The notes below the pieces were generated by a model. The model saw nothing but the letters and a program-made list of their open reading frames with translations. It searched no databases and was not told the origin of the DNA. The translations under genes and the position numbers were made by a program. DNA of 64,000 nucleotides from an uncultured Verrucomicrobiae bacterium (GTDB taxonomy: Bacteria > Verrucomicrobiota > Verrucomicrobiia > Limisphaerales > Palsa-1400), in NCBI GenBank assembly GCA_963764165.1, contig CAVXRD010000002.1:2464001-2528000 (forward strand). The letters run 5' to 3'. How positions within the stretch are numbered: the first letter of the stretch is position 1; each line of letters begins with the position of its first letter. Shown in pieces: positions 1 to 64,000 of the stretch.

Positions 1-2
1 CC

Positions 3-188
3 TCAAAAGACATGTCCACCGACGCCAAGAATGTGAAAATCATCACGATGAATGGCCGCGTGACCCTGCGCGGGCCAGTCAAGACCGAAGACGAGAAGCG
101 CGCCATTGGCGACATCGCGAATAGGGTCGCCCGCCCTGAGAACGTGGACAACCAGATCGAGGTCAAAATTCGCAACACCAATAACTGA
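3..188 (+). CDS. BON-domain (OsmY-like) protein, 3' end (partial at window edge)
   Basis: Own translation: SKDMSTDAKNVKIITMNGRVTLRGPVKTEDEKRAIGDIANRVARPENVDNQIEV, a typical BON pattern; stop TGA at 186-188. Confidence 0.85.
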   Translation, partial: SKDMSTDAKNVKIITMNGRVTLRGPVKTEDEKRAIGDIANRVARPENVDNQIEVKIRNTNN

Positions 189-228
189 ATTAAACTTCCT
201 CACAACTCATCAACGAAAGTTAATAAAT

Positions 229-810
229 ATGTCAAAGAAATCCGTATTCTGCATCGCAAACTCCCGAAGCCAGGCCGATCTCATTGTGGATCAGCTTAAG
301 TTCGCCAACTTTTCCAATAACGATATTTCGGTGTTGTTCCCCGACAAAGACACGACCCGTGATTTTGCGCACGAGAAGAACACCAAGGCTCCCGAAGGAA
401 TCGCCACCGGCGCAGGCACAGGCGGCGTCCTGGGCGGAGCGCTCGGATGGGTGGCGGGCATTGGCGCATTGGCCATACCCGGAGTGGGGCCGTTCATCGC
501 AGCCGGCCCCATTATTGCCGCTTTGAGCGGCGCCGCGGTCGGCGCAGCCGTCGGCGGCATCGCGGGTGGATTGATCGGCCTCGGCATTCCCGAGATCGAA
601 GCCAAGCGTTATGAGGGCAAAGTCAAGGAAGGCAATCTCCTTCTCTCCGTGCATACCGAGAACTCGGATGAAATCAAGCTGGCCAAGGACATCTTCACCA
701 AGGCTGGCGCGCAAGATATTTGCACCACTGGCGAAGCCTCGACGCCCAAAGACGCGAAAGCCGATGCCCGCGCTTCACGCACCGACAAAGTCCTTGTCGA
801 GACTCCTTAA
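229..810 (+). CDS. General-stress/glycine-zipper membrane protein (YflT/DUF3341-like)
   Basis: ATG 229; FSNNDISVL, glycine zipper GAGTGGVLGGALGWVAG, IPGVGPFIAAGP, GIPEIEAKRYE motifs. Confidence 0.8.
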   Translation: MSKKSVFCIANSRSQADLIVDQLKFANFSNNDISVLFPDKDTTRDFAHEKNTKAPEGIATGAGTGGVLGGALGWVAGIGALAIPGVGPFIAAGPIIAALSGAAVGAAVGGIAGGLIGLGIPEIEAKRYEGKVKEGNLLLSVHTENSDEIKLAKDIFTKAGAQDICTTGEASTPKDAKADARASRTDKVLVETP

Positions 811-884
811 TTCCATGGGGGATTGCGGTTGACATGAAGATCCGCAATCCCTTTGCGGGGTTACCAATCCATCCCTGTTTAAAC

Positions 885-916
885 GGAGCGCGGCTGTGTC
901 GAAGACCAGCCGCAGC
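885..916. repeat. REP-like dispersed repeat, copy 1
   Basis: GGAGCGCGGCTGTGTCGAAGACCAGCCGCAGC; near-identical to 4859-4888 and to the reverse complement of 4963-4994; lies between convergent genes. Confidence 0.65.
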
Positions 917-1114
917 CGCTTCGAAACGAGAAACGCCTTCACAAGATTTTCGACCAGCCAACCGCCGCTCCGCGGATTTGATATTTTTTAAATGATCGCC
1001 ACAAACAAGATTTGGCCCCCATTTCCCGCGCGCCCCAGAATTTCAAAATTGTAATTGACGCTAATTGCCGGGGAATTTCTTCCACGAATGAAATCAGGGA
1101 TGCCGGATCTGGAA

Positions 1115-2995
1115 CTAAATCGAGATCTGGCGCCCAATTTCCACCACGGAATCCGAGGGCAGCCGGAGGTATTCACTCAAATGCGTGGAATTGCGCTGCA
1201 TCGCGACAAAGCACGACGCCAGCCATTTCGACGGGCCTCTGCGGCTTTCGCTGGAGATAATGGTCTCATGGCCCACGTAATAGGTAACGTCAGAAAGATC
1301 GATGCTGCATCCGCCCGCGCACGCTTGCCGGAGCAATTCTGGAAGATCAGGCCGTTCCATAAATCCATAGTGAGCCGACGCGCGCCAAAATTGAGGGGCC
1401 AGCTCCTTCAAGGCCAGACGGTCACCTTCGCTGACCCACGGGCTGGATTCCGTGTCCACTGTCACGACGAATAGGCGCTGGTGAAGCGCCCGGCTGTGCC
1501 CGACGTGCCACACCATCAAGGGGGGAACATCTTCTCTGGTGCGAGTGAGAAACACCGCCGTTCCCGGCACCCGCGGAATTTGCTTTTGCTCAAGCTCGGC
1601 CATGAATGTCCCAATCGGAACGACCGAGTCCTGAAACTTTGCCGATACCACTTTCGCTCCATGATGCCAGACAAGCATAATTCCATAAGCCAATCCCGCC
1701 AGCAGGAGCGGCACATAGCCGCCAGCGGCGATCTTGGAGGAATTGGCGGCGAAAAATGTAATGTCAACAGTAATGAAAACGCCCGCGATTGCGCCCGCGC
1801 GAAAGACGCCCCAGCCCCAGATTTCGCGCATCGCGATAAAGAGCAGCGCGGAAGTCGCCAGCATCGTGCCGGAGACGGCGATGCCGTAGGCTGCCGCAAG
1901 ATTGTCCGACTTGCGGAAGGCGAGCGCCAGCCCGCAGGTGACAAGCATGAGAGTCCAGTTGACGGCCCCGACATAAATTTGCCCGTAGCCCTCGGCCGAG
2001 GTCTGGGTGACCTTCAGGCGCGGCAGCCAGCCGAGCTGGATGGCCTGGCGGGTCATCGAAAACGCTCCGGTGATGATCGACTGGCTGGCGATAATCGTGG
2101 CAACGGTGGACAGCACCACGACCGGAATGAGCAATGCCGACGGGCAAAGCCGATAGAAAATATTGTCGGAAGTCGGCGCCCCCTCGAGCACCAATGCAGC
2201 CTGGCCGGCGTAGTTCAGAACGAGGCTTGGAAAGACCACGCCTGACCAGGCAAGCCGGATGGGCCGCGCACCGAAGTGTCCCATGTCTGCGTAAAGCGCC
2301 TCCGCGCCGGTGACGCACAGGAAGACGCCGCCCAGGGCCAGAAACCCTTTCAGCCCGCTTGAGTGCAAATAAGAAAATCCATAGATTGGGTTCAGCGCGA
2401 GAAGAACCGATGGATGCCTCGATATCCCCCAAATTCCCAGGAGCGCGATCGTCACGAACCAAGTGAGCATAATTGGCCCAAACGCCCTGCCAATCCGCGC
2501 CGTGCCCTGCGGCTGAATTAAAAACAACGCGACCAGAATGGCGACGGTGGAGGGAAGAACATAGCGTGAGAACGAAGGCGCCACGATGTTCAGCCCCTCC
2601 AGCGCGGACAGCACGGAAATTGCGGGCGTGACTGCGCCATCGCCGTAAATCAGCGCCGCTCCGAGAAGTCCAAGCGCGACGATGACGGGCCGAGGCTTGA
2701 GTTTGACACCCAGCAGTGACATAAGGGCGAGGATGCCGCCCTCGCCGTCATTGTCGATGCGCATGGCAAACGAAACATACTTGACAGTGGTGACGATGAT
2801 CAGGGTCCAGATGATCAGCGACAAGGTTCCAAGAAGAACGACTCGATCAGGCTTGCCACCGGTCAGCGCAAGCACGGTCTTGAGCGTGTAAAGCGGGCTT
2901 GTTCCAATATCGCCGAAAACCACGCCCAAGGCGGACAGGCCCAGCAGCCAGAGGCTCCCTTTGTGTTCAGGCCGGTTTCCGGTCTTGGAAATCAT
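1115..2995 (-). CDS. kup: KUP/HAK/KT potassium transporter
   Basis: GVVFGDIGTSPLY, DNDGEGGILAL, YGDGAVTPAISVLSA, GAEALYADMGHF, RVPGTAVFL motifs; multiple TM segments. Confidence 0.97.
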   Translation of the reverse strand: MISKTGNRPEHKGSLWLLGLSALGVVFGDIGTSPLYTLKTVLALTGGKPDRVVLLGTLSLIIWTLIIVTTVKYVSFAMRIDNDGEGGILALMSLLGVKLKPRPVIVALGLLGAALIYGDGAVTPAISVLSALEGLNIVAPSFSRYVLPSTVAILVALFLIQPQGTARIGRAFGPIMLTWFVTIALLGIWGISRHPSVLLALNPIYGFSYLHSSGLKGFLALGGVFLCVTGAEALYADMGHFGARPIRLAWSGVVFPSLVLNYAGQAALVLEGAPTSDNIFYRLCPSALLIPVVVLSTVATIIASQSIITGAFSMTRQAIQLGWLPRLKVTQTSAEGYGQIYVGAVNWTLMLVTCGLALAFRKSDNLAAAYGIAVSGTMLATSALLFIAMREIWGWGVFRAGAIAGVFITVDITFFAANSSKIAAGGYVPLLLAGLAYGIMLVWHHGAKVVSAKFQDSVVPIGTFMAELEQKQIPRVPGTAVFLTRTREDVPPLMVWHVGHSRALHQRLFVVTVDTESSPWVSEGDRLALKELAPQFWRASAHYGFMERPDLPELLRQACAGGCSIDLSDVTYYVGHETIISSESRRGPSKWLASCFVAMQRNSTHLSEYLRLPSDSVVEIGRQISI

Positions 2996-3164
2996 TTTCT
3001 AGATACTGAATGAGTTTAGCGCGGCTTGGCGAGAGAAACGATGGTGCGTTCTGCCCGTGACGGGCGGTTTGGCAGCCCTGCTCTTGAGGGGGAAAACAAC
3101 CCAGCTCTTTCCAGGCGGAAATTCTCCCCAATGGTTTTCCATCGCCCGCGGGCTACGTTGGACG

Positions 3165-3827
3165 ATGATTGAGGCGTTTATTTTTGATGTGGACGGCACG
3201 TTGATAGACTCGAATGAGTTTCACGCCAAGGCTTGGGAAAAAGCATTCGCCGCCCACGGAAAGGAAATTCCGATGCAAAAAATCCGCCCCCATCTTGGGA
3301 AAGGCTCGGACCAACTGCTTCCCGAATTCCTCGATAAGAAAGAAATGGAGAGGCTTGGAAAAGCCATTTCCGAAATGCGCGCGGAGATTTTTAAGCGCGA
3401 GTATTTGCCCCAGGTGCGCCCCTTCCCAGGAGTGCGCGAGCTGTTCAAGAGAATTCGCGAAGCCGATCGGCGCATCGCCTTGGCGTCGTCGTCCAAAAAG
3501 GAGGAGGTCGAGGAATATAAAACCATCGCGCAGATTGAAGATTTGGTGGAGCAATCCACCTCCTCGGATGACGCCGAGGAATCCAAACCAGAGCCCGATA
3601 TCTTTCAAGCGGCCATGGGCCTCCTCAGAAACCCGCCCGCGCACAAAGTGTTGGTGGTCGGGAATACGCCGCATGACGCCGTGGCGGCGACCCGGGCCAA
3701 GCTGGCTGTTATCGGCGTCTTATGCGGGGGATTCTCGGAAAAGGTTTTGCGAGCCAGCGGCTGTCGAGCCATTTATCAGGATCCGGCGGATTTGTTGGCC
3801 AACTTGGAAAAAATCTTGAAAGGTTGA
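3165..3827 (+). CDS. HAD-superfamily hydrolase
   Basis: FDVDGTLIDS motif I, ALASSS motif II, KPEPDIF motif III; motif IV reads GNTPHD. Confidence 0.9.
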   Translation: MIEAFIFDVDGTLIDSNEFHAKAWEKAFAAHGKEIPMQKIRPHLGKGSDQLLPEFLDKKEMERLGKAISEMRAEIFKREYLPQVRPFPGVRELFKRIREADRRIALASSSKKEEVEEYKTIAQIEDLVEQSTSSDDAEESKPEPDIFQAAMGLLRNPPAHKVLVVGNTPHDAVAATRAKLAVIGVLCGGFSEKVLRASGCRAIYQDPADLLANLEKILKG

Positions 3828-4365
3828 GCTGCGGGACAAGGGTCAAACCCATTTCGCCGAGAAAGCTCCGCCCGGGCTGTTTTCTTCGTGATCTTTGTAA
3901 CCTTGTTGTTAAAGGTCCTTCTTTTGAGATTGCCAACGGCATCGCGCGCGAAGGTCTTGCCGGTCAACCCGAAGCCGCAAGAGGATTGAACAACAAGCAG
4001 GCAAAGGCCACGAAGTGGCAATGGCGTTGAAGCCACTTTTCTGTTCCTCCTCCGCGCCCTCCTCCCCTCTGCGCGATTGCTTTTAATGCCACGATGGAAC
4101 CAGTCGGGACAGCATCCGCGCATCGTCAACCTCAGTCAGACGATAAGAATGTTCGCGCAGAGAAACTCAAGAGGCAAATCATACTCCACTATAATGGAGA
4201 CAGGATTGCGGCCTTCTTGCAAAAAGCGAGGCAGTTTCCGCGAAGGCCGTGCACACTGCCCGCCAAGAACACCAATAAGCCCCCTCTCACAGGGAGAGAT
4301 CACGCGGAGTGCGCTGGCATCAAACTTGCAGAGGTTCTAATGGCCCCCGGAACAATAATATAATT

Positions 4366-4758
4366 ATGAATCAATACAAAAATCCTACTTGGTGGACGAA
4401 AGAAAATGACTCGGCTTGGGAACGGACCAAAGCGGCTTTCAAGCGCGATTGGGACCAAACGAAGCATGACGTGGGCGGCGATGAGCCAGATACCAATCAG
4501 AATGTCTCGGACACTGTCAAACAAGCGTCCGGCAAAGAAGCCATTCCGCCGCGTGGCGTGCCCAACTATGACGATGTGGAGCCGGCTTACCGTTTCGGTT
4601 ACGGAGCCCGCTCGCAATATGGGAAGAAATATCCGAAATGGAGTCCTGAGCTTGAAGCGGAATTGCGCCGCGACTGGGCCAGCACCTATCCCGACCACGC
4701 CCAAACCTGGGACGAGGACGCGGAATACGTTCGTTCCGGCTGGGATTACAAGAACTAG
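4366..4758 (+). CDS. Conserved hypothetical protein (Trp-rich, stress-associated type)
   Basis: ATG after AT-rich leader; WERTKAAFKRDWDQTKHD and EPAYRFGYGA..W..ELEAELRRDW. Confidence 0.7.
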   Translation: MNQYKNPTWWTKENDSAWERTKAAFKRDWDQTKHDVGGDEPDTNQNVSDTVKQASGKEAIPPRGVPNYDDVEPAYRFGYGARSQYGKKYPKWSPELEAELRRDWASTYPDHAQTWDEDAEYVRSGWDYKN

Positions 4759-4858
4759 TTTGCGCTGGCCGGTTCTGGCGCGCCCCCGACAAAAAAGAAT
4801 TCGCCGGTGGGCGCCGGAACCGGGTGTGATTGGAAGTGGGTGATCGCGCAGGCCGATA

Positions 4859-4994
4859 GGCGCGGCTGTGTCAAAGGCCAGCCGCAGCCATTCTCAAACA
4901 GCCGAAAACGATTTTGTTGCGGGCATCACCAAAAAATACATCAACTCGCCGCTTGGTTCGAAGCAGCGGCTGGTTTTCGACACAACCGCGCGCC
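4859..4994. repeat. Inverted pair of REP-like repeats
   Basis: GGCGCGGCTGTGTCAAAGGCCAGCCGCAGC (4859-4888) and GCAGCGGCTGGTTTTCGACACAACCGCGCGCC (4963-4994) are imperfect reverse complements. Confidence 0.65.
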
Positions 4995-5076
4995 GCTTCA
5001 GGCATAATCGGCTGTAATCTCACTTGCGTCTCACCCATTTTTAATCATATCCGCCGGAACCCGCGATATAGATTCC

Positions 5077-5268
5077 TTATGAATCCGTATTATCCGGCTT
5101 CGGTGGTTCGGGCGCTTTTGCGGCCGTGCCCTTTCGTTTGAGAACAGCCAGTCGCAACAAGTATTCTATCTGGCCGTTGACGCTGCGGAGCTCATCCTGC
5201 GCCCAGGATTCCAATTCATTCCAGAGCGCCGGATCGATTCGCAATAAGAACGGTTTCCGTTCCGCCAT
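5077..5268 (-). CDS. Arc-like ribbon-helix-helix DNA-binding protein
   Basis: [34 protein letters not shown]; directly downstream of the SPFH gene, a common pairing. Confidence 0.85.
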
Positions 5269-5280
5269 AACGTCAATGCG

Positions 5281-6186
5281 TCAATGATAAAGAGTTCCCG
5301 TGTTGATGACCGGGTGCGCTTCCGATTCGCCGCATAACACCACCATCAGGTTGCTCACCATCGCCGCTTTGCGCTCGTCGTCCAGCACGACGACATGCTT
5401 TTCCGCGAGGCTCTTCAGCGCCAGGTCCACCATGGAAACAGCGCCTTGCACAATCTTTTGCCGGGCCGCGATGACCGCCTCGGCCTGCTGCCGGCGCAGC
5501 ATGGCTTGCGCGATTTCCGGCGCGTAGGAGAGATTGGTCAGGCGCGCTTCGTCCACCGTCACGCCAGCCTTGGCCAGGCGCTGGTCCAATTCTTCCCGCA
5601 GCGATTTGGAAACGTCGTCCACATTCGTGCGCAATGTCGGTTCATTATCCTCGCCGTTGTCGTAGTTGTAGGCGCTGGCCAGGTGCCGCAGGGAAGTTTC
5701 GCTCTGCGTGTGAACGTATTGCTCGTAATGATCGACGTCGAATGTCGCCTGGGCCGTGTCCGCGACGCGCCACACGACGACGGCGGCGATTTCGATCGGA
5801 TTGCCTTTCTTGTCGTTGACCTTGAGTTTGTCGACATTCAAGGTGCGGGCGCGCAAGGATATTTTCGGCGCTTTGGTGTAAAATGGATTGGCCCAATGGA
5901 AACCGCTTTCGCGCGCGGTGCCCTTGTACTTTCCGAATAGCAAGAGGACACGCGCTTCATTTGGTTGCAGCGTGAAATATCCTCCCAAGGCCGCCAGACC
6001 CGCCGCATAGGCGAAGCCATACCCCACCAGTGCCACCCACCATGGATGCTGGCCGTGCTCAATAATATAATGAATAGAAAACCAGAGCACCGTGCCCATA
6101 TACACCAGATGAATCGGCACCACCAGCCAGCCGTTGGGAGGGCTCATGACCCTTTCGGGCGTCGAAACGGACTTTGTTGTGTTCAT
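5281..6186 (-). CDS. SPFH/band-7 domain membrane protein
   Basis: Two N-terminal TMs; LKVNDKKGNPIEIAAVVVWRV, LSYAPEIAQAMLRRQQAEA. Confidence 0.93.
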   Translation of the reverse strand: MNTTKSVSTPERVMSPPNGWLVVPIHLVYMGTVLWFSIHYIIEHGQHPWWVALVGYGFAYAAGLAALGGYFTLQPNEARVLLLFGKYKGTARESGFHWANPFYTKAPKISLRARTLNVDKLKVNDKKGNPIEIAAVVVWRVADTAQATFDVDHYEQYVHTQSETSLRHLASAYNYDNGEDNEPTLRTNVDDVSKSLREELDQRLAKAGVTVDEARLTNLSYAPEIAQAMLRRQQAEAVIAARQKIVQGAVSMVDLALKSLAEKHVVVLDDERKAAMVSNLMVVLCGESEAHPVINTGTLYH

Positions 6187-6203
6187 AAATACCTTTCTAT
6201 GTT

Positions 6204-6233
6204 TGATATTTAAGTGATATCATAGTGATTTCA
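6204..6233. promoter_or_regulatory. Putative RHH operator: three TGAT(A/T)T units at 11-bp spacing
   Basis: TGATAT 6204, TGATATCA palindrome 6215-6222, TGATTTCA 6226; immediately upstream of the SPFH start. Confidence 0.5.
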
Positions 6234-6334
6234 AATTACAAAGCAAGGATCTTGTTTGTAATCGGGTGGGGGACGATCCTGATGGGGTGGGTATGCCCGG
6301 AATTTGGCCCTTCTGGCTGGAGGTTGTTAAGAAA

Positions 6335-6415
6335 TGTAGCGGGTGTGTAGCGCCTTTGTAGCGTGTTTGTAGCGGTTTATTTCGTTGATAATCAACGATG
6401 TAGCGGGTATAGCGG
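6335..6415. repeat. TGTAGCG heptamer array flanking a palindrome
   Basis: TGTAGCG at 6335, 6346, 6357, 6368 and 6399; TATAGCG at 6408; TCGTTGAT-A-ATCAACGA at 6382-6398. Confidence 0.85.
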
Positions 6416-6464
6416 CTTTTTCGAGATCATACCTATTTCATGCCTATTCGATGCCGTCCCGGTT

Positions 6465-9050
6465 TCATCTTGCATCAGCGGGAGCGAGGATCATTACGGC
6501 CCAAGGTTTGAGGCTGACCGAAGCCCGGCCATGCCGCACTTCGACTGCCGGGACTGCACGGGGTATGGGCTCAATTTGAGGACGACCATCTCGAGTGGTG
6601 GGTGCGGTGCGGATGGCTGCCTGTGCCGCATCCAACCAGTCAATGAGGCGTGCGTTTCTGCCGACTTGAGCGCTCGATAGGTCAACCGACTGGCACTTGT
6701 CACTGCGATTCACGAGCACATAGACATGCTCGTCTCCCAAGTCACGGGAATATGCCAGGAGGTTGCGTGCGTCGTCCGCCAACACGGTGTGAAAAAAGCC
6801 GCTGTGCAATGCTGCCAGACGCCGATGCAATGCAATCAGCCGCGCGTAGCAGTCGAACAGATCCTGCTTGAACTGCACTTCCGGATCGTCGTAAGGCTGC
6901 AGGTCCTTCCAGATCATCGGCTGGCGGTCATCGGGGTCTGTTCCACCCCACATGCCCACTTCGTCGCCGTAATAAACCATCGGCGAGCCTGCGCAGGTCA
7001 TCTGCACGGCAATCGACTGCTTCATGCGGGCCCATTCCAGGTCGTTGGGCTTGGAGGTGTTGTAATTGCCCCGGCCTCGGCGGCCTGCATCGCTCTCGGC
7101 GGGGAGCGGCCGGTCGGCATTAACGAAGCTTGATGCCCATCGCTCGGTGTCATGGCTGTCCACCAGATTCATTTGGTCCAGCGCAATCTGGAACGGATAC
7201 AGCATGATCATTTGCTGAAGGCGCTGGGCGAAAACGCTGGCGGAAATTGCCGAGTTGGACCGATTGACAAAGAATTCTCTCAGCGCATTGGCAAATGGAT
7301 ACTGCATGGTTGCGTCCCAGGCATCACCGCCGAGATAGCTGAAGGCTGGCGTCCAGATTTCGCCAGTTATAAAGGCATCGGGCTTGATGGATTTGACCAG
7401 GTTGCGGTAGGTGACCCAGAAAACACGCGGCACGTTCTGCGCGTAATCAAGACGGAAACCATCCACGCCGCGCGAGGGATCGCCATCAGGCGCCAGCCAA
7501 CGTTTGGTGACGTTCAGGACGAAATCTCTCGGGCCGGGAGCCAGGCCCGTCTCCGGGTCCTTCTTGAATTCGGGCATGTTGCCATTGATGGAATCGCCAA
7601 AGCTCATCCACGACAGCGGATCCCAATTCGTGACGGTGTACCAGTCCGCATACTTGGAATTGCGGCCGTTTTGTTTCAAGTCCAGGAACGGGAAGAACTG
7701 CGTGCCGGAGTGATTGAAGACGCCATCGATGACTACCTTGAAACCTTGCCGATGCGCCTCAGCTACGAAGTCCAGGAACAGCTTGTCCGACTTCGTCCAT
7801 GTCCACGTCGCCGGATCTTCGGTTTCGCCCGACGGTTGACTGCTGTCGGCGGCAATGCCGAAATGATCGTCCACATGGCGATAATCGGTAGTGTCATACT
7901 TGTGCGCGCTGGGTGATTTGAAGATCGGGTTCAAGTAGATGCACGTCACGCCGAGGCTCCGGAGATACGGCAATTCCGATTCAATCCCCTGAATGTCGCC
8001 ACCGTAGCGGCGGTTGTTGCCGTTCCCTCGGCCTCCACGTCTGCCGCGAGCCCCATTCGCAGGAGCCGGTGGCGACCATTGAGCCGTCCACGATGTGACG
8101 TTGGCGGGATCATTGGACGTGCTGCCATTGCGGAAACGTTCCGGGAAAACCTGGTACCACACGGCTTGCTGCGCCCAGTCCGGCGTATTGAAGGAGGGCT
8201 GCATCGCGCCTTGCCACGCATGCCTGCGGGCCTGGGCCTGTGAAGTGTAGCATTGGCCGCTCGCGTAATAACATTTCGTCCGGCCAGCCTGCAGTTCGAA
8301 AAAATAACTCAAATTCGTCGTCTGGCTGAGGACAACGCCGGCGAAGTAGCTGATTCCTACGCGTGTCTCGACGGGATACAGATCGTCGCGCCGCCAGTGT
8401 TTCCCGGCCAGCGAATACACCGCTGCGCTGGAGAGGTTTCCCGCCTGGGCTCCAAAAGCAATTCGGACTTCATTCGTCGAAATCGGATCAAAGTAACGGA
8501 TGTTGCCCGGCACATGATGCAGCCCGGCCATGGCGATCTTCCCTGATTGAACCTGGGGCAGGTTGCGTCCGTCCGGCCCCACAATGACGGCCGAGTTATG
8601 GCCCCAGATTCCGTTGGATTCCTCTATATCGGCTTCGCTGTGGCTGGCGCTGTCATTGACCCAAGCACCATCGACGTAAAACCTGTAGGCGCAAGGCCCC
8701 TCGGCGAGCTTTACGTAGCCAACAAAGCGGTCTGCGCCTTCTGCAACCATTGGATTGGCGGTCTGCGACCATTTGTTAAAATCTCCACCCACGGCAACTC
8801 GATGCGGTGAATTGGTCGAGGGCGGATTGTACTCGAAGCGATGCGTGTAAAATCCCGGCTCCGCCGCCGGCACATCCACAGGCGCGGGCGCCGCTGCCGC
8901 CTGCACGGACGGCTGAACCTGCGGACTACCCGCGAGGCTGATCGCCATCCCAACTGCGAGCAGCCTCGCCCCGCCATGCCAGAGGTCATGGTCTCGGGAT
9001 TTAAGAGTCCAGGTGCAGAAGCTGCTCCCGAACGATGGACGCAATTTCAT
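6465..9050 (-). CDS. GH13 alpha-amylase/neopullulanase-like enzyme with N-terminal CBM48-like domain, probably exported
   Basis: VWYQVFPERF, YGGDIQG, HKYDTTDY, DGVFNH, DGFRLD, GEIW, DSHD catalytic regions; start uncertain (ATG 9053/9050 or 8948). Confidence 0.9.
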   Translation of the reverse strand: MKLRPSFGSSFCTWTLKSRDHDLWHGGARLLAVGMAISLAGSPQVQPSVQAAAAPAPVDVPAAEPGFYTHRFEYNPPSTNSPHRVAVGGDFNKWSQTANPMVAEGADRFVGYVKLAEGPCAYRFYVDGAWVNDSASHSEADIEESNGIWGHNSAVIVGPDGRNLPQVQSGKIAMAGLHHVPGNIRYFDPISTNEVRIAFGAQAGNLSSAAVYSLAGKHWRRDDLYPVETRVGISYFAGVVLSQTTNLSYFFELQAGRTKCYYASGQCYTSQAQARRHAWQGAMQPSFNTPDWAQQAVWYQVFPERFRNGSTSNDPANVTSWTAQWSPPAPANGARGRRGGRGNGNNRRYGGDIQGIESELPYLRSLGVTCIYLNPIFKSPSAHKYDTTDYRHVDDHFGIAADSSQPSGETEDPATWTWTKSDKLFLDFVAEAHRQGFKVVIDGVFNHSGTQFFPFLDLKQNGRNSKYADWYTVTNWDPLSWMSFGDSINGNMPEFKKDPETGLAPGPRDFVLNVTKRWLAPDGDPSRGVDGFRLDYAQNVPRVFWVTYRNLVKSIKPDAFITGEIWTPAFSYLGGDAWDATMQYPFANALREFFVNRSNSAISASVFAQRLQQMIMLYPFQIALDQMNLVDSHDTERWASSFVNADRPLPAESDAGRRGRGNYNTSKPNDLEWARMKQSIAVQMTCAGSPMVYYGDEVGMWGGTDPDDRQPMIWKDLQPYDDPEVQFKQDLFDCYARLIALHRRLAALHSGFFHTVLADDARNLLAYSRDLGDEHVYVLVNRSDKCQSVDLSSAQVGRNARLIDWLDAAQAAIRTAPTTRDGRPQIEPIPRAVPAVEVRHGRASVSLKPWAVMILAPADAR

Positions 9051-10971
9051 CATTGTCGGACAGACTGGGAGCAAGGATGCTTCGCAACCGGGTTCCGACC
9101 AATTCGAGGCTATCAATAGGCTCATTGAAAACCGTTTCCAATGCCAAAGGCGACACATGGCCAAACGTCGAGCAGTAGCTATGCGATCCGCAACCGGGGA
9201 ATATTCGCAAAATCGTGGCGATGGCCTCAAGCCAGAGTTCAAAGCTGATTTTATCGCGGGCTTGCGCAGGCGTCTCCCCTGAGCCGGCCAGAAAATGAGG
9301 GCTGATTAAATCCAGCAGGCGCGGCTGTTGCTTTGTTAAGGCCAGGAGCCGTTGCGCTGCGTCTCCCTTGAAAGGTTCGCTCCCCAGCAGGCGCGCCAGG
9401 CTGAGAACTTCGTCCAGGATGACGGGCAGATTGGTGGTGGAATTGGAAAGCAATGCGCGAACGGCGATCACGCCGACCGAGAATAAATCGCACGGTGAAC
9501 TCAGCAAAGGCCAGACTTCATACGGTGAGCGCGGGAAAGCTGTGCCCATGGCCCGCTTGAGGACTGCCAGGGTGCTGTCGCTGATTTTGGTTGGAATCGT
9601 CCGGAAACGCACTTCGCGGCTGCGAGAGCTGGTTGATTCGCTTGTGTAAACATGCGCATACAATTCCAGCCGCTCTTGCGCCAATGGCAGGCGAAACCAA
9701 AGCAAATCGTGGGGATCTAATGCCACATAATCTTCAGCCACAAGGCGTCCATCGAGCACCACCCCGTCGGTTTCGGCGGCCAGGCCACGGATGAATACGC
9801 TGCCCACGCCGGAAGATTGGGCGGCCAGCCCCTCCGGCAGGTAGGGCGAGGGCTCCGCCGAGCCCATGCGAATAAAGTAGCGCTGCTGGGTTGACGTGAT
9901 ATGGAGCGGAAAAGCCTGGCTGGGCTTGAGCAGCTTGCACTTTGCCGCCCACAGTGCCGGAAACAATTCGTTGGCTTCCGGCAGCGAAACGCAGAAGCTG
10001 GCGGGCGAAATGTTAAGCAGCGGCAATTGGTGAACTCGTATGCAATCCTGGACTTCGCGCATCATGTCCACTATGGCCGCCAGCTTCAGATAAAAAATCT
10101 CATTCAAGCGATCAGCGTGATCGCCGCCGCCAAAGCGCAAGAAAGGCAAGCCGCGGGCGCGCGAGGACCACTCTTCAAGACGTATATATGCTTTGACACC
10201 GAGCAGCCGCGTGGCCCAGGAATTGGCGCGGCCCGCATCCCATGGCTTTCCCTCAAGCACCTGGAAATAATCCTCCAATTCCAATGCATGAAACCGGCTT
10301 GCCTGAATCAATCCGGCGCACGGGTTAAAAACCACTGCCTCGGGGGCGCCGTCCTTCATCCGGTCCTTTGGCTGCACGTGTGAATTGGAAGGCGCCTCTT
10401 CCGTAAGGGCCAGGAAATTTGGGTGGCCGGCCCCGCCATCGAATAGATAGCGGTGCGGCGATTTCGTGTAGGCCGGGAGATTGCAGGACTCGAGCACGCC
10501 ATCATCCTTGCAAAGGCGCCAAGCCGAGCTTGTCACGGAGGCGAAACCTGCGCTATTGATGCGCCGGGGCTGGATAAGCAGGGGGCTTGGATTGGACGTT
10601 TCCAAGCCTGTTGTGAAGACAACATCGGGGCAGCGGGAAACACGGTCTTCGAATTCTTTGCGCCATCGCTGGTCGAAAGACGTGTTGGTCAATTGGCCCC
10701 GATAGTTGATCAACTCGGTATTGCGGAAATCAAGGGTTTGCACCCAAATCTCAAGCCAGTCAACGATCCGGCCGGACGCATCGGTGATCGCTCCCAGATA
10801 GACGCTGGCGCCGGGGATCTCGCGCAGGAGAACAAACCAATTTCCCAACGGGTCCGGCTCCGATCGGACCAGGACGCACATGGAGAGCGCGCCGACGCAA
10901 TCCGGTTGGATCGGCGCCAAAGAACAGCCTGACTCAGGCGGCAGGCGCTGCATCGAGTTTCCACTATCCAT
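9001..10971 (-). CDS. Hypothetical protein with degenerate kinase-like motifs, divergent from the T6SS genes
   Basis: Long ORF (~656 aa); HQLPLLNISPASF resembles kinase subdomain VIb and CDLFSVGVIAVRALL resembles subdomain IX. Confidence 0.7.
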   Translation of the reverse strand: MDSGNSMQRLPPESGCSLAPIQPDCVGALSMCVLVRSEPDPLGNWFVLLREIPGASVYLGAITDASGRIVDWLEIWVQTLDFRNTELINYRGQLTNTSFDQRWRKEFEDRVSRCPDVVFTTGLETSNPSPLLIQPRRINSAGFASVTSSAWRLCKDDGVLESCNLPAYTKSPHRYLFDGGAGHPNFLALTEEAPSNSHVQPKDRMKDGAPEAVVFNPCAGLIQASRFHALELEDYFQVLEGKPWDAGRANSWATRLLGVKAYIRLEEWSSRARGLPFLRFGGGDHADRLNEIFYLKLAAIVDMMREVQDCIRVHQLPLLNISPASFCVSLPEANELFPALWAAKCKLLKPSQAFPLHITSTQQRYFIRMGSAEPSPYLPEGLAAQSSGVGSVFIRGLAAETDGVVLDGRLVAEDYVALDPHDLLWFRLPLAQERLELYAHVYTSESTSSRSREVRFRTIPTKISDSTLAVLKRAMGTAFPRSPYEVWPLLSSPCDLFSVGVIAVRALLSNSTTNLPVILDEVLSLARLLGSEPFKGDAAQRLLALTKQQPRLLDLISPHFLAGSGETPAQARDKISFELWLEAIATILRIFPGCGSHSYCSTFGHVSPLALETVFNEPIDSLELVGTRLRSILAPSLSDNDEIASIVREQLLHLDS

Positions 10972-11183
10972 CCGGTTGTCAGTAACGGAAAGAGTGGGCG
11001 ATTGCAAAACAAATTAGGGAATCCCCCCGCTTGCATTCAAGACTGGGCTGATTGTCTGTCAAGAAGGAATAATAGCCGCTTCTTCCCCGCGAATCATCTC
11101 GTGGCATGCGCCTGCGCCAGAAGCGTTGGACTCGCTGGGAACCAATGCGCACCCAATGCCCCGGAACAAACAATTGCTTTAGC

Positions 11184-11211
11184 TTGACTCGGGATGCGGG
11201 TTTCATATTAT
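11184..11211 (+). promoter_or_regulatory. Putative sigma70 promoter of the tssJ-like gene
   Basis: TTGACT-16 nt-TATTAT, 26 nt upstream of ATG 11238. Confidence 0.5.
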
Positions 11212-11237
11212 CGGCGGTCGGAAAACCTTTAATTGAC

Positions 11238-11744
11238 ATGAAATCAACAAATTGCAAATTTCCTTGTCTCGTGACGGTCGTGCTGGCAGCTCTCCTTGGT
11301 GCTGGTTGTAAAACGCCCCTTCCCAAGCCTTTAACGCTTCAGATTAAAAAGACGGCGACAGGCTCGGTAGATGTTGATGTGGTTGGAGTCCAGCCGAGCG
11401 ACAAAGACCAATTAGCCAGCATGAAGCCCGATCAGTGGTGGATGCAGCCGCCCAACGACATCATCCGCAAAGGGTACGGTGACATGATGGTCACCACTAA
11501 TTTTAAGGATGGTGACACTTGGGTCATTGATCCAACCAACCCCATTTGGAGCAAGTGGTTGGGCGCGGGAGTTAAGGAGTTGATGGTCATCGCCGATCTG
11601 GATCGCGTGCATTTCAACGACAACTCTGATACGCGCCGGAAATTTGTCACCCTGTCGCCTTCCGCATGGCCGAAGGATCGGCGAGTCGAGATCCAGGTGC
11701 AGGACGGCCGGGTGTGGGTGATGACGCCAGAAGTCGCTAAATAG
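11238..11744 (+). CDS. tssJ: Lipoprotein, TssJ-like T6SS membrane-complex subunit
   Basis: Lipobox LGAG-C; about 168 aa beta-rich (GVKELMVIADL...VEIQVQ); first gene of the T6SS run, and no other TssJ candidate is present. Confidence 0.6.
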   Translation: MKSTNCKFPCLVTVVLAALLGAGCKTPLPKPLTLQIKKTATGSVDVDVVGVQPSDKDQLASMKPDQWWMQPPNDIIRKGYGDMMVTTNFKDGDTWVIDPTNPIWSKWLGAGVKELMVIADLDRVHFNDNSDTRRKFVTLSPSAWPKDRRVEIQVQDGRVWVMTPEVAK

Positions 11745-11822
11745 CTGGCGTCTTCATGACTGGCGCGCGGATATTGGGGCGGGTCTGCGCGCGGCGGCAC
11801 TCCACCTCCTCCCAAACACACC

Positions 11823-14780
11823 GTGCCAACTTTCGGAGAATATGAAACTATTGGCGAACCGGTTGCCTCGCAGGAAGATGCCGGCCACCAGTCAACCGTC
11901 TGGATAGCGAAGAAAAGCGGCCCTCAGGACGGGCGGTTCTACGCTGTTAAAGTCTTCACTCCACAGCAAGATTCCAAACCCCGCCCCGGCGGCCAATTGG
12001 AAGCGGATCTGGGGCTGGAGTTTCTCGAAGGGGTCAAGCTGGTCAAAAAGGCGCAAGGCGCCCAGCCGCAGTGGCTCACGCCGATCTATGGCTTCGCGCG
12101 CACTCCCGACGGACAGAGCGCCTGGTATGCAACCGACTTCTACGGCGATGCTGCCTCCCGGCTTTCGCGTTCGGCGCAGTCTTATATTTCCCGGGGCGGC
12201 AGGGTGGATGGGCCAGCCCTGCGGCGGATAGTTTACAGCATTGTGTCCGGATGTCTGTCTTTGCAGCGGTCTCGCGGTTATTCTCATGGCAATCTCAAGC
12301 CGGGCAACATTTTTCCTGTGGGCCGGCCACGTCCCTTGCGCAAGACGAATTTTCATCTGGCGGACGCCGCTGCGGTGGCCCCGGCCCAATTGGCTGGCGT
12401 GCGGCCTTCGGATCGCCAGACAGTCGACAAATTGCTCCAGCAAACAATTGAAGCCCGGGACTTGCGAGCCGTGGGAGAGTTGATTCTGCAATTGGTCGAA
12501 GGGCGGTTGGTGGCGAATAGCGACGATATTGATTATCCCATTCCCAACTCTGGAGCCTGGGAGCGTCTCGGCAAGGAACGGGAGGCATGGCGCACCCTGT
12601 GCAATCGGCTGATCGATCCTCAATTGTCGATTGAACAAGTCAACCTCGACCTCCTGGAAAGGCAGTTTCGCCCAAGCATTATCGATAACCAATTGCCGGT
12701 GATTATTGGCACGGTTTTCGTTGCCGCCCTCCTGGCTGGAGGAGGCTACCTGGGATGGAAGTCTTACGTTAAACACAAGGAAGAGATTGCGCGCAATGAT
12801 TCCCAGAAATACACGAATGCGCTGGAGCGGGCGAATACTGCGCTAGCCTCCAATGAACTTGACAGGGCGCTGGTTGCGGCGACCGAGGCCGAAACAATTA
12901 GGCCGGGGGATTCCGCCGCGGGAAATATTATAAGCCAGGTCAAGGAAGCGAAGAAGAAAACTACGGCCGCCGAGGCCGAGAGAGTTTATTCAGCGTCGAT
13001 GACCAAAGGGAATGCGGCTTTGGTAAAGTCCAATTTCCTAGTGGCGATTTCCGAATTCCAGAATGCGTTGAAGATCAAGGAGGGTGATCCTGATGCGGCG
13101 GCGGGCCTCAATGCAGCGCAAAAGGGGAGCGCGTATAACGACGCAGTCGCGGACGCCCGAAAAGCGCTGGAGTCGGGCGATTTCAACAGCGCGCAACAGG
13201 CGGCAGACAAAGCCAGAGGGATCAGGCCGAGCGGCGCCGAGGTCACTGAACTCGACAATCAGATAAAGGCCGATCGGCAAAAGGCTGCGGACTACGCTAT
13301 AGCACAGGGCAAGCTCAAGGAGGCCAATGAGTTAAAGAAGTTAGCTAACGCTCTTGCGCGGGCGAAGAAAGCGCTAGAGGCGAATGAACTTTCCGATGCC
13401 CTTGCCGCGGCGACCGAGGCCGAAACCATTAGGCCGGGGGATTCCGCCGCGGGAAATCTCATAAGCCAGATCAAGGAAGCGCAGAACAAGGAAGCAAAGA
13501 AGAAAACTACGGCCGCCGAGGCCGAGAGAGATTATTCTGCGTCAATGACCAAAGGGAATGCGGCTTTGGTAAAGTCCAATTTCCCAGTGGCGATTTCCGA
13601 ATTCCAGAATCCTGATGCGGCGGCGGGCCTCAATGCAGCGCAACAGGGGAGCGCGTATAACGATGCAGTCGCGGACGCCCGAAAAGCGCTGGAGTCGGGC
13701 GATTTCAACAGCGCGCAACAGTCGGCGGACAAAGCCAGACGGATCAGGCCGAGCGGTGCCGAGGTCACTAAACTCAACAATCAGATAATGGCCGATCGGC
13801 AAAAGGATGCGGACTATGTCGAAGCTATGAGCCGAGGAGAGGCCGCCTTGAAAAAATTCGAATACACGGCGGCGATTTCAAATTTCATCAATGCTGTGGC
13901 CTTGAACTATAAGCAAGATAATGCCAAAGCGCAGACCCAGCTTGAGAAGGCCAAAGATTCAGGGTGCGCTCATTTTGTCGAGCTCGGCCGAAGTGCGTTG
14001 CTCTCGGGTAATTCAGCCAAAGCGCTGGAGTATGCTTTGGAAGCCCAGAAATTTAAGGCGACCAGCCCCGAGGCAAGCAAACTCATTAATGATATCAATA
14101 GTCCACCGATACCGCCCGCGCCAATAACCAATGTAATTGCCGTAAATCCGCCGACTACAAATCCACCGCCCGCCCCAGTTGGCGCTCCTTTTGCGACCAA
14201 TATGATCGGAATTGATTTTCTATGGGAACCAACCATTGCAAAATATGTCGCCGCAACGGAACTTTCTCACCAACAATATACAAAGTTGTGCCAGGAAGCC
14301 GGCAAGAACCCCCAGCAGCAAGATGAGCCGGTGAGGCCCTACCAACCAGAGAAATTCGCCTCCCAGAAATTCGCGAAGCAATTTGCAGCCGACCTTGATG
14401 CTTTCGCTTTTTCCAAGACAAAGTGCCACCTGCGTCTGCCCTCGCTGGCGGACTACTGCACCTTGGCTGAAGTGGATATCAATGGCAATAAGCCGCATAT
14501 TTTGGATTTCGACAAAAAGAAAGATGATAAGGAGTTGGTTGAGTTCGCGACGCCCGATCCCGCAGACGTTAATTCTGGCCCAACGAATGATTATCATGGC
14601 TTGATATACTTGATTGGTAACGTCGCCGAATGGACGAGCGATTACGAAAACCCGTTTGGCAGTAGCTATGCGCACATCGGAAGTTCTGCCAAAATCACCC
14701 TGCTTCGAAAACCAAGTCCCGCCGAAACCGTTGGCGTTCGGTTGATTCTGGAACCCGAGCCGCAACAAGCACGAAATTAG
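11823..14780 (+). CDS. PpkA-like pseudokinase - TM - TPR repeats - FGE-sulfatase (TagR-like) domain fusion
   Basis: YAVKVF, SHGNLKPGNIF, HLADA, DLRAVGELILQL; TM VIIGTVFVAALLAGGGYL; TPR-like helices; TNMIGIDF, LRLPS, GNVAEWT, VGVRLIL. Confidence 0.85.
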   Translation: MPTFGEYETIGEPVASQEDAGHQSTVWIAKKSGPQDGRFYAVKVFTPQQDSKPRPGGQLEADLGLEFLEGVKLVKKAQGAQPQWLTPIYGFARTPDGQSAWYATDFYGDAASRLSRSAQSYISRGGRVDGPALRRIVYSIVSGCLSLQRSRGYSHGNLKPGNIFPVGRPRPLRKTNFHLADAAAVAPAQLAGVRPSDRQTVDKLLQQTIEARDLRAVGELILQLVEGRLVANSDDIDYPIPNSGAWERLGKEREAWRTLCNRLIDPQLSIEQVNLDLLERQFRPSIIDNQLPVIIGTVFVAALLAGGGYLGWKSYVKHKEEIARNDSQKYTNALERANTALASNELDRALVAATEAETIRPGDSAAGNIISQVKEAKKKTTAAEAERVYSASMTKGNAALVKSNFLVAISEFQNALKIKEGDPDAAAGLNAAQKGSAYNDAVADARKALESGDFNSAQQAADKARGIRPSGAEVTELDNQIKADRQKAADYAIAQGKLKEANELKKLANALARAKKALEANELSDALAAATEAETIRPGDSAAGNLISQIKEAQNKEAKKKTTAAEAERDYSASMTKGNAALVKSNFPVAISEFQNPDAAAGLNAAQQGSAYNDAVADARKALESGDFNSAQQSADKARRIRPSGAEVTKLNNQIMADRQKDADYVEAMSRGEAALKKFEYTAAISNFINAVALNYKQDNAKAQTQLEKAKDSGCAHFVELGRSALLSGNSAKALEYALEAQKFKATSPEASKLINDINSPPIPPAPITNVIAVNPPTTNPPPAPVGAPFATNMIGIDFLWEPTIAKYVAATELSHQQYTKLCQEAGKNPQQQDEPVRPYQPEKFASQKFAKQFAADLDAFAFSKTKCHLRLPSLADYCTLAEVDINGNKPHILDFDKKKDDKELVEFATPDPADVNSGPTNDYHGLIYLIGNVAEWTSDYENPFGSSYAHIGSSAKITLLRKPSPAETVGVRLILEPEPQQARN
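12810..13815 (+). repeat. Recent ~0.5-kb internal tandem duplication of a TPR block
   Basis: GCGACCGAGGCCGAAAC at 12879 and 13410; near-identical DNA over ~400 bp; copy 2 lacks the 24 bp equivalent to 13065-13088. Confidence 0.9.
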
Positions 14781-14986
14781 CCGTGAGATCGATGGTCAAT
14801 AAGACAGATGCGCAGTCATTTGTAAAAAAGAGGACAAAACACTTGACGCCTCTCAGGGAATTCTACTACAAAAGCATCGTCTTCAGGATGATGTGCGTTG
14901 AGCAAGCACTGTCGCGGGTGTGACCGTAATATCCTGACGGTCAAGAATTAGCTGTTATGGGGCAACAGAGCAGAATAAGTCTAAAA

Positions 14987-17900
14987 ATGAAAAAACTACA
15001 TTTCAAGATCCTGGCTGTTTCAACGTTAGTTCTTGCCCCATCGGTATTTGCCAATCCTTTGGGGGGTATCGTTGCCAGCGGTAATGCCGCCATTCATCCC
15101 AGCGGGAGTCTTCTGACGATTACCCAAACCACGCCCACGGCCATCATCAACTGGAGTTCTTTCAACATTGGGGCGGGTCAGTCTACCATCTTCCAGTTCA
15201 CCGGCGCGGCCGGGGCCAATTCCTCGGTGCTCAACCGAGTCAATTCAACTAGCCCATCGGTTATTTCAGGTTTGCTGGAATCTACTTTCGGCCCCAAAGG
15301 GGCAATCGGCGGCACGGTGTTGGTGCTAAATCCTAATGGCATCCTTTTTAGCTCCACCGCAACTGTCAACGTCGGCAACCTGACCGCTTCTACTCTGGGC
15401 ATTTCGGATAGCGCGTATCTCAAGGGGGGAACCTTGTCGTTGGCCGGCGGTTCGACCGCTCCGGTCGTCAACGAAGGTTACCTTCATGCCTCGGGCGATA
15501 TTTTCCTGATTGCCAACAGTGTCCAGAACTCAGGTGCGATTGATGCCGGCAACACGGCGGGTCTAGCGGCCGGCAACAGTGTCACTCTCATGCAATCGGG
15601 TTTGGAGCGTCTCACTGTCAATGCCAGCCAGCCGGGCGGCGCGTCCACGGGCGTGAATAACACCGGCGCCATCCAGACGGCGGTGGCGGATCTGGCGGCC
15701 GCGGGAGGCAATATCTACGCGCTAGCCATTAATAATGGCGGCGTCGTGCGCGCCACCACTGTAACGGAATCGGGCGGACACATTTATCTGCAAGGCAATG
15801 GCGGCAAGGTTGTCAACTCCGGCACCTTGGATGCCTCGGCCACCAAGGGCGCGGGTGGCGCCGTTGAAGTCACCGGTGGCAATGTTTCTTTGACAAGCAG
15901 CAGCGTCATCAACGCCAGCGGCCCTTCCGCCGGCGGCACGGTGCTGGTGGGCGGTGGCTCCCACGGGACGGATTCATCGATTCCCGATGCCACTGCGACG
16001 ACGGTGGCCGCGGGCGCCACGATCAATGCCAGCGCCACCGCCGACGGCAACGGCGGCAACGTGGTTGTTTGGGGAAACAGCGATACCTTTGCGGGAAACG
16101 TTACCACCAAGGGCGGGGTTTCCGGGGGTAATGGCGGTCATGTGGAGGTTTCAGGGGATACGCTCGGTTTTAAGGGCATGGTTACCACAACTGCGCCCAA
16201 GGGCAGTTCAGGTATGTTGCTGCTGGATCCGGTTGACGAAACGATTGACAACAATCCTGCCGACGTAGGTGCTACTCAATGGAGCACTCTCATCGCCCAG
16301 AACACGCCTCAAACGATCACGGCCAACCATTTGACTCTTGAGGCCACACTGGGTGGCTCTCCTTCCGTTGATTTGGCTTCTGCCCAAAATTACACCTTTA
16401 TTGCGGAATCGACTCTCGTAGACACGGCGATTATAAAAAACACCCAAGCTACTTCTTCGACGACTCTGAGCCTTCAAAGCGGCGGCTCGATGACAATTAG
16501 CGGGGCAATCAACCTCGGCCCGACCGGGGGCACTCCGGTGGGCACAATAAGTTTGATGAGCGCTGGCAACGTTAGCATCGGAGCCGACCTGGCCGCTTCC
16601 ACTGTCAGCGTCCAATCCGGCTCCACGGGCCTGGGCGGGAACATTTCCTGGGCAGCCAACAACTTGACAGTCTCCGCTGACACCCAGATTTACCAGGCCG
16701 GCGACGCTGGCAGCACCACGTCATACGCGGATCTCAGCGGCAATGTGAGCGGGCACGCTCCCCAGTTCTTGAACGCGGCGGGCAACGACATACCATCATC
16801 GTTTGTATTCGAGCAAGACGCCGCTATTGGTGGGGCGGGCCAGACGCCGCTCCCGGCGATCACTCAGTTTGGCCCTTCGAGCAGCCCTGTCAGCAGCTTG
16901 GTCAATGCCTCGGCGAACCCAATGGCCTACACCGTCCAATCTGACGGAGGCGACGTAACGCTGGCAAGTGGCGTAGGGGCAAATGTGGCGGGGAGTGCCT
17001 TGACGTTGAACGCAAACGGAACAGTCAATCTCAATGACAGTCTCAATTTAGCGTCCCTCGGTGTCACTGGCCCGAGCATTAACTTCAACGGCGGCAGCGT
17101 GACCACGGTCGGTGGACAGATTTATAGCGGTGCGTCCACTTTGGTCAGCGACGAGGTCAATACTGGCACGACAATCAACTACACCGGGACAGTCGACGGG
17201 GGTTTCAGCCTGAAGGATATCGGCTCGACCACCTTCGGCGAAGCAGTGGGCGGGACGGCACCCCTAGCCTCGGTGACGGACACCGGAACGACGGCGATCA
17301 ACGGGGGGAGCGTGGCGACGAGCGGGGCGCAAACTTACAATGATCTAGTGACACTGGGAGCCAACACTGCATTGAACAGCGGGACCATTGAACTGGCCGG
17401 AGTGGCGGGAGCGGGCTTCAATTTGACGTTGAACAACACGGGCGCGGCGACCTTGAACGGAGTGGAGAGCGGGATCGGCACCCTGACGGCCTCAGCTAGC
17501 GCAGGCGCCTCGCTGACCGTGGACAACACAATTTCGGCCGGATCGCTGGTTGACAATCAAACCACGACGCTGAATGGCACGGGCGGCAGCGAGACCATCA
17601 CCACGACAGGCGGCGACCAGAATTACACTAAGACAGTGACGCTAGGAGCAAACACGACGCTGAACAGCGGGACCATTGAACTGGCCGGAGTGACGGGGGC
17701 AGGCTTCAATTTGACGTTGAACAACACGGGCGCGGCGACCTTGAACGGGGCGGAGAGCAGCGTCGGCACCCTGACGGCCTCGGCCAGCCCAAGTGCCTCG
17801 CTGACCGTGGATAACACAATTTCGGCCGGATCGGTGGTTGACAATCAAGCCACGACGCTCAACGGCACGGGCGGCAGCGAGACAATAACCACCACGGGCG

Positions 17901-20900
17901 GCGACCAGGATTACACCAAGACAGTGACCTTGGGTGCCAACACGACGCTGAATAGCGGGACCATTGAACTGGCCGGGGTAACGGGTGCAGGCTTCAATTT
18001 GACGTTGAACAACACGGGCGCGGCGACCCTGAACGGAGCGGAAACCGCCGTCGGCACCCTGACGGCCTCAGCCAGCCCGGGTGCATCGTTGACGGTGGAC
18101 AACACAATTTCGGCTGGATCGCTGGTTGACAATCAAACCACGACGCTGAATGGCACGGGCGGCAGCGAGACCATCACCACGACAGGCGGCGACCAGAATT
18201 ACACCAAGACAGTGACGCTAGGAGCAAACACGACGCTGAACGGCGGGACCATTGAACTGGCCGGAGTGACGGGGGCAGGCTTCAATTTGACGTTGAACAA
18301 CACGGGCGCGGCGACCTTGAACGGGGCGGAGAGCAGCGTCGGCACCCTGACGGCCTCGGCCAGCCCAAGTGCCTCGCTGACCGTGGATAACACAATTTCG
18401 GCCGGATCGGTGGTTGACAATCAAGCCACGACGCTCAACGGCACGGGCGGCAGCGAGACAATAACCACCACGGGCGGCGACCAGGATTACACCAAGACAG
18501 TGACCTTGGGTGCCAACACGACGCTGAATAGCGGGACCATTGAACTGGCCGGGGTAACGGGTGCGGGCTTCAATTTGACGTTGAACAACACGGGCGCGGC
18601 GACCCTGAACGGAGTGGAAACCGCCGTCGGCACCCTGACGGCCTCAGCCAGCCCGGGTGCATCGTTGACGGTGGACAACACAATTTCGGCTGGATCGCTG
18701 GTTGACAATCAAACCACGACGCTGAATGGCACGGGCGGCAGCGAGACGATCACCACGACAGGCGGCGACCAGGATTACACCAAGACAGTAACGTTGGGAG
18801 CCAATACGGTGTTGGGTGGTGCTACCATTGAACTTTCCGGAGTGACGGGGGCAGGCTTCAATTTGACGTTGAACAACACGGGCGCGGCGACCTTGAACGG
18901 GGCGGAGAGCGGCGTCGGCACCCTGACGGCCTCAGCCAGCCCAAGTGCCTCGCTGACTGTGGATAACACAATTTCGGCCGGATCGGTGGTTGACAATCAA
19001 GCCACGACGCTCAACGGCGCAAGCGGCAGCGAGACCATAACCACCACGGGCGGCGACCAGGATTACACCAAGACAGTGACCTTGGGTGCCAACACGACGT
19101 TGAATAGCGAGACTATTGAACTGGCTGGCGTGGCTGGGGCAGGCTTCAATTTGACGTTGAACAACACGGGCGTGGCGACATTGAACGGAGCGGAGAGTGG
19201 GTTGGGGGCTTTGACCGCCAACGGCACTGGAAGCTTGGTGGTGAACAACACGATTGCCGGAGCGTCGGTGAGCGACAACGAAATCACGGCGCTGAGTGGC
19301 GGCAGCGTGGCGACGACAGGAACGCAGACCTACAGTGACGCCGTGACATTGGGAGCCAATGATGTGCTGACCAGCACCGGGACGGGAGTGGCTGGAAACA
19401 TCACGTTTGCCTCGCCTGTGAATGGAGCCGACAGCCTGACGGTGAACACATCTGGAACTACGACCTTTAGCGGGGCGGTGGCTGTTCAGAGCCTGACAGT
19501 GGACCAGAGCGACACCCTTGGAAGCATTGCTTTGAATGGCGGGGCAGTCACGACCACGACCGGGCAGACGTATGACGCTGCGGTGACGTTGGGAGCCAAC
19601 ACAGTGTTGAAGGATACAGGAACTGGAGCGATCACGTTTGGCCCGTCGGCGACGATAACAGGGACGAGCGAGACGCTGGACGTGGAAACCACAGGAGCCA
19701 CGGCGGCAACCTTTGGGGGGGCGGTGAATGTTCAGAGTCTGACAGTAGAGCAGAGTGACACCCTCGGAAGCATTGCTTTGAATGGCGGATCGGTCACGAC
19801 CACGGCCGGCGGGCAGACGTATGGCGGCGCGGTGACTCTGGGCGGAAACACTGCGGAAACTTTGACAGCCGGAACAGTAACCTTCGGCGGGCCGGTGAGC
19901 GAGGCGAGCGGCCAGAACAATAACCTGACGGTCGGCGGCGCGCTAATCGTTAACGGCGGCAGTGTCAACACCGGCACAGGCAATCAAACTTATGGCAGCA
20001 CCGTGACTGGCAGTGGTGATGTGGCGCTCACCGGGGGCGCCTTGCAGGTCACTGGCGCCTTCACCGCGCCAAACGGAACTCTTACGGCAAACGGCGCGCT
20101 GACCGCAGGGAATATCGTATCTGCCCAAAATGTCGGTCTGACCACAGCCACTATTGCTGGCGATTTAACCGCGACGACAGGAAGCGTCGGTTCAAGCGGG
20201 ACGATCAGCGCACAAAACATTTCAGCCAGTCAAGCCATCGACGTGGGTGGCATTGGCAACAGCGGTAATGTCACTGCCGGAACGAGCGTAACTGTGAACG
20301 GTTCAGCCAACTTGACTGGAGCGCTGACAGCCACCGCGGGCAGTGTGGCCACTGGTAATGTAAATGCGGCGTTGATTACCGCCGCGACCGGGGTATCGGT
20401 GAACGGGAACGCCACCGTTACCGGCGCAATCTCCTCAACGACTGGCAATTTAGCCGTCGGCGGGGCCAACAACACAGTTCAAGCTGGCTCGGTCACAGCC
20501 ACGGCAGGCAGCGTGAGTTTGACAGGAACAACGACCACGGGAGCTGTCACCGCAGGCGAGAATGTCAATTTGACTGGCACCACCACGGCGACAACGATTA
20601 GCACCGGATCCAGCGGAAGCATCGCGTCAAGCGGTGGAAATCTGACGGCCAGCGCTTTGATGGCTGGCGAGGGAATTACAACCGGGAACGCGAACGTCAG
20701 CGGCGTGATCAATGCCGGCAATGGCGGATTGTCCGCACCGGGCGCCACAATCAGCGCCTCGTCCATCTCGGCTGGAACCAGCGTTACGACCGGGAACGTC
20801 ACCGCAGGCTCCATTGCGGCGGGAACAGGGGTGACAGTGGCCGGGAACGCCACCGTTACCGGCGCAATCTCCTCAACGACTGGCAATTTAGCCGTTGGCG

Positions 20901-22261
20901 GGGCCAACAACTCGGTTCAAGCTGGCTCGGTCACAGCCACGGCAGGCAGCGTGAGTTTGACAGGAACAACGACAACGGGTGCCGTGACCGCTGGCGAGAA
21001 TATCAATTTGACCGGCACCACCACGGCGACAACGATTAGCACCGGATCCAGCGGAAGCATCGCGTCAAGCGGTGGAAATCTGACGGCCAGCGCTTTGATG
21101 GCTGGCGAGGGAATTACAACCGGGAACGCGAACGTCAGCGGCGTGATCAATGCCGGCAATGGCGGATTGTCCGCACCGGGCGCCACAATCAGCGCCTCGT
21201 CCATCTCGGCTGGAACCAGCGTTACGACCGGGAACGTCACCGCAGGCTCCATTGCGGCGGGAACAGGGGTGACAGTGGCCGGGAACGCCACCGTTACCGG
21301 CGCAATCTCCTCAACCGCTGACAATATAACCGTCGGCGGGGCCAACAACACAGTTCAAGCGGCCTCGATCACCGCCCCGGGAGGCAGCGTGAATTTGACA
21401 GGGACGACGACCACGGGAATCGTCCACGCTGGCGGGAATGTGAATTTGACCGGCAGCACCACGGCGACCGCGATCAGCGCCGGATCCAGCGGAAGCGTCA
21501 CGTCAAGCGGTGGAAGTCTGGCTGCGAGTTCCATCGCGGCGGGAAGAGGGGTGTCAGTGGCCGGGAACGCTACCGTTACCGGCGCAATCTCCGCAACGGC
21601 TGGCAACGTAGTCCTCGGCGGGGCCAATAGCATAGTCCGTGCTGGTTCGATCACCGCCTCATCGGGCAATGTGAATTTGACAGGAACAACGACGATCGGC
21701 AACACCGCCGCCAGCGGGAGTATCAATGCGAACGGCGCGGAGAACCTCACCGGAGTGGTGCATGCCGGAAGCGGCCCCCTGAGCTTGGACAATGTGACGG
21801 TTACAGGCTCTGCGACGCTGGAATCGGGTGCCAGCGGCAATAGTCCAATCACAATCAATGGAAATCTGACGACGCAAAAGGGCTCGACGTTGCAAATCGA
21901 CAATCCTTTAACGATCGATGGCACCGTCGACGCTGCGGGCACCACGACCACGCTTACGCCATTCATTACATTAAATAGCACGGTCGCACCGACATTTAAT
22001 TTCAATCTCCAGCAAGACCTTGTGGTGGCTGGCGCGCCAGGACCGCACCTCACAGTCATCGGCAACGGGCACACGTTCACATATGAGGACATCAACTTGA
22101 ACCAAATCGGCGAATTCGCTGAAGACTCTCTGGGTGAACTGGGGCCGCGCATCAGACGGGGCCAGGCGGCAAAGGTTGAAGTCAAGCCTGGCCAGGGAAA
22201 ACAATATCCGGCGATGATTCCGGAACTGAGCAGTTTCCCATCCTACCCGGGCAACCGATGA
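14987..22261 (+). CDS. TpsA: filamentous-haemagglutinin-like two-partner-secretion exoprotein (adhesin-like)
   Basis: Signal peptide (..APSVFA/NP); TPS domain AIINWSSFNI, VLNRV, NPNGILF; GGNGGHVEVSG, LLLDP; long T/G/A/N beta-helix repeats. Confidence 0.95.
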   Translation: MKKLHFKILAVSTLVLAPSVFANPLGGIVASGNAAIHPSGSLLTITQTTPTAIINWSSFNIGAGQSTIFQFTGAAGANSSVLNRVNSTSPSVISGLLESTFGPKGAIGGTVLVLNPNGILFSSTATVNVGNLTASTLGISDSAYLKGGTLSLAGGSTAPVVNEGYLHASGDIFLIANSVQNSGAIDAGNTAGLAAGNSVTLMQSGLERLTVNASQPGGASTGVNNTGAIQTAVADLAAAGGNIYALAINNGGVVRATTVTESGGHIYLQGNGGKVVNSGTLDASATKGAGGAVEVTGGNVSLTSSSVINASGPSAGGTVLVGGGSHGTDSSIPDATATTVAAGATINASATADGNGGNVVVWGNSDTFAGNVTTKGGVSGGNGGHVEVSGDTLGFKGMVTTTAPKGSSGMLLLDPVDETIDNNPADVGATQWSTLIAQNTPQTITANHLTLEATLGGSPSVDLASAQNYTFIAESTLVDTAIIKNTQATSSTTLSLQSGGSMTISGAINLGPTGGTPVGTISLMSAGNVSIGADLAASTVSVQSGSTGLGGNISWAANNLTVSADTQIYQAGDAGSTTSYADLSGNVSGHAPQFLNAAGNDIPSSFVFEQDAAIGGAGQTPLPAITQFGPSSSPVSSLVNASANPMAYTVQSDGGDVTLASGVGANVAGSALTLNANGTVNLNDSLNLASLGVTGPSINFNGGSVTTVGGQIYSGASTLVSDEVNTGTTINYTGTVDGGFSLKDIGSTTFGEAVGGTAPLASVTDTGTTAINGGSVATSGAQTYNDLVTLGANTALNSGTIELAGVAGAGFNLTLNNTGAATLNGVESGIGTLTASASAGASLTVDNTISAGSLVDNQTTTLNGTGGSETITTTGGDQNYTKTVTLGANTTLNSGTIELAGVTGAGFNLTLNNTGAATLNGAESSVGTLTASASPSASLTVDNTISAGSVVDNQATTLNGTGGSETITTTGGDQDYTKTVTLGANTTLNSGTIELAGVTGAGFNLTLNNTGAATLNGAETAVGTLTASASPGASLTVDNTISAGSLVDNQTTTLNGTGGSETITTTGGDQNYTKTVTLGANTTLNGGTIELAGVTGAGFNLTLNNTGAATLNGAESSVGTLTASASPSASLTVDNTISAGSVVDNQATTLNGTGGSETITTTGGDQDYTKTVTLGANTTLNSGTIELAGVTGAGFNLTLNNTGAATLNGVETAVGTLTASASPGASLTVDNTISAGSLVDNQTTTLNGTGGSETITTTGGDQDYTKTVTLGANTVLGGATIELSGVTGAGFNLTLNNTGAATLNGAESGVGTLTASASPSASLTVDNTISAGSVVDNQATTLNGASGSETITTTGGDQDYTKTVTLGANTTLNSETIELAGVAGAGFNLTLNNTGVATLNGAESGLGALTANGTGSLVVNNTIAGASVSDNEITALSGGSVATTGTQTYSDAVTLGANDVLTSTGTGVAGNITFASPVNGADSLTVNTSGTTTFSGAVAVQSLTVDQSDTLGSIALNGGAVTTTTGQTYDAAVTLGANTVLKDTGTGAITFGPSATITGTSETLDVETTGATAATFGGAVNVQSLTVEQSDTLGSIALNGGSVTTTAGGQTYGGAVTLGGNTAETLTAGTVTFGGPVSEASGQNNNLTVGGALIVNGGSVNTGTGNQTYGSTVTGSGDVALTGGALQVTGAFTAPNGTLTANGALTAGNIVSAQNVGLTTATIAGDLTATTGSVGSSGTISAQNISASQAIDVGGIGNSGNVTAGTSVTVNGSANLTGALTATAGSVATGNVNAALITAATGVSVNGNATVTGAISSTTGNLAVGGANNTVQAGSVTATAGSVSLTGTTTTGAVTAGENVNLTGTTTATTISTGSSGSIASSGGNLTASALMAGEGITTGNANVSGVINAGNGGLSAPGATISASSISAGTSVTTGNVTAGSIAAGTGVTVAGNATVTGAISSTTGNLAVGGANNSVQAGSVTATAGSVSLTGTTTTGAVTAGENINLTGTTTATTISTGSSGSIASSGGNLTASALMAGEGITTGNANVSGVINAGNGGLSAPGATISASSISAGTSVTTGNVTAGSIAAGTGVTVAGNATVTGAISSTADNITVGGANNTVQAASITAPGGSVNLTGTTTTGIVHAGGNVNLTGSTTATAISAGSSGSVTSSGGSLAASSIAAGRGVSVAGNATVTGAISATAGNVVLGGANSIVRAGSITASSGNVNLTGTTTIGNTAASGSINANGAENLTGVVHAGSGPLSLDNVTVTGSATLESGASGNSPITINGNLTTQKGSTLQIDNPLTIDGTVDAAGTTTTLTPFITLNSTVAPTFNFNLQQDLVVAGAPGPHLTVIGNGHTFTYEDINLNQIGEFAEDSLGELGPRIRRGQAAKVEVKPGQGKQYPAMIPELSSFPSYPGNR
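17335..19215 (+). repeat. 288-bp (96-aa) tandem repeat, ~6.5 copies, inside tpsA
   Basis: Anchor (GGG)ACCATTGAACT at 17381, 17669, 17957, 18245, 18533, 18821, 19109. Confidence 0.95.
20400..21520 (+). repeat. 438-bp (146-aa) tandem repeat, two full copies plus a diverged partial copy, inside tpsA
   Basis: Anchor TCAAC of GGCGCAATCTCCTCAAC at 20435, 20873, 21311. Confidence 0.93.
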
Positions 22262-22279
22262 TTGGGCTTAATCCAAGCT

Positions 22280-24181
22280 ATGATAAAATTCAAATCTCAC
22301 TTGGCCCATGCGGCTATTTTGGTTGCATGCGGCTTCCTGACAACATTTCTCGCACCCAATCGCCTTTTTGGCCAGACCAATAGCATGGGAGGGGGGCACG
22401 GCTTGCCCGAAGGCAATCCGATAACAAAATTGCGTGGAATAATTATTTTGCCCACTTATGCGCAGGCAGCCTCCGGCGCGGGGGTAACTGGACCCGGCGG
22501 CGTTGCGGAGCGGGTCCAGCGGAAAATTCAGCAGATCACAGACCCAAAGATCACAAATGCGGTCGGGATTGTCGTGGTCGCCCCGGAATTTCTCAGCACC
22601 AGCGAGTTTATCCGCCGGTTGCAGCCATTCCTGGATAAGCCACTTACCGATGCCAGTCTGGCAGCGATACAATTCCGGATTCGGGACTATTGCAAGTCGC
22701 ACGGTCATTTGATCGTCGACGTGATTACCCCGGAGCAGGATGTTGTCAACCAAGTCATCCGCATTGCCGTGGTGGAGGGCGAATTGGCGCACCTTAAGGT
22801 TACCCAGCTTGGCAAGCGCTGGTTTGCCGATTCAATCCTAATCAAGGGAGCGGACTTCAAGACAAACGCGCCCGTTCTCGAGGGCCAATTGAACAGCGGG
22901 CTGGTTTGGGTCAACAATAATACCTACCAGAGCCTCGGGGTGGACGCCTTTAGCGGAACGTTTCGCGACGTGAGCGCCAGTTTCTCGCGAGGGGAGGATA
23001 TTGGCCACACGGATATTGACCTGCGCGCGCAGGAACGGTTCCCATTGCGTGTATTTGCCGGCTACGATGATTCAGGGATCACGGCCATCGGCGAGGACCA
23101 GTTTTTCGGCGGACTGACATGGGCCAACGCGTTTGGCTTGGATCACCGCGCCTCATACACATACCTGACGGATGCCAATCTGAATCGCCTGCAGCAGCAT
23201 AGCGGCAGTTACGCGATTCCATTGCCCGGCCACCAGCTCTTTACGATCTACGGAGCCTTCGCGAACTTGAACCCAGACTTTTCTGACATTCCCGAGGCAA
23301 GCAATCTGAGGCAGAAGGGTCAATATTACCAGTTGACAGCGCGTCATCTGCTCGCGCTTCCGTCGCTGGGGAATTACGATCATTCGCTGACATTTGGTTT
23401 TGACTACAAGAACACCGATACGCCGCTGTTGTTTACGGCTTCAACCGCGTCGACCATTTTGCAAACGAATCGTGTCCAGGTAAATCAGTTCAGCCTCGAA
23501 TATGCCGGGCGTCTCAAGGACCATTTCGGAACGACTGGCTTCAATTTGCAGGGCGTCTACAGCCCGGGCGGTTTGACTGAAAATGACGACACTGCCGAGT
23601 ATGACACGTTTCGGCGGGGAACGACCGCGCATTACTTATATGGACGGGCCGTGCTTCAGCGCGAGACATTGCTGCCACTCAGCCTCCCGGGGTCGATGGG
23701 TTCCATCGAGCCGCGGAAATTCACATGGTTTTTCAAGGCCTCTGGTCAGTTTACGGACAATCGTCTGATAACGACAGAGCAGCTCGGCCTGGGCGGTTTT
23801 GACACGGTAAGAGGCTACGACGAGCGAATCGTGGAAGGTGATTTCGGTTATTTGATAAACAACGAATTGCGCGCGCCGCGAATTAAGCTTGGCAATCTGA
23901 CGCGGCAGGCCAATCACCAGGACTGGATGCAGGCGGTGCTTTTTTGCGATTATGGATCGGCTTACAACCAGCGCGCGAATTCCGCCCTGTTGGAGTCCTA
24001 TCATCAGGAGTTGACTTCCCTGGGTGTGGGTTTGCGTTATGAAGTGGCGGATAACTTGCGTTTTCGATTTGATTATGGATTTCAACTCTCGCGGTCCTAC
24101 GCGACCACCGCGCCGGACGCCACTTCGTTGGGCAAGCAGCCTTCATCTCGCGCCAATTTCGGCGTTGAGTTGAGTTTTTGA
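22280..24181 (+). CDS. TpsB (ShlB/FhaC/HecB family) outer-membrane transporter
   Basis: POTRA-like PEQDV...IRIAVVEG; LGGFDTVRGY motif; C-terminal beta-signal GVELSF; directly follows tpsA. Confidence 0.95.
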   Translation: MIKFKSHLAHAAILVACGFLTTFLAPNRLFGQTNSMGGGHGLPEGNPITKLRGIIILPTYAQAASGAGVTGPGGVAERVQRKIQQITDPKITNAVGIVVVAPEFLSTSEFIRRLQPFLDKPLTDASLAAIQFRIRDYCKSHGHLIVDVITPEQDVVNQVIRIAVVEGELAHLKVTQLGKRWFADSILIKGADFKTNAPVLEGQLNSGLVWVNNNTYQSLGVDAFSGTFRDVSASFSRGEDIGHTDIDLRAQERFPLRVFAGYDDSGITAIGEDQFFGGLTWANAFGLDHRASYTYLTDANLNRLQQHSGSYAIPLPGHQLFTIYGAFANLNPDFSDIPEASNLRQKGQYYQLTARHLLALPSLGNYDHSLTFGFDYKNTDTPLLFTASTASTILQTNRVQVNQFSLEYAGRLKDHFGTTGFNLQGVYSPGGLTENDDTAEYDTFRRGTTAHYLYGRAVLQRETLLPLSLPGSMGSIEPRKFTWFFKASGQFTDNRLITTEQLGLGGFDTVRGYDERIVEGDFGYLINNELRAPRIKLGNLTRQANHQDWMQAVLFCDYGSAYNQRANSALLESYHQELTSLGVGLRYEVADNLRFRFDYGFQLSRSYATTAPDATSLGKQPSSRANFGVELSF

Positions 24182-24230
24182 CGAGGTGATAGCTGGTCTC
24201 GAATGGGCAAACGTTTGACTGCAGATATCC

Positions 24231-25148
24231 ATGTCGCGACTCAGCGAACAAGAATCAAAACAAGTTAATGATCTAGCCTCTCGCCTGCGGTTGATTCAGG
24301 CGGATAGCGCTTTTGCATCAGCGGAAAAGCGGCGGGATTATCTTCAGGAAGAACTCGCCCGATCGGTGAATACGGTGTCCGGGGCCGCGCGCAAAGACTT
24401 CCTGGCCGCGTTGTTGTGCCGATTCCCTGTCGGGGGCCAGATTCTCCAAGCCAAACCCGCTGCCGCCGCCGTACCTGCTCCGCCTTCGCCCCCGCCTCCG
24501 CCTTTGACTTCGGACGAATTGCTGGAAAAGTTCATTGCCAGCGCCAGTCAATTGCCAGCCGACAGGCGGGCTGCCTTCTCAGAACGGCTTGGCCGGGCCG
24601 GATTTGCGTGGGCCGATAAGGCGGCCATTGAACTCGATGTTGGCTCTGAATTGCGGCAACGACTCGGCCTGAAGCCCGAGCAAAAAGTGAAATTGACGCG
24701 CTTAGTCCAAGTGGTGATTCTCCTGGCTGAACGCGTGTCCCAGCTCGAGCAAGCCACTTTCAAGACCTGGGGCGAATTGAAAAAAGCAGGCCAGGCCAAG
24801 CGTTCCGCCGAATTTCGAGCAGCCGCAGCCCTGTATTTAGCGGGCGAGGACGACTCATTGGAGGCGCTTATGCAGGGCTTGGTTGCGCTGGTGGCGGCCC
24901 TGCAGGCTGCGATGCTGCGCGCCACCGTCGAGTTTGAGCGGGAATTGATCGTTCGCCTGGGGCCCCAGCAGATCGAGAATTTGGTGACCGAAGAGGGTGG
25001 CGTCGGATTTCTCAAGAATAAAGGGGAGCGGTTGTGGAAAAAATACGCTGAATTGGCCGCGGATTTTACAACCCCGGGAGTCATTGATCGGCAAGTGAAA
25101 GACCTTTATGTGAAGACCGTGGAGGCTGCCATGCGGGGCAACCGGTAA
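24231..25148 (+). CDS. TagH/Fha C-terminal-domain-like protein lacking an FHA domain
   Basis: Immediately before tssK; C-terminus ALQAAMLRA...RLGPQQIE...KGERLWKKYAELAAD...DLYVKTVE recalls the T6SS Fha C-terminal domain; N-terminus is helical plus a Pro-rich linker. Confidence 0.55.
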   Translation: MSRLSEQESKQVNDLASRLRLIQADSAFASAEKRRDYLQEELARSVNTVSGAARKDFLAALLCRFPVGGQILQAKPAAAAVPAPPSPPPPPLTSDELLEKFIASASQLPADRRAAFSERLGRAGFAWADKAAIELDVGSELRQRLGLKPEQKVKLTRLVQVVILLAERVSQLEQATFKTWGELKKAGQAKRSAEFRAAAALYLAGEDDSLEALMQGLVALVAALQAAMLRATVEFERELIVRLGPQQIENLVTEEGGVGFLKNKGERLWKKYAELAADFTTPGVIDRQVKDLYVKTVEAAMRGNR

Positions 25149-25154
25149 TTCCGT

Positions 25155-26516
25155 ATGCAAATCCATTGGCACGAAGGTCTGTTCCTGCAGCCGCACCACT
25201 TGCAAACAATGCAGAGGGATGCAATGCAGGAGATCCGAACGCTGAGGTCGTTGATTTTTCCCTTCAGTTTCGGGATCGTGGAGAGCAGGCTTTCTTACGA
25301 TGATTTGGCGGACGGGCGAATTCGCTACGAACGCCTGCGGGCCGTCATGCCCAGCGGATTGGAGGTTTCATTTCCAGACGACGCCTCCCTTCCGGCGCTG
25401 GACATCAAGGCCGAATTAGCTCGCAGTTCCAGCGCATTTGAAGTGCTTCTGGCGGTTCCGCTCTGGGCGAAAAACCGGGCCAACTCATTTCGAACCGGGG
25501 ATCGTCCCGATCCGCGGGTCAAATTGCTTTATGTTCCGTCTGAGACGGCTCAGGTCATGGACGAGAATACGGGGGACAATCCGCAGACCATAATTGTGCG
25601 CAAGGTAAATGCGCGCATCGCCGTCAAAGGGGATGACTTGTCGGATATGGAGTGGCTGCCTCTGCTGCGTGTGCAGCGCGCGACCGGCGCCGAGAATGCC
25701 AAGGCCCAGCCGGATCCGGAGTTTGTCCCTCCATCGCTTCTCTTGTGCTCCGCACCCATTCTGCACGAAATGATGCGCGAGCTGGTTGCCCAGCTCAACG
25801 CCTGCCGCAAGGATTTGCGCATCAAGGTGGCGACGGGCGGGCTGGCATTGGAGATGAAATGGGAATTAACCATGAAGCTCGCCACGCTCAACAGAGTGTG
25901 CGGGAGTTTGCCCGCGCTGGTCGACGAGGGCAAAGCGCCGCCGTTTGCGATTAACCTTCGATTGCGTGAATTGCTGGGTGAACTGGTTGCCTTGCAGCCG
26001 CAAAAGACCACCTTCGAGTGCGAGGCTTATGATCACCTTAACCCTTACCGTTCCTTCAAGGAGCTGGACCAAAAGATCAGGGAGTTGATTCGAGTGACCA
26101 AAGGCACGCCTCCCAAAACCGTTCTTTTTACCGGCAACCCGGGGCTGTTGCGGGCGGAGTTGCAGCCGGCGGACTTCAGCACTCCCACCGCCTACTATTT
26201 GGGGGTGCAAACCCAGGCCGACCGAACCAAACTGGCCCTCTACCTTAGCGACGGCAACAAGTTCAAGCTGATGCCGCGCAGCATGGAGCAAGTGGCCATC
26301 CTTGGGCTGGAGCTCAAAGAGGAGAATTACCCGCCGCTGGATTTGCCTGCGGTCAATAATTTGATTTATTTCCGCCTCGTTCCCTCCAGCAATGTGCGCC
26401 GCTGGGATCAAATGCGGCAGGACAACGCCGTATCCTTGGTTTGGAACAACGCGGAGTTTAATTTGAGCGGAGCCACGTTTACCCTGTACATGATTCTTCC
26501 CTCGGGGGCCGTATGA
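25155..26516 (+). CDS. tssK: T6SS baseplate subunit TssK
   Basis: IHWHEGLFLQPHHLQ, DPEFVPP, YDHLN. Confidence 0.95.
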   Translation: MQIHWHEGLFLQPHHLQTMQRDAMQEIRTLRSLIFPFSFGIVESRLSYDDLADGRIRYERLRAVMPSGLEVSFPDDASLPALDIKAELARSSSAFEVLLAVPLWAKNRANSFRTGDRPDPRVKLLYVPSETAQVMDENTGDNPQTIIVRKVNARIAVKGDDLSDMEWLPLLRVQRATGAENAKAQPDPEFVPPSLLLCSAPILHEMMRELVAQLNACRKDLRIKVATGGLALEMKWELTMKLATLNRVCGSLPALVDEGKAPPFAINLRLRELLGELVALQPQKTTFECEAYDHLNPYRSFKELDQKIRELIRVTKGTPPKTVLFTGNPGLLRAELQPADFSTPTAYYLGVQTQADRTKLALYLSDGNKFKLMPRSMEQVAILGLELKEENYPPLDLPAVNNLIYFRLVPSSNVRRWDQMRQDNAVSLVWNNAEFNLSGATFTLYMILPSGAV

Positions 26517-27205
26517 AGCTGCTGGATAATTACGAAGCGCTCTTTCAATACATGTGCCTGTTGAGCCGCATCGCCAAGGCCCGGCCCGAGGCGCATCCGG
26601 AGTATGCCCAGGTTCGCGCGGATATCAGGGCGTTGCTCGAGGATCTTGAGCGCGGCGCGGCCGCCGATGTGCGGCTATCCAACCAGATCAAGCGCCTGGA
26701 GCTGCCGGTGGTCTTCTTTATTGACAACATCATTTGCACCAGCAAGCTGAAATTTGCCCAGCAGTGGGCCGGTGCGCGCCTGGCCATTGAGAAACGCAAC
26801 GAACTGGCCGGTGACGAGCGGTTTTTCGATTTTGTGACACAAGACCTGCCAGACACAAGCGAAGAGGCGGCTGAGCGGCTGGCAGTCTATTACACCTGCT
26901 TTGGCCTTGGATTCACCGGCATGTACGTGTCGCAGCCCAAAGAGATACGCAACTTGCAGGAGCAGATTTTTCCGCGCATCCGCCAATGGGCCGATTCGGA
27001 TCGGGTGCGAATCAGCGAAGAAGCCTACAAGCCCACCGACACGCGGACTCTGACCGAACCGGCCAGCAACAAAATCATCTTTGTGGCGATTCTCTTTGTA
27101 TTTCTGTGCTTGGCCAGCCTGCTGATTTATTGCGGGCTTTATCGCGAGGCCTCTTCGGACCTTAGCCAGTCGATAAAAGCAATCAAAACACACGCGCAAC
27201 CCTAG
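26513..27205 (+). CDS. tssL: T6SS DotU/TssL protein
   Basis: FFIDNII, W..ARL, ELAGDERFF, VYYTCFGLGFTG; C-terminal TM. Confidence 0.93.
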   Translation: MKLLDNYEALFQYMCLLSRIAKARPEAHPEYAQVRADIRALLEDLERGAAADVRLSNQIKRLELPVVFFIDNIICTSKLKFAQQWAGARLAIEKRNELAGDERFFDFVTQDLPDTSEEAAERLAVYYTCFGLGFTGMYVSQPKEIRNLQEQIFPRIRQWADSDRVRISEEAYKPTDTRTLTEPASNKIIFVAILFVFLCLASLLIYCGLYREASSDLSQSIKAIKTHAQP

Positions 27206-27223
27206 TTGCGGCACCGCGATATC

Positions 27224-30200
27224 ATGGACGACGACTCCAAAACGAATTCAATCATAAAAATGGGCCTGTGCGGCCTGGGACTGGGCGTGCTGGCGCCGTT
27301 GGCGATATTGCACAATACCACCGGCCTTTGGATAGCATTGGGCATTCTCGTGCTGGGACTTCTTCTGTTCGGAGGTTACTTCCTGTGGAAACGAGCGGCC
27401 GCCAACAGAGAAAGCACGAATTTCAGGCAAGGGTTGGAAGATGTCACAGGGGCTCCCAAAACGGTCAGTGACCCGCAACAGCGGGCCAAGCTGGACGACG
27501 TGCGGCGCAAGTTCCAAAAGGGGCTCCAAGAGTTCAAGAGCCGCGGCAAAGACATCTACAAGCTCCCTTGGTTTGTCATCATCGGCGAATCCGGCTCGGG
27601 AAAGACCGAAGCCATCCGTCATTCGGGCATCGATTTTCCGCCCGGCTTGCAGGAGGAGCTGCAAGGCTCCGGCGGCACCATCAACATGGACTGGTGGTTC
27701 ACCAACCGCGGCATTATTCTTGACACTGCGGGGGCCATGATTTTCCGTCATGAGGCGCTCACCGGCAAAGGCGACTGGCAGCCCTCCTCCGAATGGCGCG
27801 AGTTTCTAAAGCTGCTCAAAAAATCGCGGCCGCAATGCCCGATCAACGGCCTGATGCTGGTTCTCTCGACCGAGAGCTTAATCAAGGATTCGGCGGATCT
27901 CATTGCAAGGAAGTCGAGCATACTCGCCCAGCAGCTGGATTTGATCCAGCGGACGCTGGACGTGCGGTTTCCGGTTTACATGCTGGTAACCAAGAGCGAT
28001 TTGATGGAGGGCTTCCGCGAGTTTTCCGACAGCATATCCGATCCGCTCATGCAGCATCAGATGTTCGGCTGGTCAAACCCGGACCCGTTGGACGCGCCGT
28101 TCCGGCCTGATTTGATCGAGCAGCATTTGGAGGCAGTGGCCGAAAAAGTCCGGCGGCGGCGCCTGGCGCTGCTGCGCGAATCAAGCGCGGGCGATACTCA
28201 GTTGTTTTTTCGCTCGTCCAGCGGAGCGCCCCGGGCTTCAGACGGGACGGATTCGCTGTTCGCTTTGCCGGCGAGCATAAAACGCCTGGCCCCGCGCTTG
28301 CGCCGCTACTTGGAGACAATTTTTGTCGCCGGAGAATGGTCCGCCAAGCCGGTTTTTTTGCGCGGCGTTTACTTTACATCATCCATGCGCGAGGGATCGG
28401 CGCTGGACGAGGCGCTGGCCCTGGCTTCCGGGCTGCCGTTGGACCAACTGCCCGAGGCCCGCGAGAGAGAGAGCAAGGCCTTTTTCTTGAGAGACTTGTT
28501 TCACGAAAAAATATTTCGCGAAAGCGGCCTTGTCACGCGGGCCACCAACACCCTGAGAATGCTTCGGCAAAAGCAATTGCTCATTTTCGGCTCGGTGGCC
28601 TTGGCGCTGTTGCTGGTGCTGGTGTTCGCCTGGTTCGGCTACAGGAATCTGCAAGACACCGTCGGGCGCGAAGCAAGCTATTGGAAGGCGGGAACGACGA
28701 ATTGGACGGACGGACACTGGGATCCAGGCAGCCTCGTTGAAGCAGGCACTGCGAATCCGCTCCTATATAGTCTGGCGGCCCAAAAGCGCATTCCTGGACC
28801 GGACTTGCCGGTGGTTGATTACTACAGCAATCTGTTTAGCAAAGTGTCCACCGACCTCGCTGTGAGCTGGATTTTTGGCCCTTTCACCATGTTCGATGTC
28901 GGGGAGATCAAAAAGGATCGTCCGCTGGCGGCGAGCATTCTCTTTGAACGAGGGTTGCTCGAACCGCTGGTGGATAAAACGCGGAAAAAAATGGCCAGCC
29001 TGCCGAATTCACGCCCCGCGCCCGATGATAAGTCAGACGTGGCCCGTCACCGCGATGCGCTGCGGGCGCTGATGAGGCTGGAGACCGACCGGTTCGCGAT
29101 GGGATCGACCAAAACGACCAACGTCCAGGAGTACCTCCACGATTTCGTTACCTATTTAACCGAGAAAGAATACCAGCCCGAGCCTGTGCTGGCGGATTTA
29201 TCTGTCAAGGCCTTCTCGACTTGGCCGCCACCGTCGATTGTGCTTACCAATGGCACGAACCTGGCCAACAATCCGGCTATCAACCGGGGGTTGGAGGCGT
29301 TCCGGCGCGCAAATCAAAAAAACGAGAGCAACATCGTAGCCAAAGTGATCGCTCTTAACACTTTTGTTGATCAGCTTGACAGTTATAGGAAGGTGGAAAA
29401 GGACTGGCTGGCCGCGCCAGCCGAGCCGTGCGACATGGCGAAGGCGGCAAACCGTACGGTCGAGGGGGCGCGATTGGCGCTGCTCCAGACGAGCAACACC
29501 ATGGCTGGCACAAATACCATTGGCGCCATGTACCAACGCTTGCAGGCGGAGGCCGAAGCTGCTTCGGGCTCCTCGTTTTCCGATATTACATCCAACGTGC
29601 CACCCGCTTTCAGGGACAAACAAATCTTCGTTGAAATCGCCGGCAAGTTGAAGGGTTTTGCCACCGAGGCAAAAAGGAGCGTCGAAACCAATTATCAGGC
29701 CCGGCAAACAGTGTCCTCAGATTTGGATCGCGATTTGCTAGGGAGCGGAGGCTTCGACAAGCCAGCCTACCAGAACCGCCAGAGGCTATACCAGGACGTT
29801 TGTGATTTGCTCAGCAACAACGTTACGGTCACAGACGCGCTCATCGGCGATCAATGGCGGGAATTTAAGAAGATTGACGCCAATGTGGCTGTTCTTAGCA
29901 ATGACCTGGTAAGCTATCGCGGTCCGTTGAAGGAGGAGGTATTGGGGGCCTGCAACAAGCTCTCGGCGGACAAGATTCTGCTGTTGCAAGATACATTTGT
30001 GGCCCAGTATTTGCGGATCGTCAAAGCTGGGCTTAGCAACTTGACGATGGGTGGCTACGCCACCGTAGAACAAGCGAGCAACGCCGCTGTTTGGTTTACA
30101 CGGATTGCAAAAGACCTCGCGGTAACTGAACCGTTGGGAAAGCAAGCTGCTCAAGTTCTACCCCTAAAGCCGCTTTTGGACGCTTCCGTGGAGGCGGCCT

Positions 30201-30793
30201 TGATTCAACAGGCCGGTTTCCCGGTGCGCCTCATCAATACCGGCAGGACGATGGGCGCGGCAGACTTAAAAATCCTTCAGGCTTTTGCTTCGGGCCTTGG
30301 AACGGAGTTGGGAGGCGCCACGCGTGCCAACTATGCAAAGATTGCCTCGGATTTGCTTGAGCAGGACGTGCCGATTCAGGGAACGCTCTCTTTTGTGACC
30401 CCTTCAAATAACGAGGAGGATATTAAATTGGTCGCACAATATAAATTGCTTCTGGCCTCCCCTGCCGACCTGACTGCTGAGAGCGCGGTTGGTGCCTGGA
30501 AGGACGACCTCTTGGTGTCGGGGGAGCATGTTCTTCTATCCTCTAAAATTGATTCACCTCTATTCATCCCGGTGCAATATCAGCATTCGCGTAACGACAC
30601 CTTCACAAAGATCGTGTCATTTCAAGATTGGGGATTTATCCGGTTGATCAATTACTATAAGGGGAAGCCGAGCGCGGGTGGGAAAGTTTGGTCCATCGAA
30701 ATTCCCAGTTCAGACCCTTCGACTAAAGGCACTTGGCATTTTCGGCTTGAATTCAGCAAGCCGCTCCCAACCTTGGACGAATGGCCGAAGTAA
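27224..30793 (+). CDS. tssM: T6SS IcmF/TssM protein
   Basis: YKLPWFVIIGESGSGKT Walker A, DWWFT, LDTAG, PINGLML, RFPVYMLVTKSD, FLRGVYFTS. Confidence 0.96.
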   Translation: MDDDSKTNSIIKMGLCGLGLGVLAPLAILHNTTGLWIALGILVLGLLLFGGYFLWKRAAANRESTNFRQGLEDVTGAPKTVSDPQQRAKLDDVRRKFQKGLQEFKSRGKDIYKLPWFVIIGESGSGKTEAIRHSGIDFPPGLQEELQGSGGTINMDWWFTNRGIILDTAGAMIFRHEALTGKGDWQPSSEWREFLKLLKKSRPQCPINGLMLVLSTESLIKDSADLIARKSSILAQQLDLIQRTLDVRFPVYMLVTKSDLMEGFREFSDSISDPLMQHQMFGWSNPDPLDAPFRPDLIEQHLEAVAEKVRRRRLALLRESSAGDTQLFFRSSSGAPRASDGTDSLFALPASIKRLAPRLRRYLETIFVAGEWSAKPVFLRGVYFTSSMREGSALDEALALASGLPLDQLPEARERESKAFFLRDLFHEKIFRESGLVTRATNTLRMLRQKQLLIFGSVALALLLVLVFAWFGYRNLQDTVGREASYWKAGTTNWTDGHWDPGSLVEAGTANPLLYSLAAQKRIPGPDLPVVDYYSNLFSKVSTDLAVSWIFGPFTMFDVGEIKKDRPLAASILFERGLLEPLVDKTRKKMASLPNSRPAPDDKSDVARHRDALRALMRLETDRFAMGSTKTTNVQEYLHDFVTYLTEKEYQPEPVLADLSVKAFSTWPPPSIVLTNGTNLANNPAINRGLEAFRRANQKNESNIVAKVIALNTFVDQLDSYRKVEKDWLAAPAEPCDMAKAANRTVEGARLALLQTSNTMAGTNTIGAMYQRLQAEAEAASGSSFSDITSNVPPAFRDKQIFVEIAGKLKGFATEAKRSVETNYQARQTVSSDLDRDLLGSGGFDKPAYQNRQRLYQDVCDLLSNNVTVTDALIGDQWREFKKIDANVAVLSNDLVSYRGPLKEEVLGACNKLSADKILLLQDTFVAQYLRIVKAGLSNLTMGGYATVEQASNAAVWFTRIAKDLAVTEPLGKQAAQVLPLKPLLDASVEAALIQQAGFPVRLINTGRTMGAADLKILQAFASGLGTELGGATRANYAKIASDLLEQDVPIQGTLSFVTPSNNEEDIKLVAQYKLLLASPADLTAESAVGAWKDDLLVSGEHVLLSSKIDSPLFIPVQYQHSRNDTFTKIVSFQDWGFIRLINYYKGKPSAGGKVWSIEIPSSDPSTKGTWHFRLEFSKPLPTLDEWPK

Positions 30794-30811
30794 GCGTTTA
30801 CCAGCCCCATT

Positions 30812-33298
30812 ATGAAAGGCTTTTTAAACAAACTAGGCGGCACGGCGGGAAACCTGGGTGGGCCGCGCCTGGCGCTGGCGGCGTTTGGCAAGCACCCAGG
30901 CTGGCCCGATTTTATGCCGGGCATTGGCGTGGACACTGAATTGCTCGTCGGAATCGAGCAAACGCTTTACAGAGGTGGCATACGCGGACAGATTTCCTCC
31001 GGCGCCTGGGAGAAACTTGATGCGGAAAAGCGCCAGGATGGTTTTGACCATGTCTTTGCGTGGTTTCAGAACGGACAGATGGTTCTCGGACTCCTGTGGT
31101 CTTCAAAGGATCAAGCCGGGCGCGCCAAATATCCGATGGCCCTTTGCATCGACGGTGGGGCAATGCCGGCGAAATTCATGCTGGCCGAATTGCTTCCGGG
31201 CATGACGGCGCTCCGGCAGGCTTGCAAATCGGCCACGACCGTGGAGCAGGTGACTGAGCTGTGCCGTTCAGCCCAGGAGCAATTGCGCGGCAAGGGTGCG
31301 GCTGAATCGGAAAAGGCGCCCGAGCCGCCGCCGCTCAGCGACCGTCGCCGCTTTCTGGAACATCCAGACTTCGGCCCGGACAAAATCGGTTTGTTGCGTC
31401 TGACGCATGAATTAAGCGGCCAGTTTGATCTCAGTGGCGGCGATCAGGCATCGGCGCCAGCGTCGCGCTCGTTGCATTTGCGGGTGCCGCTCGCGGCGGC
31501 GCCACCCGAAACGGCTCTACTCGTGTGGCCGGCTTTTCTGCGCGCCGCAGTGGGGGCGGCTCCTTCGATAGTATTGCTTTATCGCGACGGCGCGGCGTGG
31601 CTGGACGTCATCGTCGGCCCGCCCCAGGCCGATGATTTCTTTTGTCTCCAGGCGGGTGTAAAAGCGCTGCCGTTGGTGACCCAAATCCCGTTTGAACTGA
31701 CCGGGGAGAGCAGGCAGTTGCTCCCCAAAATCGAGGCGCGATTCCTGGGGCAGGTGCAACCCCAATCGCAGTCCCTCTCGCCGCCTGCCGCCCCGGCCTC
31801 GCCAAAACTGTCGCCCTCGGTTCCACCGCCGGCTTCTCCGGTGGACGGCGGAACTCCAAAATCATCAAAATCACAATTCATTGCCATCGGAGGGGCGATC
31901 GGCGCTTTGGTGCTGGCGGGCGGACTCTACCTGGCAATTCACGCTGTCCATCAGAAAGAGACAGCGGTGGCCGGCCTGCGAGAAAAGGAACGATTGTTGG
32001 CGGACCGGAAGGCCGCGGCGGAGCGAGCCGAAGCCGACCGTGTCAAACAAGCGCAGTTGCTTGCCGAGCGGCAGGCGGCCGAAGCGCGGGCAAGGGCGGA
32101 AAAGGAGGCTGCCGACAAAGCCGAAGCCGACCGTGTCAAGCAAGCGCGGTTGCTTGCCGAGCAACAGGCGGCCGAAGCTCGGGAAAAGGCGGAAAAGGAG
32201 GCCGCCGCCAAAGCCGAAGCTGAACGCGTCAAACAAGCGCAATTGGCGGCCGAACAGAAGGCTGCTGAGGATGGGAAGGAATATGCCAATTTCATTGCGC
32301 TGGCCCGCAAGGCGCTGGCCTCGCGTGATTTTAGCAATGCGCAGGCGGCTGTGAACAAAGCGGGAGGCATCAAGCCGGGCAGTGCCGAGGCAGCCGAGGT
32401 CAATAATCAGATCAAGTCAGCCTTGCAAAGCGCCACGGACACCGCCCAAGCCGAGGCAAACTACTCCGCGTCCATCAGCAGAGGCACGGCGGCCTTGCAG
32501 CAATCCAATTACACGGCCGCGATTTCGGACTTCATTGATGCATTGAAATACAAGAAAGATGATGCTGATGCCTTGGCCAAGCTCAACGAGTCCCAACTCC
32601 GCGCAAAACAAGCCAGCGAAGCCGCCGCGGCCGCCCAGCAAGCTGCATCCAACGCGCCGCCCAACTTGACCGCCGCCGCCGATGCTGGAGCGAAGGGCGG
32701 CGCCGCTCCGCCGCTGGGGCAGGTTTATACGAATTCTATCGGAATGGAATTTGTGTGGTTTCCGAACGTATCCGGCGGTCTCTACGTGGCCCGTTATGAA
32801 GTCACGCAGAAGGCTTACAAACAGATCATGGGAGGCGCGTTGCCCGATGGCCAGCCCGGTGGAACTGATGATGAATTGCCGGTGCAAAACGTTTCGTGGG
32901 ACAAGGCTGGGCAATTCTGCCGCGCCTTGACCCAGCGCGACCACCACCAATATAATTTGCCGACTACAGCCCAGTGGCTGTCTTTCGCGGGCCTTGCTCC
33001 CGAGGACGAGCCAAAGGCCTACGGTTTCCTGACCAATGGCACGTTTGCCCACCAAATTACAAGCTGGCAAAGCTATCGGACGGGGCCCGAAAAAGTTGGA
33101 AAGCTCGGTCCTGAAAGCAATGGCTTATGCGATGTCTTTGGCAACGTCCGAGAATGGACGGACGAGCGGAGCCGCGCAGGTTTTTCATATCGAACCCAGG
33201 GAGGCAAGACAAAGTCGCTGATTTTGCCCGCGAAGGAAACGGTTCCCTGGATTGATGAAGAAACGGGCATCCGGTGTGTCCTTCAACCAGACAAGTGA
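30812..33298 (+). CDS. tagF: TagF-domain - TM - Ala/Glu/Lys stalk - TPR - FGE-sulfatase domain fusion
   Basis: AFGKHPGWPDF and SKDQAGRAKYP (TagF-type motifs); TM IAIGGAIGALVLAGGLYL; YTNSIGMEFVW, YEVTQKAY, PVQNVSW, GLCDVFGNVREWT, TGIRCVL. Confidence 0.8.
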   Translation: MKGFLNKLGGTAGNLGGPRLALAAFGKHPGWPDFMPGIGVDTELLVGIEQTLYRGGIRGQISSGAWEKLDAEKRQDGFDHVFAWFQNGQMVLGLLWSSKDQAGRAKYPMALCIDGGAMPAKFMLAELLPGMTALRQACKSATTVEQVTELCRSAQEQLRGKGAAESEKAPEPPPLSDRRRFLEHPDFGPDKIGLLRLTHELSGQFDLSGGDQASAPASRSLHLRVPLAAAPPETALLVWPAFLRAAVGAAPSIVLLYRDGAAWLDVIVGPPQADDFFCLQAGVKALPLVTQIPFELTGESRQLLPKIEARFLGQVQPQSQSLSPPAAPASPKLSPSVPPPASPVDGGTPKSSKSQFIAIGGAIGALVLAGGLYLAIHAVHQKETAVAGLREKERLLADRKAAAERAEADRVKQAQLLAERQAAEARARAEKEAADKAEADRVKQARLLAEQQAAEAREKAEKEAAAKAEAERVKQAQLAAEQKAAEDGKEYANFIALARKALASRDFSNAQAAVNKAGGIKPGSAEAAEVNNQIKSALQSATDTAQAEANYSASISRGTAALQQSNYTAAISDFIDALKYKKDDADALAKLNESQLRAKQASEAAAAAQQAASNAPPNLTAAADAGAKGGAAPPLGQVYTNSIGMEFVWFPNVSGGLYVARYEVTQKAYKQIMGGALPDGQPGGTDDELPVQNVSWDKAGQFCRALTQRDHHQYNLPTTAQWLSFAGLAPEDEPKAYGFLTNGTFAHQITSWQSYRTGPEKVGKLGPESNGLCDVFGNVREWTDERSRAGFSYRTQGGKTKSLILPAKETVPWIDEETGIRCVLQPDK
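32010..32270 (+). repeat. 93-bp (31-aa) tandem repeat x3 encoding a TolA-like helical stalk
   Basis: GCCGAAGC..(AEADRVKQA) at 32027, 32120, 32213. Confidence 0.9.
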
Positions 33299-33304
33299 GG
33301 CGCC

Positions 33305-34333
33305 ATGAACGAACGTGTCACAAAACTGTTGCTGCCCATTGCACCTGAGCAGCCTTGCGGGCCAAATTTGGCCAATGATCCGCGAATGGACGAACTGCGG
33401 GAATTGCTCAAAGGCAAGGCCGAAGTCGAGATTGCTTCGGTGCAGCATCCCGCCGAACCGCCTGACTGGAAACAATTGAAAGGCAAAGCCGAAGCTTTTT
33501 TGGGCGCCTCGAAACACCTCGGCGTGGCGGTGATGTGGACCTGCGCGGCGTTGCAAACCGAGGGGCTGGCTGGATTTCGCGATGGCTTGGCGCTGATCAA
33601 GGGTTTGGTGGAGCAGCAGTGGCTGGCCGTTTATCCGCTGCTCGATCCGGAGGATAATAACGACCCCACGCAAAGGCTCAATCTTTTAGGCGCACTGACA
33701 GCGCCACGCGGTATTTCAGGCTGGCTGGCTATCGTCGATTATCTTTACACCATGCCGGCCTCGAAGCGTAAGGGAGCGGAAACAACCTTTGAGCAACTGA
33801 TAAACCCAAGCGGAGGAAATCAAATAACGGCCCTCCCCGAGGCTCCCGCCTTGGCCGCCCTGCTGGATGAATGTTTGACAATAGTCAAAGGAACGGACGG
33901 CGCCCTGACCTCGGAATTGGGGGCTGGCCAGACTATTAGTTTTGAAGTGCTCGAGGGGACATTGACCTCGATGCGGCGCGCGCTGAATGTTTTTGTCGGC
34001 GGGCCTCCTCCTCCTGGCGAGAGCGCCGGAGCAGTTGAAGAGAAGGAAGTTGTCGCTGGCGGCGCGGCCGCGCGGCCCATTGCCGGAGACGTGCAATCGC
34101 GTCCGGATGTAATCCGGCTGCTGGACAAGATTTGCGCCTACTATGCCGCCGTTGAGCCGGCCAGCCCGGTGCCGTATATATTGCGTCGCGCCCGCAAGAT
34201 GGTCGAGATGGATTTCGTGCAAGCGGTGCAGGAATTGAACCTCGCCACAATCGACTCGCTGCGCCCGAGCATGGGGTCCGCCCTTGAAGCAGCCGGCGCC
34301 GGTGCGGAAACGACGGAACCACCTGCCACCTGA
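33305..34333 (+). CDS. tssA: T6SS TssA (ImpA N-terminal domain, short type)
   Basis: LLLPIAPEQPCGPNL, PPDW, SKHL; C-terminal SRPDVIRLLDKICAYY...EPASPVP. Confidence 0.93.
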   Translation: MNERVTKLLLPIAPEQPCGPNLANDPRMDELRELLKGKAEVEIASVQHPAEPPDWKQLKGKAEAFLGASKHLGVAVMWTCAALQTEGLAGFRDGLALIKGLVEQQWLAVYPLLDPEDNNDPTQRLNLLGALTAPRGISGWLAIVDYLYTMPASKRKGAETTFEQLINPSGGNQITALPEAPALAALLDECLTIVKGTDGALTSELGAGQTISFEVLEGTLTSMRRALNVFVGGPPPPGESAGAVEEKEVVAGGAAARPIAGDVQSRPDVIRLLDKICAYYAAVEPASPVPYILRRARKMVEMDFVQAVQELNLATIDSLRPSMGSALEAAGAGAETTEPPAT

Positions 34334-34352
34334 ACCGCTGGCTCTCCTCCGC

Positions 34353-35909
34353 TCACGCCGTGAGAAGGCCGACGCGCAGGAGAGAATTGAGGTTTTCGGC
34401 GAGCCTGTCGGCGATCACGCGGCGAAGGTGCTCGTCGTCTCGCGCCGGAGGCAGCGAGTTGTGTTTTTTGAGCAGCACGATCAAATTGTCAACCAACTGC
34501 GCTTGATCCGTGTTGCCGTCCAGCCAAAGCAGCAAGTCGCGTCCGACTTCGTCCTCAATTTCGACTGTGCGGTGGAAAACGGTGGTGACCGTGTTGCCGC
34601 GTTGCGCCTGCCACCGTGCCAGCGGGAAAGCAGCCGGGCGGGCGGACACGCCCTGGGCCAGCGGCGGTTTCACAGTAAAGAACTCCACCACACCCGCTGT
34701 GTAGAGCTGGGCTAGGAATTCCATTAATTTGACACGGTCCTTTGCCTCCGCTTCGGGAAGCATGGAGGCCGATTTGTCAAATAATTCGCCAAAAGCCGTT
34801 GGCTGCGGGTAAAGCCGCGCCAGTTGTGCGAGGGCGGCCTTGGCGATGGGCAGATCGGTGCTGCAGCCGGCTTCTTTCGGCCCGCGGTAGGAAACGATGA
34901 CGCCGGGCCGCAGATTCAGGTTTTCCTCAACACGTTTTGCCTGCGATGAGATTAGAAGGCGCTCAATTTGGCTGACATCGAGCGATGGGCCGATGGTTCT
35001 TTCCTCGTGGCAGAGGAGCGTTTGCCGGAAGCGACGGCATTTGGCGAAATCCAGATATTGTTCGCGCAAAATGCGATTGCCCGCCAGCTTGTCGAGAGTG
35101 GCCTGGCCTTCTTCCGTCAAACAATGGGCGAATGACTCAAAAAAATCCGCTTCTCCTACAAATTGAAGGCCATGCGCCGCCGCTTGTTGAATGAACTGAA
35201 CAAAATAGAATCTTTGATGACAATCGGACAGCTCATCATGGTATAGTTGCGCATCATCCTGTTTGAGAAGCAGTTCCATTTCATACGACAGCCATTTCTG
35301 ATACGGATCAGTCACGGCCACCGATTCAGCTAGAAATCGGGCCAAGGCTAAAGCCTGACCTATCTTTTCCTGGGGATTGGAAATGGCGCGGGTATGGAAT
35401 AGCAGCATGTCGCGAACCATCTCGCGCATCCGGCCACCCGGATAGGCATTGTAACTAATAAAGCCGATCCCATGTTCATTCAGCAGCTTGCGGCAGACCT
35501 CGAGAATGCCTTTGCGAACTGGCTCAGGAACCCAGGAATAAATCCCGTGCGCGATAATGTAATCAAACTGGCCCAAATCCTCCGGCGGGTTTGCCGCGTC
35601 CCCGCAAATCAACCTAACGCCTTTAAGGCCAAGGGCCCCGGCCATTTCGCACCCGGCTTGGATCGCGGTCGAGGCAAGGTCAATCCCAACAAATTCGCTG
35701 CCAGGAAAGGAAGCGGCAAGAGGAATAATATTACCGCCCGCGCCACAGCCCAATTCCAGAACTCGGCATCGATCAACTGGAGCTGGTTGCAGTCCCATTA
35801 ATCTGCCGATCACTGCCAAACGGTCCGGATGAGTTTGATTATGGCAATAACAAGGATAGGCAACCTGATCGTATTTGGTTAGGATGGCTTCTGAATCCAG
35901 CCGAGGCAT
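34353..35909 (-). CDS. Class I SAM methyltransferase with methyltransferase-regulatory domain
   Basis: YDQVAYP, THPDRL, VLELGCGAGGN, FDYIIAHGIYSWV, ISYNAYPG, EQYLDF..RRFRQTLLC. Confidence 0.92.
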   Translation of the reverse strand: MPRLDSEAILTKYDQVAYPCYCHNQTHPDRLAVIGRLMGLQPAPVDRCRVLELGCGAGGNIIPLAASFPGSEFVGIDLASTAIQAGCEMAGALGLKGVRLICGDAANPPEDLGQFDYIIAHGIYSWVPEPVRKGILEVCRKLLNEHGIGFISYNAYPGGRMREMVRDMLLFHTRAISNPQEKIGQALALARFLAESVAVTDPYQKWLSYEMELLLKQDDAQLYHDELSDCHQRFYFVQFIQQAAAHGLQFVGEADFFESFAHCLTEEGQATLDKLAGNRILREQYLDFAKCRRFRQTLLCHEERTIGPSLDVSQIERLLISSQAKRVEENLNLRPGVIVSYRGPKEAGCSTDLPIAKAALAQLARLYPQPTAFGELFDKSASMLPEAEAKDRVKLMEFLAQLYTAGVVEFFTVKPPLAQGVSARPAAFPLARWQAQRGNTVTTVFHRTVEIEDEVGRDLLLWLDGNTDQAQLVDNLIVLLKKHNSLPPARDDEHLRRVIADRLAENLNSLLRVGLLTA

Positions 35910-35963
35910 GGCCAACGATGTGGAGCGCGCAGCCTATTTGTCAACGCCTAACAAAAAAATGGT

Positions 35964-35991
35964 TGTTCTATGTTCTATGTTCTATGTTCTA
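35964..35991. repeat. (TGTTCTA)4 perfect heptanucleotide tandem repeat in a divergent promoter region
   Basis: Direct reading: tgttcta x4 between the methyltransferase start and tssB. Confidence 0.95.
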
Positions 35992-36075
35992 ATATTTCAG
36001 AGCAAGATAATCCAGAAAACTATTGACAGCTTTGGGGATTTCCACAAGAATCTTGGAAAACTGGTTATATAGCCT

Positions 36076-36609
36076 ATGCCTAAAGGAAAATCAAGCAGCC
36101 AGAAATTTATTGCGCGCAATCGCGCGCCGCGAGTGCAAATTGAATACGATGTCGAGACAGAGGGCAGCGACGTTAAAGTCCAGTTGCCCTTTGTCATGGG
36201 AGTCATGGCCGATTTGTCAGGCAAACCTAATCCAGATGATCCGTTGCCGCCGGTCGGAGAGCGAAAGTTTCTTGAAATCGACGTTGACAATTTTGACGAT
36301 CGGCTCAAAGCCTGCAAGCCGCGCCTGGCCTTTACCGTCCCTAATACTTTGACCGGCAAGGACAACATGAATGTTGAATTGACATTCGAGAGCATGGATG
36401 ACTTTTCGCCGGCCGCTGTCGCGCGCAAAGTCAGCGCGCTGAAAAAACTGCTCGATGCGCGCACCCAGCTCTCCAACCTGCTGACCTATATGGACGGCAA
36501 AGACAAGGCTGAGGATCTTGTGTCTCAACTTTTGAGCAATCCAGAACTGATGAAATCTCTGGCGGCGGCGCCGGCGCCGGCGGCGGATCCCGGCGCGGCG
36601 AAACAATAA
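36076..36609 (+). CDS. tssB: T6SS contractile sheath small subunit
   Basis: RAPRVQIEYDVE, LPFVMGVMADLSG, FESMDDFSP. Confidence 0.98.
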   Translation: MPKGKSSSQKFIARNRAPRVQIEYDVETEGSDVKVQLPFVMGVMADLSGKPNPDDPLPPVGERKFLEIDVDNFDDRLKACKPRLAFTVPNTLTGKDNMNVELTFESMDDFSPAAVARKVSALKKLLDARTQLSNLLTYMDGKDKAEDLVSQLLSNPELMKSLAAAPAPAADPGAAKQ

Positions 36610-36617
36610 GAACACCT

Positions 36618-38105
36618 ATGATTCCACCCGAAACTTTATCCTCGGCGACTGCGGCGCCAGCCACTCAGGAAGCCAACGTGTTTCAGTCGCTCCTAAAGAA
36701 GGAGTTGAAAGTAGTCGAGACGGAGAAGCAGACAGAGGTCGACAAGGCGATGCGCACGCTGGCGGAAATGGCCTTGGCTGAGACTACACTGGTTTCGACT
36801 GACGTGGTTAAGACGATTACCGCCTTGATTGCAAAGATTGATGGTGTTCTCACAGAGCAACTTAATCTCATCATGCACCACGAGGACTTCAAAACCCTCG
36901 AGGGAAGCTGGCGCGGCCTTCATTATCTTGTCAACAATACCGAAACCGATGAGACGCTCAAAATCAGGGTGATGAATGTCTCGAAGAAGCAGCTCGGCAA
37001 GACGCTCGAGAAATTTGAGGGAACCGCCTGGGACCAAAGCCCCATCTTCAAAAAACTTTACGAGGACGAGTTTGGGTCGCCGGGTGGGCAGCCCTACGGT
37101 TGTTTGATTGGCGACTATGCCTTCGACCATTCGCCATCAGACATGAAAATGCTGTCAGGCATGTCACAGATCGCGGCCGCAATGCATGCGCCTTTTATCT
37201 CGGCTGCTGCTCCCTCGCTTTTTGGCATGGAGTCATGGCAGGAATTGGGCAATCCCCGCGATTTGACAAAAATCTTTCAGACGCCTGAATACGCCAAATG
37301 GCGGTCCTTGCGCGAGTCCGACGATGCGCGCTATCTGGGATTGACGATGCCCCGGTTTCTCTCACGCCTGCCCTACGGCGCCAAGACCAAACCGGTTGAT
37401 GAGTTTGCATTTGAGGAAGAGACTGCTGGCGCAGACCACAGCAAATACGTCTGGTCGAATGCCGCTTATGCAATGGGCGCAAATATTACGCGCGCCTTTA
37501 AAATTTATGGATGGTGTGCCCGCATCCGTGGCGCGGAATCCGGCGGAACCGTCGAAGGTTTGCCCGTCCACACCTTCCCGACCGATGACGGCGGGGTGGA
37601 CATGAAGTGTCCAACCGAGATTGCGATCACGGACCGGCGCGAGGCTGAACTAGCCAAGAACGGGCTCATTCCACTTTCGCACTATAAGAACACGGATTAC
37701 GCTGTATTCATGGGCGCGCAATCCGTGCAAAAGCCGACGGAGTATGATGACCCGGCGGCCACGGCCAATGCCAATCTTGCAGCCCGCCTGCCCTACCTTT
37801 TTGCAACGTGCCGCTTCGCCCATTTCCTCAAATGCATGGTGCGCGACAAAATTGGCTCGTTCAAAGAGCGGGAGGACATGGAAGAGTGGCTCAACAAATG
37901 GATCAGCCAGTATTGCTGCGACTCCAAGTCCGCGGAGGAAGTCAAGGCGCGCCTGCCGCTGGCTGAGGCCCGCGTTGAAGTCTTGGAAGTCAAGGGCAAT
38001 CCGGGATACTATACCTCCAAGTTTTGGCTGCGCCCGCACTACCAGTTGGAAGGTCTTACAGTCTCGTTGCGGCTGGTCTCGAAGCTGCCTTCGGGGAAAT
38101 CGTAA
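36618..38105 (+). CDS. tssC: T6SS contractile sheath large subunit
   Basis: LEGSWRGLHYLV, AAAMHAPFI, CPTEIAITDRREAEL, LRPHYQLEGL. Confidence 0.98.
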   Translation: MIPPETLSSATAAPATQEANVFQSLLKKELKVVETEKQTEVDKAMRTLAEMALAETTLVSTDVVKTITALIAKIDGVLTEQLNLIMHHEDFKTLEGSWRGLHYLVNNTETDETLKIRVMNVSKKQLGKTLEKFEGTAWDQSPIFKKLYEDEFGSPGGQPYGCLIGDYAFDHSPSDMKMLSGMSQIAAAMHAPFISAAAPSLFGMESWQELGNPRDLTKIFQTPEYAKWRSLRESDDARYLGLTMPRFLSRLPYGAKTKPVDEFAFEEETAGADHSKYVWSNAAYAMGANITRAFKIYGWCARIRGAESGGTVEGLPVHTFPTDDGGVDMKCPTEIAITDRREAELAKNGLIPLSHYKNTDYAVFMGAQSVQKPTEYDDPAATANANLAARLPYLFATCRFAHFLKCMVRDKIGSFKEREDMEEWLNKWISQYCCDSKSAEEVKARLPLAEARVEVLEVKGNPGYYTSKFWLRPHYQLEGLTVSLRLVSKLPSGKS

Positions 38106-38211
38106 CCAATCGGCGCTTGAATTTTCCGCGAAAGTCTGTGCCTCACGGAAATGAACCAATGAAAAAATGGCTGTGGCATGGAGCCTGTCAATCAAATAAT
38201 ATACGGATATT

Positions 38212-38697
38212 ATGGCCTCAGTGGATTATTTTCTAAAAATCGACTCGATTCCGGGCGAAAGCACGGATTCGAAGCACAAGAACGAAATTGATTTGGAATC
38301 GTGGTCTTGGGGTGAGACCAATTCCGGCAGCCATGCTTATGGCGGCGGAGGGGGGGCGGGGAAAGTCAGCATGAATGATTTCAACTTCGTCATGCGCACC
38401 AATAAAGCCAGCCCCAAGATATTCCTGGCCTGCGCGACCGGGCAGCACATCAAGGAAGCTTTGTTGACGTGCCGCAAAGCAGGCAAGCAGCAGCAAGAGT
38501 ACCTGAAGATCAAGTTCTCCGACGTGTTGATTTCGAATTTCCAGACGGGCGGTTCGGGTGGCGAGGTGGTTCCCGTGGACCAGATATCGCTAAACTTCGC
38601 CAAGATCGAGTATACCTACGCCGCGCAAAAAGCAGACGGCACCCTGGACTCGCCCGTGGTTCACAACTATAGCCTGAAAGAAAACAAAGGCGGTTAA
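38212..38697 (+). CDS. hcp: T6SS tube protein Hcp
   Basis: FLKIDSIPGESTDSKHKNEID, GGGGAGKV, KASPKIF, ISLNFAKI. Confidence 0.98.
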   Translation: MASVDYFLKIDSIPGESTDSKHKNEIDLESWSWGETNSGSHAYGGGGGAGKVSMNDFNFVMRTNKASPKIFLACATGQHIKEALLTCRKAGKQQQEYLKIKFSDVLISNFQTGGSGGEVVPVDQISLNFAKIEYTYAAQKADGTLDSPVVHNYSLKENKGG

Positions 38698-38767
38698 GTC
38701 ATCAGCCGCTCCCGCAATGGCCCCGGCTGTCTGCGGGCCTTGCAGGCTGATTGCGCCAGACGATGCC

Positions 38768-39562
38768 ATGAACTCCTCGGAACTAGTGCAGGCAGGACGA
38801 CTCGAGGAGGGGCTCTCGGCCTTGCAATCGGAGATTCGGCGTCACCCGGAAGATCCGCGACTGCGGATGTTCCTTTTCCAGTTGGACTGCATCTTGGGAC
38901 GGTATGAAAAGGCCCTCGAACAGCTCCAGGTGGTTGCGGCATTGAACCCGGAAGCAATGATGTTCGCACAAGTGGTGCGGCCCCTGATTGCCAGCGAACT
39001 CTTGCGGCGCGACGTATTTTGCGGGCGGCGCACGCCGGTTGTCTTTGGCGAGCCAGCCCCTTGGGTTAGTTTGCTGATCCAAGCCAACGATTGGCTGGCC
39101 AAAGGGCAGTATGCCGCCGCGGCGGAGTCGCGCGCCCAGGCGTTTGAGTCCGCCCCGGCTTCTCCTGGCAAACTTAACGGCGAAGCCTTTCAGTGGATTG
39201 CCGATGGTGATTCACGGCTGGGGCCGACGATTGAAGCCGTCATTGATGGCAAGTACTACTGGATTCCATTTTGCCGAATCCAACAAATGGAAATGCCCAA
39301 ACCGAAGGATCTGCGGGACTTGGTTTGGCTGCCGGCGCAGTTTACGTGGGTCAATGGTGGCGTCAGTTCGGGACACATTCCGGTTCGTTACCCGGGAACC
39401 GAGAGTTCTTCCGATGCACTGCTGCGGATGGCGCGCAAAACCGATTGGCTTCAGCTAGATGGGGACACCTACACGGGCCTGGGCCAGCGCGTCCTCGCTA
39501 CTGACGAAAATGAGCACGCACTGTTGGAATGCCGCAAAATCGAGTTCTCTCTCGCAGCCTAA
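38768..39562 (+). CDS. tagJ: T6SS accessory protein TagJ (ImpE/SciE)
   Basis: N-terminal TPR; FQWIADGDSRLGP, YYWIPF, LRDLVW, IPVRYPG, GLGQR. Confidence 0.95.
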   Translation: MNSSELVQAGRLEEGLSALQSEIRRHPEDPRLRMFLFQLDCILGRYEKALEQLQVVAALNPEAMMFAQVVRPLIASELLRRDVFCGRRTPVVFGEPAPWVSLLIQANDWLAKGQYAAAAESRAQAFESAPASPGKLNGEAFQWIADGDSRLGPTIEAVIDGKYYWIPFCRIQQMEMPKPKDLRDLVWLPAQFTWVNGGVSSGHIPVRYPGTESSSDALLRMARKTDWLQLDGDTYTGLGQRVLATDENEHALLECRKIEFSLAA

Positions 39563-39597
39563 GAACACGCTGACAATAATCTGCCCAACACACTATT

Positions 39598-40092
39598 ATG
39601 GCCGAAGTAATTGATAAGCTGCAGCCTTGTTTGCTGGATCGACTGATGGACGATGATCCGTCCAACAAGGAGGAAAGCCGGATGCAGCGAGTGGTCTCGC
39701 TGCAAAAGTACCGCCGGGGCGCGATTCGGGACTTTCAGTGGCTGTTTAATTCCTCCGCGTATTCCGGTTTGGATTTTATGCGCGGTGATCGCTCAAAGCA
39801 ATATCCCGAGGTCTATCGTTCCGTGTTGAATTATGGCGTGCGCCAATTGTGCGGTGTGCTCACTCCGGACTTGGAAAAACTCAAGGAGCAACTGGCCGAG
39901 TCCATTCGAAATTTTGAGCCGCGAATGTCGGCCCGTTCGGTGGACGTCAAGGTCGATATGGAACGCAATGTGATCAGGCTGGAGATCAACGGGGAACTGT
40001 GGGCAAATCCCATGCCGGAAAACCTGCACTTGGCCACCACGGTTGACTTGGAGACCGGTCAATGCCAGTTCGGAGATGCTCTGAATGGATGA
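39598..40092 (+). CDS. tssE: T6SS baseplate TssE (gp25-like)
   Basis: PCLLDRLMDDDP, SVLNYG, IRNFEPR. Confidence 0.95.
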   Translation: MAEVIDKLQPCLLDRLMDDDPSNKEESRMQRVVSLQKYRRGAIRDFQWLFNSSAYSGLDFMRGDRSKQYPEVYRSVLNYGVRQLCGVLTPDLEKLKEQLAESIRNFEPRMSARSVDVKVDMERNVIRLEINGELWANPMPENLHLATTVDLETGQCQFGDALNG

Positions 40093-41998
40093 GCGTCTGC
40101 TGGAGCTTTATAACATCGAATTGCGCCATCTGCGCGAAACGGCGGCTGAATTTGGCCGCGAATATCCCAAGATCGCCGGTCGTCTGGCGATCGATCCAGA
40201 CGGCAAGACAATTTGCGCCGATCCGTATGTGGAGCGGCTGCTCGAAGGCTTTGCCTTTTTGGCGGCCCGTGTTCATCTCAAACTCGATTCGGAGTTCCCC
40301 CGCTTCACCCAGGGGCTGCTGGAAACGATTTATCCCGATTACCTCTGCCCTCTTCCCGCGATGGCGATTGTCAAGTTTGATCCCGAAGAACAAGAGCCGG
40401 CCCTTGCGCAGGGCTTTGCCATCAAAAGAGGTGCGCAAATGCGCAGCCAACTTGCTAAAGGGGATCGAACCCCCTGCACATTCACGCTTGCGCACGACTT
40501 GCGACTTTTGCCATTGGTGATCAGCGAGGCGCGCTATTATCACCGCGACGTGGCGGAACTGAATCTGCCGAAGGAAGCGGGGGCCAAAGCCGCATTTCGA
40601 TTGCGGCTTCGCAAGACCGTCGGGAACCCTTTTGCCCAAATCGCGGTCAGCCCGCTGCTGGTGTTTATCCGCGGCGCGGGGGAATTGCCCGGACAAATCT
40701 ATGAGCAAATTTTCGCCCATCGAAGCTCATTAATCGTGCAGTGGACACAAGACCGGCGCCGCCAGAACAAGGTATTTAACAAAACCTGCATCCGGCAATT
40801 TGGCTTCGAGCCCGAACAGGCCCTGCTTCCGTCGGCTCCGCAAACCTTCGAAGGTTATCGCTTGCTGCGGGAGTACTTTGCGTTTCCTTCCCGCTTTTTG
40901 TTCTTTGAGCTCGCTGGCTTTCAAGAGGCGCTGGCCAAGGCGGAGGGTGAGGAAATTGACGTAATATTGGCCCTCGACCAGCCCGAGACCGGCTTGGAAG
41001 GCCGCGTCGACCGCACGAATTTTGACTTGCATTGCGCCGCAGCCATTAACTTGTTTGAAAAGAGCCTCGATCCGGTCCTCGTTTCGAACCGCGTGACGGA
41101 ATTTCATATCGTGCCCGTGCGGAATCGTCCGCTGGACTACGAAGTCTTCCAGTTGACGTCGGTGATAGGCACCGCCTCGACCCATGAGCAGGAAACGGTG
41201 TTTCTCCCCTTCTACCGTGCGCGCGACACAGATCTCTCAAGGGGGGCCTTTTACACGCTCCACCGGGTGCCGCGTCTCCTGACTGATCGTGAACAAGTCG
41301 GCGGGCCGAAATCATCCTACACTGGCACCGATGCGTTTCTTTCGATCGTTGATGCGGATATGGCGCCTGCGCTGTCGAATGTGAAGCAATTAACCATTCG
41401 CGCTCTTTGCACGAATCGGCATCTGGCCAATCAAATTGCGAAAGGCGCGGGCCGCTCGGATTTCACGCTCACCGACTTGAGCGGACCGGTCAAAGCAATC
41501 CGCATCATAGACGGGCCCACCCCGCCGCATCCGAGCCTGGTTCTGGCGGGACAGGACGTGAATTCCCCCCAGGCCGCATCAGGGCGGTTCGCCTGGCGGC
41601 TGATCAGCCATCTCTCCTTGAACTACCTTTCGCTTGTCAATAATAGCAGGGAAACTGGCGCCGAAGCATTGCGCGAAATGCTCAAGCTCTATGCCGACCC
41701 GGCTGATCGCCAGGCCCTCAAGCAGATTGACGGGTTGCGCAATGTGCGCCACCGTCCGATTATCCGCCGCGTCGAAGTGCCGGGGCCGATCAGCTTCGCC
41801 CGCGGTTTGGAGATTGGCGTCGAGTTTGATGAAAGCGCCTTTGAAGGGCAGGGTGTCTTTGTTCTGGGTGCGGTCTTGGAACGGTTCTTCGCCAAATACG
41901 TCTCCCTCAACTCATTTACAGAAACGATTGTCGCTACGCAGCAAAGAAAGGAGGTATTTCGATGGGCCGCCCAACCAGGCCTGAGACCGATGCTCTAA
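40085..41998 (+). CDS. tssF: T6SS baseplate TssF
   Basis: EFGREYPKIAGRL, DPYVERLLEGFAFL, GYRLLREYFAFP, WRLISHLSLNYL, YVSLNSF. Confidence 0.98.
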   Translation: MDERLLELYNIELRHLRETAAEFGREYPKIAGRLAIDPDGKTICADPYVERLLEGFAFLAARVHLKLDSEFPRFTQGLLETIYPDYLCPLPAMAIVKFDPEEQEPALAQGFAIKRGAQMRSQLAKGDRTPCTFTLAHDLRLLPLVISEARYYHRDVAELNLPKEAGAKAAFRLRLRKTVGNPFAQIAVSPLLVFIRGAGELPGQIYEQIFAHRSSLIVQWTQDRRRQNKVFNKTCIRQFGFEPEQALLPSAPQTFEGYRLLREYFAFPSRFLFFELAGFQEALAKAEGEEIDVILALDQPETGLEGRVDRTNFDLHCAAAINLFEKSLDPVLVSNRVTEFHIVPVRNRPLDYEVFQLTSVIGTASTHEQETVFLPFYRARDTDLSRGAFYTLHRVPRLLTDREQVGGPKSSYTGTDAFLSIVDADMAPALSNVKQLTIRALCTNRHLANQIAKGAGRSDFTLTDLSGPVKAIRIIDGPTPPHPSLVLAGQDVNSPQAASGRFAWRLISHLSLNYLSLVNNSRETGAEALREMLKLYADPADRQALKQIDGLRNVRHRPIIRRVEVPGPISFARGLEIGVEFDESAFEGQGVFVLGAVLERFFAKYVSLNSFTETIVATQQRKEVFRWAAQPGLRPML

Positions 41999-42978
41999 TC
42001 GCTGAGGTGCTGAATAAACCGTACCATTATGAGTTTTTCGCCATCGGACGATTGCTGCAGGCTTGGAATTCCCATCTTCCCAGGCTTGGCTATTCGTTGT
42101 CGCCGTCTCAGGATGCGGTGCGCTTTGGCCAGAACCCGGTCCTCACCTTCGCCCCGTCCACCATCGAGTCTGTCGAGCGGCTGGCGGGCGGGGACGTATT
42201 GCGCGTTTTTACCCGGCATTTCGGTTTGTTTGGTCCCCACGGACCGCTGCCGACGTGTTTGACGGAGCACGCCCAAGATCGCCTGCGGCATTATGGGGAC
42301 GGAACATTTGCGGCCTTTTGCAACGTGTTTCATCACCGTCTGCTTTGCTTTTTCTACCGCGCCTGGGCTGATGCTCAAAAAACCGTTGATTTGGACCGGG
42401 CGGATGAAAGGTGGACGCATTTCATGCGCTGCCTGATTGGCATGGGGCTGGCGGGGTTTGCTGATCGCGACAGCGTGCCGGATCGTTCGAAATTGTTCTT
42501 TACCGGGAGGCTGGTCCATCAGTCGCGCAATGCGGGCGGCCTGGCCGCCATCATCCAAGATTTTTTCGGCGTGCCAGCCGAGGTGCAGAGCTTTGTGGGC
42601 CAATGGCTTGATCTGCCCGAGGAATCGACCTGCCGGCTGGGTGCTTCTCCGCACACGGGCGCGGTTGGACTGACACTCATTGTCGGGGCGCGCTTCTGGA
42701 CCTGCCAGCTTCATTTCCGCGTCCATCTCGGCCCGATGAGCCTGGAGGATTATGAGCGGCTCCTGCCCTGCGGAGATTCATTCCGGCGCTTGTGCGACTG
42801 GATTCGGCAATATGCGGGGCTGGAGTTGTCATGGGATGCGCGGCTGGTGCTGCACAAGGACAAAGTGCCTCCCGTGCAAATTGGCCGGGCGGGGCGTCTT
42901 GGTTGGACCACATGGTTGAAAACCAAGCCATTCGAACACCATGCAGATTCGCTGATTTTAACTGAACACGCCAACTGA
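41962..42978 (+). CDS. tssG: T6SS baseplate TssG
   Basis: GLFGPHGPLP, FHHRLLCFFYRAW, GRLGWTTWL. Confidence 0.96.
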   Translation: MGRPTRPETDALIAEVLNKPYHYEFFAIGRLLQAWNSHLPRLGYSLSPSQDAVRFGQNPVLTFAPSTIESVERLAGGDVLRVFTRHFGLFGPHGPLPTCLTEHAQDRLRHYGDGTFAAFCNVFHHRLLCFFYRAWADAQKTVDLDRADERWTHFMRCLIGMGLAGFADRDSVPDRSKLFFTGRLVHQSRNAGGLAAIIQDFFGVPAEVQSFVGQWLDLPEESTCRLGASPHTGAVGLTLIVGARFWTCQLHFRVHLGPMSLEDYERLLPCGDSFRRLCDWIRQYAGLELSWDARLVLHKDKVPPVQIGRAGRLGWTTWLKTKPFEHHADSLILTEHAN

Positions 42979-42989
42979 GGATCATAAAC

Positions 42990-45695
42990 ATGGCTGAAAT
43001 CGAACGCTCAACACTCTTCGGCAAACTTAACCCGCTGGGTTACAAATCCATTGAAGCCGCCACCGTATTCTGCAAAATGCGCGGGAACCCCTACGTGGAA
43101 ACCGTCCACTGGCTCCATCAATTGTTGCAGCAACAGGATTGTGATCTTCTCCACATCATTAAACACTTTGACCTCGACAGCGCCAAAGTGGCGGCGGATA
43201 TCATTGCGGCGCTGGATCGGCTGCCCCGCGGCGCCACCTCCATCAGCGATTTCTCGCCCCACATCGAAAACGCCCTGCAACAGGCCTATTTATACGGGAC
43301 GCTTCTCTATGGCGAGACTCAGGTGCGCACCGGTCATCTGGTAATCGCGTTTTTGAAAACAGATTCGTTGCGCAATGTGTTCCTCGGTTTTTCAAGAGAG
43401 TTCGCGAAAATAAAAGCCGAGCAGCTGACTGATGAATTCAGCCGCATAGTGGCGGGTTCGCCCGAGGGCGGCATGAGCGCCAGCGATGGTTCAGGCCTGG
43501 CGGCGGGCGCCGCACCAGGAGAGGCCAGCGGCTCTATCGCTCCCGCGGAGATGGGCAAGCAGGAGGCCCTCAAACGGTTTACCACCGACCTGACGGAGAA
43601 GGCGCGGAAGGGCGAAATTGATCCTGTGATTGGACGTGACGACGAGATCCGCCAATGTGTCGACATTTTGATGCGCCGCCGCCAAAACAACCCCATCCTG
43701 ACGGGCGAGGCGGGAGTTGGAAAAACGGCGGTCGTCGAAGGATTCGCTCACCGTATCCTGGCGGGGGACGTTCCGCCGCCATTGCGCGACGTCTCGGTGC
43801 GGTCGCTGGATGTCGGACTGCTTCAGGCCGGCGCCAGCATGAAGGGTGAATTTGAACAGCGGTTGCGGGGGGTGGTGGACGAAATCCAAGCCTCGCCCAA
43901 ACCGATTATCCTCTTTATTGACGAGGCCCATACCCTCATCGGCGTCGGGGCCGGGGCGGGGGATGCCGCCAATTTGCTCAAGCCTGCGCTGGCCCGCGGG
44001 ACCCTCCGGACGATCGCAGCCACGACCTGGGATGAATACAAGCGTCATATAGAAAAAGACCCCGCCCTGACGCGCCGCTTCCAAGTTGTCAAAGTGGACG
44101 AACCCTCCGAGGAAAAGTGCGTTCGCATGATGCGGGCGGTGATGGTGCCCTTCGAGAAACATCACAAGGTCCAGGTTCTCGACGAGGCGATCAGCGCGGC
44201 GGTGCGGCTGTCTCATCGTTACATCGCGGGACGCCAATTGCCGGACAAGGCAGTCAGTTTAATTGACACCGCTGCGGCGCGCGTCGCAGTGAGCCAGCAC
44301 GCCGTGCCGCCGCGGGTCGATGACACCCGGCGCCGCATCCAGGCTCTGCAAACTGAAATGGAAATCCTCGGCCGCGAATCGGCCATCGGCTTGGAGCACA
44401 CGGCGCGCTTCACGGAGGTCTCGGCTCAATTGGCTGCCGAGAAAGGCAGCCTGCCCCAGCTTGAAAAGCACTGGGAGGACGAAAAGCAGCTAGTCAATAA
44501 AATTCTCGATCTGCGCTCCAAATTGCGGGCCGCCGACTCGACCATCGAGGCGCAGCCCAATACCATGCAGCCGGCCCAGCCCGCCGCCGCGCTCAGTGAG
44601 GAGGAACGATCCCGGCTGCTGGCCGAATTGAAAGATCAGCAACAGCAACTGCAGCGCTATCAGGGCGAAACGCCCCTTGTCTTTCCCACTGTGGATGCCA
44701 ATGCCGTTGGCAGCGTTGTGGCGGACTGGACGGGCATTCCCGTGGGACGCATGGTCAAGAATGAAATCGAGCAAGTTCTCGGCCTGGCCGATCTCCTGGA
44801 ACGGCGCGTCATAGGCCAGCGCCACGCGCTGGAGATGATTTCCCGCCGCATTCAAACCAGCCGGGCGAGGCTGGATAATCCCAATCGCCCCATTGGTGTT
44901 TTCATGCTCGTCGGCCCCAGCGGCACCGGCAAGACCGAGACCGCCCTGACCTTGGCCGAAACGCTTTACGGCGGAGAACAAAACCTCATCTCGATCAACA
45001 TGAGCGAGTTCCAGGAAGCGCATACCGTCAGCACCCTGAAAGGTTCGCCCCCGGGCTACGTCGGCTATGGCGAAGGCGGCGTGCTGACCGAAGCGGTCCG
45101 CCGCCGGCCTTACAGCGTCGTTCTGCTGGACGAGGTTGAAAAGGCCCACCACGACGTCCACGAAATCTTTTTTCAGGTTTTTGACAAGGGATGGATGGAA
45201 GATGCCGAAGGACGCTATATTGATTTCAAAAATACGATCATCATCTTGACGAGCAATGCGGCGCAGGATGTCATTGTCAACATGTGCCGGGACCCCGAAC
45301 TGATGCCGTTGCCTGAAGGATTGGAAAAAGCCATGCGGGCGCCGCTGACCAAAGTTTTCCCAGACGCGCTGCTGAACCGGCTGGTGGTGACACCATACTA
45401 TCCGATCAGCAAAGAGGTTCTCGGCCAGATCATCAAGCTCAACCTCGGACGGGTGCAGAAGCGCATCAAGGAAAACCACCAGGCCGCATTTACCTATGAT
45501 GAAAGCGTGCCTGAATTGATCGGCCAGCGATGCACCGAACTGGAGCGCGGCGCCCGAATGGTTGACGCGATGATTACCAATACGATGCTTCCTGAAATCG
45601 GACGGGAAATTCTGAACTGCCTGGCCCGCGGCAGTGAAATTAAACGCATTCACGCAACCACGAAGAATGGCACCTTCGAGTATCGGTTTGAGTAG
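42990..45695 (+). CDS. tssH: T6SS AAA+ ATPase ClpV/TssH
   Basis: RRRQNNPILTGEAGVGKT, GPSGTGKT, INMSEFQEAHTVS. Confidence 0.98.
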   Translation: MAEIERSTLFGKLNPLGYKSIEAATVFCKMRGNPYVETVHWLHQLLQQQDCDLLHIIKHFDLDSAKVAADIIAALDRLPRGATSISDFSPHIENALQQAYLYGTLLYGETQVRTGHLVIAFLKTDSLRNVFLGFSREFAKIKAEQLTDEFSRIVAGSPEGGMSASDGSGLAAGAAPGEASGSIAPAEMGKQEALKRFTTDLTEKARKGEIDPVIGRDDEIRQCVDILMRRRQNNPILTGEAGVGKTAVVEGFAHRILAGDVPPPLRDVSVRSLDVGLLQAGASMKGEFEQRLRGVVDEIQASPKPIILFIDEAHTLIGVGAGAGDAANLLKPALARGTLRTIAATTWDEYKRHIEKDPALTRRFQVVKVDEPSEEKCVRMMRAVMVPFEKHHKVQVLDEAISAAVRLSHRYIAGRQLPDKAVSLIDTAAARVAVSQHAVPPRVDDTRRRIQALQTEMEILGRESAIGLEHTARFTEVSAQLAAEKGSLPQLEKHWEDEKQLVNKILDLRSKLRAADSTIEAQPNTMQPAQPAAALSEEERSRLLAELKDQQQQLQRYQGETPLVFPTVDANAVGSVVADWTGIPVGRMVKNEIEQVLGLADLLERRVIGQRHALEMISRRIQTSRARLDNPNRPIGVFMLVGPSGTGKTETALTLAETLYGGEQNLISINMSEFQEAHTVSTLKGSPPGYVGYGEGGVLTEAVRRRPYSVVLLDEVEKAHHDVHEIFFQVFDKGWMEDAEGRYIDFKNTIIILTSNAAQDVIVNMCRDPELMPLPEGLEKAMRAPLTKVFPDALLNRLVVTPYYPISKEVLGQIIKLNLGRVQKRIKENHQAAFTYDESVPELIGQRCTELERGARMVDAMITNTMLPEIGREILNCLARGSEIKRIHATTKNGTFEYRFE

Positions 45696-45704
45696 CATAT
45701 ATCT

Positions 45705-46517
45705 ATGCCAATGACTCTTGACGCCATTCGTTACACAGTTCGCCCGGGCGACAACCTTTCCCGTATCGCGCAAGAGCGTGGCTACGCAGATTGGAAAGCT
45801 ATCTACTTGAGCGATTGCAACGCCGCTCTGCGGCAGCGCCGCCGTGATGCCAATCTGATTCAGCCGGGCGACGTGGTGATGCTTCCGCCCAAGTCGGCGG
45901 ATGTTCAATCGACGCTCAAAAACCGGCTTGCCGCCCTCCAAGCCCTCCGCCGCCAGGTGGCGGACATGTACGGCCAAATCGAGCGTGAGTTAGACTCCAG
46001 CTACGAATCGGCCAAGGGACGCGGGGAGGCGGTCGATACCGCAGCCAAGGTACTGGGCATTTTGACTGGCTTGGGAAAAATCACCGTCAAGGGCATGGCG
46101 GCGATGAAACTCTCTGGGCATGCGCTCGCCGAAGCCAACAAGGAGCTGGGCAAGGAGGCCGTTAAGTTCTCATTCGATCCCGTGCAGGATGTCGCCCTGG
46201 AAAAATACGGCGGGAGCTTAAAATCCGAGGATTCGTTGCTATGGGCTCTTCCCAAGGTTGTAGTTCAATCCTGGATTGATATGACCACGCCAAGCTACTG
46301 GGCGAACATCTACGCCCAACTCAGGAATGGCGCTTCTTGGAGTGCGGCTGTCACGACTTCAGCCTCTGATATCCGCGCGCAGACGTTGTCGCGTTTGAAG
46401 CAACAGCAGGACGCTTCCCTGCGGGGGCTTGATGCGAAAATTGTGGAAACCAACCGGCTCCTTGGGTATTTCACAAAACCGGTGTCCACCCCGATACCTA
46501 TCAGCGCCAAACCTTAA
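45705..46517 (+). CDS. LysM-domain protein with helical/hydrophobic C-terminal part; candidate effector
   Basis: YTVRPGDNLSRIA...NLIQPGDVVMLP; coiled coil, then amphipathic VLGILTGLGKITVKG; no signal peptide. Confidence 0.8.
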   Translation: MPMTLDAIRYTVRPGDNLSRIAQERGYADWKAIYLSDCNAALRQRRRDANLIQPGDVVMLPPKSADVQSTLKNRLAALQALRRQVADMYGQIERELDSSYESAKGRGEAVDTAAKVLGILTGLGKITVKGMAAMKLSGHALAEANKELGKEAVKFSFDPVQDVALEKYGGSLKSEDSLLWALPKVVVQSWIDMTTPSYWANIYAQLRNGASWSAAVTTSASDIRAQTLSRLKQQQDASLRGLDAKIVETNRLLGYFTKPVSTPIPISAKP

Positions 46518-46585
46518 AGTTATGAAACAAAACAAACCCTTGCCGGCATCCGGGAGAACAAGGAACTGGAACCCGCTTTCCGCCC

Positions 46586-47071
46586 ATGGCGATTGAAGAC
46601 AAAGATGTAAACGGTTGGATTTCCAAGCTTGGCATAACGCCTGCGCCGCTGGTTCAGCGAAACATTCGCATAGCCCTGGAGTTCTTTCTTAGACAAATGC
46701 CTTCTTTGCTGGATGAAACCAAGGAGGGATTTCTGCGCGGAATCGACTTGCATTCGAATGTCCGCACGGAGTTCTTGCAGCCGGGCGCGACGGTCGCGGC
46801 ATATCGTCGAAATGGCGAAGAGCTGTTCAAGTTATTTTACACCAAAACCGGCGTGTCCAAATACGACTTGGGGATCGTGCCCTATAACCGGAAGTTCCAG
46901 AAGTTTAAGGTGGCGTTCCCGGGCGAAGTGCTGGTGTCCAAGTGTGCGAGCTACATTTACGCGTCGTCCGATGACGCTCTTGCGGGCCGGCGCCTCTGGT
47001 CAGTTCCAGGTGGCGGCCGTGGCATTCAGTTCATCATTCCCAATTCGAGACGATGCCTGATTGAAACTTAA
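46586..47071 (+). CDS. Stand-alone polymorphic toxin domain, Ntox46-like
   Basis: Pattern GID..V....LQPG, FYTKTG...LGI, VLVSKC, GGGRGIQFII; located in the effector zone. Confidence 0.6.
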   Translation: MAIEDKDVNGWISKLGITPAPLVQRNIRIALEFFLRQMPSLLDETKEGFLRGIDLHSNVRTEFLQPGATVAAYRRNGEELFKLFYTKTGVSKYDLGIVPYNRKFQKFKVAFPGEVLVSKCASYIYASSDDALAGRRLWSVPGGGRGIQFIIPNSRRCLIET

Positions 47072-47100
47072 CTTATTACTTGTGCGACAGCGGCGATAAC

Positions 47101-47916
47101 ATGGCAATTTCATCTTCAAAGCTGATGTGTGGATTAGATCCATGGGACCTGGCTCCCCGGACCTGCGGGCCGTTGGGGCATAACGATGCCGCGGATCCGT
47201 TTGGCCTACTAAGTGGAGATACGCCCGGCGCGTGCGGGATCAACGATTGGGCTGCTCCGGAAAAAATAGACGAACGATCACCTGCGAAGCCATTGCCGCC
47301 GACCCCGGCTGGAAAGGACGGTGGCACGAATTTCACAGTGGAGCAGGGACAGATTACATTTGACGCTGAAGGAAACGATAATCCTAAGAGCCTCTATTTT
47401 AGCCGGCATTTGCACCATCCTTCCGATAGCTCTGGGGTGACGATTGGCCGCGGGTACGACATGAAGGAGCGCAAGGCAAAACAAGTATCGGATGATCTGG
47501 CCGCAGCTGGAGTTCCTCAAACTCTGGCGGATAAATTCGCCAAGGGCGCGGGCTTGAGCGAGGATGACGCGGATGAATTTGTTGCCGACAACCGTGACAA
47601 GCTCGGAAATATCACCCCTGAGGCGCAGAAGCAATTATTTGAGCTTGCTTATCCTGTATACCTTAAAGACGCTAAAAGGCTCTATGATAAATGGACTTCA
47701 GGTGTCAAAGGATCTGTTGCGTGGATGGATCTCAGTCAAGCTGTTCGAGACGTATTGGTTGATTTGAGGTACCAGGGAGCCGCAACGAAGGCCCGATATC
47801 TGGCCGCTGCCAAAGGGGGAACGGAAGATCTCATTGAAATCATCGCAAGCCAGCTCAAGGATTACGAACCGGGAAGGCACCGCATAGCTTACCTGCAACG
47901 ATTCGGGGCAACATGA
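47101..47916 (+). CDS. Pesticin-C-like muramidase, candidate T6SS peptidoglycan effector
   Basis: GQITFDAEG, YFSRHLHHP, SGVTIGRGYDM, ITPEAQKQLF, VLVDLRYQG. Confidence 0.88.
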   Translation: MAISSSKLMCGLDPWDLAPRTCGPLGHNDAADPFGLLSGDTPGACGINDWAAPEKIDERSPAKPLPPTPAGKDGGTNFTVEQGQITFDAEGNDNPKSLYFSRHLHHPSDSSGVTIGRGYDMKERKAKQVSDDLAAAGVPQTLADKFAKGAGLSEDDADEFVADNRDKLGNITPEAQKQLFELAYPVYLKDAKRLYDKWTSGVKGSVAWMDLSQAVRDVLVDLRYQGAATKARYLAAAKGGTEDLIEIIASQLKDYEPGRHRIAYLQRFGAT

Positions 47917-47953
47917 CATCCGCTTTCGCCATAATCTAACCACTTAATTTCCC

Positions 47954-50719
47954 ATGCCGCCAGTCCAGAAAAATCGCCTGCTCGCCATTGGCACGCCGCT
48001 CGGTGGCGATGTGCTGGCTGTTCGGTCCATAGCCGTCCAGGAGCAGCTAGGGCGGCTGTTTCATATCGAAGCTGAATTGTCCAGCGAGAATGCGGATATC
48101 AAGCTGGACGATGTGGTCGGGCACAACGTCACGGTCCGGATTAATATCGGCCAAAACGTCGAGCGCTACTTTAACGGGGTTGTCAGCCGGATGGCCCAGA
48201 CGGGAAATAAAGGCGGCTATGCGCATTACCACGCCACCATCGTTCCCTGGTTCTGGTTTCTCACTCGGACCGCTGATTGCCGCATATTCCAAAACAAATC
48301 CATCCCGGATATCATCGAAGAAGTATTCAGCGGGCACGGCTTGACCGATTTTCGCCCGAGCCTCTCCGGAAGCTATTCTCCGCGGGAATACGTCGTTCAA
48401 TATCGGGAGACGGACTTCAATTTTGTCAGCCGTCTCATGGAAGCGGAGGGAATTTATTACTTCTTTGAGCACGAGAATGGCAAGCACACCATGGTGCTGG
48501 CTGACTCCATCAGCGCCCACAATCCCTACCCGGATTATGGGGAAGTGACCTTCCAGGAACTGGAAAAGGGCGCCAGCGGGCGCGAAGTCATCACTGAGTG
48601 GACGATGGAAAAAGAGGCCCAGCCGGTTGCCTATGCCCTAAATGATTTTGATTTCAAAAAGCCGAAGGCTTCATTGCGCGCCAACTCCAATGTCAGCCGC
48701 GATTACGGCGCCGCCCAGTTCGAGATCTACGACTATCCCGGCGAATATGTTGCCGCCGGGGATGGCGACCGCCTCACCGGCGTCCGGTTGGATGAACTCC
48801 AGAGCCAATACGAACTCCTTCACGGCCAGGCCAATTGCCGCGGAATCGTTACGGGCTCGACATTTACCCTGAAGAGCCATCCCCGTGACGACCAGAACCG
48901 CGAGTACCTGGTTACAGGCGCCTCTTTGCATGCCGACGCGGGCGAGTTCGCCAGCGGCAAGGCCGAGGGAGAGTTTTTCTCCTGCAACTTTACCGCGATG
49001 GACAAGAGCCAGCAATTCCGCCCCACGCGATTGACTCCCAAGCCCGTCGTGCAAGGCCCGCAAACCGCCATCGTCGTTGGCCCTTCCGGCGAGGAAATCT
49101 ACACCGATGAATACGGCCGCGTGAAGTTGCAATTCCATTGGGATCGCTACGGCAAGTCCGATGAGAATTCGTCTTGCTGGGTTCGCGTTTCCCAAGAGTG
49201 GGCGGGAAAGAAGTGGGGGGCCATGCGCATTCCACGCATTGGACAGGAGGTCATCGTCGAATTCCTGGAAGGTGATCCTGACCGCCCGATCGTCACCGGG
49301 CGGGTATATAACGCGGAAGCCATGCCGCCCTACCCGTTGCCCACAGAGAAAACCAAGTCGACGGTCAAATCCAATTCTTCCAAAGGCGGCAACGGCTTTA
49401 ACGAGATTCGCTTTGAGGACAAGAAAGGCAAGGAGCAGATTTTTGTCCACGCGGAAAAGGACGAAGACGTTCGCGTCAAGAATGATTCCCGTGAGTGGGT
49501 CGGGAACAACCGACATCTCATCGTTATCAAGGACCAGACGGAGAAGGTCAAAGGCAACAAGCATTTGACTGTGGAAGGCAACCGGGTCGCGAAAATCCAA
49601 GGCAATCAAAGCGAAACTGTGGCCGGTGACAACAAGACGATGGTCTCCGGCAATGACCATCTTTCAGTGCAGGGCAGCCAGAAAACTCAAATCGGCGCCG
49701 ACCATAACCTCGACGTTTCGAACAATTCCAATAATGCCTGCGGCAATGATCTGTCCTTCAAAGCCGGAATGAACATTCATGAAAAGTCGGGCATGAATCA
49801 CGCCGTCGAGGCCGGGATGACCGTTCATATCAAGGGCGGAATGTCGATTGTGATTGAGGCGGGCATGGAGATTTCGTTGAAAGCGGGCGGGAGCTTCATT
49901 GACATCGGGCCCTCCGGCGTAGCCATCTCAGGCGCGATGGTCATGATTAACAGCGGCGGCTCGGCCGGAGATGGGCCAGACTGCTCGCCGACCGCCCCGG
50001 AGGACCCCGACAGTCCCGATTCCCCCGCCGATCCGGATGAAGCCGGCGACGCAGTGTCTGGCGACGTCACAGATGCCAGCGACAACTCCGCCGACAGCGA
50101 TTCCGTGGTGGATGGCGAGTCGAACCGCATCGAGGACGAATCCGATGAAGATGAAGCCGACGATGAAGGCGGTGATTTGGAAGTCAGTAAGACATGGCTC
50201 TCGGAAGATGGGGCAGCGGCTGTTTTCGGTGACGACCAAAATAATTTTTCGGTGGGCGCTTATGATCTCAGCGCCACCTCCGGGATTTCAGTCGATCTAT
50301 CGGAAAAAAGCGTTAATGTCAACTTGCTCACTGTGGCGGCCAGCGCCACGGCTTTGAGCGCCACGGCTTCCGGCACCGCGATGGGAGGAGCCGTCAAAGC
50401 CAGCGCCTCGGCGGATGTCCTGGCCGCCTCTGGAAATGCCTCGGCCGGCCTGACGCTGAGCCCCGAGGCCGCCGATATTCACGCCAACGTTGGGGCCAGC
50501 GTCGATTTGGTTTCCGCCAAGGCCAGCGGGCAAATAAAAATCCCCCTTTTCGGTCATACCTTGACCTTGGGAGCGGCGGCTTCCGGTCAAATTGGAGCCT
50601 CAGCTTCCGCCCAGGCCAGCGCAGGCTATAATGCCGAACAGGGCGCTTACGCCTCCTTTGGCGCAAAACTCGGATTGGGATTGGGTGGGGGGCTGAACTT
50701 TAGCGTCGGTTTCAAATAA
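47954..50719 (+). CDS. vgrG: VgrG spike with C-terminal extension (evolved VgrG)
   Basis: VQYRETDFNFVSRL, GPQTAIVVG, YGRVKLQFHWD, IPRIGQEVIVEFLEGDPDRP, gp5 beta repeats; acidic linker plus ~180-aa Gly/Ala/Ser domain. Confidence 0.97.
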   Translation: MPPVQKNRLLAIGTPLGGDVLAVRSIAVQEQLGRLFHIEAELSSENADIKLDDVVGHNVTVRINIGQNVERYFNGVVSRMAQTGNKGGYAHYHATIVPWFWFLTRTADCRIFQNKSIPDIIEEVFSGHGLTDFRPSLSGSYSPREYVVQYRETDFNFVSRLMEAEGIYYFFEHENGKHTMVLADSISAHNPYPDYGEVTFQELEKGASGREVITEWTMEKEAQPVAYALNDFDFKKPKASLRANSNVSRDYGAAQFEIYDYPGEYVAAGDGDRLTGVRLDELQSQYELLHGQANCRGIVTGSTFTLKSHPRDDQNREYLVTGASLHADAGEFASGKAEGEFFSCNFTAMDKSQQFRPTRLTPKPVVQGPQTAIVVGPSGEEIYTDEYGRVKLQFHWDRYGKSDENSSCWVRVSQEWAGKKWGAMRIPRIGQEVIVEFLEGDPDRPIVTGRVYNAEAMPPYPLPTEKTKSTVKSNSSKGGNGFNEIRFEDKKGKEQIFVHAEKDEDVRVKNDSREWVGNNRHLIVIKDQTEKVKGNKHLTVEGNRVAKIQGNQSETVAGDNKTMVSGNDHLSVQGSQKTQIGADHNLDVSNNSNNACGNDLSFKAGMNIHEKSGMNHAVEAGMTVHIKGGMSIVIEAGMEISLKAGGSFIDIGPSGVAISGAMVMINSGGSAGDGPDCSPTAPEDPDSPDSPADPDEAGDAVSGDVTDASDNSADSDSVVDGESNRIEDESDEDEADDEGGDLEVSKTWLSEDGAAAVFGDDQNNFSVGAYDLSATSGISVDLSEKSVNVNLLTVAASATALSATASGTAMGGAVKASASADVLAASGNASAGLTLSPEAADIHANVGASVDLVSAKASGQIKIPLFGHTLTLGAAASGQIGASASAQASAGYNAEQGAYASFGAKLGLGLGGGLNFSVGFK

Positions 50720-50720
50720 C

Positions 50721-51734
50721 ATGGAAAATGATCCTCAGTTGATTTCGTATGGCGCCCGCATTTCCAAAGCGGCGCTGCAATCGCAATATGCATCGGTCAT
50801 GGTTCCCGCTCCCGGCTCGCCGTCGCACGGATGCCGCATCGTGCTTCCGAAATCCGCGGCGCGCGCTTCCAACGTGGAGCCCCAGCCTATTAAGAAGGGT
50901 GCGCTGGCAGTTATCGCTGGATTCCAAGTGACTCCCGCGGTGCTCGTTCAGATTTCCGGGACAATCATCGAATTTGAAATCAACCTGGCAGACTGGCTGA
51001 AATTCGAATTGCAATCCAGAGGGATTGAGCTTGATCTGGTGTCGTCAAAGATTGATCCCAACGGACAGGTTGTTCATGGAAACACCACCGGTCCAACTGG
51101 CTTTCGCGGGCGGGTCGTGGCGCGGAACAATGGCCCGAACATACTTTTGCTTGCCAGCCAGATGCCCGAGAACGCGGAGGCCGGCGTTATCGAAACCATC
51201 GGCCTGGCCGCTGCCAGCTTGGATTTGACCGCTCCATTGCATCGTCAATTGATGGAGCCTTTAGCCCCCGCGCAAGATCAAAAACCGAGTTTTCGATTTC
51301 AATACCCCAAATCATGGACGATCAAGCAGGCGGATGCTGCCTCTCCGTCGATTTCTGCTCTGGAGATCAAGATTACGAGCCAAACGGATACTGTTGCCTA
51401 CTTGCGCGCTCACTACGATTCCAATGTTATTTCAGGCGAGTCAAAAATTGGGATAATGAAAGACAGATTAATAAAGCAACTCACAGAGGCGGGCGTGGCT
51501 GTTGGCGAGATGGCCCCGCTGGCCCCGCTGGCGGAAAAGCCCGCGATGTCCCGCTTTGCCGGTCCGGCGCGCATGCCCAATGGCGAAGGGATGGCGGCAG
51601 TCGCGGTCCAGCCGGTTGCGACTGGGTGGCTGGGAGTGATACTCATTTCGCCGGGACGGAAGATGAATCCTCTGGCATGGCTGCGGGCCAAGCGGTGCTT
51701 CGAAATCGTCACCGCCACCCTGGCGGTAATTTGA
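50721..51734 (+). CDS. Hypothetical protein, DcrB/PsbP-like fold candidate (adaptor or immunity)
   Basis: Starts 1 nt after the vgrG stop; FRFQYPKSWTI and RIVLPKS motifs suggest two PsbP-like halves. Confidence 0.55.
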   Translation: MENDPQLISYGARISKAALQSQYASVMVPAPGSPSHGCRIVLPKSAARASNVEPQPIKKGALAVIAGFQVTPAVLVQISGTIIEFEINLADWLKFELQSRGIELDLVSSKIDPNGQVVHGNTTGPTGFRGRVVARNNGPNILLLASQMPENAEAGVIETIGLAAASLDLTAPLHRQLMEPLAPAQDQKPSFRFQYPKSWTIKQADAASPSISALEIKITSQTDTVAYLRAHYDSNVISGESKIGIMKDRLIKQLTEAGVAVGEMAPLAPLAEKPAMSRFAGPARMPNGEGMAAVAVQPVATGWLGVILISPGRKMNPLAWLRAKRCFEIVTATLAVI

Positions 51735-51750
51735 TTCGCCTCAGACCGCC

Positions 51751-52437
51751 ATGCCGCTAGCGCCAGATCCGTTAAGCCCCGCCGCGCGGGAAGTCATTCA
51801 TCCGGCAATGACCCCTTGCCAGCAAGCTCAGGCCCTTAATCAGAAACATCTTTCAGTCGACGCAGTCAAAGCCCTCGCCTACGGTATGCCCGATCACAAA
51901 GCTGTTCTGTGGGCCATTGCCAGCGCCGGAAAGGTTTCAAATCCGGCGCACATTCCAGACTTGAGAGCGATCGAGGCCGCCAAAGTCTGGGGAGCCAATC
52001 CAACGCCTGCAAATCAGGAGGCCGCCGCAATGGCCGCCGCAAAGACGGACTTCAAGACGCCGGGCGCCTGGGCCGCCCAAGCCGCGGCATGGGTGGGCCT
52101 GAGTGGTGGATTAGCGGCTCACGCAGTGGTTGGCTCGGTATTGCTGGCAGCGGCACAGGGCGGGAAACCGATTTCGCCGCCGGGCGCGCCACCCGTCCCA
52201 ACTGTGCCGGGCGCGCCGCCACTTCCGGTGACGGCAGTCACACTGCCTCAAGCTCCTCGAGTTCCCTTGTTTGGACTGCCGTTTTTCAAGAAGCCGGTCC
52301 CACCACCCCTCCCGGAAGCACCCAAGCTGGGCCCAGACGGACTATCCCTTACAGCGGCTCAACGTGTCGAGATGGCCAAAAACTGCGATCCGTTTCTCAA
52401 GCTTGGATGTGAGGTGGGGCACGGCAAATCCGTTTAG
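51751..52437 (+). CDS. DUF6931-like T6SS-associated protein
   Basis: AVKALAYGMP..KAVLWA, W..NPT..N..AA, TPGAWAAQAAAW, AHAVVGSVLLAA; between vgrG and PAAR. Confidence 0.7.
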   Translation: MPLAPDPLSPAAREVIHPAMTPCQQAQALNQKHLSVDAVKALAYGMPDHKAVLWAIASAGKVSNPAHIPDLRAIEAAKVWGANPTPANQEAAAMAAAKTDFKTPGAWAAQAAAWVGLSGGLAAHAVVGSVLLAAAQGGKPISPPGAPPVPTVPGAPPLPVTAVTLPQAPRVPLFGLPFFKKPVPPPLPEAPKLGPDGLSLTAAQRVEMAKNCDPFLKLGCEVGHGKSV

Positions 52438-52441
52438 CCTG

Positions 52442-52660
52442 TCAACGCGTCGGAAAGGCGGCGGGAGGGCCGGGAGCCGCTGCCCGGGCATCGTACGGTG
52501 TGTCGTACGGGTTCAGGGTGGATCCCGTTCCTGTTTCCCGATATTGAGAGCTTGGTTGTCCTGTGCTTGAATCGCGCCCGGATTGTTCCTGGCTCGCGCA
52601 TCCCACGCCTGACAGCGCAGCCGCGATCGCCGCCGATAAAACTAATAACATTCGCAACAT
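52442..52660 (-). CDS. Small putative lipoprotein
   Basis: MLRMLLVLSAAIAAALSGVG-C lipobox-like signal; 72 aa. Confidence 0.6.
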   Translation of the reverse strand: MLRMLLVLSAAIAAALSGVGCASQEQSGRDSSTGQPSSQYRETGTGSTLNPYDTPYDARAAAPGPPAAFPTR

Positions 52661-52752
52661 AAGTTCGTTTCTTCCTTCTTACATACATATACAAGACACC
52701 TAAACGGATGCGCGTGCCTCCTGACGAGGGCATCGGACTTTCCGGTTCCCAA

Positions 52753-52781
52753 TTGACAGGGTGCTTCCTACCCGCTACGGT
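52753..52781 (+). promoter_or_regulatory. Putative sigma70 promoter of the PAAR gene
   Basis: TTGACA-17 nt-TACGGT ending 6 nt before ATG 52787. Confidence 0.5.
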
Positions 52782-52786
52782 TGCTT

Positions 52787-53077
52787 ATGCCGCTGGCAGC
52801 CCGATTAACAGACATGCATGTTTGCCCGATGGTGACTGGTCTCGTCCCTCATGTGGGAGGGCCCATTAGCGCGCCAGGTGTGCCGACAGTGCTCATCGGC
52901 GGCATGCCGGCCTCAGTCGTCGGAGATATGTGTGTTTGTGTGGGCCCTCCTGATACCGTCGCCAAAGGTTCATCGACCGTGCTTATTGGTGGCAAGCCCG
53001 CAGCCCGAATGGGTGACTCGACCGCGCATGGGGGTGTTATTGTCTTGGGCTGCCCCACGGTAATCATCGGCGGATGA
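52787..53077 (+). CDS. PAAR-domain spike tip protein
   Basis: LAARLTDMHVCP, PHVGGPI, GKPAARMGDSTAHGG. Confidence 0.97.
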   Translation: MPLAARLTDMHVCPMVTGLVPHVGGPISAPGVPTVLIGGMPASVVGDMCVCVGPPDTVAKGSSTVLIGGKPAARMGDSTAHGGVIVLGCPTVIIGG

Positions 53078-53374
53078 GAATCCCGCCGGTGCCCGCGTCA
53101 ATTCGTGCTGTCGAGGGACACAGCGCAGGGAGCCGGATGGAAAGTGGATGCACCAATGCGGGCGGATGCCATCATGAAAATGGCATGTGCCAACTACCTC
53201 AATGTCCTCGGATTCGTCGCTCTGACCCCAAACCATAATCCTTGGAACCCAACCGGGCGCGGACTTACGGAGTCGGCATGGCTGCCGGGTGCTTTGAACC
53301 CCAATCGGACTGGGACATTATATTCGTAGCGCAGTGATCGTCGAATCTAAAATCGGTTTGGCGTGAAAAGATAC

Positions 53375-53707
53375 TTATGGATTTCCGCCGATTGCGTCTG
53401 AGTGGCAGGGCATTCCCGGTTCCCGTTGAAGGTAGGCCCGAACCGCGTCCAAGGACGACTCGATAGGCGGAACTCCAAGAACCGTCACCACATGGCTCGA
53501 TTGCCCCGAGAGGCCGTTTCGCATCCAAGCATACACTCGTCGCGCGGAATGAACTGGTTCCACGGAAAAGATTTCGACCGAGTCGTGGTCCGAAAATCTA
53601 CTGGAGGATGGAAGCCACACAATTGCAGAGGCGAAATGCGTTGGCTCGGTATTGTAAACGCGGCGAATCTCGGCAGCCAAAATATTCAAATACTGTTGTC
53701 GATCCAT
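53375..53707 (-). CDS. Conserved hypothetical protein
   Basis: MDRQQYL...VEIF...ARRVYAW...VTVLGVPPIESSLDAVRAYL; plausible compact protein. Confidence 0.6.
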   Translation of the reverse strand: MDRQQYLNILAAEIRRVYNTEPTHFASAIVWLPSSSRFSDHDSVEIFSVEPVHSARRVYAWMRNGLSGQSSHVVTVLGVPPIESSLDAVRAYLQREPGMPCHSDAIGGNP

Positions 53708-54149
53708 ATTCAATCCTCGACTGCAACGTGCTGGCGGATACAAGCTAACTAAACACTTCGCCAGGACAGCTGTCAAGAAAATTTCGGAGAATGGCGGATG
53801 CCCAGGAAGACAAGGCGATCGAATACCGATGATCGCGCCGCCGCCAGGATTGGGAGCCGGACGGGTTGTGTGTAATAGACCCGCACCAACTATTGGGATT
53901 TCTGAGGCAGCGGAACGCCGAACAGCCGCGCATAATATGCCAGTCGGTGTGGCTCTATGACATTCTACAATTCTATTCCCGCCGGGATTGGATTTCCGAA
54001 AATGAAATTTAGAAGTTGGAGGGGAGATGAGGCAAGTAAAATTGGCCGTATTGCGCCAATTTACTAGCCCTGCTGAGGCCGCCAATGGATCCGTTGAGAC
54101 AGCGACCGCGATTCCTCGTCTGCGGTCGCTTTTCCTATGCTATGCGCTG

Positions 54150-54690
54150 TGTTGAGTGGGGAATAAGAGTCTTATCGTTCCTGCCAGGCGGCGGTCGTGG
54201 AGGGCGTTGGCTGGGTGGAAGGGCCAAGGTATGTCGTCACTTGCGCGGCTCTCATGAAGTCGTCGTGGCTCATTTTTGTGGTCGGCCAATGCCAGAGCGT
54301 CGGATTGCTTGATGCGAATGGTCATGAGGGTGGCTCGGTTGGAACCATTAAGGAATGCCCCATGTCTCTTGAAAACGCGCCCCGGAGCTGAGCCATAGCC
54401 GGACATGCCGAACGTCGAAATGGTTCTCCCCGCGGGCTGCGCCGACATTGGATCACTGTCGGCCTTGTAGGCGGCGAAGGCATTCAATGCGGCGGTGGCG
54501 CTGGGAGCGCCGGTAACTGTGACCATGATGAATTCATTCGGGGCGATGTGCCGGAAGTTGGAGGCTTCGCCGAGTGTTTCGATCACCCGCTTTTTCAAGG
54601 TTTCCACCAGATTGCTTTGATAAACCGGAGAGCTTTCCTGGCTGGTGACAAACGCCCCGGAGGGGTCAAAGCTGTTGGGAGAGAGTCCGC
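54150..54690 (-). pseudogene. 5'-truncated, frameshifted remnant of a hypothetical gene
   Basis: No upstream start (in-frame stop near 54698); VETLKKRVIETLGEASNFRH...TIRIKQSD; an extra base in the T5 run at 54273-54277 interrupts the continuation KMSHDDFMRAAQVTTY. Confidence 0.55.
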
Positions 54691-54876
54691 AATTGTGTCA
54701 TTGCTCAAAATTCCATCCAGCTTCCCAGGCCGTTTCGCTTGCCTTGAGTCGTTAGAGGATCGCCACCTGAGGGAGCTTCGTATTGCGGCAGATGACGATC
54801 GCATATGGCAGCATACGATTGCGGCGGCTCACGGCAGTCGTTTTGATGATTGGTTTGAAGAAGCCCGAAATCAATT

Positions 54877-55755
54877 TCATTTGACTGGCTGTGGCATGAT
54901 TGACAAGAACTGGCGCAACGTGCTCGAAGCATTATCAGCGCGCCAAGCCAGATAAAGATCGGCGATTGGAGGTTGGGCCAGTGGACGAAAGGTGATGCCC
55001 GCATGAGGAAGGGCTTGCAAGGACTCAGGCACAAGCGCGACTCCGCAACGGCTGGCCACCAACCCAAGAATCGTGTAGCCGCGCTCCACCATTTGAAGGA
55101 TTTTGGGGCGAAATCCGGCGCGGACGAATGCGTCCGCCACTTGTTGCGACGCGCCAGGATAAGTCTGCTCCGAGATTCCGAAGAAAAAGTCGTTCGCCAG
55201 GCTGGCCAGCGCGACCTTCGGCTGGCGCGATTGTGGATGGCCGCGCGGCAAAGCCGCCACGAACGCGCATGTGCCAACTTTGCGCCGGCACAAGCCTGCC
55301 GCGCCTGCCTCATGGGCAAAGCCGATAAAGCCGGCGTCCAGTTTTCCATTCAGCAGTTCGCGGGCTTGCTCCATCGGCGTGAGGTCAAAAAGATGGACGG
55401 CGGTTTGGGAGCTTTGGCGGCGAAAGCTATCCAGCCAGGGTGGCACTAGCGAATGGAACAAGCCCCAGATGTAACCAATCTTCATAGCTTGACCGGCTCC
55501 AGTTTGGCGGGCCGCCCGCATTGCCTGGTCGCTGTGCAAAAGAAGCGATCGCGCCTCGGCCAGAAAGGCGCGCCCGGCTTCTGTTAACTCTGCGCCGCGC
55601 GAGGAGCGTGTCAGCAGTGTCACGCCCAGTTCATCCTCCAGTTGGCGGATCTGCCGGCTTAATGCCGGTTGAGCAACGCGCAGTCTGGCCGCCGCGCGGG
55701 TAAAACTAAGCTCGGCGGCGACGGTGGCAAAATATCGCAAATGCCGTAGTTCCAT
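54877..55755 (-). CDS. LysR-family transcriptional regulator
   Basis: MELRHLRYFATVAAELSFTRAAARLRVAQPALSRQIRQLE. Confidence 0.97.
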   Translation of the reverse strand: MELRHLRYFATVAAELSFTRAAARLRVAQPALSRQIRQLEDELGVTLLTRSSRGAELTEAGRAFLAEARSLLLHSDQAMRAARQTGAGQAMKIGYIWGLFHSLVPPWLDSFRRQSSQTAVHLFDLTPMEQARELLNGKLDAGFIGFAHEAGAAGLCRRKVGTCAFVAALPRGHPQSRQPKVALASLANDFFFGISEQTYPGASQQVADAFVRAGFRPKILQMVERGYTILGLVASRCGVALVPESLQALPHAGITFRPLAQPPIADLYLAWRADNASSTLRQFLSIMPQPVK

Positions 55756-55764
55756 CGCGCAACT

Positions 55765-55779
55765 ATGCCCCAAAGGCAT
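55765..55779. promoter_or_regulatory. LysR recognition box (T-N11-A)
   Basis: ATGC-N7-GCAT between divergent lysR and aminotransferase. Confidence 0.65.
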
Positions 55780-55838
55780 GACTGGGGAAACTAAGAAGTA
55801 TTGGTCACGATTCGGCCCGACGCTGTAAGTTGGTGCTT

Positions 55839-57047
55839 GTGACGGCCACAAGAACCATCGATTGGAGCCAGTGCATCGCACGGCGGTCTCAGCAGATGAA
55901 ATCAAGCGCAATTCGCGAATTGTTAAAGGTCGCTTCGCGGCCCGAAATGATTTCTTTCGCCGGCGGATTGCCAGCCGCCGAATTGTTTCCTCTGGACCGG
56001 GTAGAGGACGCCGTTAAGTCGGTGTTGCGCCGCGCGGGCGCGCGGGCGCTGCAATATGGCGAGACGGAAGGCGTGCGGGAACTGCGCGAGTGGATCGCCC
56101 GCCGGTATTCAAACGAATCTCTGCGGTTGCGCCCCGAAAACATTTTGATCACCTCCGGCGCACAACAGGCCCTTGATATTGCCGGCAGGGTGTTGCTGGA
56201 CGGCAAAGATCGCGTGATTGTCCAGAACCCGACTTATTTGGCGGCGTTATTGGCTTGGCAGCCCTATGGCGCGGCCTTCATGCCAATTGGCGCGGACAGC
56301 AGCGGAATCAATGCCAGCGAATTGGGACCCCTGCTGAGGGAATATCCCAAAATGGCATATCTCATTCCCAATTTTCAGAATCCAACGGGCGTGACCATGA
56401 CCCAGGAGCGAAGACAACTTTTAATTGACACGCTGCAAGGGCGCAATGTGGCGCTGTTCGAGGACAATCCCTACGCGGAATTGCGCTATGAAGGCGAGCC
56501 TTTGCCAAGCCTGTTGGAATTGGACTTGCCTCCCGACGATGGCGGCCGCGTCATTCAGGCTGGAACCTTTTCCAAGACGCTGATGCCGGGTTTGCGCGTT
56601 GGATGGGTAATTGGACCCCGCCAGATAATTGAGCGAATGGGAAGGGCCAAGCAGGCGATGGATTTGCACACCAGCACCTTTAACCAGCACATAGCACTGG
56701 CTCTTCTCAACAGCGGCTATCTGGAGGAGGTTATTCCAATGCTTCGGCGGGTGTACCGGGAGCGCCGTGACACCATGCTGGAGGCGCTCAAACAGCATTT
56801 TCCGCCAGGTTCAAGCTGGACCAGGCCGGAGGGCGGGATGTTCATTTTCGTGACGCTGCCGGAAGGCGTTTCGGCAGGGAGTTTGCTGCCTCGCGCGTTG
56901 GAGCGAAACGTCGCCTTTGTTCCAGGCGAGGAGTTTCATCTTGACGGCGCAGGCCAAAACACCATGCGCCTGAACTTCACCAAGCCATCTGTGCCAGAAA
57001 TACAAACAGGGATCAGCCGCCTGGCCGAAGTGATAAAATTTCGTTGA
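55839..57047 (+). CDS. PLP-dependent class I/II aminotransferase (LysN/ARO8-like)
   Basis: ISFAGGLP, ALQYG, PNFQNPTG, EDNPY, TFSKTLMPGLRVGW; start approximate. Confidence 0.95.
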   Translation: MTATRTIDWSQCIARRSQQMKSSAIRELLKVASRPEMISFAGGLPAAELFPLDRVEDAVKSVLRRAGARALQYGETEGVRELREWIARRYSNESLRLRPENILITSGAQQALDIAGRVLLDGKDRVIVQNPTYLAALLAWQPYGAAFMPIGADSSGINASELGPLLREYPKMAYLIPNFQNPTGVTMTQERRQLLIDTLQGRNVALFEDNPYAELRYEGEPLPSLLELDLPPDDGGRVIQAGTFSKTLMPGLRVGWVIGPRQIIERMGRAKQAMDLHTSTFNQHIALALLNSGYLEEVIPMLRRVYRERRDTMLEALKQHFPPGSSWTRPEGGMFIFVTLPEGVSAGSLLPRALERNVAFVPGEEFHLDGAGQNTMRLNFTKPSVPEIQTGISRLAEVIKFR

Positions 57048-57108
57048 CACCAAGGAGACAGATGCGGGAGAGTATTCCATATAACATTTCCAATAATGCT
57101 ATTCGCGC

Positions 57109-57552
57109 ATGATCCTTGTCACTATTTCACCATTTGTGAACGCGATTCATCGAAGCCAGGTTATTGCGTTGTGGGAAACAGTCTTCGGTTACGAGGCGGC
57201 GCACAACAATCCGAGCCTCGTCATCGATAAAAAAGTCGCGGTTGGCGACGGCCTCTTCTTTGTGGCTGCCTCCGACAACGCTGTGATTGGCACGATAATG
57301 GCGGGTTACGACGGCCATCGCGGCTGGATTTACTCTCTTGCCGTCTCCCCCTCCCATCGTCGGCAGCGCATCGGCTCTCGCCTGGTCTTGGCCGCGGAGC
57401 GGGCCTTAATCGATAAGGGATGCATGAAGATCAATCTGCAGATTATGGCTGGCAACGAAAACGTTGCGTCATTTTATTCATCGCTTGGTTTCTCAGTGGA
57501 GAAACGGGTGAGCATGGGCAAACAAATACTGGAAAATATTCCGGCTTCATGA
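57109..57552 (+). CDS. GNAT acetyltransferase (YpeA-like)
   Basis: GTIMAGYDGHRGWIYSLAV, HRRQRIG, KINLQI. Confidence 0.92.
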   Translation: MILVTISPFVNAIHRSQVIALWETVFGYEAAHNNPSLVIDKKVAVGDGLFFVAASDNAVIGTIMAGYDGHRGWIYSLAVSPSHRRQRIGSRLVLAAERALIDKGCMKINLQIMAGNENVASFYSSLGFSVEKRVSMGKQILENIPAS

Positions 57553-57589
57553 TGCCATCAACAGGCGCCAAGCCGCATTTTCTTTATTC

Positions 57590-58060
57590 GTGAACCTGCG
57601 CCCTTTCCAACCACCCGATTTGGATCAGGTCATCGGCGTGTACCGCGCCGCCATCCACACGCTTGCTGCGCCGTTTTACACGCGTGAGGAGTTGTCCGCC
57701 TGGGCGCCTCAACATATGGATGCCGACAAATGGCGGCAACGGCTTGCGAGCGTCCACGCGATCGTCGCGGACGCGGACGGCACAATCGCCGGTTTCCTGA
57801 CTTACGACATGACCGGACATATCGACATGCTATTCATACACCCGCGCTTTGCCCGCCAGGGACTTGCGACGCGGCTGTATCTCGACGCGGAGGCCGAATT
57901 GCGGAAGGCCCCAATATCAACGGTTTTCACCGAGGCGAGTCTTGCGGCGCGGCCTTTCTTTGAGCGCCACGGGTTTCAGGTTGATGCCGAGGAATTCTCC
58001 GAATGTCGCGGCCAGAAATTGCACCGCTTCAGGATGTCGAAGAAAATCGGTCCGACGTGA
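57590..58060 (+). CDS. GNAT acetyltransferase (YafP-like)
   Basis: GHIDMLFIHPRFARQGLA, TEASLAARPFFERHGF. Confidence 0.92.
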   Translation: MNLRPFQPPDLDQVIGVYRAAIHTLAAPFYTREELSAWAPQHMDADKWRQRLASVHAIVADADGTIAGFLTYDMTGHIDMLFIHPRFARQGLATRLYLDAEAELRKAPISTVFTEASLAARPFFERHGFQVDAEEFSECRGQKLHRFRMSKKIGPT

Positions 58061-58130
58061 CCCACCCGCAGCCGTTCCAGCCGCGGCAGAGGGCGGGGCG
58101 ATCTATCCTGCTCGGCTCGCGGATGGTCTG

Positions 58131-58397
58131 TCACGCCACAGGCGAAATATCATCAAGCAACACCCACATGTGGTGCAAGTCCAGTTTGTCATTTTTGTGG
58201 CCCAGCCCGCAGAGACCGATGGTGCGAACATGGATGGCGGCGTAAGTCTCGTAGCTGGCGATAAACTCTTGCCAGACAGTTAGCGCGTCGCGCCAACTCT
58301 CAATCCATGTTTCAGGATAGCCCCGCTGCCGCTTCGCGGCGAAAGCGATATCGATCAATGACGCTGCCTCGTCCGGCTTGGCTCGCACGATCTGCAT
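58131..58397 (-). pseudogene. Truncated GNAT acetyltransferase
   Basis: MQIVRAKPDEA...IAFAAK..GYPETWIESW...LHHMWV, then ends before the acetyl-CoA-binding motif. Confidence 0.7.
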
Positions 58398-58448
58398 GAT
58401 GGAGAATTTAGCCTGACAATTACCCAACCGACCATCCGGTTCGCCCAT

Positions 58449-58580
58449 TTATTCGCCGAATTCATCGCGAAAGCTTGCCTTTCCAGCAAAATCGGTGAAA
58501 ACACTTTGAACCACGTCCTGCGCCAGGGGGGCGTCTCTATTGGCGATTTGCAACAGCGGCGCACAAACAAAGCTAAAATG
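58449..58580 (-). pseudogene. ECF sigma factor region-2 fragment
   Basis: RHFSFVCAPLLQIANRDAPLAQDVVQSVFTDFAGKA. Confidence 0.6.
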
Positions 58581-58679
58581 GCGGTCCTCCAAAGCAGAAA
58601 GGGCTCCGGCAGAGCACGAATCTCTCCCTTTCCAACAAATCACGGCGGGTTTCTTACGGCGGCGGGGATATATTTACAG

Positions 58680-58949
58680 ATGATGAGCGATTTCGATTTG
58701 CTGGATCAATCTGCGCGGGAGAATCGGGAGGTTTATTCGGCCGCGTTGCGCCATGTGCGCTCACCCGAATTGGCTGAAGAGGCAACCCAGTCCGTCTTTT
58801 CCGATCTGGCAGGCAGCGCCAAGGGGCTGGAGCCCAAGACCATTTTGACGGCGTGGCTTTATCAAGTGACGCGGCGCACGGCAATTAACGTGGTCAGAGC
58901 GGAATCGCGCCGTCAGGTTGGAAGATATTTCCAAGACTTCCGCGCATGA
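58680..58949 (+). pseudogene. ECF sigma factor fragment (region 2 only)
   Basis: SDFDLL...VYSAALRHVRSPELAEEATQSVFSDLA...AWLYQVTRRTAINVVRAESRR, then stop; no region 4. Confidence 0.75.
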
Positions 58950-59138
58950 GTTTCACAAGCCCCCTGTGGCCAGCCAAATCCGTGCCGCTCGCTGCTGAAT
59001 TTGTTAAAATCACCCTGCGCCTCATTTTCCAGCACTCTCGCATTCTAGCCCGCGGGGATGTGGTACCGTCCGATTATTGGCCGGCTTGCCCGATAAGGCC
59101 CGGAAGCGATCCAATGGCAGCCCCACATGGATTATGAA

Positions 59139-59215
59139 TGGTGCATCCGGAGGGATTTGAACCCCCAACCTTCTGATCCGAAGTCAGAAGCTCTATCCAG
59201 TTGAGCTACGGATGC
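59139..59215 (-). tRNA. tRNA-Arg (anticodon UCG)
   Basis: Reverse complement GCATCCGTAGCTCAACTGGATAGAGCTTCTGAC-TTCGGA-TCAGAAGGTTGGGGGTTCAAATCCCTCCGGATGCACCA; full cloverleaf, encoded CCA. Confidence 0.97.
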
Positions 59216-59427
59216 TATTGATTACATGGCTTTATCGGCAGCCTTTCTGTAACAGACCCCGATGACAGCCTGTGAAAAGACTATATGGATTCGCCTGCCG
59301 GATGCAAGCATGACTGATGAGGCAAAACGGCTGCAGTTGGGCTTCGTGACGGTATTTCTGACAGTTGCGAAGGGTGATTTCAAAAAGCAATTCTTCGTAA
59401 AGCAAATATGTTGAATCGATTTGGTTT

Positions 59428-61573
59428 ATGCTCATCATGGATCCAATGGGAAATACGATGGAACGGCCCGATTCTGACAAAGTAAAGCCGACTCGTGCAG
59501 GCGGTTGGCGCGGCAAAATCCTTGGAGTGATTGCGATCACCCTGGTCGGGTGGGCCTTTTGCTATTTTACCTTCACACAGGGCCTGAGCCGTTTCAGCTA
59601 TGATTTTCCGATGCTTCTCGAACCGGAAACCGTGCCACACGAGGCAGTCATCGTTTACATGGATGATAAATCCAGGACTAATTTCAACCAGCCGTTGGAA
59701 GGGCTGTGGGACCGCGCGCTGCATGCGCGACTGCTAAAGAGGCTTACTTACCTTCACGCCCGGGCTGTCGCTTTCGATGTATTGATGGACAGGACATGGA
59801 CTAACGCGGTGGTGGATCAGGAGTTCGCCGAGGCCATCACAAACGCCATCACCAACCATGTGGATGTGGTTCTGGGAGCGGTACTGGATTCGCAGCTTCA
59901 GGAGGGTGGCGGCGCGGAATTATTGCAACCCGTTAATCCCATCGGCTCAGCGGCGCCTTGGGGCGAAGCAGGATTGTTGTGTCTGCCACTCTTTCCCGGA
60001 GATATGGAGATGGACCACGTTGTCCGTTCGACAGGTCTGTTACTCGAATTGTACCAACTTGGCGTGGCAGACGGCGGCCACCCTCGGCCTGGCTCCGCCA
60101 GACCCCGCCAAGGAGCGTTGGATTAACTATTACGGCCCGAAAGGAACGATACCGCATGTGCGTTACTGCACGGTTTTGGATGATACCGCCGCGCTGCACA
60201 TAGATGTCTCGAATAAAATTGTGTTTGTCGGAAAGCTCCGGTGGCCTACGTCTCAAGGCGATCAGATGCTATTTCCCGAACACCCAACGCGGTGGATGCT
60301 GTCCCAGTTCGGCGACGAATTCTCCACCCCTTTGTCAGGGTGGGAAGGCGGCCCCAGCCCTGGGGTCGAGATTCACGCCACAGCTTTTTTGAATCTGATT
60401 CGCGGGGACTGGATCTCCCGCCTTTCGGTGCCCGCGGAAATGGGGCTTATATTGCTATTTGGGGCTGCGCTTGGAACCGCGCTCCCCGGGAGGCAGGCCT
60501 CCGCGGCATTGCTCTTGAGCGCGGGCCTTTTCCTGGTGGCGTGCCTCGGCGGGATTCTCCTGGAACAAAAGGCGCACTATTGGTTTTCGTGGGCCTCAAT
60601 TGCATTTGTGGAAGTTCCGGCGGGTTTTGGCTGGTATGCGTTTGGCATTTTGCGCCGCAAGGCGCTTCCGCCAGAGCCGGCATCTCCGCCTCCGCCGGTC
60701 GTTTCGCCGCGGGAAGAAGCTATCGCTGTGCCGACGCCAGCGGAACCGCCTAAGCCTGAAATCCCTGACCACGAATTGTTGCGCGTCATTGGCCAGGGAA
60801 GTTTCGGCAGAGTGTGGCTGGCCAGGAACGTCGCTCTTAACACATTTCGCGCCGTCAAAGTTGTTTCGCGCTCGGCCTTCCAGAACACCGGTCCTTTCGA
60901 TCGTGAATTTCGCGGGATTCAAGCCTTTGAACCCATCTCGCGGCTGCATGAGGGGTTCGTCGACATTCTTCAAGTAGGCTACCGGGATGATGCCGGTTAC
61001 TTTTACTATGTGATGGAGCTGGCTGACGACCAACGAACCGGACAAAACATCAATCCCGCCAATTATGTCGCAAAAACGCTGGCCAGCGAGCGAACCAGGC
61101 TTAAGAAATTGCCCTACGAGGAATGCTTCCAAATTGGCGTAGCCCTTTGCGCGGCGCTGCAAAATCTCCATGATCGCGAACTGCTGCATCGCGACCTCAA
61201 GCCCTCGAATATTATCTTCGTCGAGAACACGCCCAAACTGGCGGACGTGGGTCTGGTCATCCCCGCTGGCGACGCCAAAACCATGGCTGGCACTCCCGGG
61301 TTCATGCCGAGGGATGGAGCTGGGACGTTCAGCGGGGATATTTACAGTCTTGGCAAGGTGCTTTACGAAATCAGCACTGGAAAGAGGGCCGACGAATATC
61401 CGTCGCTCCCCGATTCGATCGGCGGGCGCGCCGAGGCGGAGCAATTCAAGGCTATGAACAATATCATCCATAAAGCGTGCCACGAAACAGCGAAAAGCCG
61501 ATACCGGTCGGCGGCGGGGTTGCAAGTCGCGCTCAAACGCGCCGCCGGTCAATTGCATCGGAAACAAGAGTGA
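59428..61573 (+). pseudogene. CHASE2 sensor - TMs - Ser/Thr kinase, split by one frameshift (mutation or sequencing error)
   Basis: N-part WDRALHARLL, AVAFDVL; C-part INYYGP, PGVEIHA, 3 TMs, GQGSFGRVW, HRDLKPSN, DVGL; removing one T at 60027/8 gives DHVVRRQVCYSNCTNLAW. Confidence 0.85.
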
Positions 61574-61667
61574 CCTATCGAAATTTTTTGACTTGAGCTA
61601 TCTCCCGCAATTCCGTTACTATCGCAAAAGAAATTCAGTTCGACCTGGTTCAAATTGACCTACGATT

Positions 61668-62300
61668 ATGAGCGCATCGAAGAAAGCGGCTGAGATTATA
61701 CCCACCAACCCCAGCCTCCTGAACCGCATCAAGAATATAGAGGACAGCGCCAGTTGGCGGGAATTCTTTTCCATCTACCGGAATTTGATCTACGGAGTGG
61801 CCAAGAAGAGCGGCATGACTGACGAGGAAGCCGAAGACGTCGTGCAGGAGACCATGCTGGCCGCCGCCAAGCACATCAAGAATTTCCAATATGATTCATC
61901 CAGATCGTTCAAGGCTTGGCTCTTGGCAATAACCAAGACCAAGGTCGCGGACCAGTTCCGCGCCCGTCCGCCAGTTCAAATTTCCCAGCCGCGCCCCACT
62001 AGCCAGGCCAACCGCACGAAGACCGTGGAACGCATCCCGAATCCCACGGGCTACGACATAGACGCGCGATGGGAGGAAGAGTGGCGGTTGAATTTGCGGG
62101 ATGCCGCCCTGGCCGAGCTGCGCCATACTGTCAACGCCAAACAATTTCAATTGTTCGAAGCCCACGTTATCAAAGGCTGGCCGGTGGAAAAAGTGATGGG
62201 CGCCTTTGGCGTCACGGCCGATGTCGTCTATCAAAACAAAAAGCGGATGACTCCGAAGTTCCAGGAGAAAGTCTCCCGGCTCCAGGAACGGCTTCATTGA
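61668..62300 (+). CDS. ECF sigma-70 factor (kinase-associated type)
   Basis: TNPSLLNRIK, SWREF, EAEDVVQE, SFKAWL, WEEEW, region-4 helix-turn-helix. Confidence 0.93.
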   Translation: MSASKKAAEIIPTNPSLLNRIKNIEDSASWREFFSIYRNLIYGVAKKSGMTDEEAEDVVQETMLAAAKHIKNFQYDSSRSFKAWLLAITKTKVADQFRARPPVQISQPRPTSQANRTKTVERIPNPTGYDIDARWEEEWRLNLRDAALAELRHTVNAKQFQLFEAHVIKGWPVEKVMGAFGVTADVVYQNKKRMTPKFQEKVSRLQERLH

Positions 62301-62342
62301 ATCGGCAGCCGGCCGGAGGACTTTCCAACCGGCCAGCCAGGC

Positions 62343-64000
62343 TTACGGTCCAAGCTGGATGGCTTCAGCATTGGTTTTGGTCAGGACAAACCCGCCGCCA
62401 TTGGTGGCATTGAGCAGAATGACGCCGCGACCCGTCAGCTCTTTTGTCCCGCTGCCGATGTTTACTGTCAACAATCCTGTTTTGGGGTTCAGCGAGCCGC
62501 TCACGCTTCCTGAGCCGGACCTTTTGCTCACATTGAATTTGCCGCTGATGGCGACATCAAAGTTGCTGCGATCGGTGGCGGGGTCGTTGAAAAGGCCGAG
62601 AATCGCCAGATTAGTCATGGCCGCAAGAGTGCTGGCCGATGGGGGATTTGTCCAAGGCGACAACGCAACGAGGTTGGTGGCGGTGAAGGAGTTTCTAATC
62701 AAACCAGCGCCAGGGCGGGGATGAACCCAGACCAGACCCGTGCCGGGCTGGCTGTCGGGGTTCAGATTAATCCAGCCCATGAGTAGGCCTTTGTTGCCGT
62801 AAAGACTGGCGAAGATAGGAATATTGCCGTTTTGGGAAACAGGGACCACCTCGTTGAATGCCGTGCCATCGGCCAGCGTCCCGGCAATGGTGGCGCAGGC
62901 GCTGGCGGGGTCTTTGGTGGCGCCTGCGTAATTGGTAATCGACGCAAAACCGGCGCCGCCGGGCGAAGTGCCCGGCGCGCTGTTTGTGTCGGGCAGGATC
63001 AGCATGGTATACCGAGCTGAGGGCGCGTTGGGGGATCCCCGGTCGGCCGTCAGCGTGGCTACCCACGGCACATTCTCGTTCGTTCCAGAAACCGTCCCAA
63101 TGACCTCAGGCGGCGAATTATTCAAACTCAACAGTATCATGGCCACCGTCAGGTGGCCTCCTCCGCTGGCGGCGCGCAAGATATGATTGGTGGCCTGCCC
63201 CGTCAAACCAAAGCTGCCGCTTAAGGAATGGCTCGCGCCGTTGATGAAAACCGTGCCGGTGAACGCACCCTTCTGGCCGATGGATAGCTTCAGCCTGCCC
63301 GCGGTTTGTTCCGTCACTCCGCCGGCTGTCAGGAAAAGGCCGTTGTACGAGCCTGCCAGGGCGGTGTAGGGATTTGTCACAAAATTGGCCTCCAAAATGA
63401 GGTTGTTGGAAAAGTAAAAAGAAACGGCTGGGTTGGTGGATAGAAAGGTCATGCTGCCAACATTGGTGCCGCGGCTCCAATTGGCAAAAAGCCAGTTGGT
63501 TCCGTTCCCCACAGAGGCTGTGGCGGCATATTTGGCCCCCACTATCAATCGCGCGCCGTTGGTGGCTTTTCCCGCGCCCTTGATATTTCCCACGCCATTG
63601 GCAAGGAGCGTCAGCGTTCCGTAGCTCGGCGGAACAGCGTTGTTCGAAACTGTAGGCCCCAACTGGATACGCGAATTGGTTCGCCTCTAGCTTCAAGGAT
63701 TGGTTGGAGGGCGTCGAATAACCATTGATGGGCTTGAACTCAATCACCACGTCGCTTGCCGCAACTGATTTGCTGGTTCCCGAGAAGCTATAGGAAGTCT
63801 CCCCTTGCAGGCGCCACCCAGCCCCTGCCTGCACTGCTGAGGCGGGTTTCAATTGGGCTTGCACATAAGCGGGATTGTTCGCGGTGACCTGGCCCGCTAA
63901 AATCTCACTCACGCCGCCGGAAGGAGAATCCTTTCGGGCGGTTGACGCTGCTGCCGGCGCATGTTTCAACTCACTCTCGCTGGGCCTGCTGTCTGTCTCG
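62343..64000 (-). CDS. Large beta-rich surface/secreted protein, C-terminal part (partial), with a frameshift near 63650
   Basis: Upstream frame PASAVQAGAGWRL..IEFKPINGYSTP; downstream frame has an InlB-B-like repeat WLFANW..LEANF and AGSYNGL; frames switch at ggggcctacagtttcg. Confidence 0.75.

Follow-up and report, generated by a model that had tools for sequence, protein, structure and literature searches.

A type VI secretion locus of Verrucomicrobiota with two pseudokinases, an Fha-like scaffold without an FHA domain and an adjoining two-partner secretion adhesin

The T6SS, or type VI secretion system, encoded by an uncultured Verrucomicrobiae bacterium is an undescribed variant whose gene run is conserved across Verrucomicrobiota, and a literature search found no published description of this arrangement. 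The window, a stretch of 64,000 nucleotides analysed as a whole, contains a kinase-fold gene on either side of a lipoprotein gene, an Fha-like gene without an FHA domain, and genes for a two-partner secretion (TPS) adhesin within the membrane-complex run. The model that we favor, with a probability of about 0.5, is a lineage-specific T6SS in which contacts between pseudokinases and the Fha scaffold, rather than phosphotransfer, make up the checkpoint for assembly.

Organization of the locus

The gene order and strands proposed in the initial annotation were borne out, with intergenic gaps of -4 to 176 nt (Table 1). The T6SS is indeed complete, with TssK, TssL, the N-terminal part of TssM, TssA, TssB, TssC, Hcp, TagJ, TssE, TssF, TssG, ClpV and VgrG above Pfam cut-offs; the presence of TssA-C, Hcp, TssE-G, ClpV, VgrG, TssK, TssL and TssM agrees with subtype i. 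The window tssC is the only one in the genome. The PAAR gene (52757-53077) was recognized by eye only, and among the candidate effector genes the pesticin match alone exceeds its cut-off. IcmF-related_N is the sole domain matched by TssM, both in the window and in three of three homologues. The lipoprotein had been called TssJ-like, a label favored by its position and by a lipobox G-C that is invariant in 20 of 20 sequences, but searches of Pfam and of the PDB with its profile gave no significant match; the Atlas led to a cluster in which 37% of members carry IglE_N. A promoter and terminator scan gave results near chance level.

Table 1. Features of the T6SS locus and its surroundings (window coordinates)
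Feature	Coordinates	Strand	Remarks
Soluble core pseudokinase (9001 gene), three catalytic motifs all altered	9001..11007	-	true start probably about 10971-10953
Lipoprotein in the TssJ position	11238..11744	+	longest ORF from 11106
Membrane pseudokinase: kinase domain with HGN (1-290), TM at 293-311, rod resembling TPR, weak FGE	11823..14780	+	
TpsA, 2434-aa filamentous-haemagglutinin-type repeat protein	14957..22261	+	TIGR01901 E 1e-15; TPS E 6e-23
TpsB transporter	22262..24181	+	ShlB, POTRA_2
Fha/TagH-like scaffold without FHA (FhaL)	24231..25148	+	
TssK	25155..26516	+	Pfam cut-off passed
TssL, short form	26513..27205	+	DotU E 2e-25
TssM, periplasmic half divergent	27206..30793	+	IcmF-related_N
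TagF-like domain 1-310, TM 356-374, coiled/TPR rod, FGE domain	30812..33298	+	FGE E 3e-11
TssA	33305..34333	+	ImpA_N
SAM methyltransferase	34353..35915	-	syntenic in many relatives
tssB, tssC, hcp, tagJ, tssE, tssF, tssG, clpV	36076..45695	+	profile matches
Candidate effectors: LysM protein, Ntox46-like, pesticin/lysozyme-like	45705..47916	+	
VgrG with C-terminal extension, unknown ORF, DUF6931, PAAR	47954..53077	+	
Intact CHASE2-kinase	59858..61573		next to ECF sigma genes, some 7 kb beyond the cluster

Pseudokinases, FhaL and TagF

The initial annotation had left unnamed a second kinase-fold protein, the product of the 9001 gene. Its AlphaFold model (pLDDT 86) predicts a bilobed kinase fold: the best 50 structure matches in VIA are all kinases, headed by the IRAK3 pseudokinase (Z 14.7, rmsd 4.2, 266 aligned), and the ten best Atlas family matches all fall within one clan. 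Foldseek recovered no kinase with the same model; the wide VIA search did. The one match of the 9001 profile to PDB sequences (E 0.009) was set aside, as the predicted fold does not back it. No transmembrane helix was found in the protein. W70 replaces the beta3 Lys, N314 the catalytic Asp and S319 the Asn, and the catalytic Asp is found in none of 108 verrucomicrobial homologues. The gene follows the contractile tail, being present in 26 of 30 tssC-positive genomes against 2 of 14 tssC-negative ones; the four tssC-positive genomes without it are 56-95% complete.

A profile-profile comparison of the membrane pseudokinase with the 9001 family revealed no similarity (probability 0.2). The profile of the membrane pseudokinase matches solved kinases (best E 1e-4) with HGN in place of HRD, and the family comprises 479 clusters at E<=1e-30. 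PpkA (TagE) is recognized by an HRD Asp and an intact DFG; here the catalytic Asp is absent from 141 of 149 relatives (present in 8) and there is no DFG. The earlier term "dead kinase" is nevertheless too strong, given that the residues for binding ATP and Mg are mostly retained: Lys in beta3 (140/148), Asn in the catalytic loop (144/149) and Asp of DFG (142/149). Among solved structures the best match to the family is ANP receptor 1, whose kinase-homology domain has the same HGNLK loop (E 1e-4); this is a eukaryotic receptor, and the likeness is one of motif, with no orthology claimed. The kinase-homology domain of receptor guanylyl cyclases has an ATP-binding allosteric role.

FhaL carries no FHA domain in any of 36 family members, as the initial annotation had supposed for the window protein. 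It is assigned to Fha/TagH by weak matches to the C-terminal T6SS_FHA_C domain (19 of 36 at E<=0.1), by its place before tssK, and by near full-length alignment to residues 384-642 of the FHA-bearing protein P0279 (HHalign probability 96.4, E 1.4e-9). The single-sequence model is poor (pLDDT 51), with an N-terminus that appears all-helical at this low confidence. TagF is assigned by its place after tssM and by the motif residues that the available sections of PMC5995506 define as needed for Fha binding: across 27 sequences GK, D and S-D-R either never vary or reach at least 90% conservation (the S at least 90%), with G26, K27, D33, D100, R104 and P108 invariant, and the F of the "DF" motif is His in most relatives. 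TagF_N gives weak, sub-cut-off matches in 6 of these 27 members, none of them the window protein; in FHA-bearing loci it matches above cut-off in three of three TagF homologues. Profiles of FhaL and TagF found nothing significant among PDB sequences.

The initial annotation had cast the membrane pseudokinase as a PpkA-TagR fusion activator and TagF-FGE as a repressor, each sensing the periplasm, with contact through TpsA flipping the switch. Both window proteins are indeed bitopic with FGE (weak in the pseudokinase: its FGE match, at E 1e-3, is under the cut-off, and its TPR matches are also weak), TagR's FGE is described in the available text of PMC13713981 as a protein-binding domain that engages PpkA, TagF retains its Fha-binding residues, and the TPS genes lie directly before fhaL in 12 genomes. 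However, of 42 membrane pseudokinases scanned only 18 have FGE, 7 of 28 genomes of the window's order encode a soluble TagF and most loci outside it a short one, complete T6SSs occur without a membrane-pseudokinase match (G586, G803 and G480; closed genomes are among such cases), PpkA is absent from the best 60 solved relatives listed, and the C-termini of TpsA proteins have no clear common motif. The FGE, the TagF ectodomain and the TPS can be absent or swapped. This weakens the push-pull model with its two sensors, and we consider it unlikely. Ectodomains of one type tend to be shared by the membrane pseudokinase and TagF, and in G322 the two are nearly identical (93.5% at the DNA level over 771 bp), which matched spacers fit better than opposing sensors.

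Divergence from FHA-bearing relatives

T6SS loci of the Acidobacteriota type contain 9001 orthologues with Lys and Asp directly before an FHA-bearing version of FhaL. Among 31 FHA-bearing loci, many of them near-copies, a 9001 homologue lies upstream in 27; 23 show the HLDxxxxH loop and 21 have the beta3 Lys, and the FHA motifs GR/SxxH/NGT are found in 30. Neither the membrane pseudokinase nor FGE was found in these 31 loci, a further point against the activator and repressor model, and a scan of 30 neighbours on the FHA-bearing contigs turned up no PP2C. FHA-bearing Fha is therefore paired by position with the soluble 9001 kinase and not, as had been proposed, with the membrane protein. The idea that the phospho-elements were lost together survives in part: kinase and FHA did diverge together, but the kinase concerned is the 9001 protein, and the loss of kinase residues and of FHA falls on just one branch of a quick tree without a root, so that it counts as one event. 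Homology between the two operons is evident from their sequences, and the change probably ran from the FHA-bearing operon to pseudokinase and FhaL. The loss is old, extending across the verrucomicrobial membrane-protein, 9001 and FhaL families, which argues against recent decay. Four distant verrucomicrobial loci do contain such elements: G1010, G499 and G785 each have an intact HRD/DFG kinase there, and G480 encodes an FHA protein near tagF.

Neither PP2C/PppA, as first noted, nor FHA is encoded in the window. In line with the initial annotation, T6SS-type Fha, kinase and phosphatase were not found in the rest of the genome: the family profiles matched only the locus, apart from one weak generic kinase match. 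The CHASE2-kinase was rejected as a T6SS kinase because of its ECF-sigma context. Phosphorylation could in principle be supplied in trans by the 25 kinase, 4 FHA and 3 PP2C matches outside the window, or an HGN protein might have low activity, with the pseudokinases as substrates or vestigial passengers and the TPS hitch-hiking in the island. The many intact kinases, FHA proteins and PP2Cs of the genome, the intact kinases in the three relatives' loci and the Asp in 8 of 149 membrane homologues are in keeping with this, and TagF without Fha or kinase is known, in 22% of 741 contexts according to the available part of bioRxiv 10.64898/2025.12.08.692957. On the other hand, FhaL has neither a pThr reader nor an invariant Ser/Thr (best position, T22+S7 of 36), the FhaL module is in none of the genome's FHA proteins, and hundreds of sequences show strong conservation of each pseudokinase, unlike vestiges. 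This explanation is very improbable.

An adhesin beside the membrane complex

A TpsA with a TPS domain adjoins a TpsB with POTRA and barrel, which identifies a two-partner secretion system (T5bSS), and a BLAST search of the genome found no other TpsB. As anticipated, a synteny survey found TPS genes co-located with this module in many lineages. In four genomes, G655 (one contig, 100% complete), G562 and G703 (both 99%) and G125 (98%, from another order), the membrane complex is kept without a tail: the pseudokinase, fhaL, tssL, tssM and tagF lie beside tpsB-tpsA, all as long ORFs, fhaL and tssL follow each other without the tssK that belongs exactly between them, and tssC, the VgrG hub, tssK and the 9001 gene were not found. 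The four represent only two independent lineages, in two orders. Retention of the membrane part beside a surface adhesin hints at a second job.

One could go further and suppose that the envelope layer serves mainly the adhesin, with TssL-TssM-FhaL-TagF and the membrane pseudokinase positioning, retaining or releasing it and the tail an optional add-on. The tail-less modules speak for this proposal, but they come from just those two lineages, many tailed loci have no adhesin gene in the stretch fetched (e.g., G002, G154, G586, G803, G966, G994), and no conserved TpsA C-terminal motif, a possible dock for the rods, was found in 10 sequences. To our knowledge, TPS systems need no component beyond TpsB. 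We regard the proposal as improbable.

Mechanism and relation to known systems

The favored checkpoint of pseudokinase-Fha contacts may be pictured in two layers, combining pseudokinase scaffolds with adhesin-linked positioning. FhaL, TagF and the lipoprotein form the core layer together with the soluble 9001 pseudokinase. This layer is homologous to the operon that has an atypical kinase ahead of FHA-bearing Fha, and presumably derives from it; in Verrucomicrobiota the kinase lacks catalytic residues and Fha lacks FHA. The 9001 pseudokinase would bind FhaL directly and so link assembly of baseplate and tail with the membrane complex, and TagF would still act as the brake. The envelope layer consists of the HGN pseudokinase, a bitopic protein whose gene adjoins that of the lipoprotein and whose periplasmic rod is exchangeable. 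This protein probably binds ATP-Mg without turnover, and may select a site at which it anchors or gates the TssL-TssM-FhaL platform; in the window's order a matching rod would tether TagF, and the adjoining TPS or another surface adhesin may hold the target or mark the assembly site.

Support for the proposal comes from the predicted kinase fold of the 9001 protein, its pairing with FHA-bearing Fha, the absence of Asp in all 108 homologues, its tracking of the tail, the residue pattern of the membrane pseudokinase and its match to the ANP receptor, with YukC of T7SSb as a precedent. The proposal is weakened by the single co-loss event, by the intact kinases and FHA in relatives' loci, by the trans candidates, and by G785, which has tssC, vgrG and tssK but no 9001 match, as well as by the four of 30 tssC-positive genomes in which the gene is likewise missing. 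The membrane pseudokinase is also present in 14 of 37 genomes without tssC, several times without an adjoining T6SS gene, which weakens it further. The low score of the predicted 9001-FhaL complex counts against it too: ipSAE is 0.40 against 0.00 for the best control, runs share at least 35% of contacts and partner pLDDT is 71, so that the model weakly supports the contact, and passes this low comprise 18 of 157 solved complexes and both of the passing mismatches among 215.

The T6SS core, TagJ, the TagF motif residues, the C-terminal domain of Fha and an FGE at the periplasmic face of a membrane protein with a kinase fold are shared with the H1-T6SS of P. aeruginosa (TagQRST-PpkA-Fha1-PppA, TagF). 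In contrast, the locus has no catalytic Asp, FHA, PppA or TagS/T, it has an extra soluble pseudokinase and a membrane-tethered TagF, and neither its lipoprotein nor the periplasmic half of its TssM is recognizable. TagR is a stand-alone periplasmic FGE protein found with TagQ and TagS/T; here FGE is fused and optional, and TagQ/S/T had no match among the window ORFs scanned.

The secretion operon of T7SSb likewise encodes a bitopic pseudokinase, EssB/YukC, that serves as a scaffold without catalysis, as may be the case here. The available sections of PMC9600267 present YukC as an interaction hub, and with those of PMC12599244 report a pseudokinase-FHA-protein pairing that is apparently phosphorylation independent. 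They concern a different machine, and YukC cannot bind ATP, whereas the membrane protein retains Lys/Asn/Asp, the partner has no FHA at all and there are two pseudokinases. No locus protein matched the EssB family in Pfam or NCBIfam and the context is T6SS, so the likeness is one of analogy only. The Acinetobacter-type T6SS (TagF-TagZ, TslA, no Fha or kinase), as far as the available text of bioRxiv 2025.12.08.692957 and PMC9251886 describes it, combines phosphorylation-free control, TagF held at the membrane and contact-site assembly via periplasmic proteins; TagF is membrane-held here too and the other two would apply as well, but the tether is fused to TagF, an Fha remnant and pseudokinases are kept, and a TPS adhesin is co-encoded. 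In Acidovorax TssW-PpkA-Fha, an outer-membrane anchor, an inner-membrane kinase and an Fha scaffold set the assembly position, a role that the present proteins may share, although PpkA there is active and phosphorylates Fha (PMC12607579, available sections).

A broader and rather doubtful view is that the verrucomicrobial membrane complex (bitopic pseudokinase, FHA-less Fha, TagF) is by itself a trans-envelope machine for contact or positioning that works with a TPS adhesin, into which the soluble pseudokinase plugs the contractile tail as an adaptor. Tail-less lineages would then use it for adhesion without injection, and the FHA-bearing relatives would represent a family of atypical kinases in which both metal-binding positions are occupied by His.

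These loci describe the T6SS of an abundant, little-studied phylum and add two unannotated pseudokinase families to secretion biology, with YukC/EssB as precedent. They offer a natural series, from kinase plus FHA (Acidobacteriota type) to pseudokinase plus FHA-less Fha, to trans-envelope rods and adhesins, and to tail-less modules, for the open question of what Fha and TagF do beyond phosphorylation and how a T6SS chooses its assembly site. Should the tail-less modules be functional, the membrane complex of a T6SS would have a role without injection.

The T6SS locus and its genome

The T6SS genes are laid out as the initial annotation gave them. The surrounding genome (7.0 Mb, 97% complete) has a single tssC, and the profiles of the locus families match it only within the locus, except for one weak generic kinase match; elsewhere it has 4 FHA, 3 PP2C and 25 kinase matches.

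Coordinates of features in the window, its genome (C4), related genomes (G) and fetched loci (L)
Feature	Location	Strand	Observation
Soluble pseudokinase	9001-11007	-	
T6SS run	11238-34333	+	tail/baseplate genes follow up to 53077
Membrane pseudokinase	11823-14780	+	
Exact internal repeat	12964-12978, 13510-13524		in TPR region of membrane pseudokinase
FhaL	24231-25148	+	Fha-like without FHA
TagF	30812-33298	+	
SAM methyltransferase	34353-35915	-	520 aa, antisense, between tssA and tssB
Candidate effector set	45705-52437		LysM protein, Ntox46-like, pesticin/lysozyme-like, VgrG (acidic linker, Gly/Ala-rich tail), DUF6931; no immunity gene identified among them
CHASE2-kinase	58506-62300		intact catalytic loop; CHASE2 divided between two overlapping ORFs; flanked within this span by two ECF-type sigma genes, the first sigma ORF apparently truncated
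FHA protein	C4:394327-396081		fused to apparent GTPase-type domain; unrelated to T6SS
Tandem FHA-Fha paralogues	L202:8939-12951		two in one locus; pThr motifs altered
Second, divergent tssC-like gene	G393:C33:140080, L138:11056-12465, G577:C2:254954, L146:10544-12508		470-655 aa, many relatives; absent from the window's genome

The methyltransferase is syntenic in six relatives (G002, G003, G205, G160, G236, G397), and tssA is followed by another methyltransferase-like gene in G205, G330 and G322.

Two pseudokinases and a core gene set

The membrane pseudokinase has named relatives in Verrucomicrobiota, one being a Pedosphaera sp., and its family comprises 479 clusters at E<=1e-30, rising to 1253 at 1e-3. 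A profile built from nine sequences finds solved kinases, foremost the ANP receptor (E 1e-4), whose kinase-homology domain likewise carries HGNLK. Among the best 150 family sequences, the beta3 Lys (140/148), the His (149/149), the catalytic-loop Asn (144/149) and the DFG Asp (142/149) are retained, and the catalytic Asp is replaced in 141 of 149, by Asn in 126, with Asp in only 8. Loss of the catalytic base is old and under selection rather than recent, with nucleotide and metal ligands kept, and we infer that the protein binds ATP. Beyond the TM one ectodomain type can stand in for another (TPR, PEGA, Ig, cadherin-like, MBG or chitobiase repeats), and a scan of 42 long representatives gave FGE in 18 (best five families per protein). 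The exact repeat in the TPR region points to recent expansion of the rod. In one relative (G016, loci L023-L025), frameshifts seem to interrupt all three of membrane pseudokinase, tssM and tagF, which may reflect assembly error or decay.

The soluble protein encoded upstream, which the initial annotation left unnamed, has no match in Pfam or NCBIfam and no TM segment; 308 homologues were recovered among 8000 candidates scored. Kinases fill the top 50 structural matches of its predicted fold (pLDDT 86, 98-row alignment), headed by the IRAK3 pseudokinase (Z 14.7, rmsd 4.2, 266 aligned). In the family alignment Trp stands at the beta3 Lys position in 94/108 sequences, Asn, Gly or Ser at the catalytic Asp position in 108/108, and Ser at the loop Asn position in 108/108.

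A survey of 401 genomes of the order found the membrane pseudokinase in 37, tssC in 28 and both in 23. HGN pseudokinase-TM proteins, several with a terminal FGE, also occur as orphans in genomes without tssC, where they adjoin no T6SS gene (L054, L055, L057, L058, L087, L091). Among 44 chosen genomes, related and many incomplete (every genome with a match to tssC or the membrane pseudokinase, and three near relatives), the soluble pseudokinase and TagF are each present in 26/30 with tssC versus 2/14 without, and FhaL in 24/30 versus 2/14. Outside the order, 6 of 400 phylum genomes have the soluble pseudokinase. The loci of G586 and G803 (both closed) and of G480 contain fhaL, tssK, tssL, tssM, soluble tagF, the soluble pseudokinase and the lipoprotein; a search of these genomes for the membrane pseudokinase came up empty, and the stretches fetched around the loci have no TPS (TpsA/TpsB adhesin pair). 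These seven genes form the core. For the predicted complex of soluble pseudokinase and FhaL the score was 0.40, while three controls reached 0.00 at best, a weak hint of contact.

FHA-bearing relatives and phosphorylation

The search for longer FhaL relatives yielded one protein (P0279) with FHA, ClpN-like and FhaL parts, to whose residues 384-642 FhaL aligns (probability 96.4), and this lead gave 31 metagenome loci, whose neighbouring proteins are named Thermoanaerobaculia or Holophagales in their sources. The gene order of the longer loci, from annotation of 20 of the 31, is soluble pseudokinase homologue, FHA-FhaL, lipoprotein, tssK, tssL, tssM, soluble tagF, hcp. The homologue lies upstream of the FHA gene in 27/31 loci, and three of the misses begin <=370 bases from that gene. 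It keeps the beta3 Lys in 21 loci and an HLDxxxxH loop in 23, and reads His-Gly where DFG would stand; the FHA motifs GR, SxxH and NGT are retained in 30/31, and neither the membrane pseudokinase nor FGE has a match in the 31. This unannotated kinase-fold family (L174-L204), in which beta3 Lys and catalytic Asp stay and His replaces both the catalytic-loop Asn and the DFG Asp, is possibly an atypical metal-dependent kinase.

A quick tree, unrooted and built on 31 rows after removal of two near-copies (the FHA-negative label locus-checked only for rows with loci), has one 100% branch between FHA-positive and verrucomicrobial rows. The divergence of kinase residues and of FHA is thus one event. 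The proposal that kinase and FHA changed together stands for the soluble pseudokinase with Fha, but not for the membrane protein that it named.

Against the proposed absence of phosphorylation stand an FHA protein near tagF in G480 and intact HRD/DFG kinases in three loci, those of G1010, G785 and G499, the last with weak FGE. Among 32 verrucomicrobial fhaL-region loci an FHA profile matched the G480 protein alone, and it matched nothing in 16 further stretches; across 33 genomes none of the listed Pfam FHA matches adjoins these loci (2 fall outside the list).

Paired rods, the adhesin slot and tail-less modules

The TagF residues that Fha binding requires according to PMC5995506 are conserved in this TagF family. 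Across 28 genomes TagF is soluble in 7, has a TM and a 22-residue tail in 1, a certain or probable TM with ectodomain in 18, and is cut by contig ends in 2. Where pseudokinase and TagF are both fusions, their ectodomain types tend to agree: the window's pair has TPR and FGE on both sides, the pairs of G205 and G322 have TPR but lack FGE, G397 has Ig twice and G125 PEGA plus FGE twice, and FGE alone is common to both in G393, G055 and G226. The two genes of G322 share 93.5% identical DNA over 771 bp; the other seven pairs tested have no match in DNA. Such matching, recombining rods look more like spacers that reach a common partner than like opposed sensors. The two-sensor push-pull switch of the initial annotation is the weaker reading.

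The adhesin slot varies. TpsB directly precedes fhaL in 12 genomes (G000, G003, G016, G043, G125, G151, G226, G236, G336, G393, G877, G785); the TPS follows tagF in G655, G562 and G703 (a few kb further on in G577), comes after the pseudokinase in G055, and in G252 sits divergently next to fhaL. In G205, G160, G330, G322 and L030 the slot instead holds a large exported repeat protein and a gene that we read as barrel-like, with no Pfam match, and it is empty in G002, G154, G568, G966 and G994. With the slot occupied, replaced or empty, a surface protein recurs as a partner but is optional.

Four genomes, G655 (one contig, 100%), G562 and G703 (99%, one genus) and G125 (98%, another order), retain the membrane pseudokinase, fhaL, tssL, tssM, tagF and TPS; searches of them for tssC, the VgrG hub, tssK and the soluble pseudokinase found none. 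As positive controls, the tssC and VgrG searches found G785 and G1010 and the tssK search found G785; one search had no positive control. Such modules might be decaying T6SSs, but two lineages without the same parts, soluble pseudokinase included, fit a division of labour in which the envelope layer works with the adhesin and the soluble pseudokinase with the tail.

The literature searched, in which subscription journals are thinly covered, yielded no paper on a T6SS pseudokinase, a TagF-TM-FGE fusion or this verrucomicrobial locus, in line with the novelty first proposed; besides PMC5995506, comparison was made with text from bioRxiv 10.64898/2025.12.08.692957, PMC13584744, PMC12599244, PMC9600267, PMC3482391, PMC13713981, PMC9251886 and PMC12607579. 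In the text compared, the bioRxiv study of TagF in 741 contexts does not mention Verrucomicrobia, and none of the seven pseudokinase families of PMC12599244 is from a T6SS; these loci might figure among the 741 contexts or in the kinase atlas on which PMC12599244 draws. Gene content, motif changes and co-occurrence are direct observations here, and the mechanism drawn from them is inferred at every step. The locus is a real, conserved T6SS variant, apparently undescribed so far.
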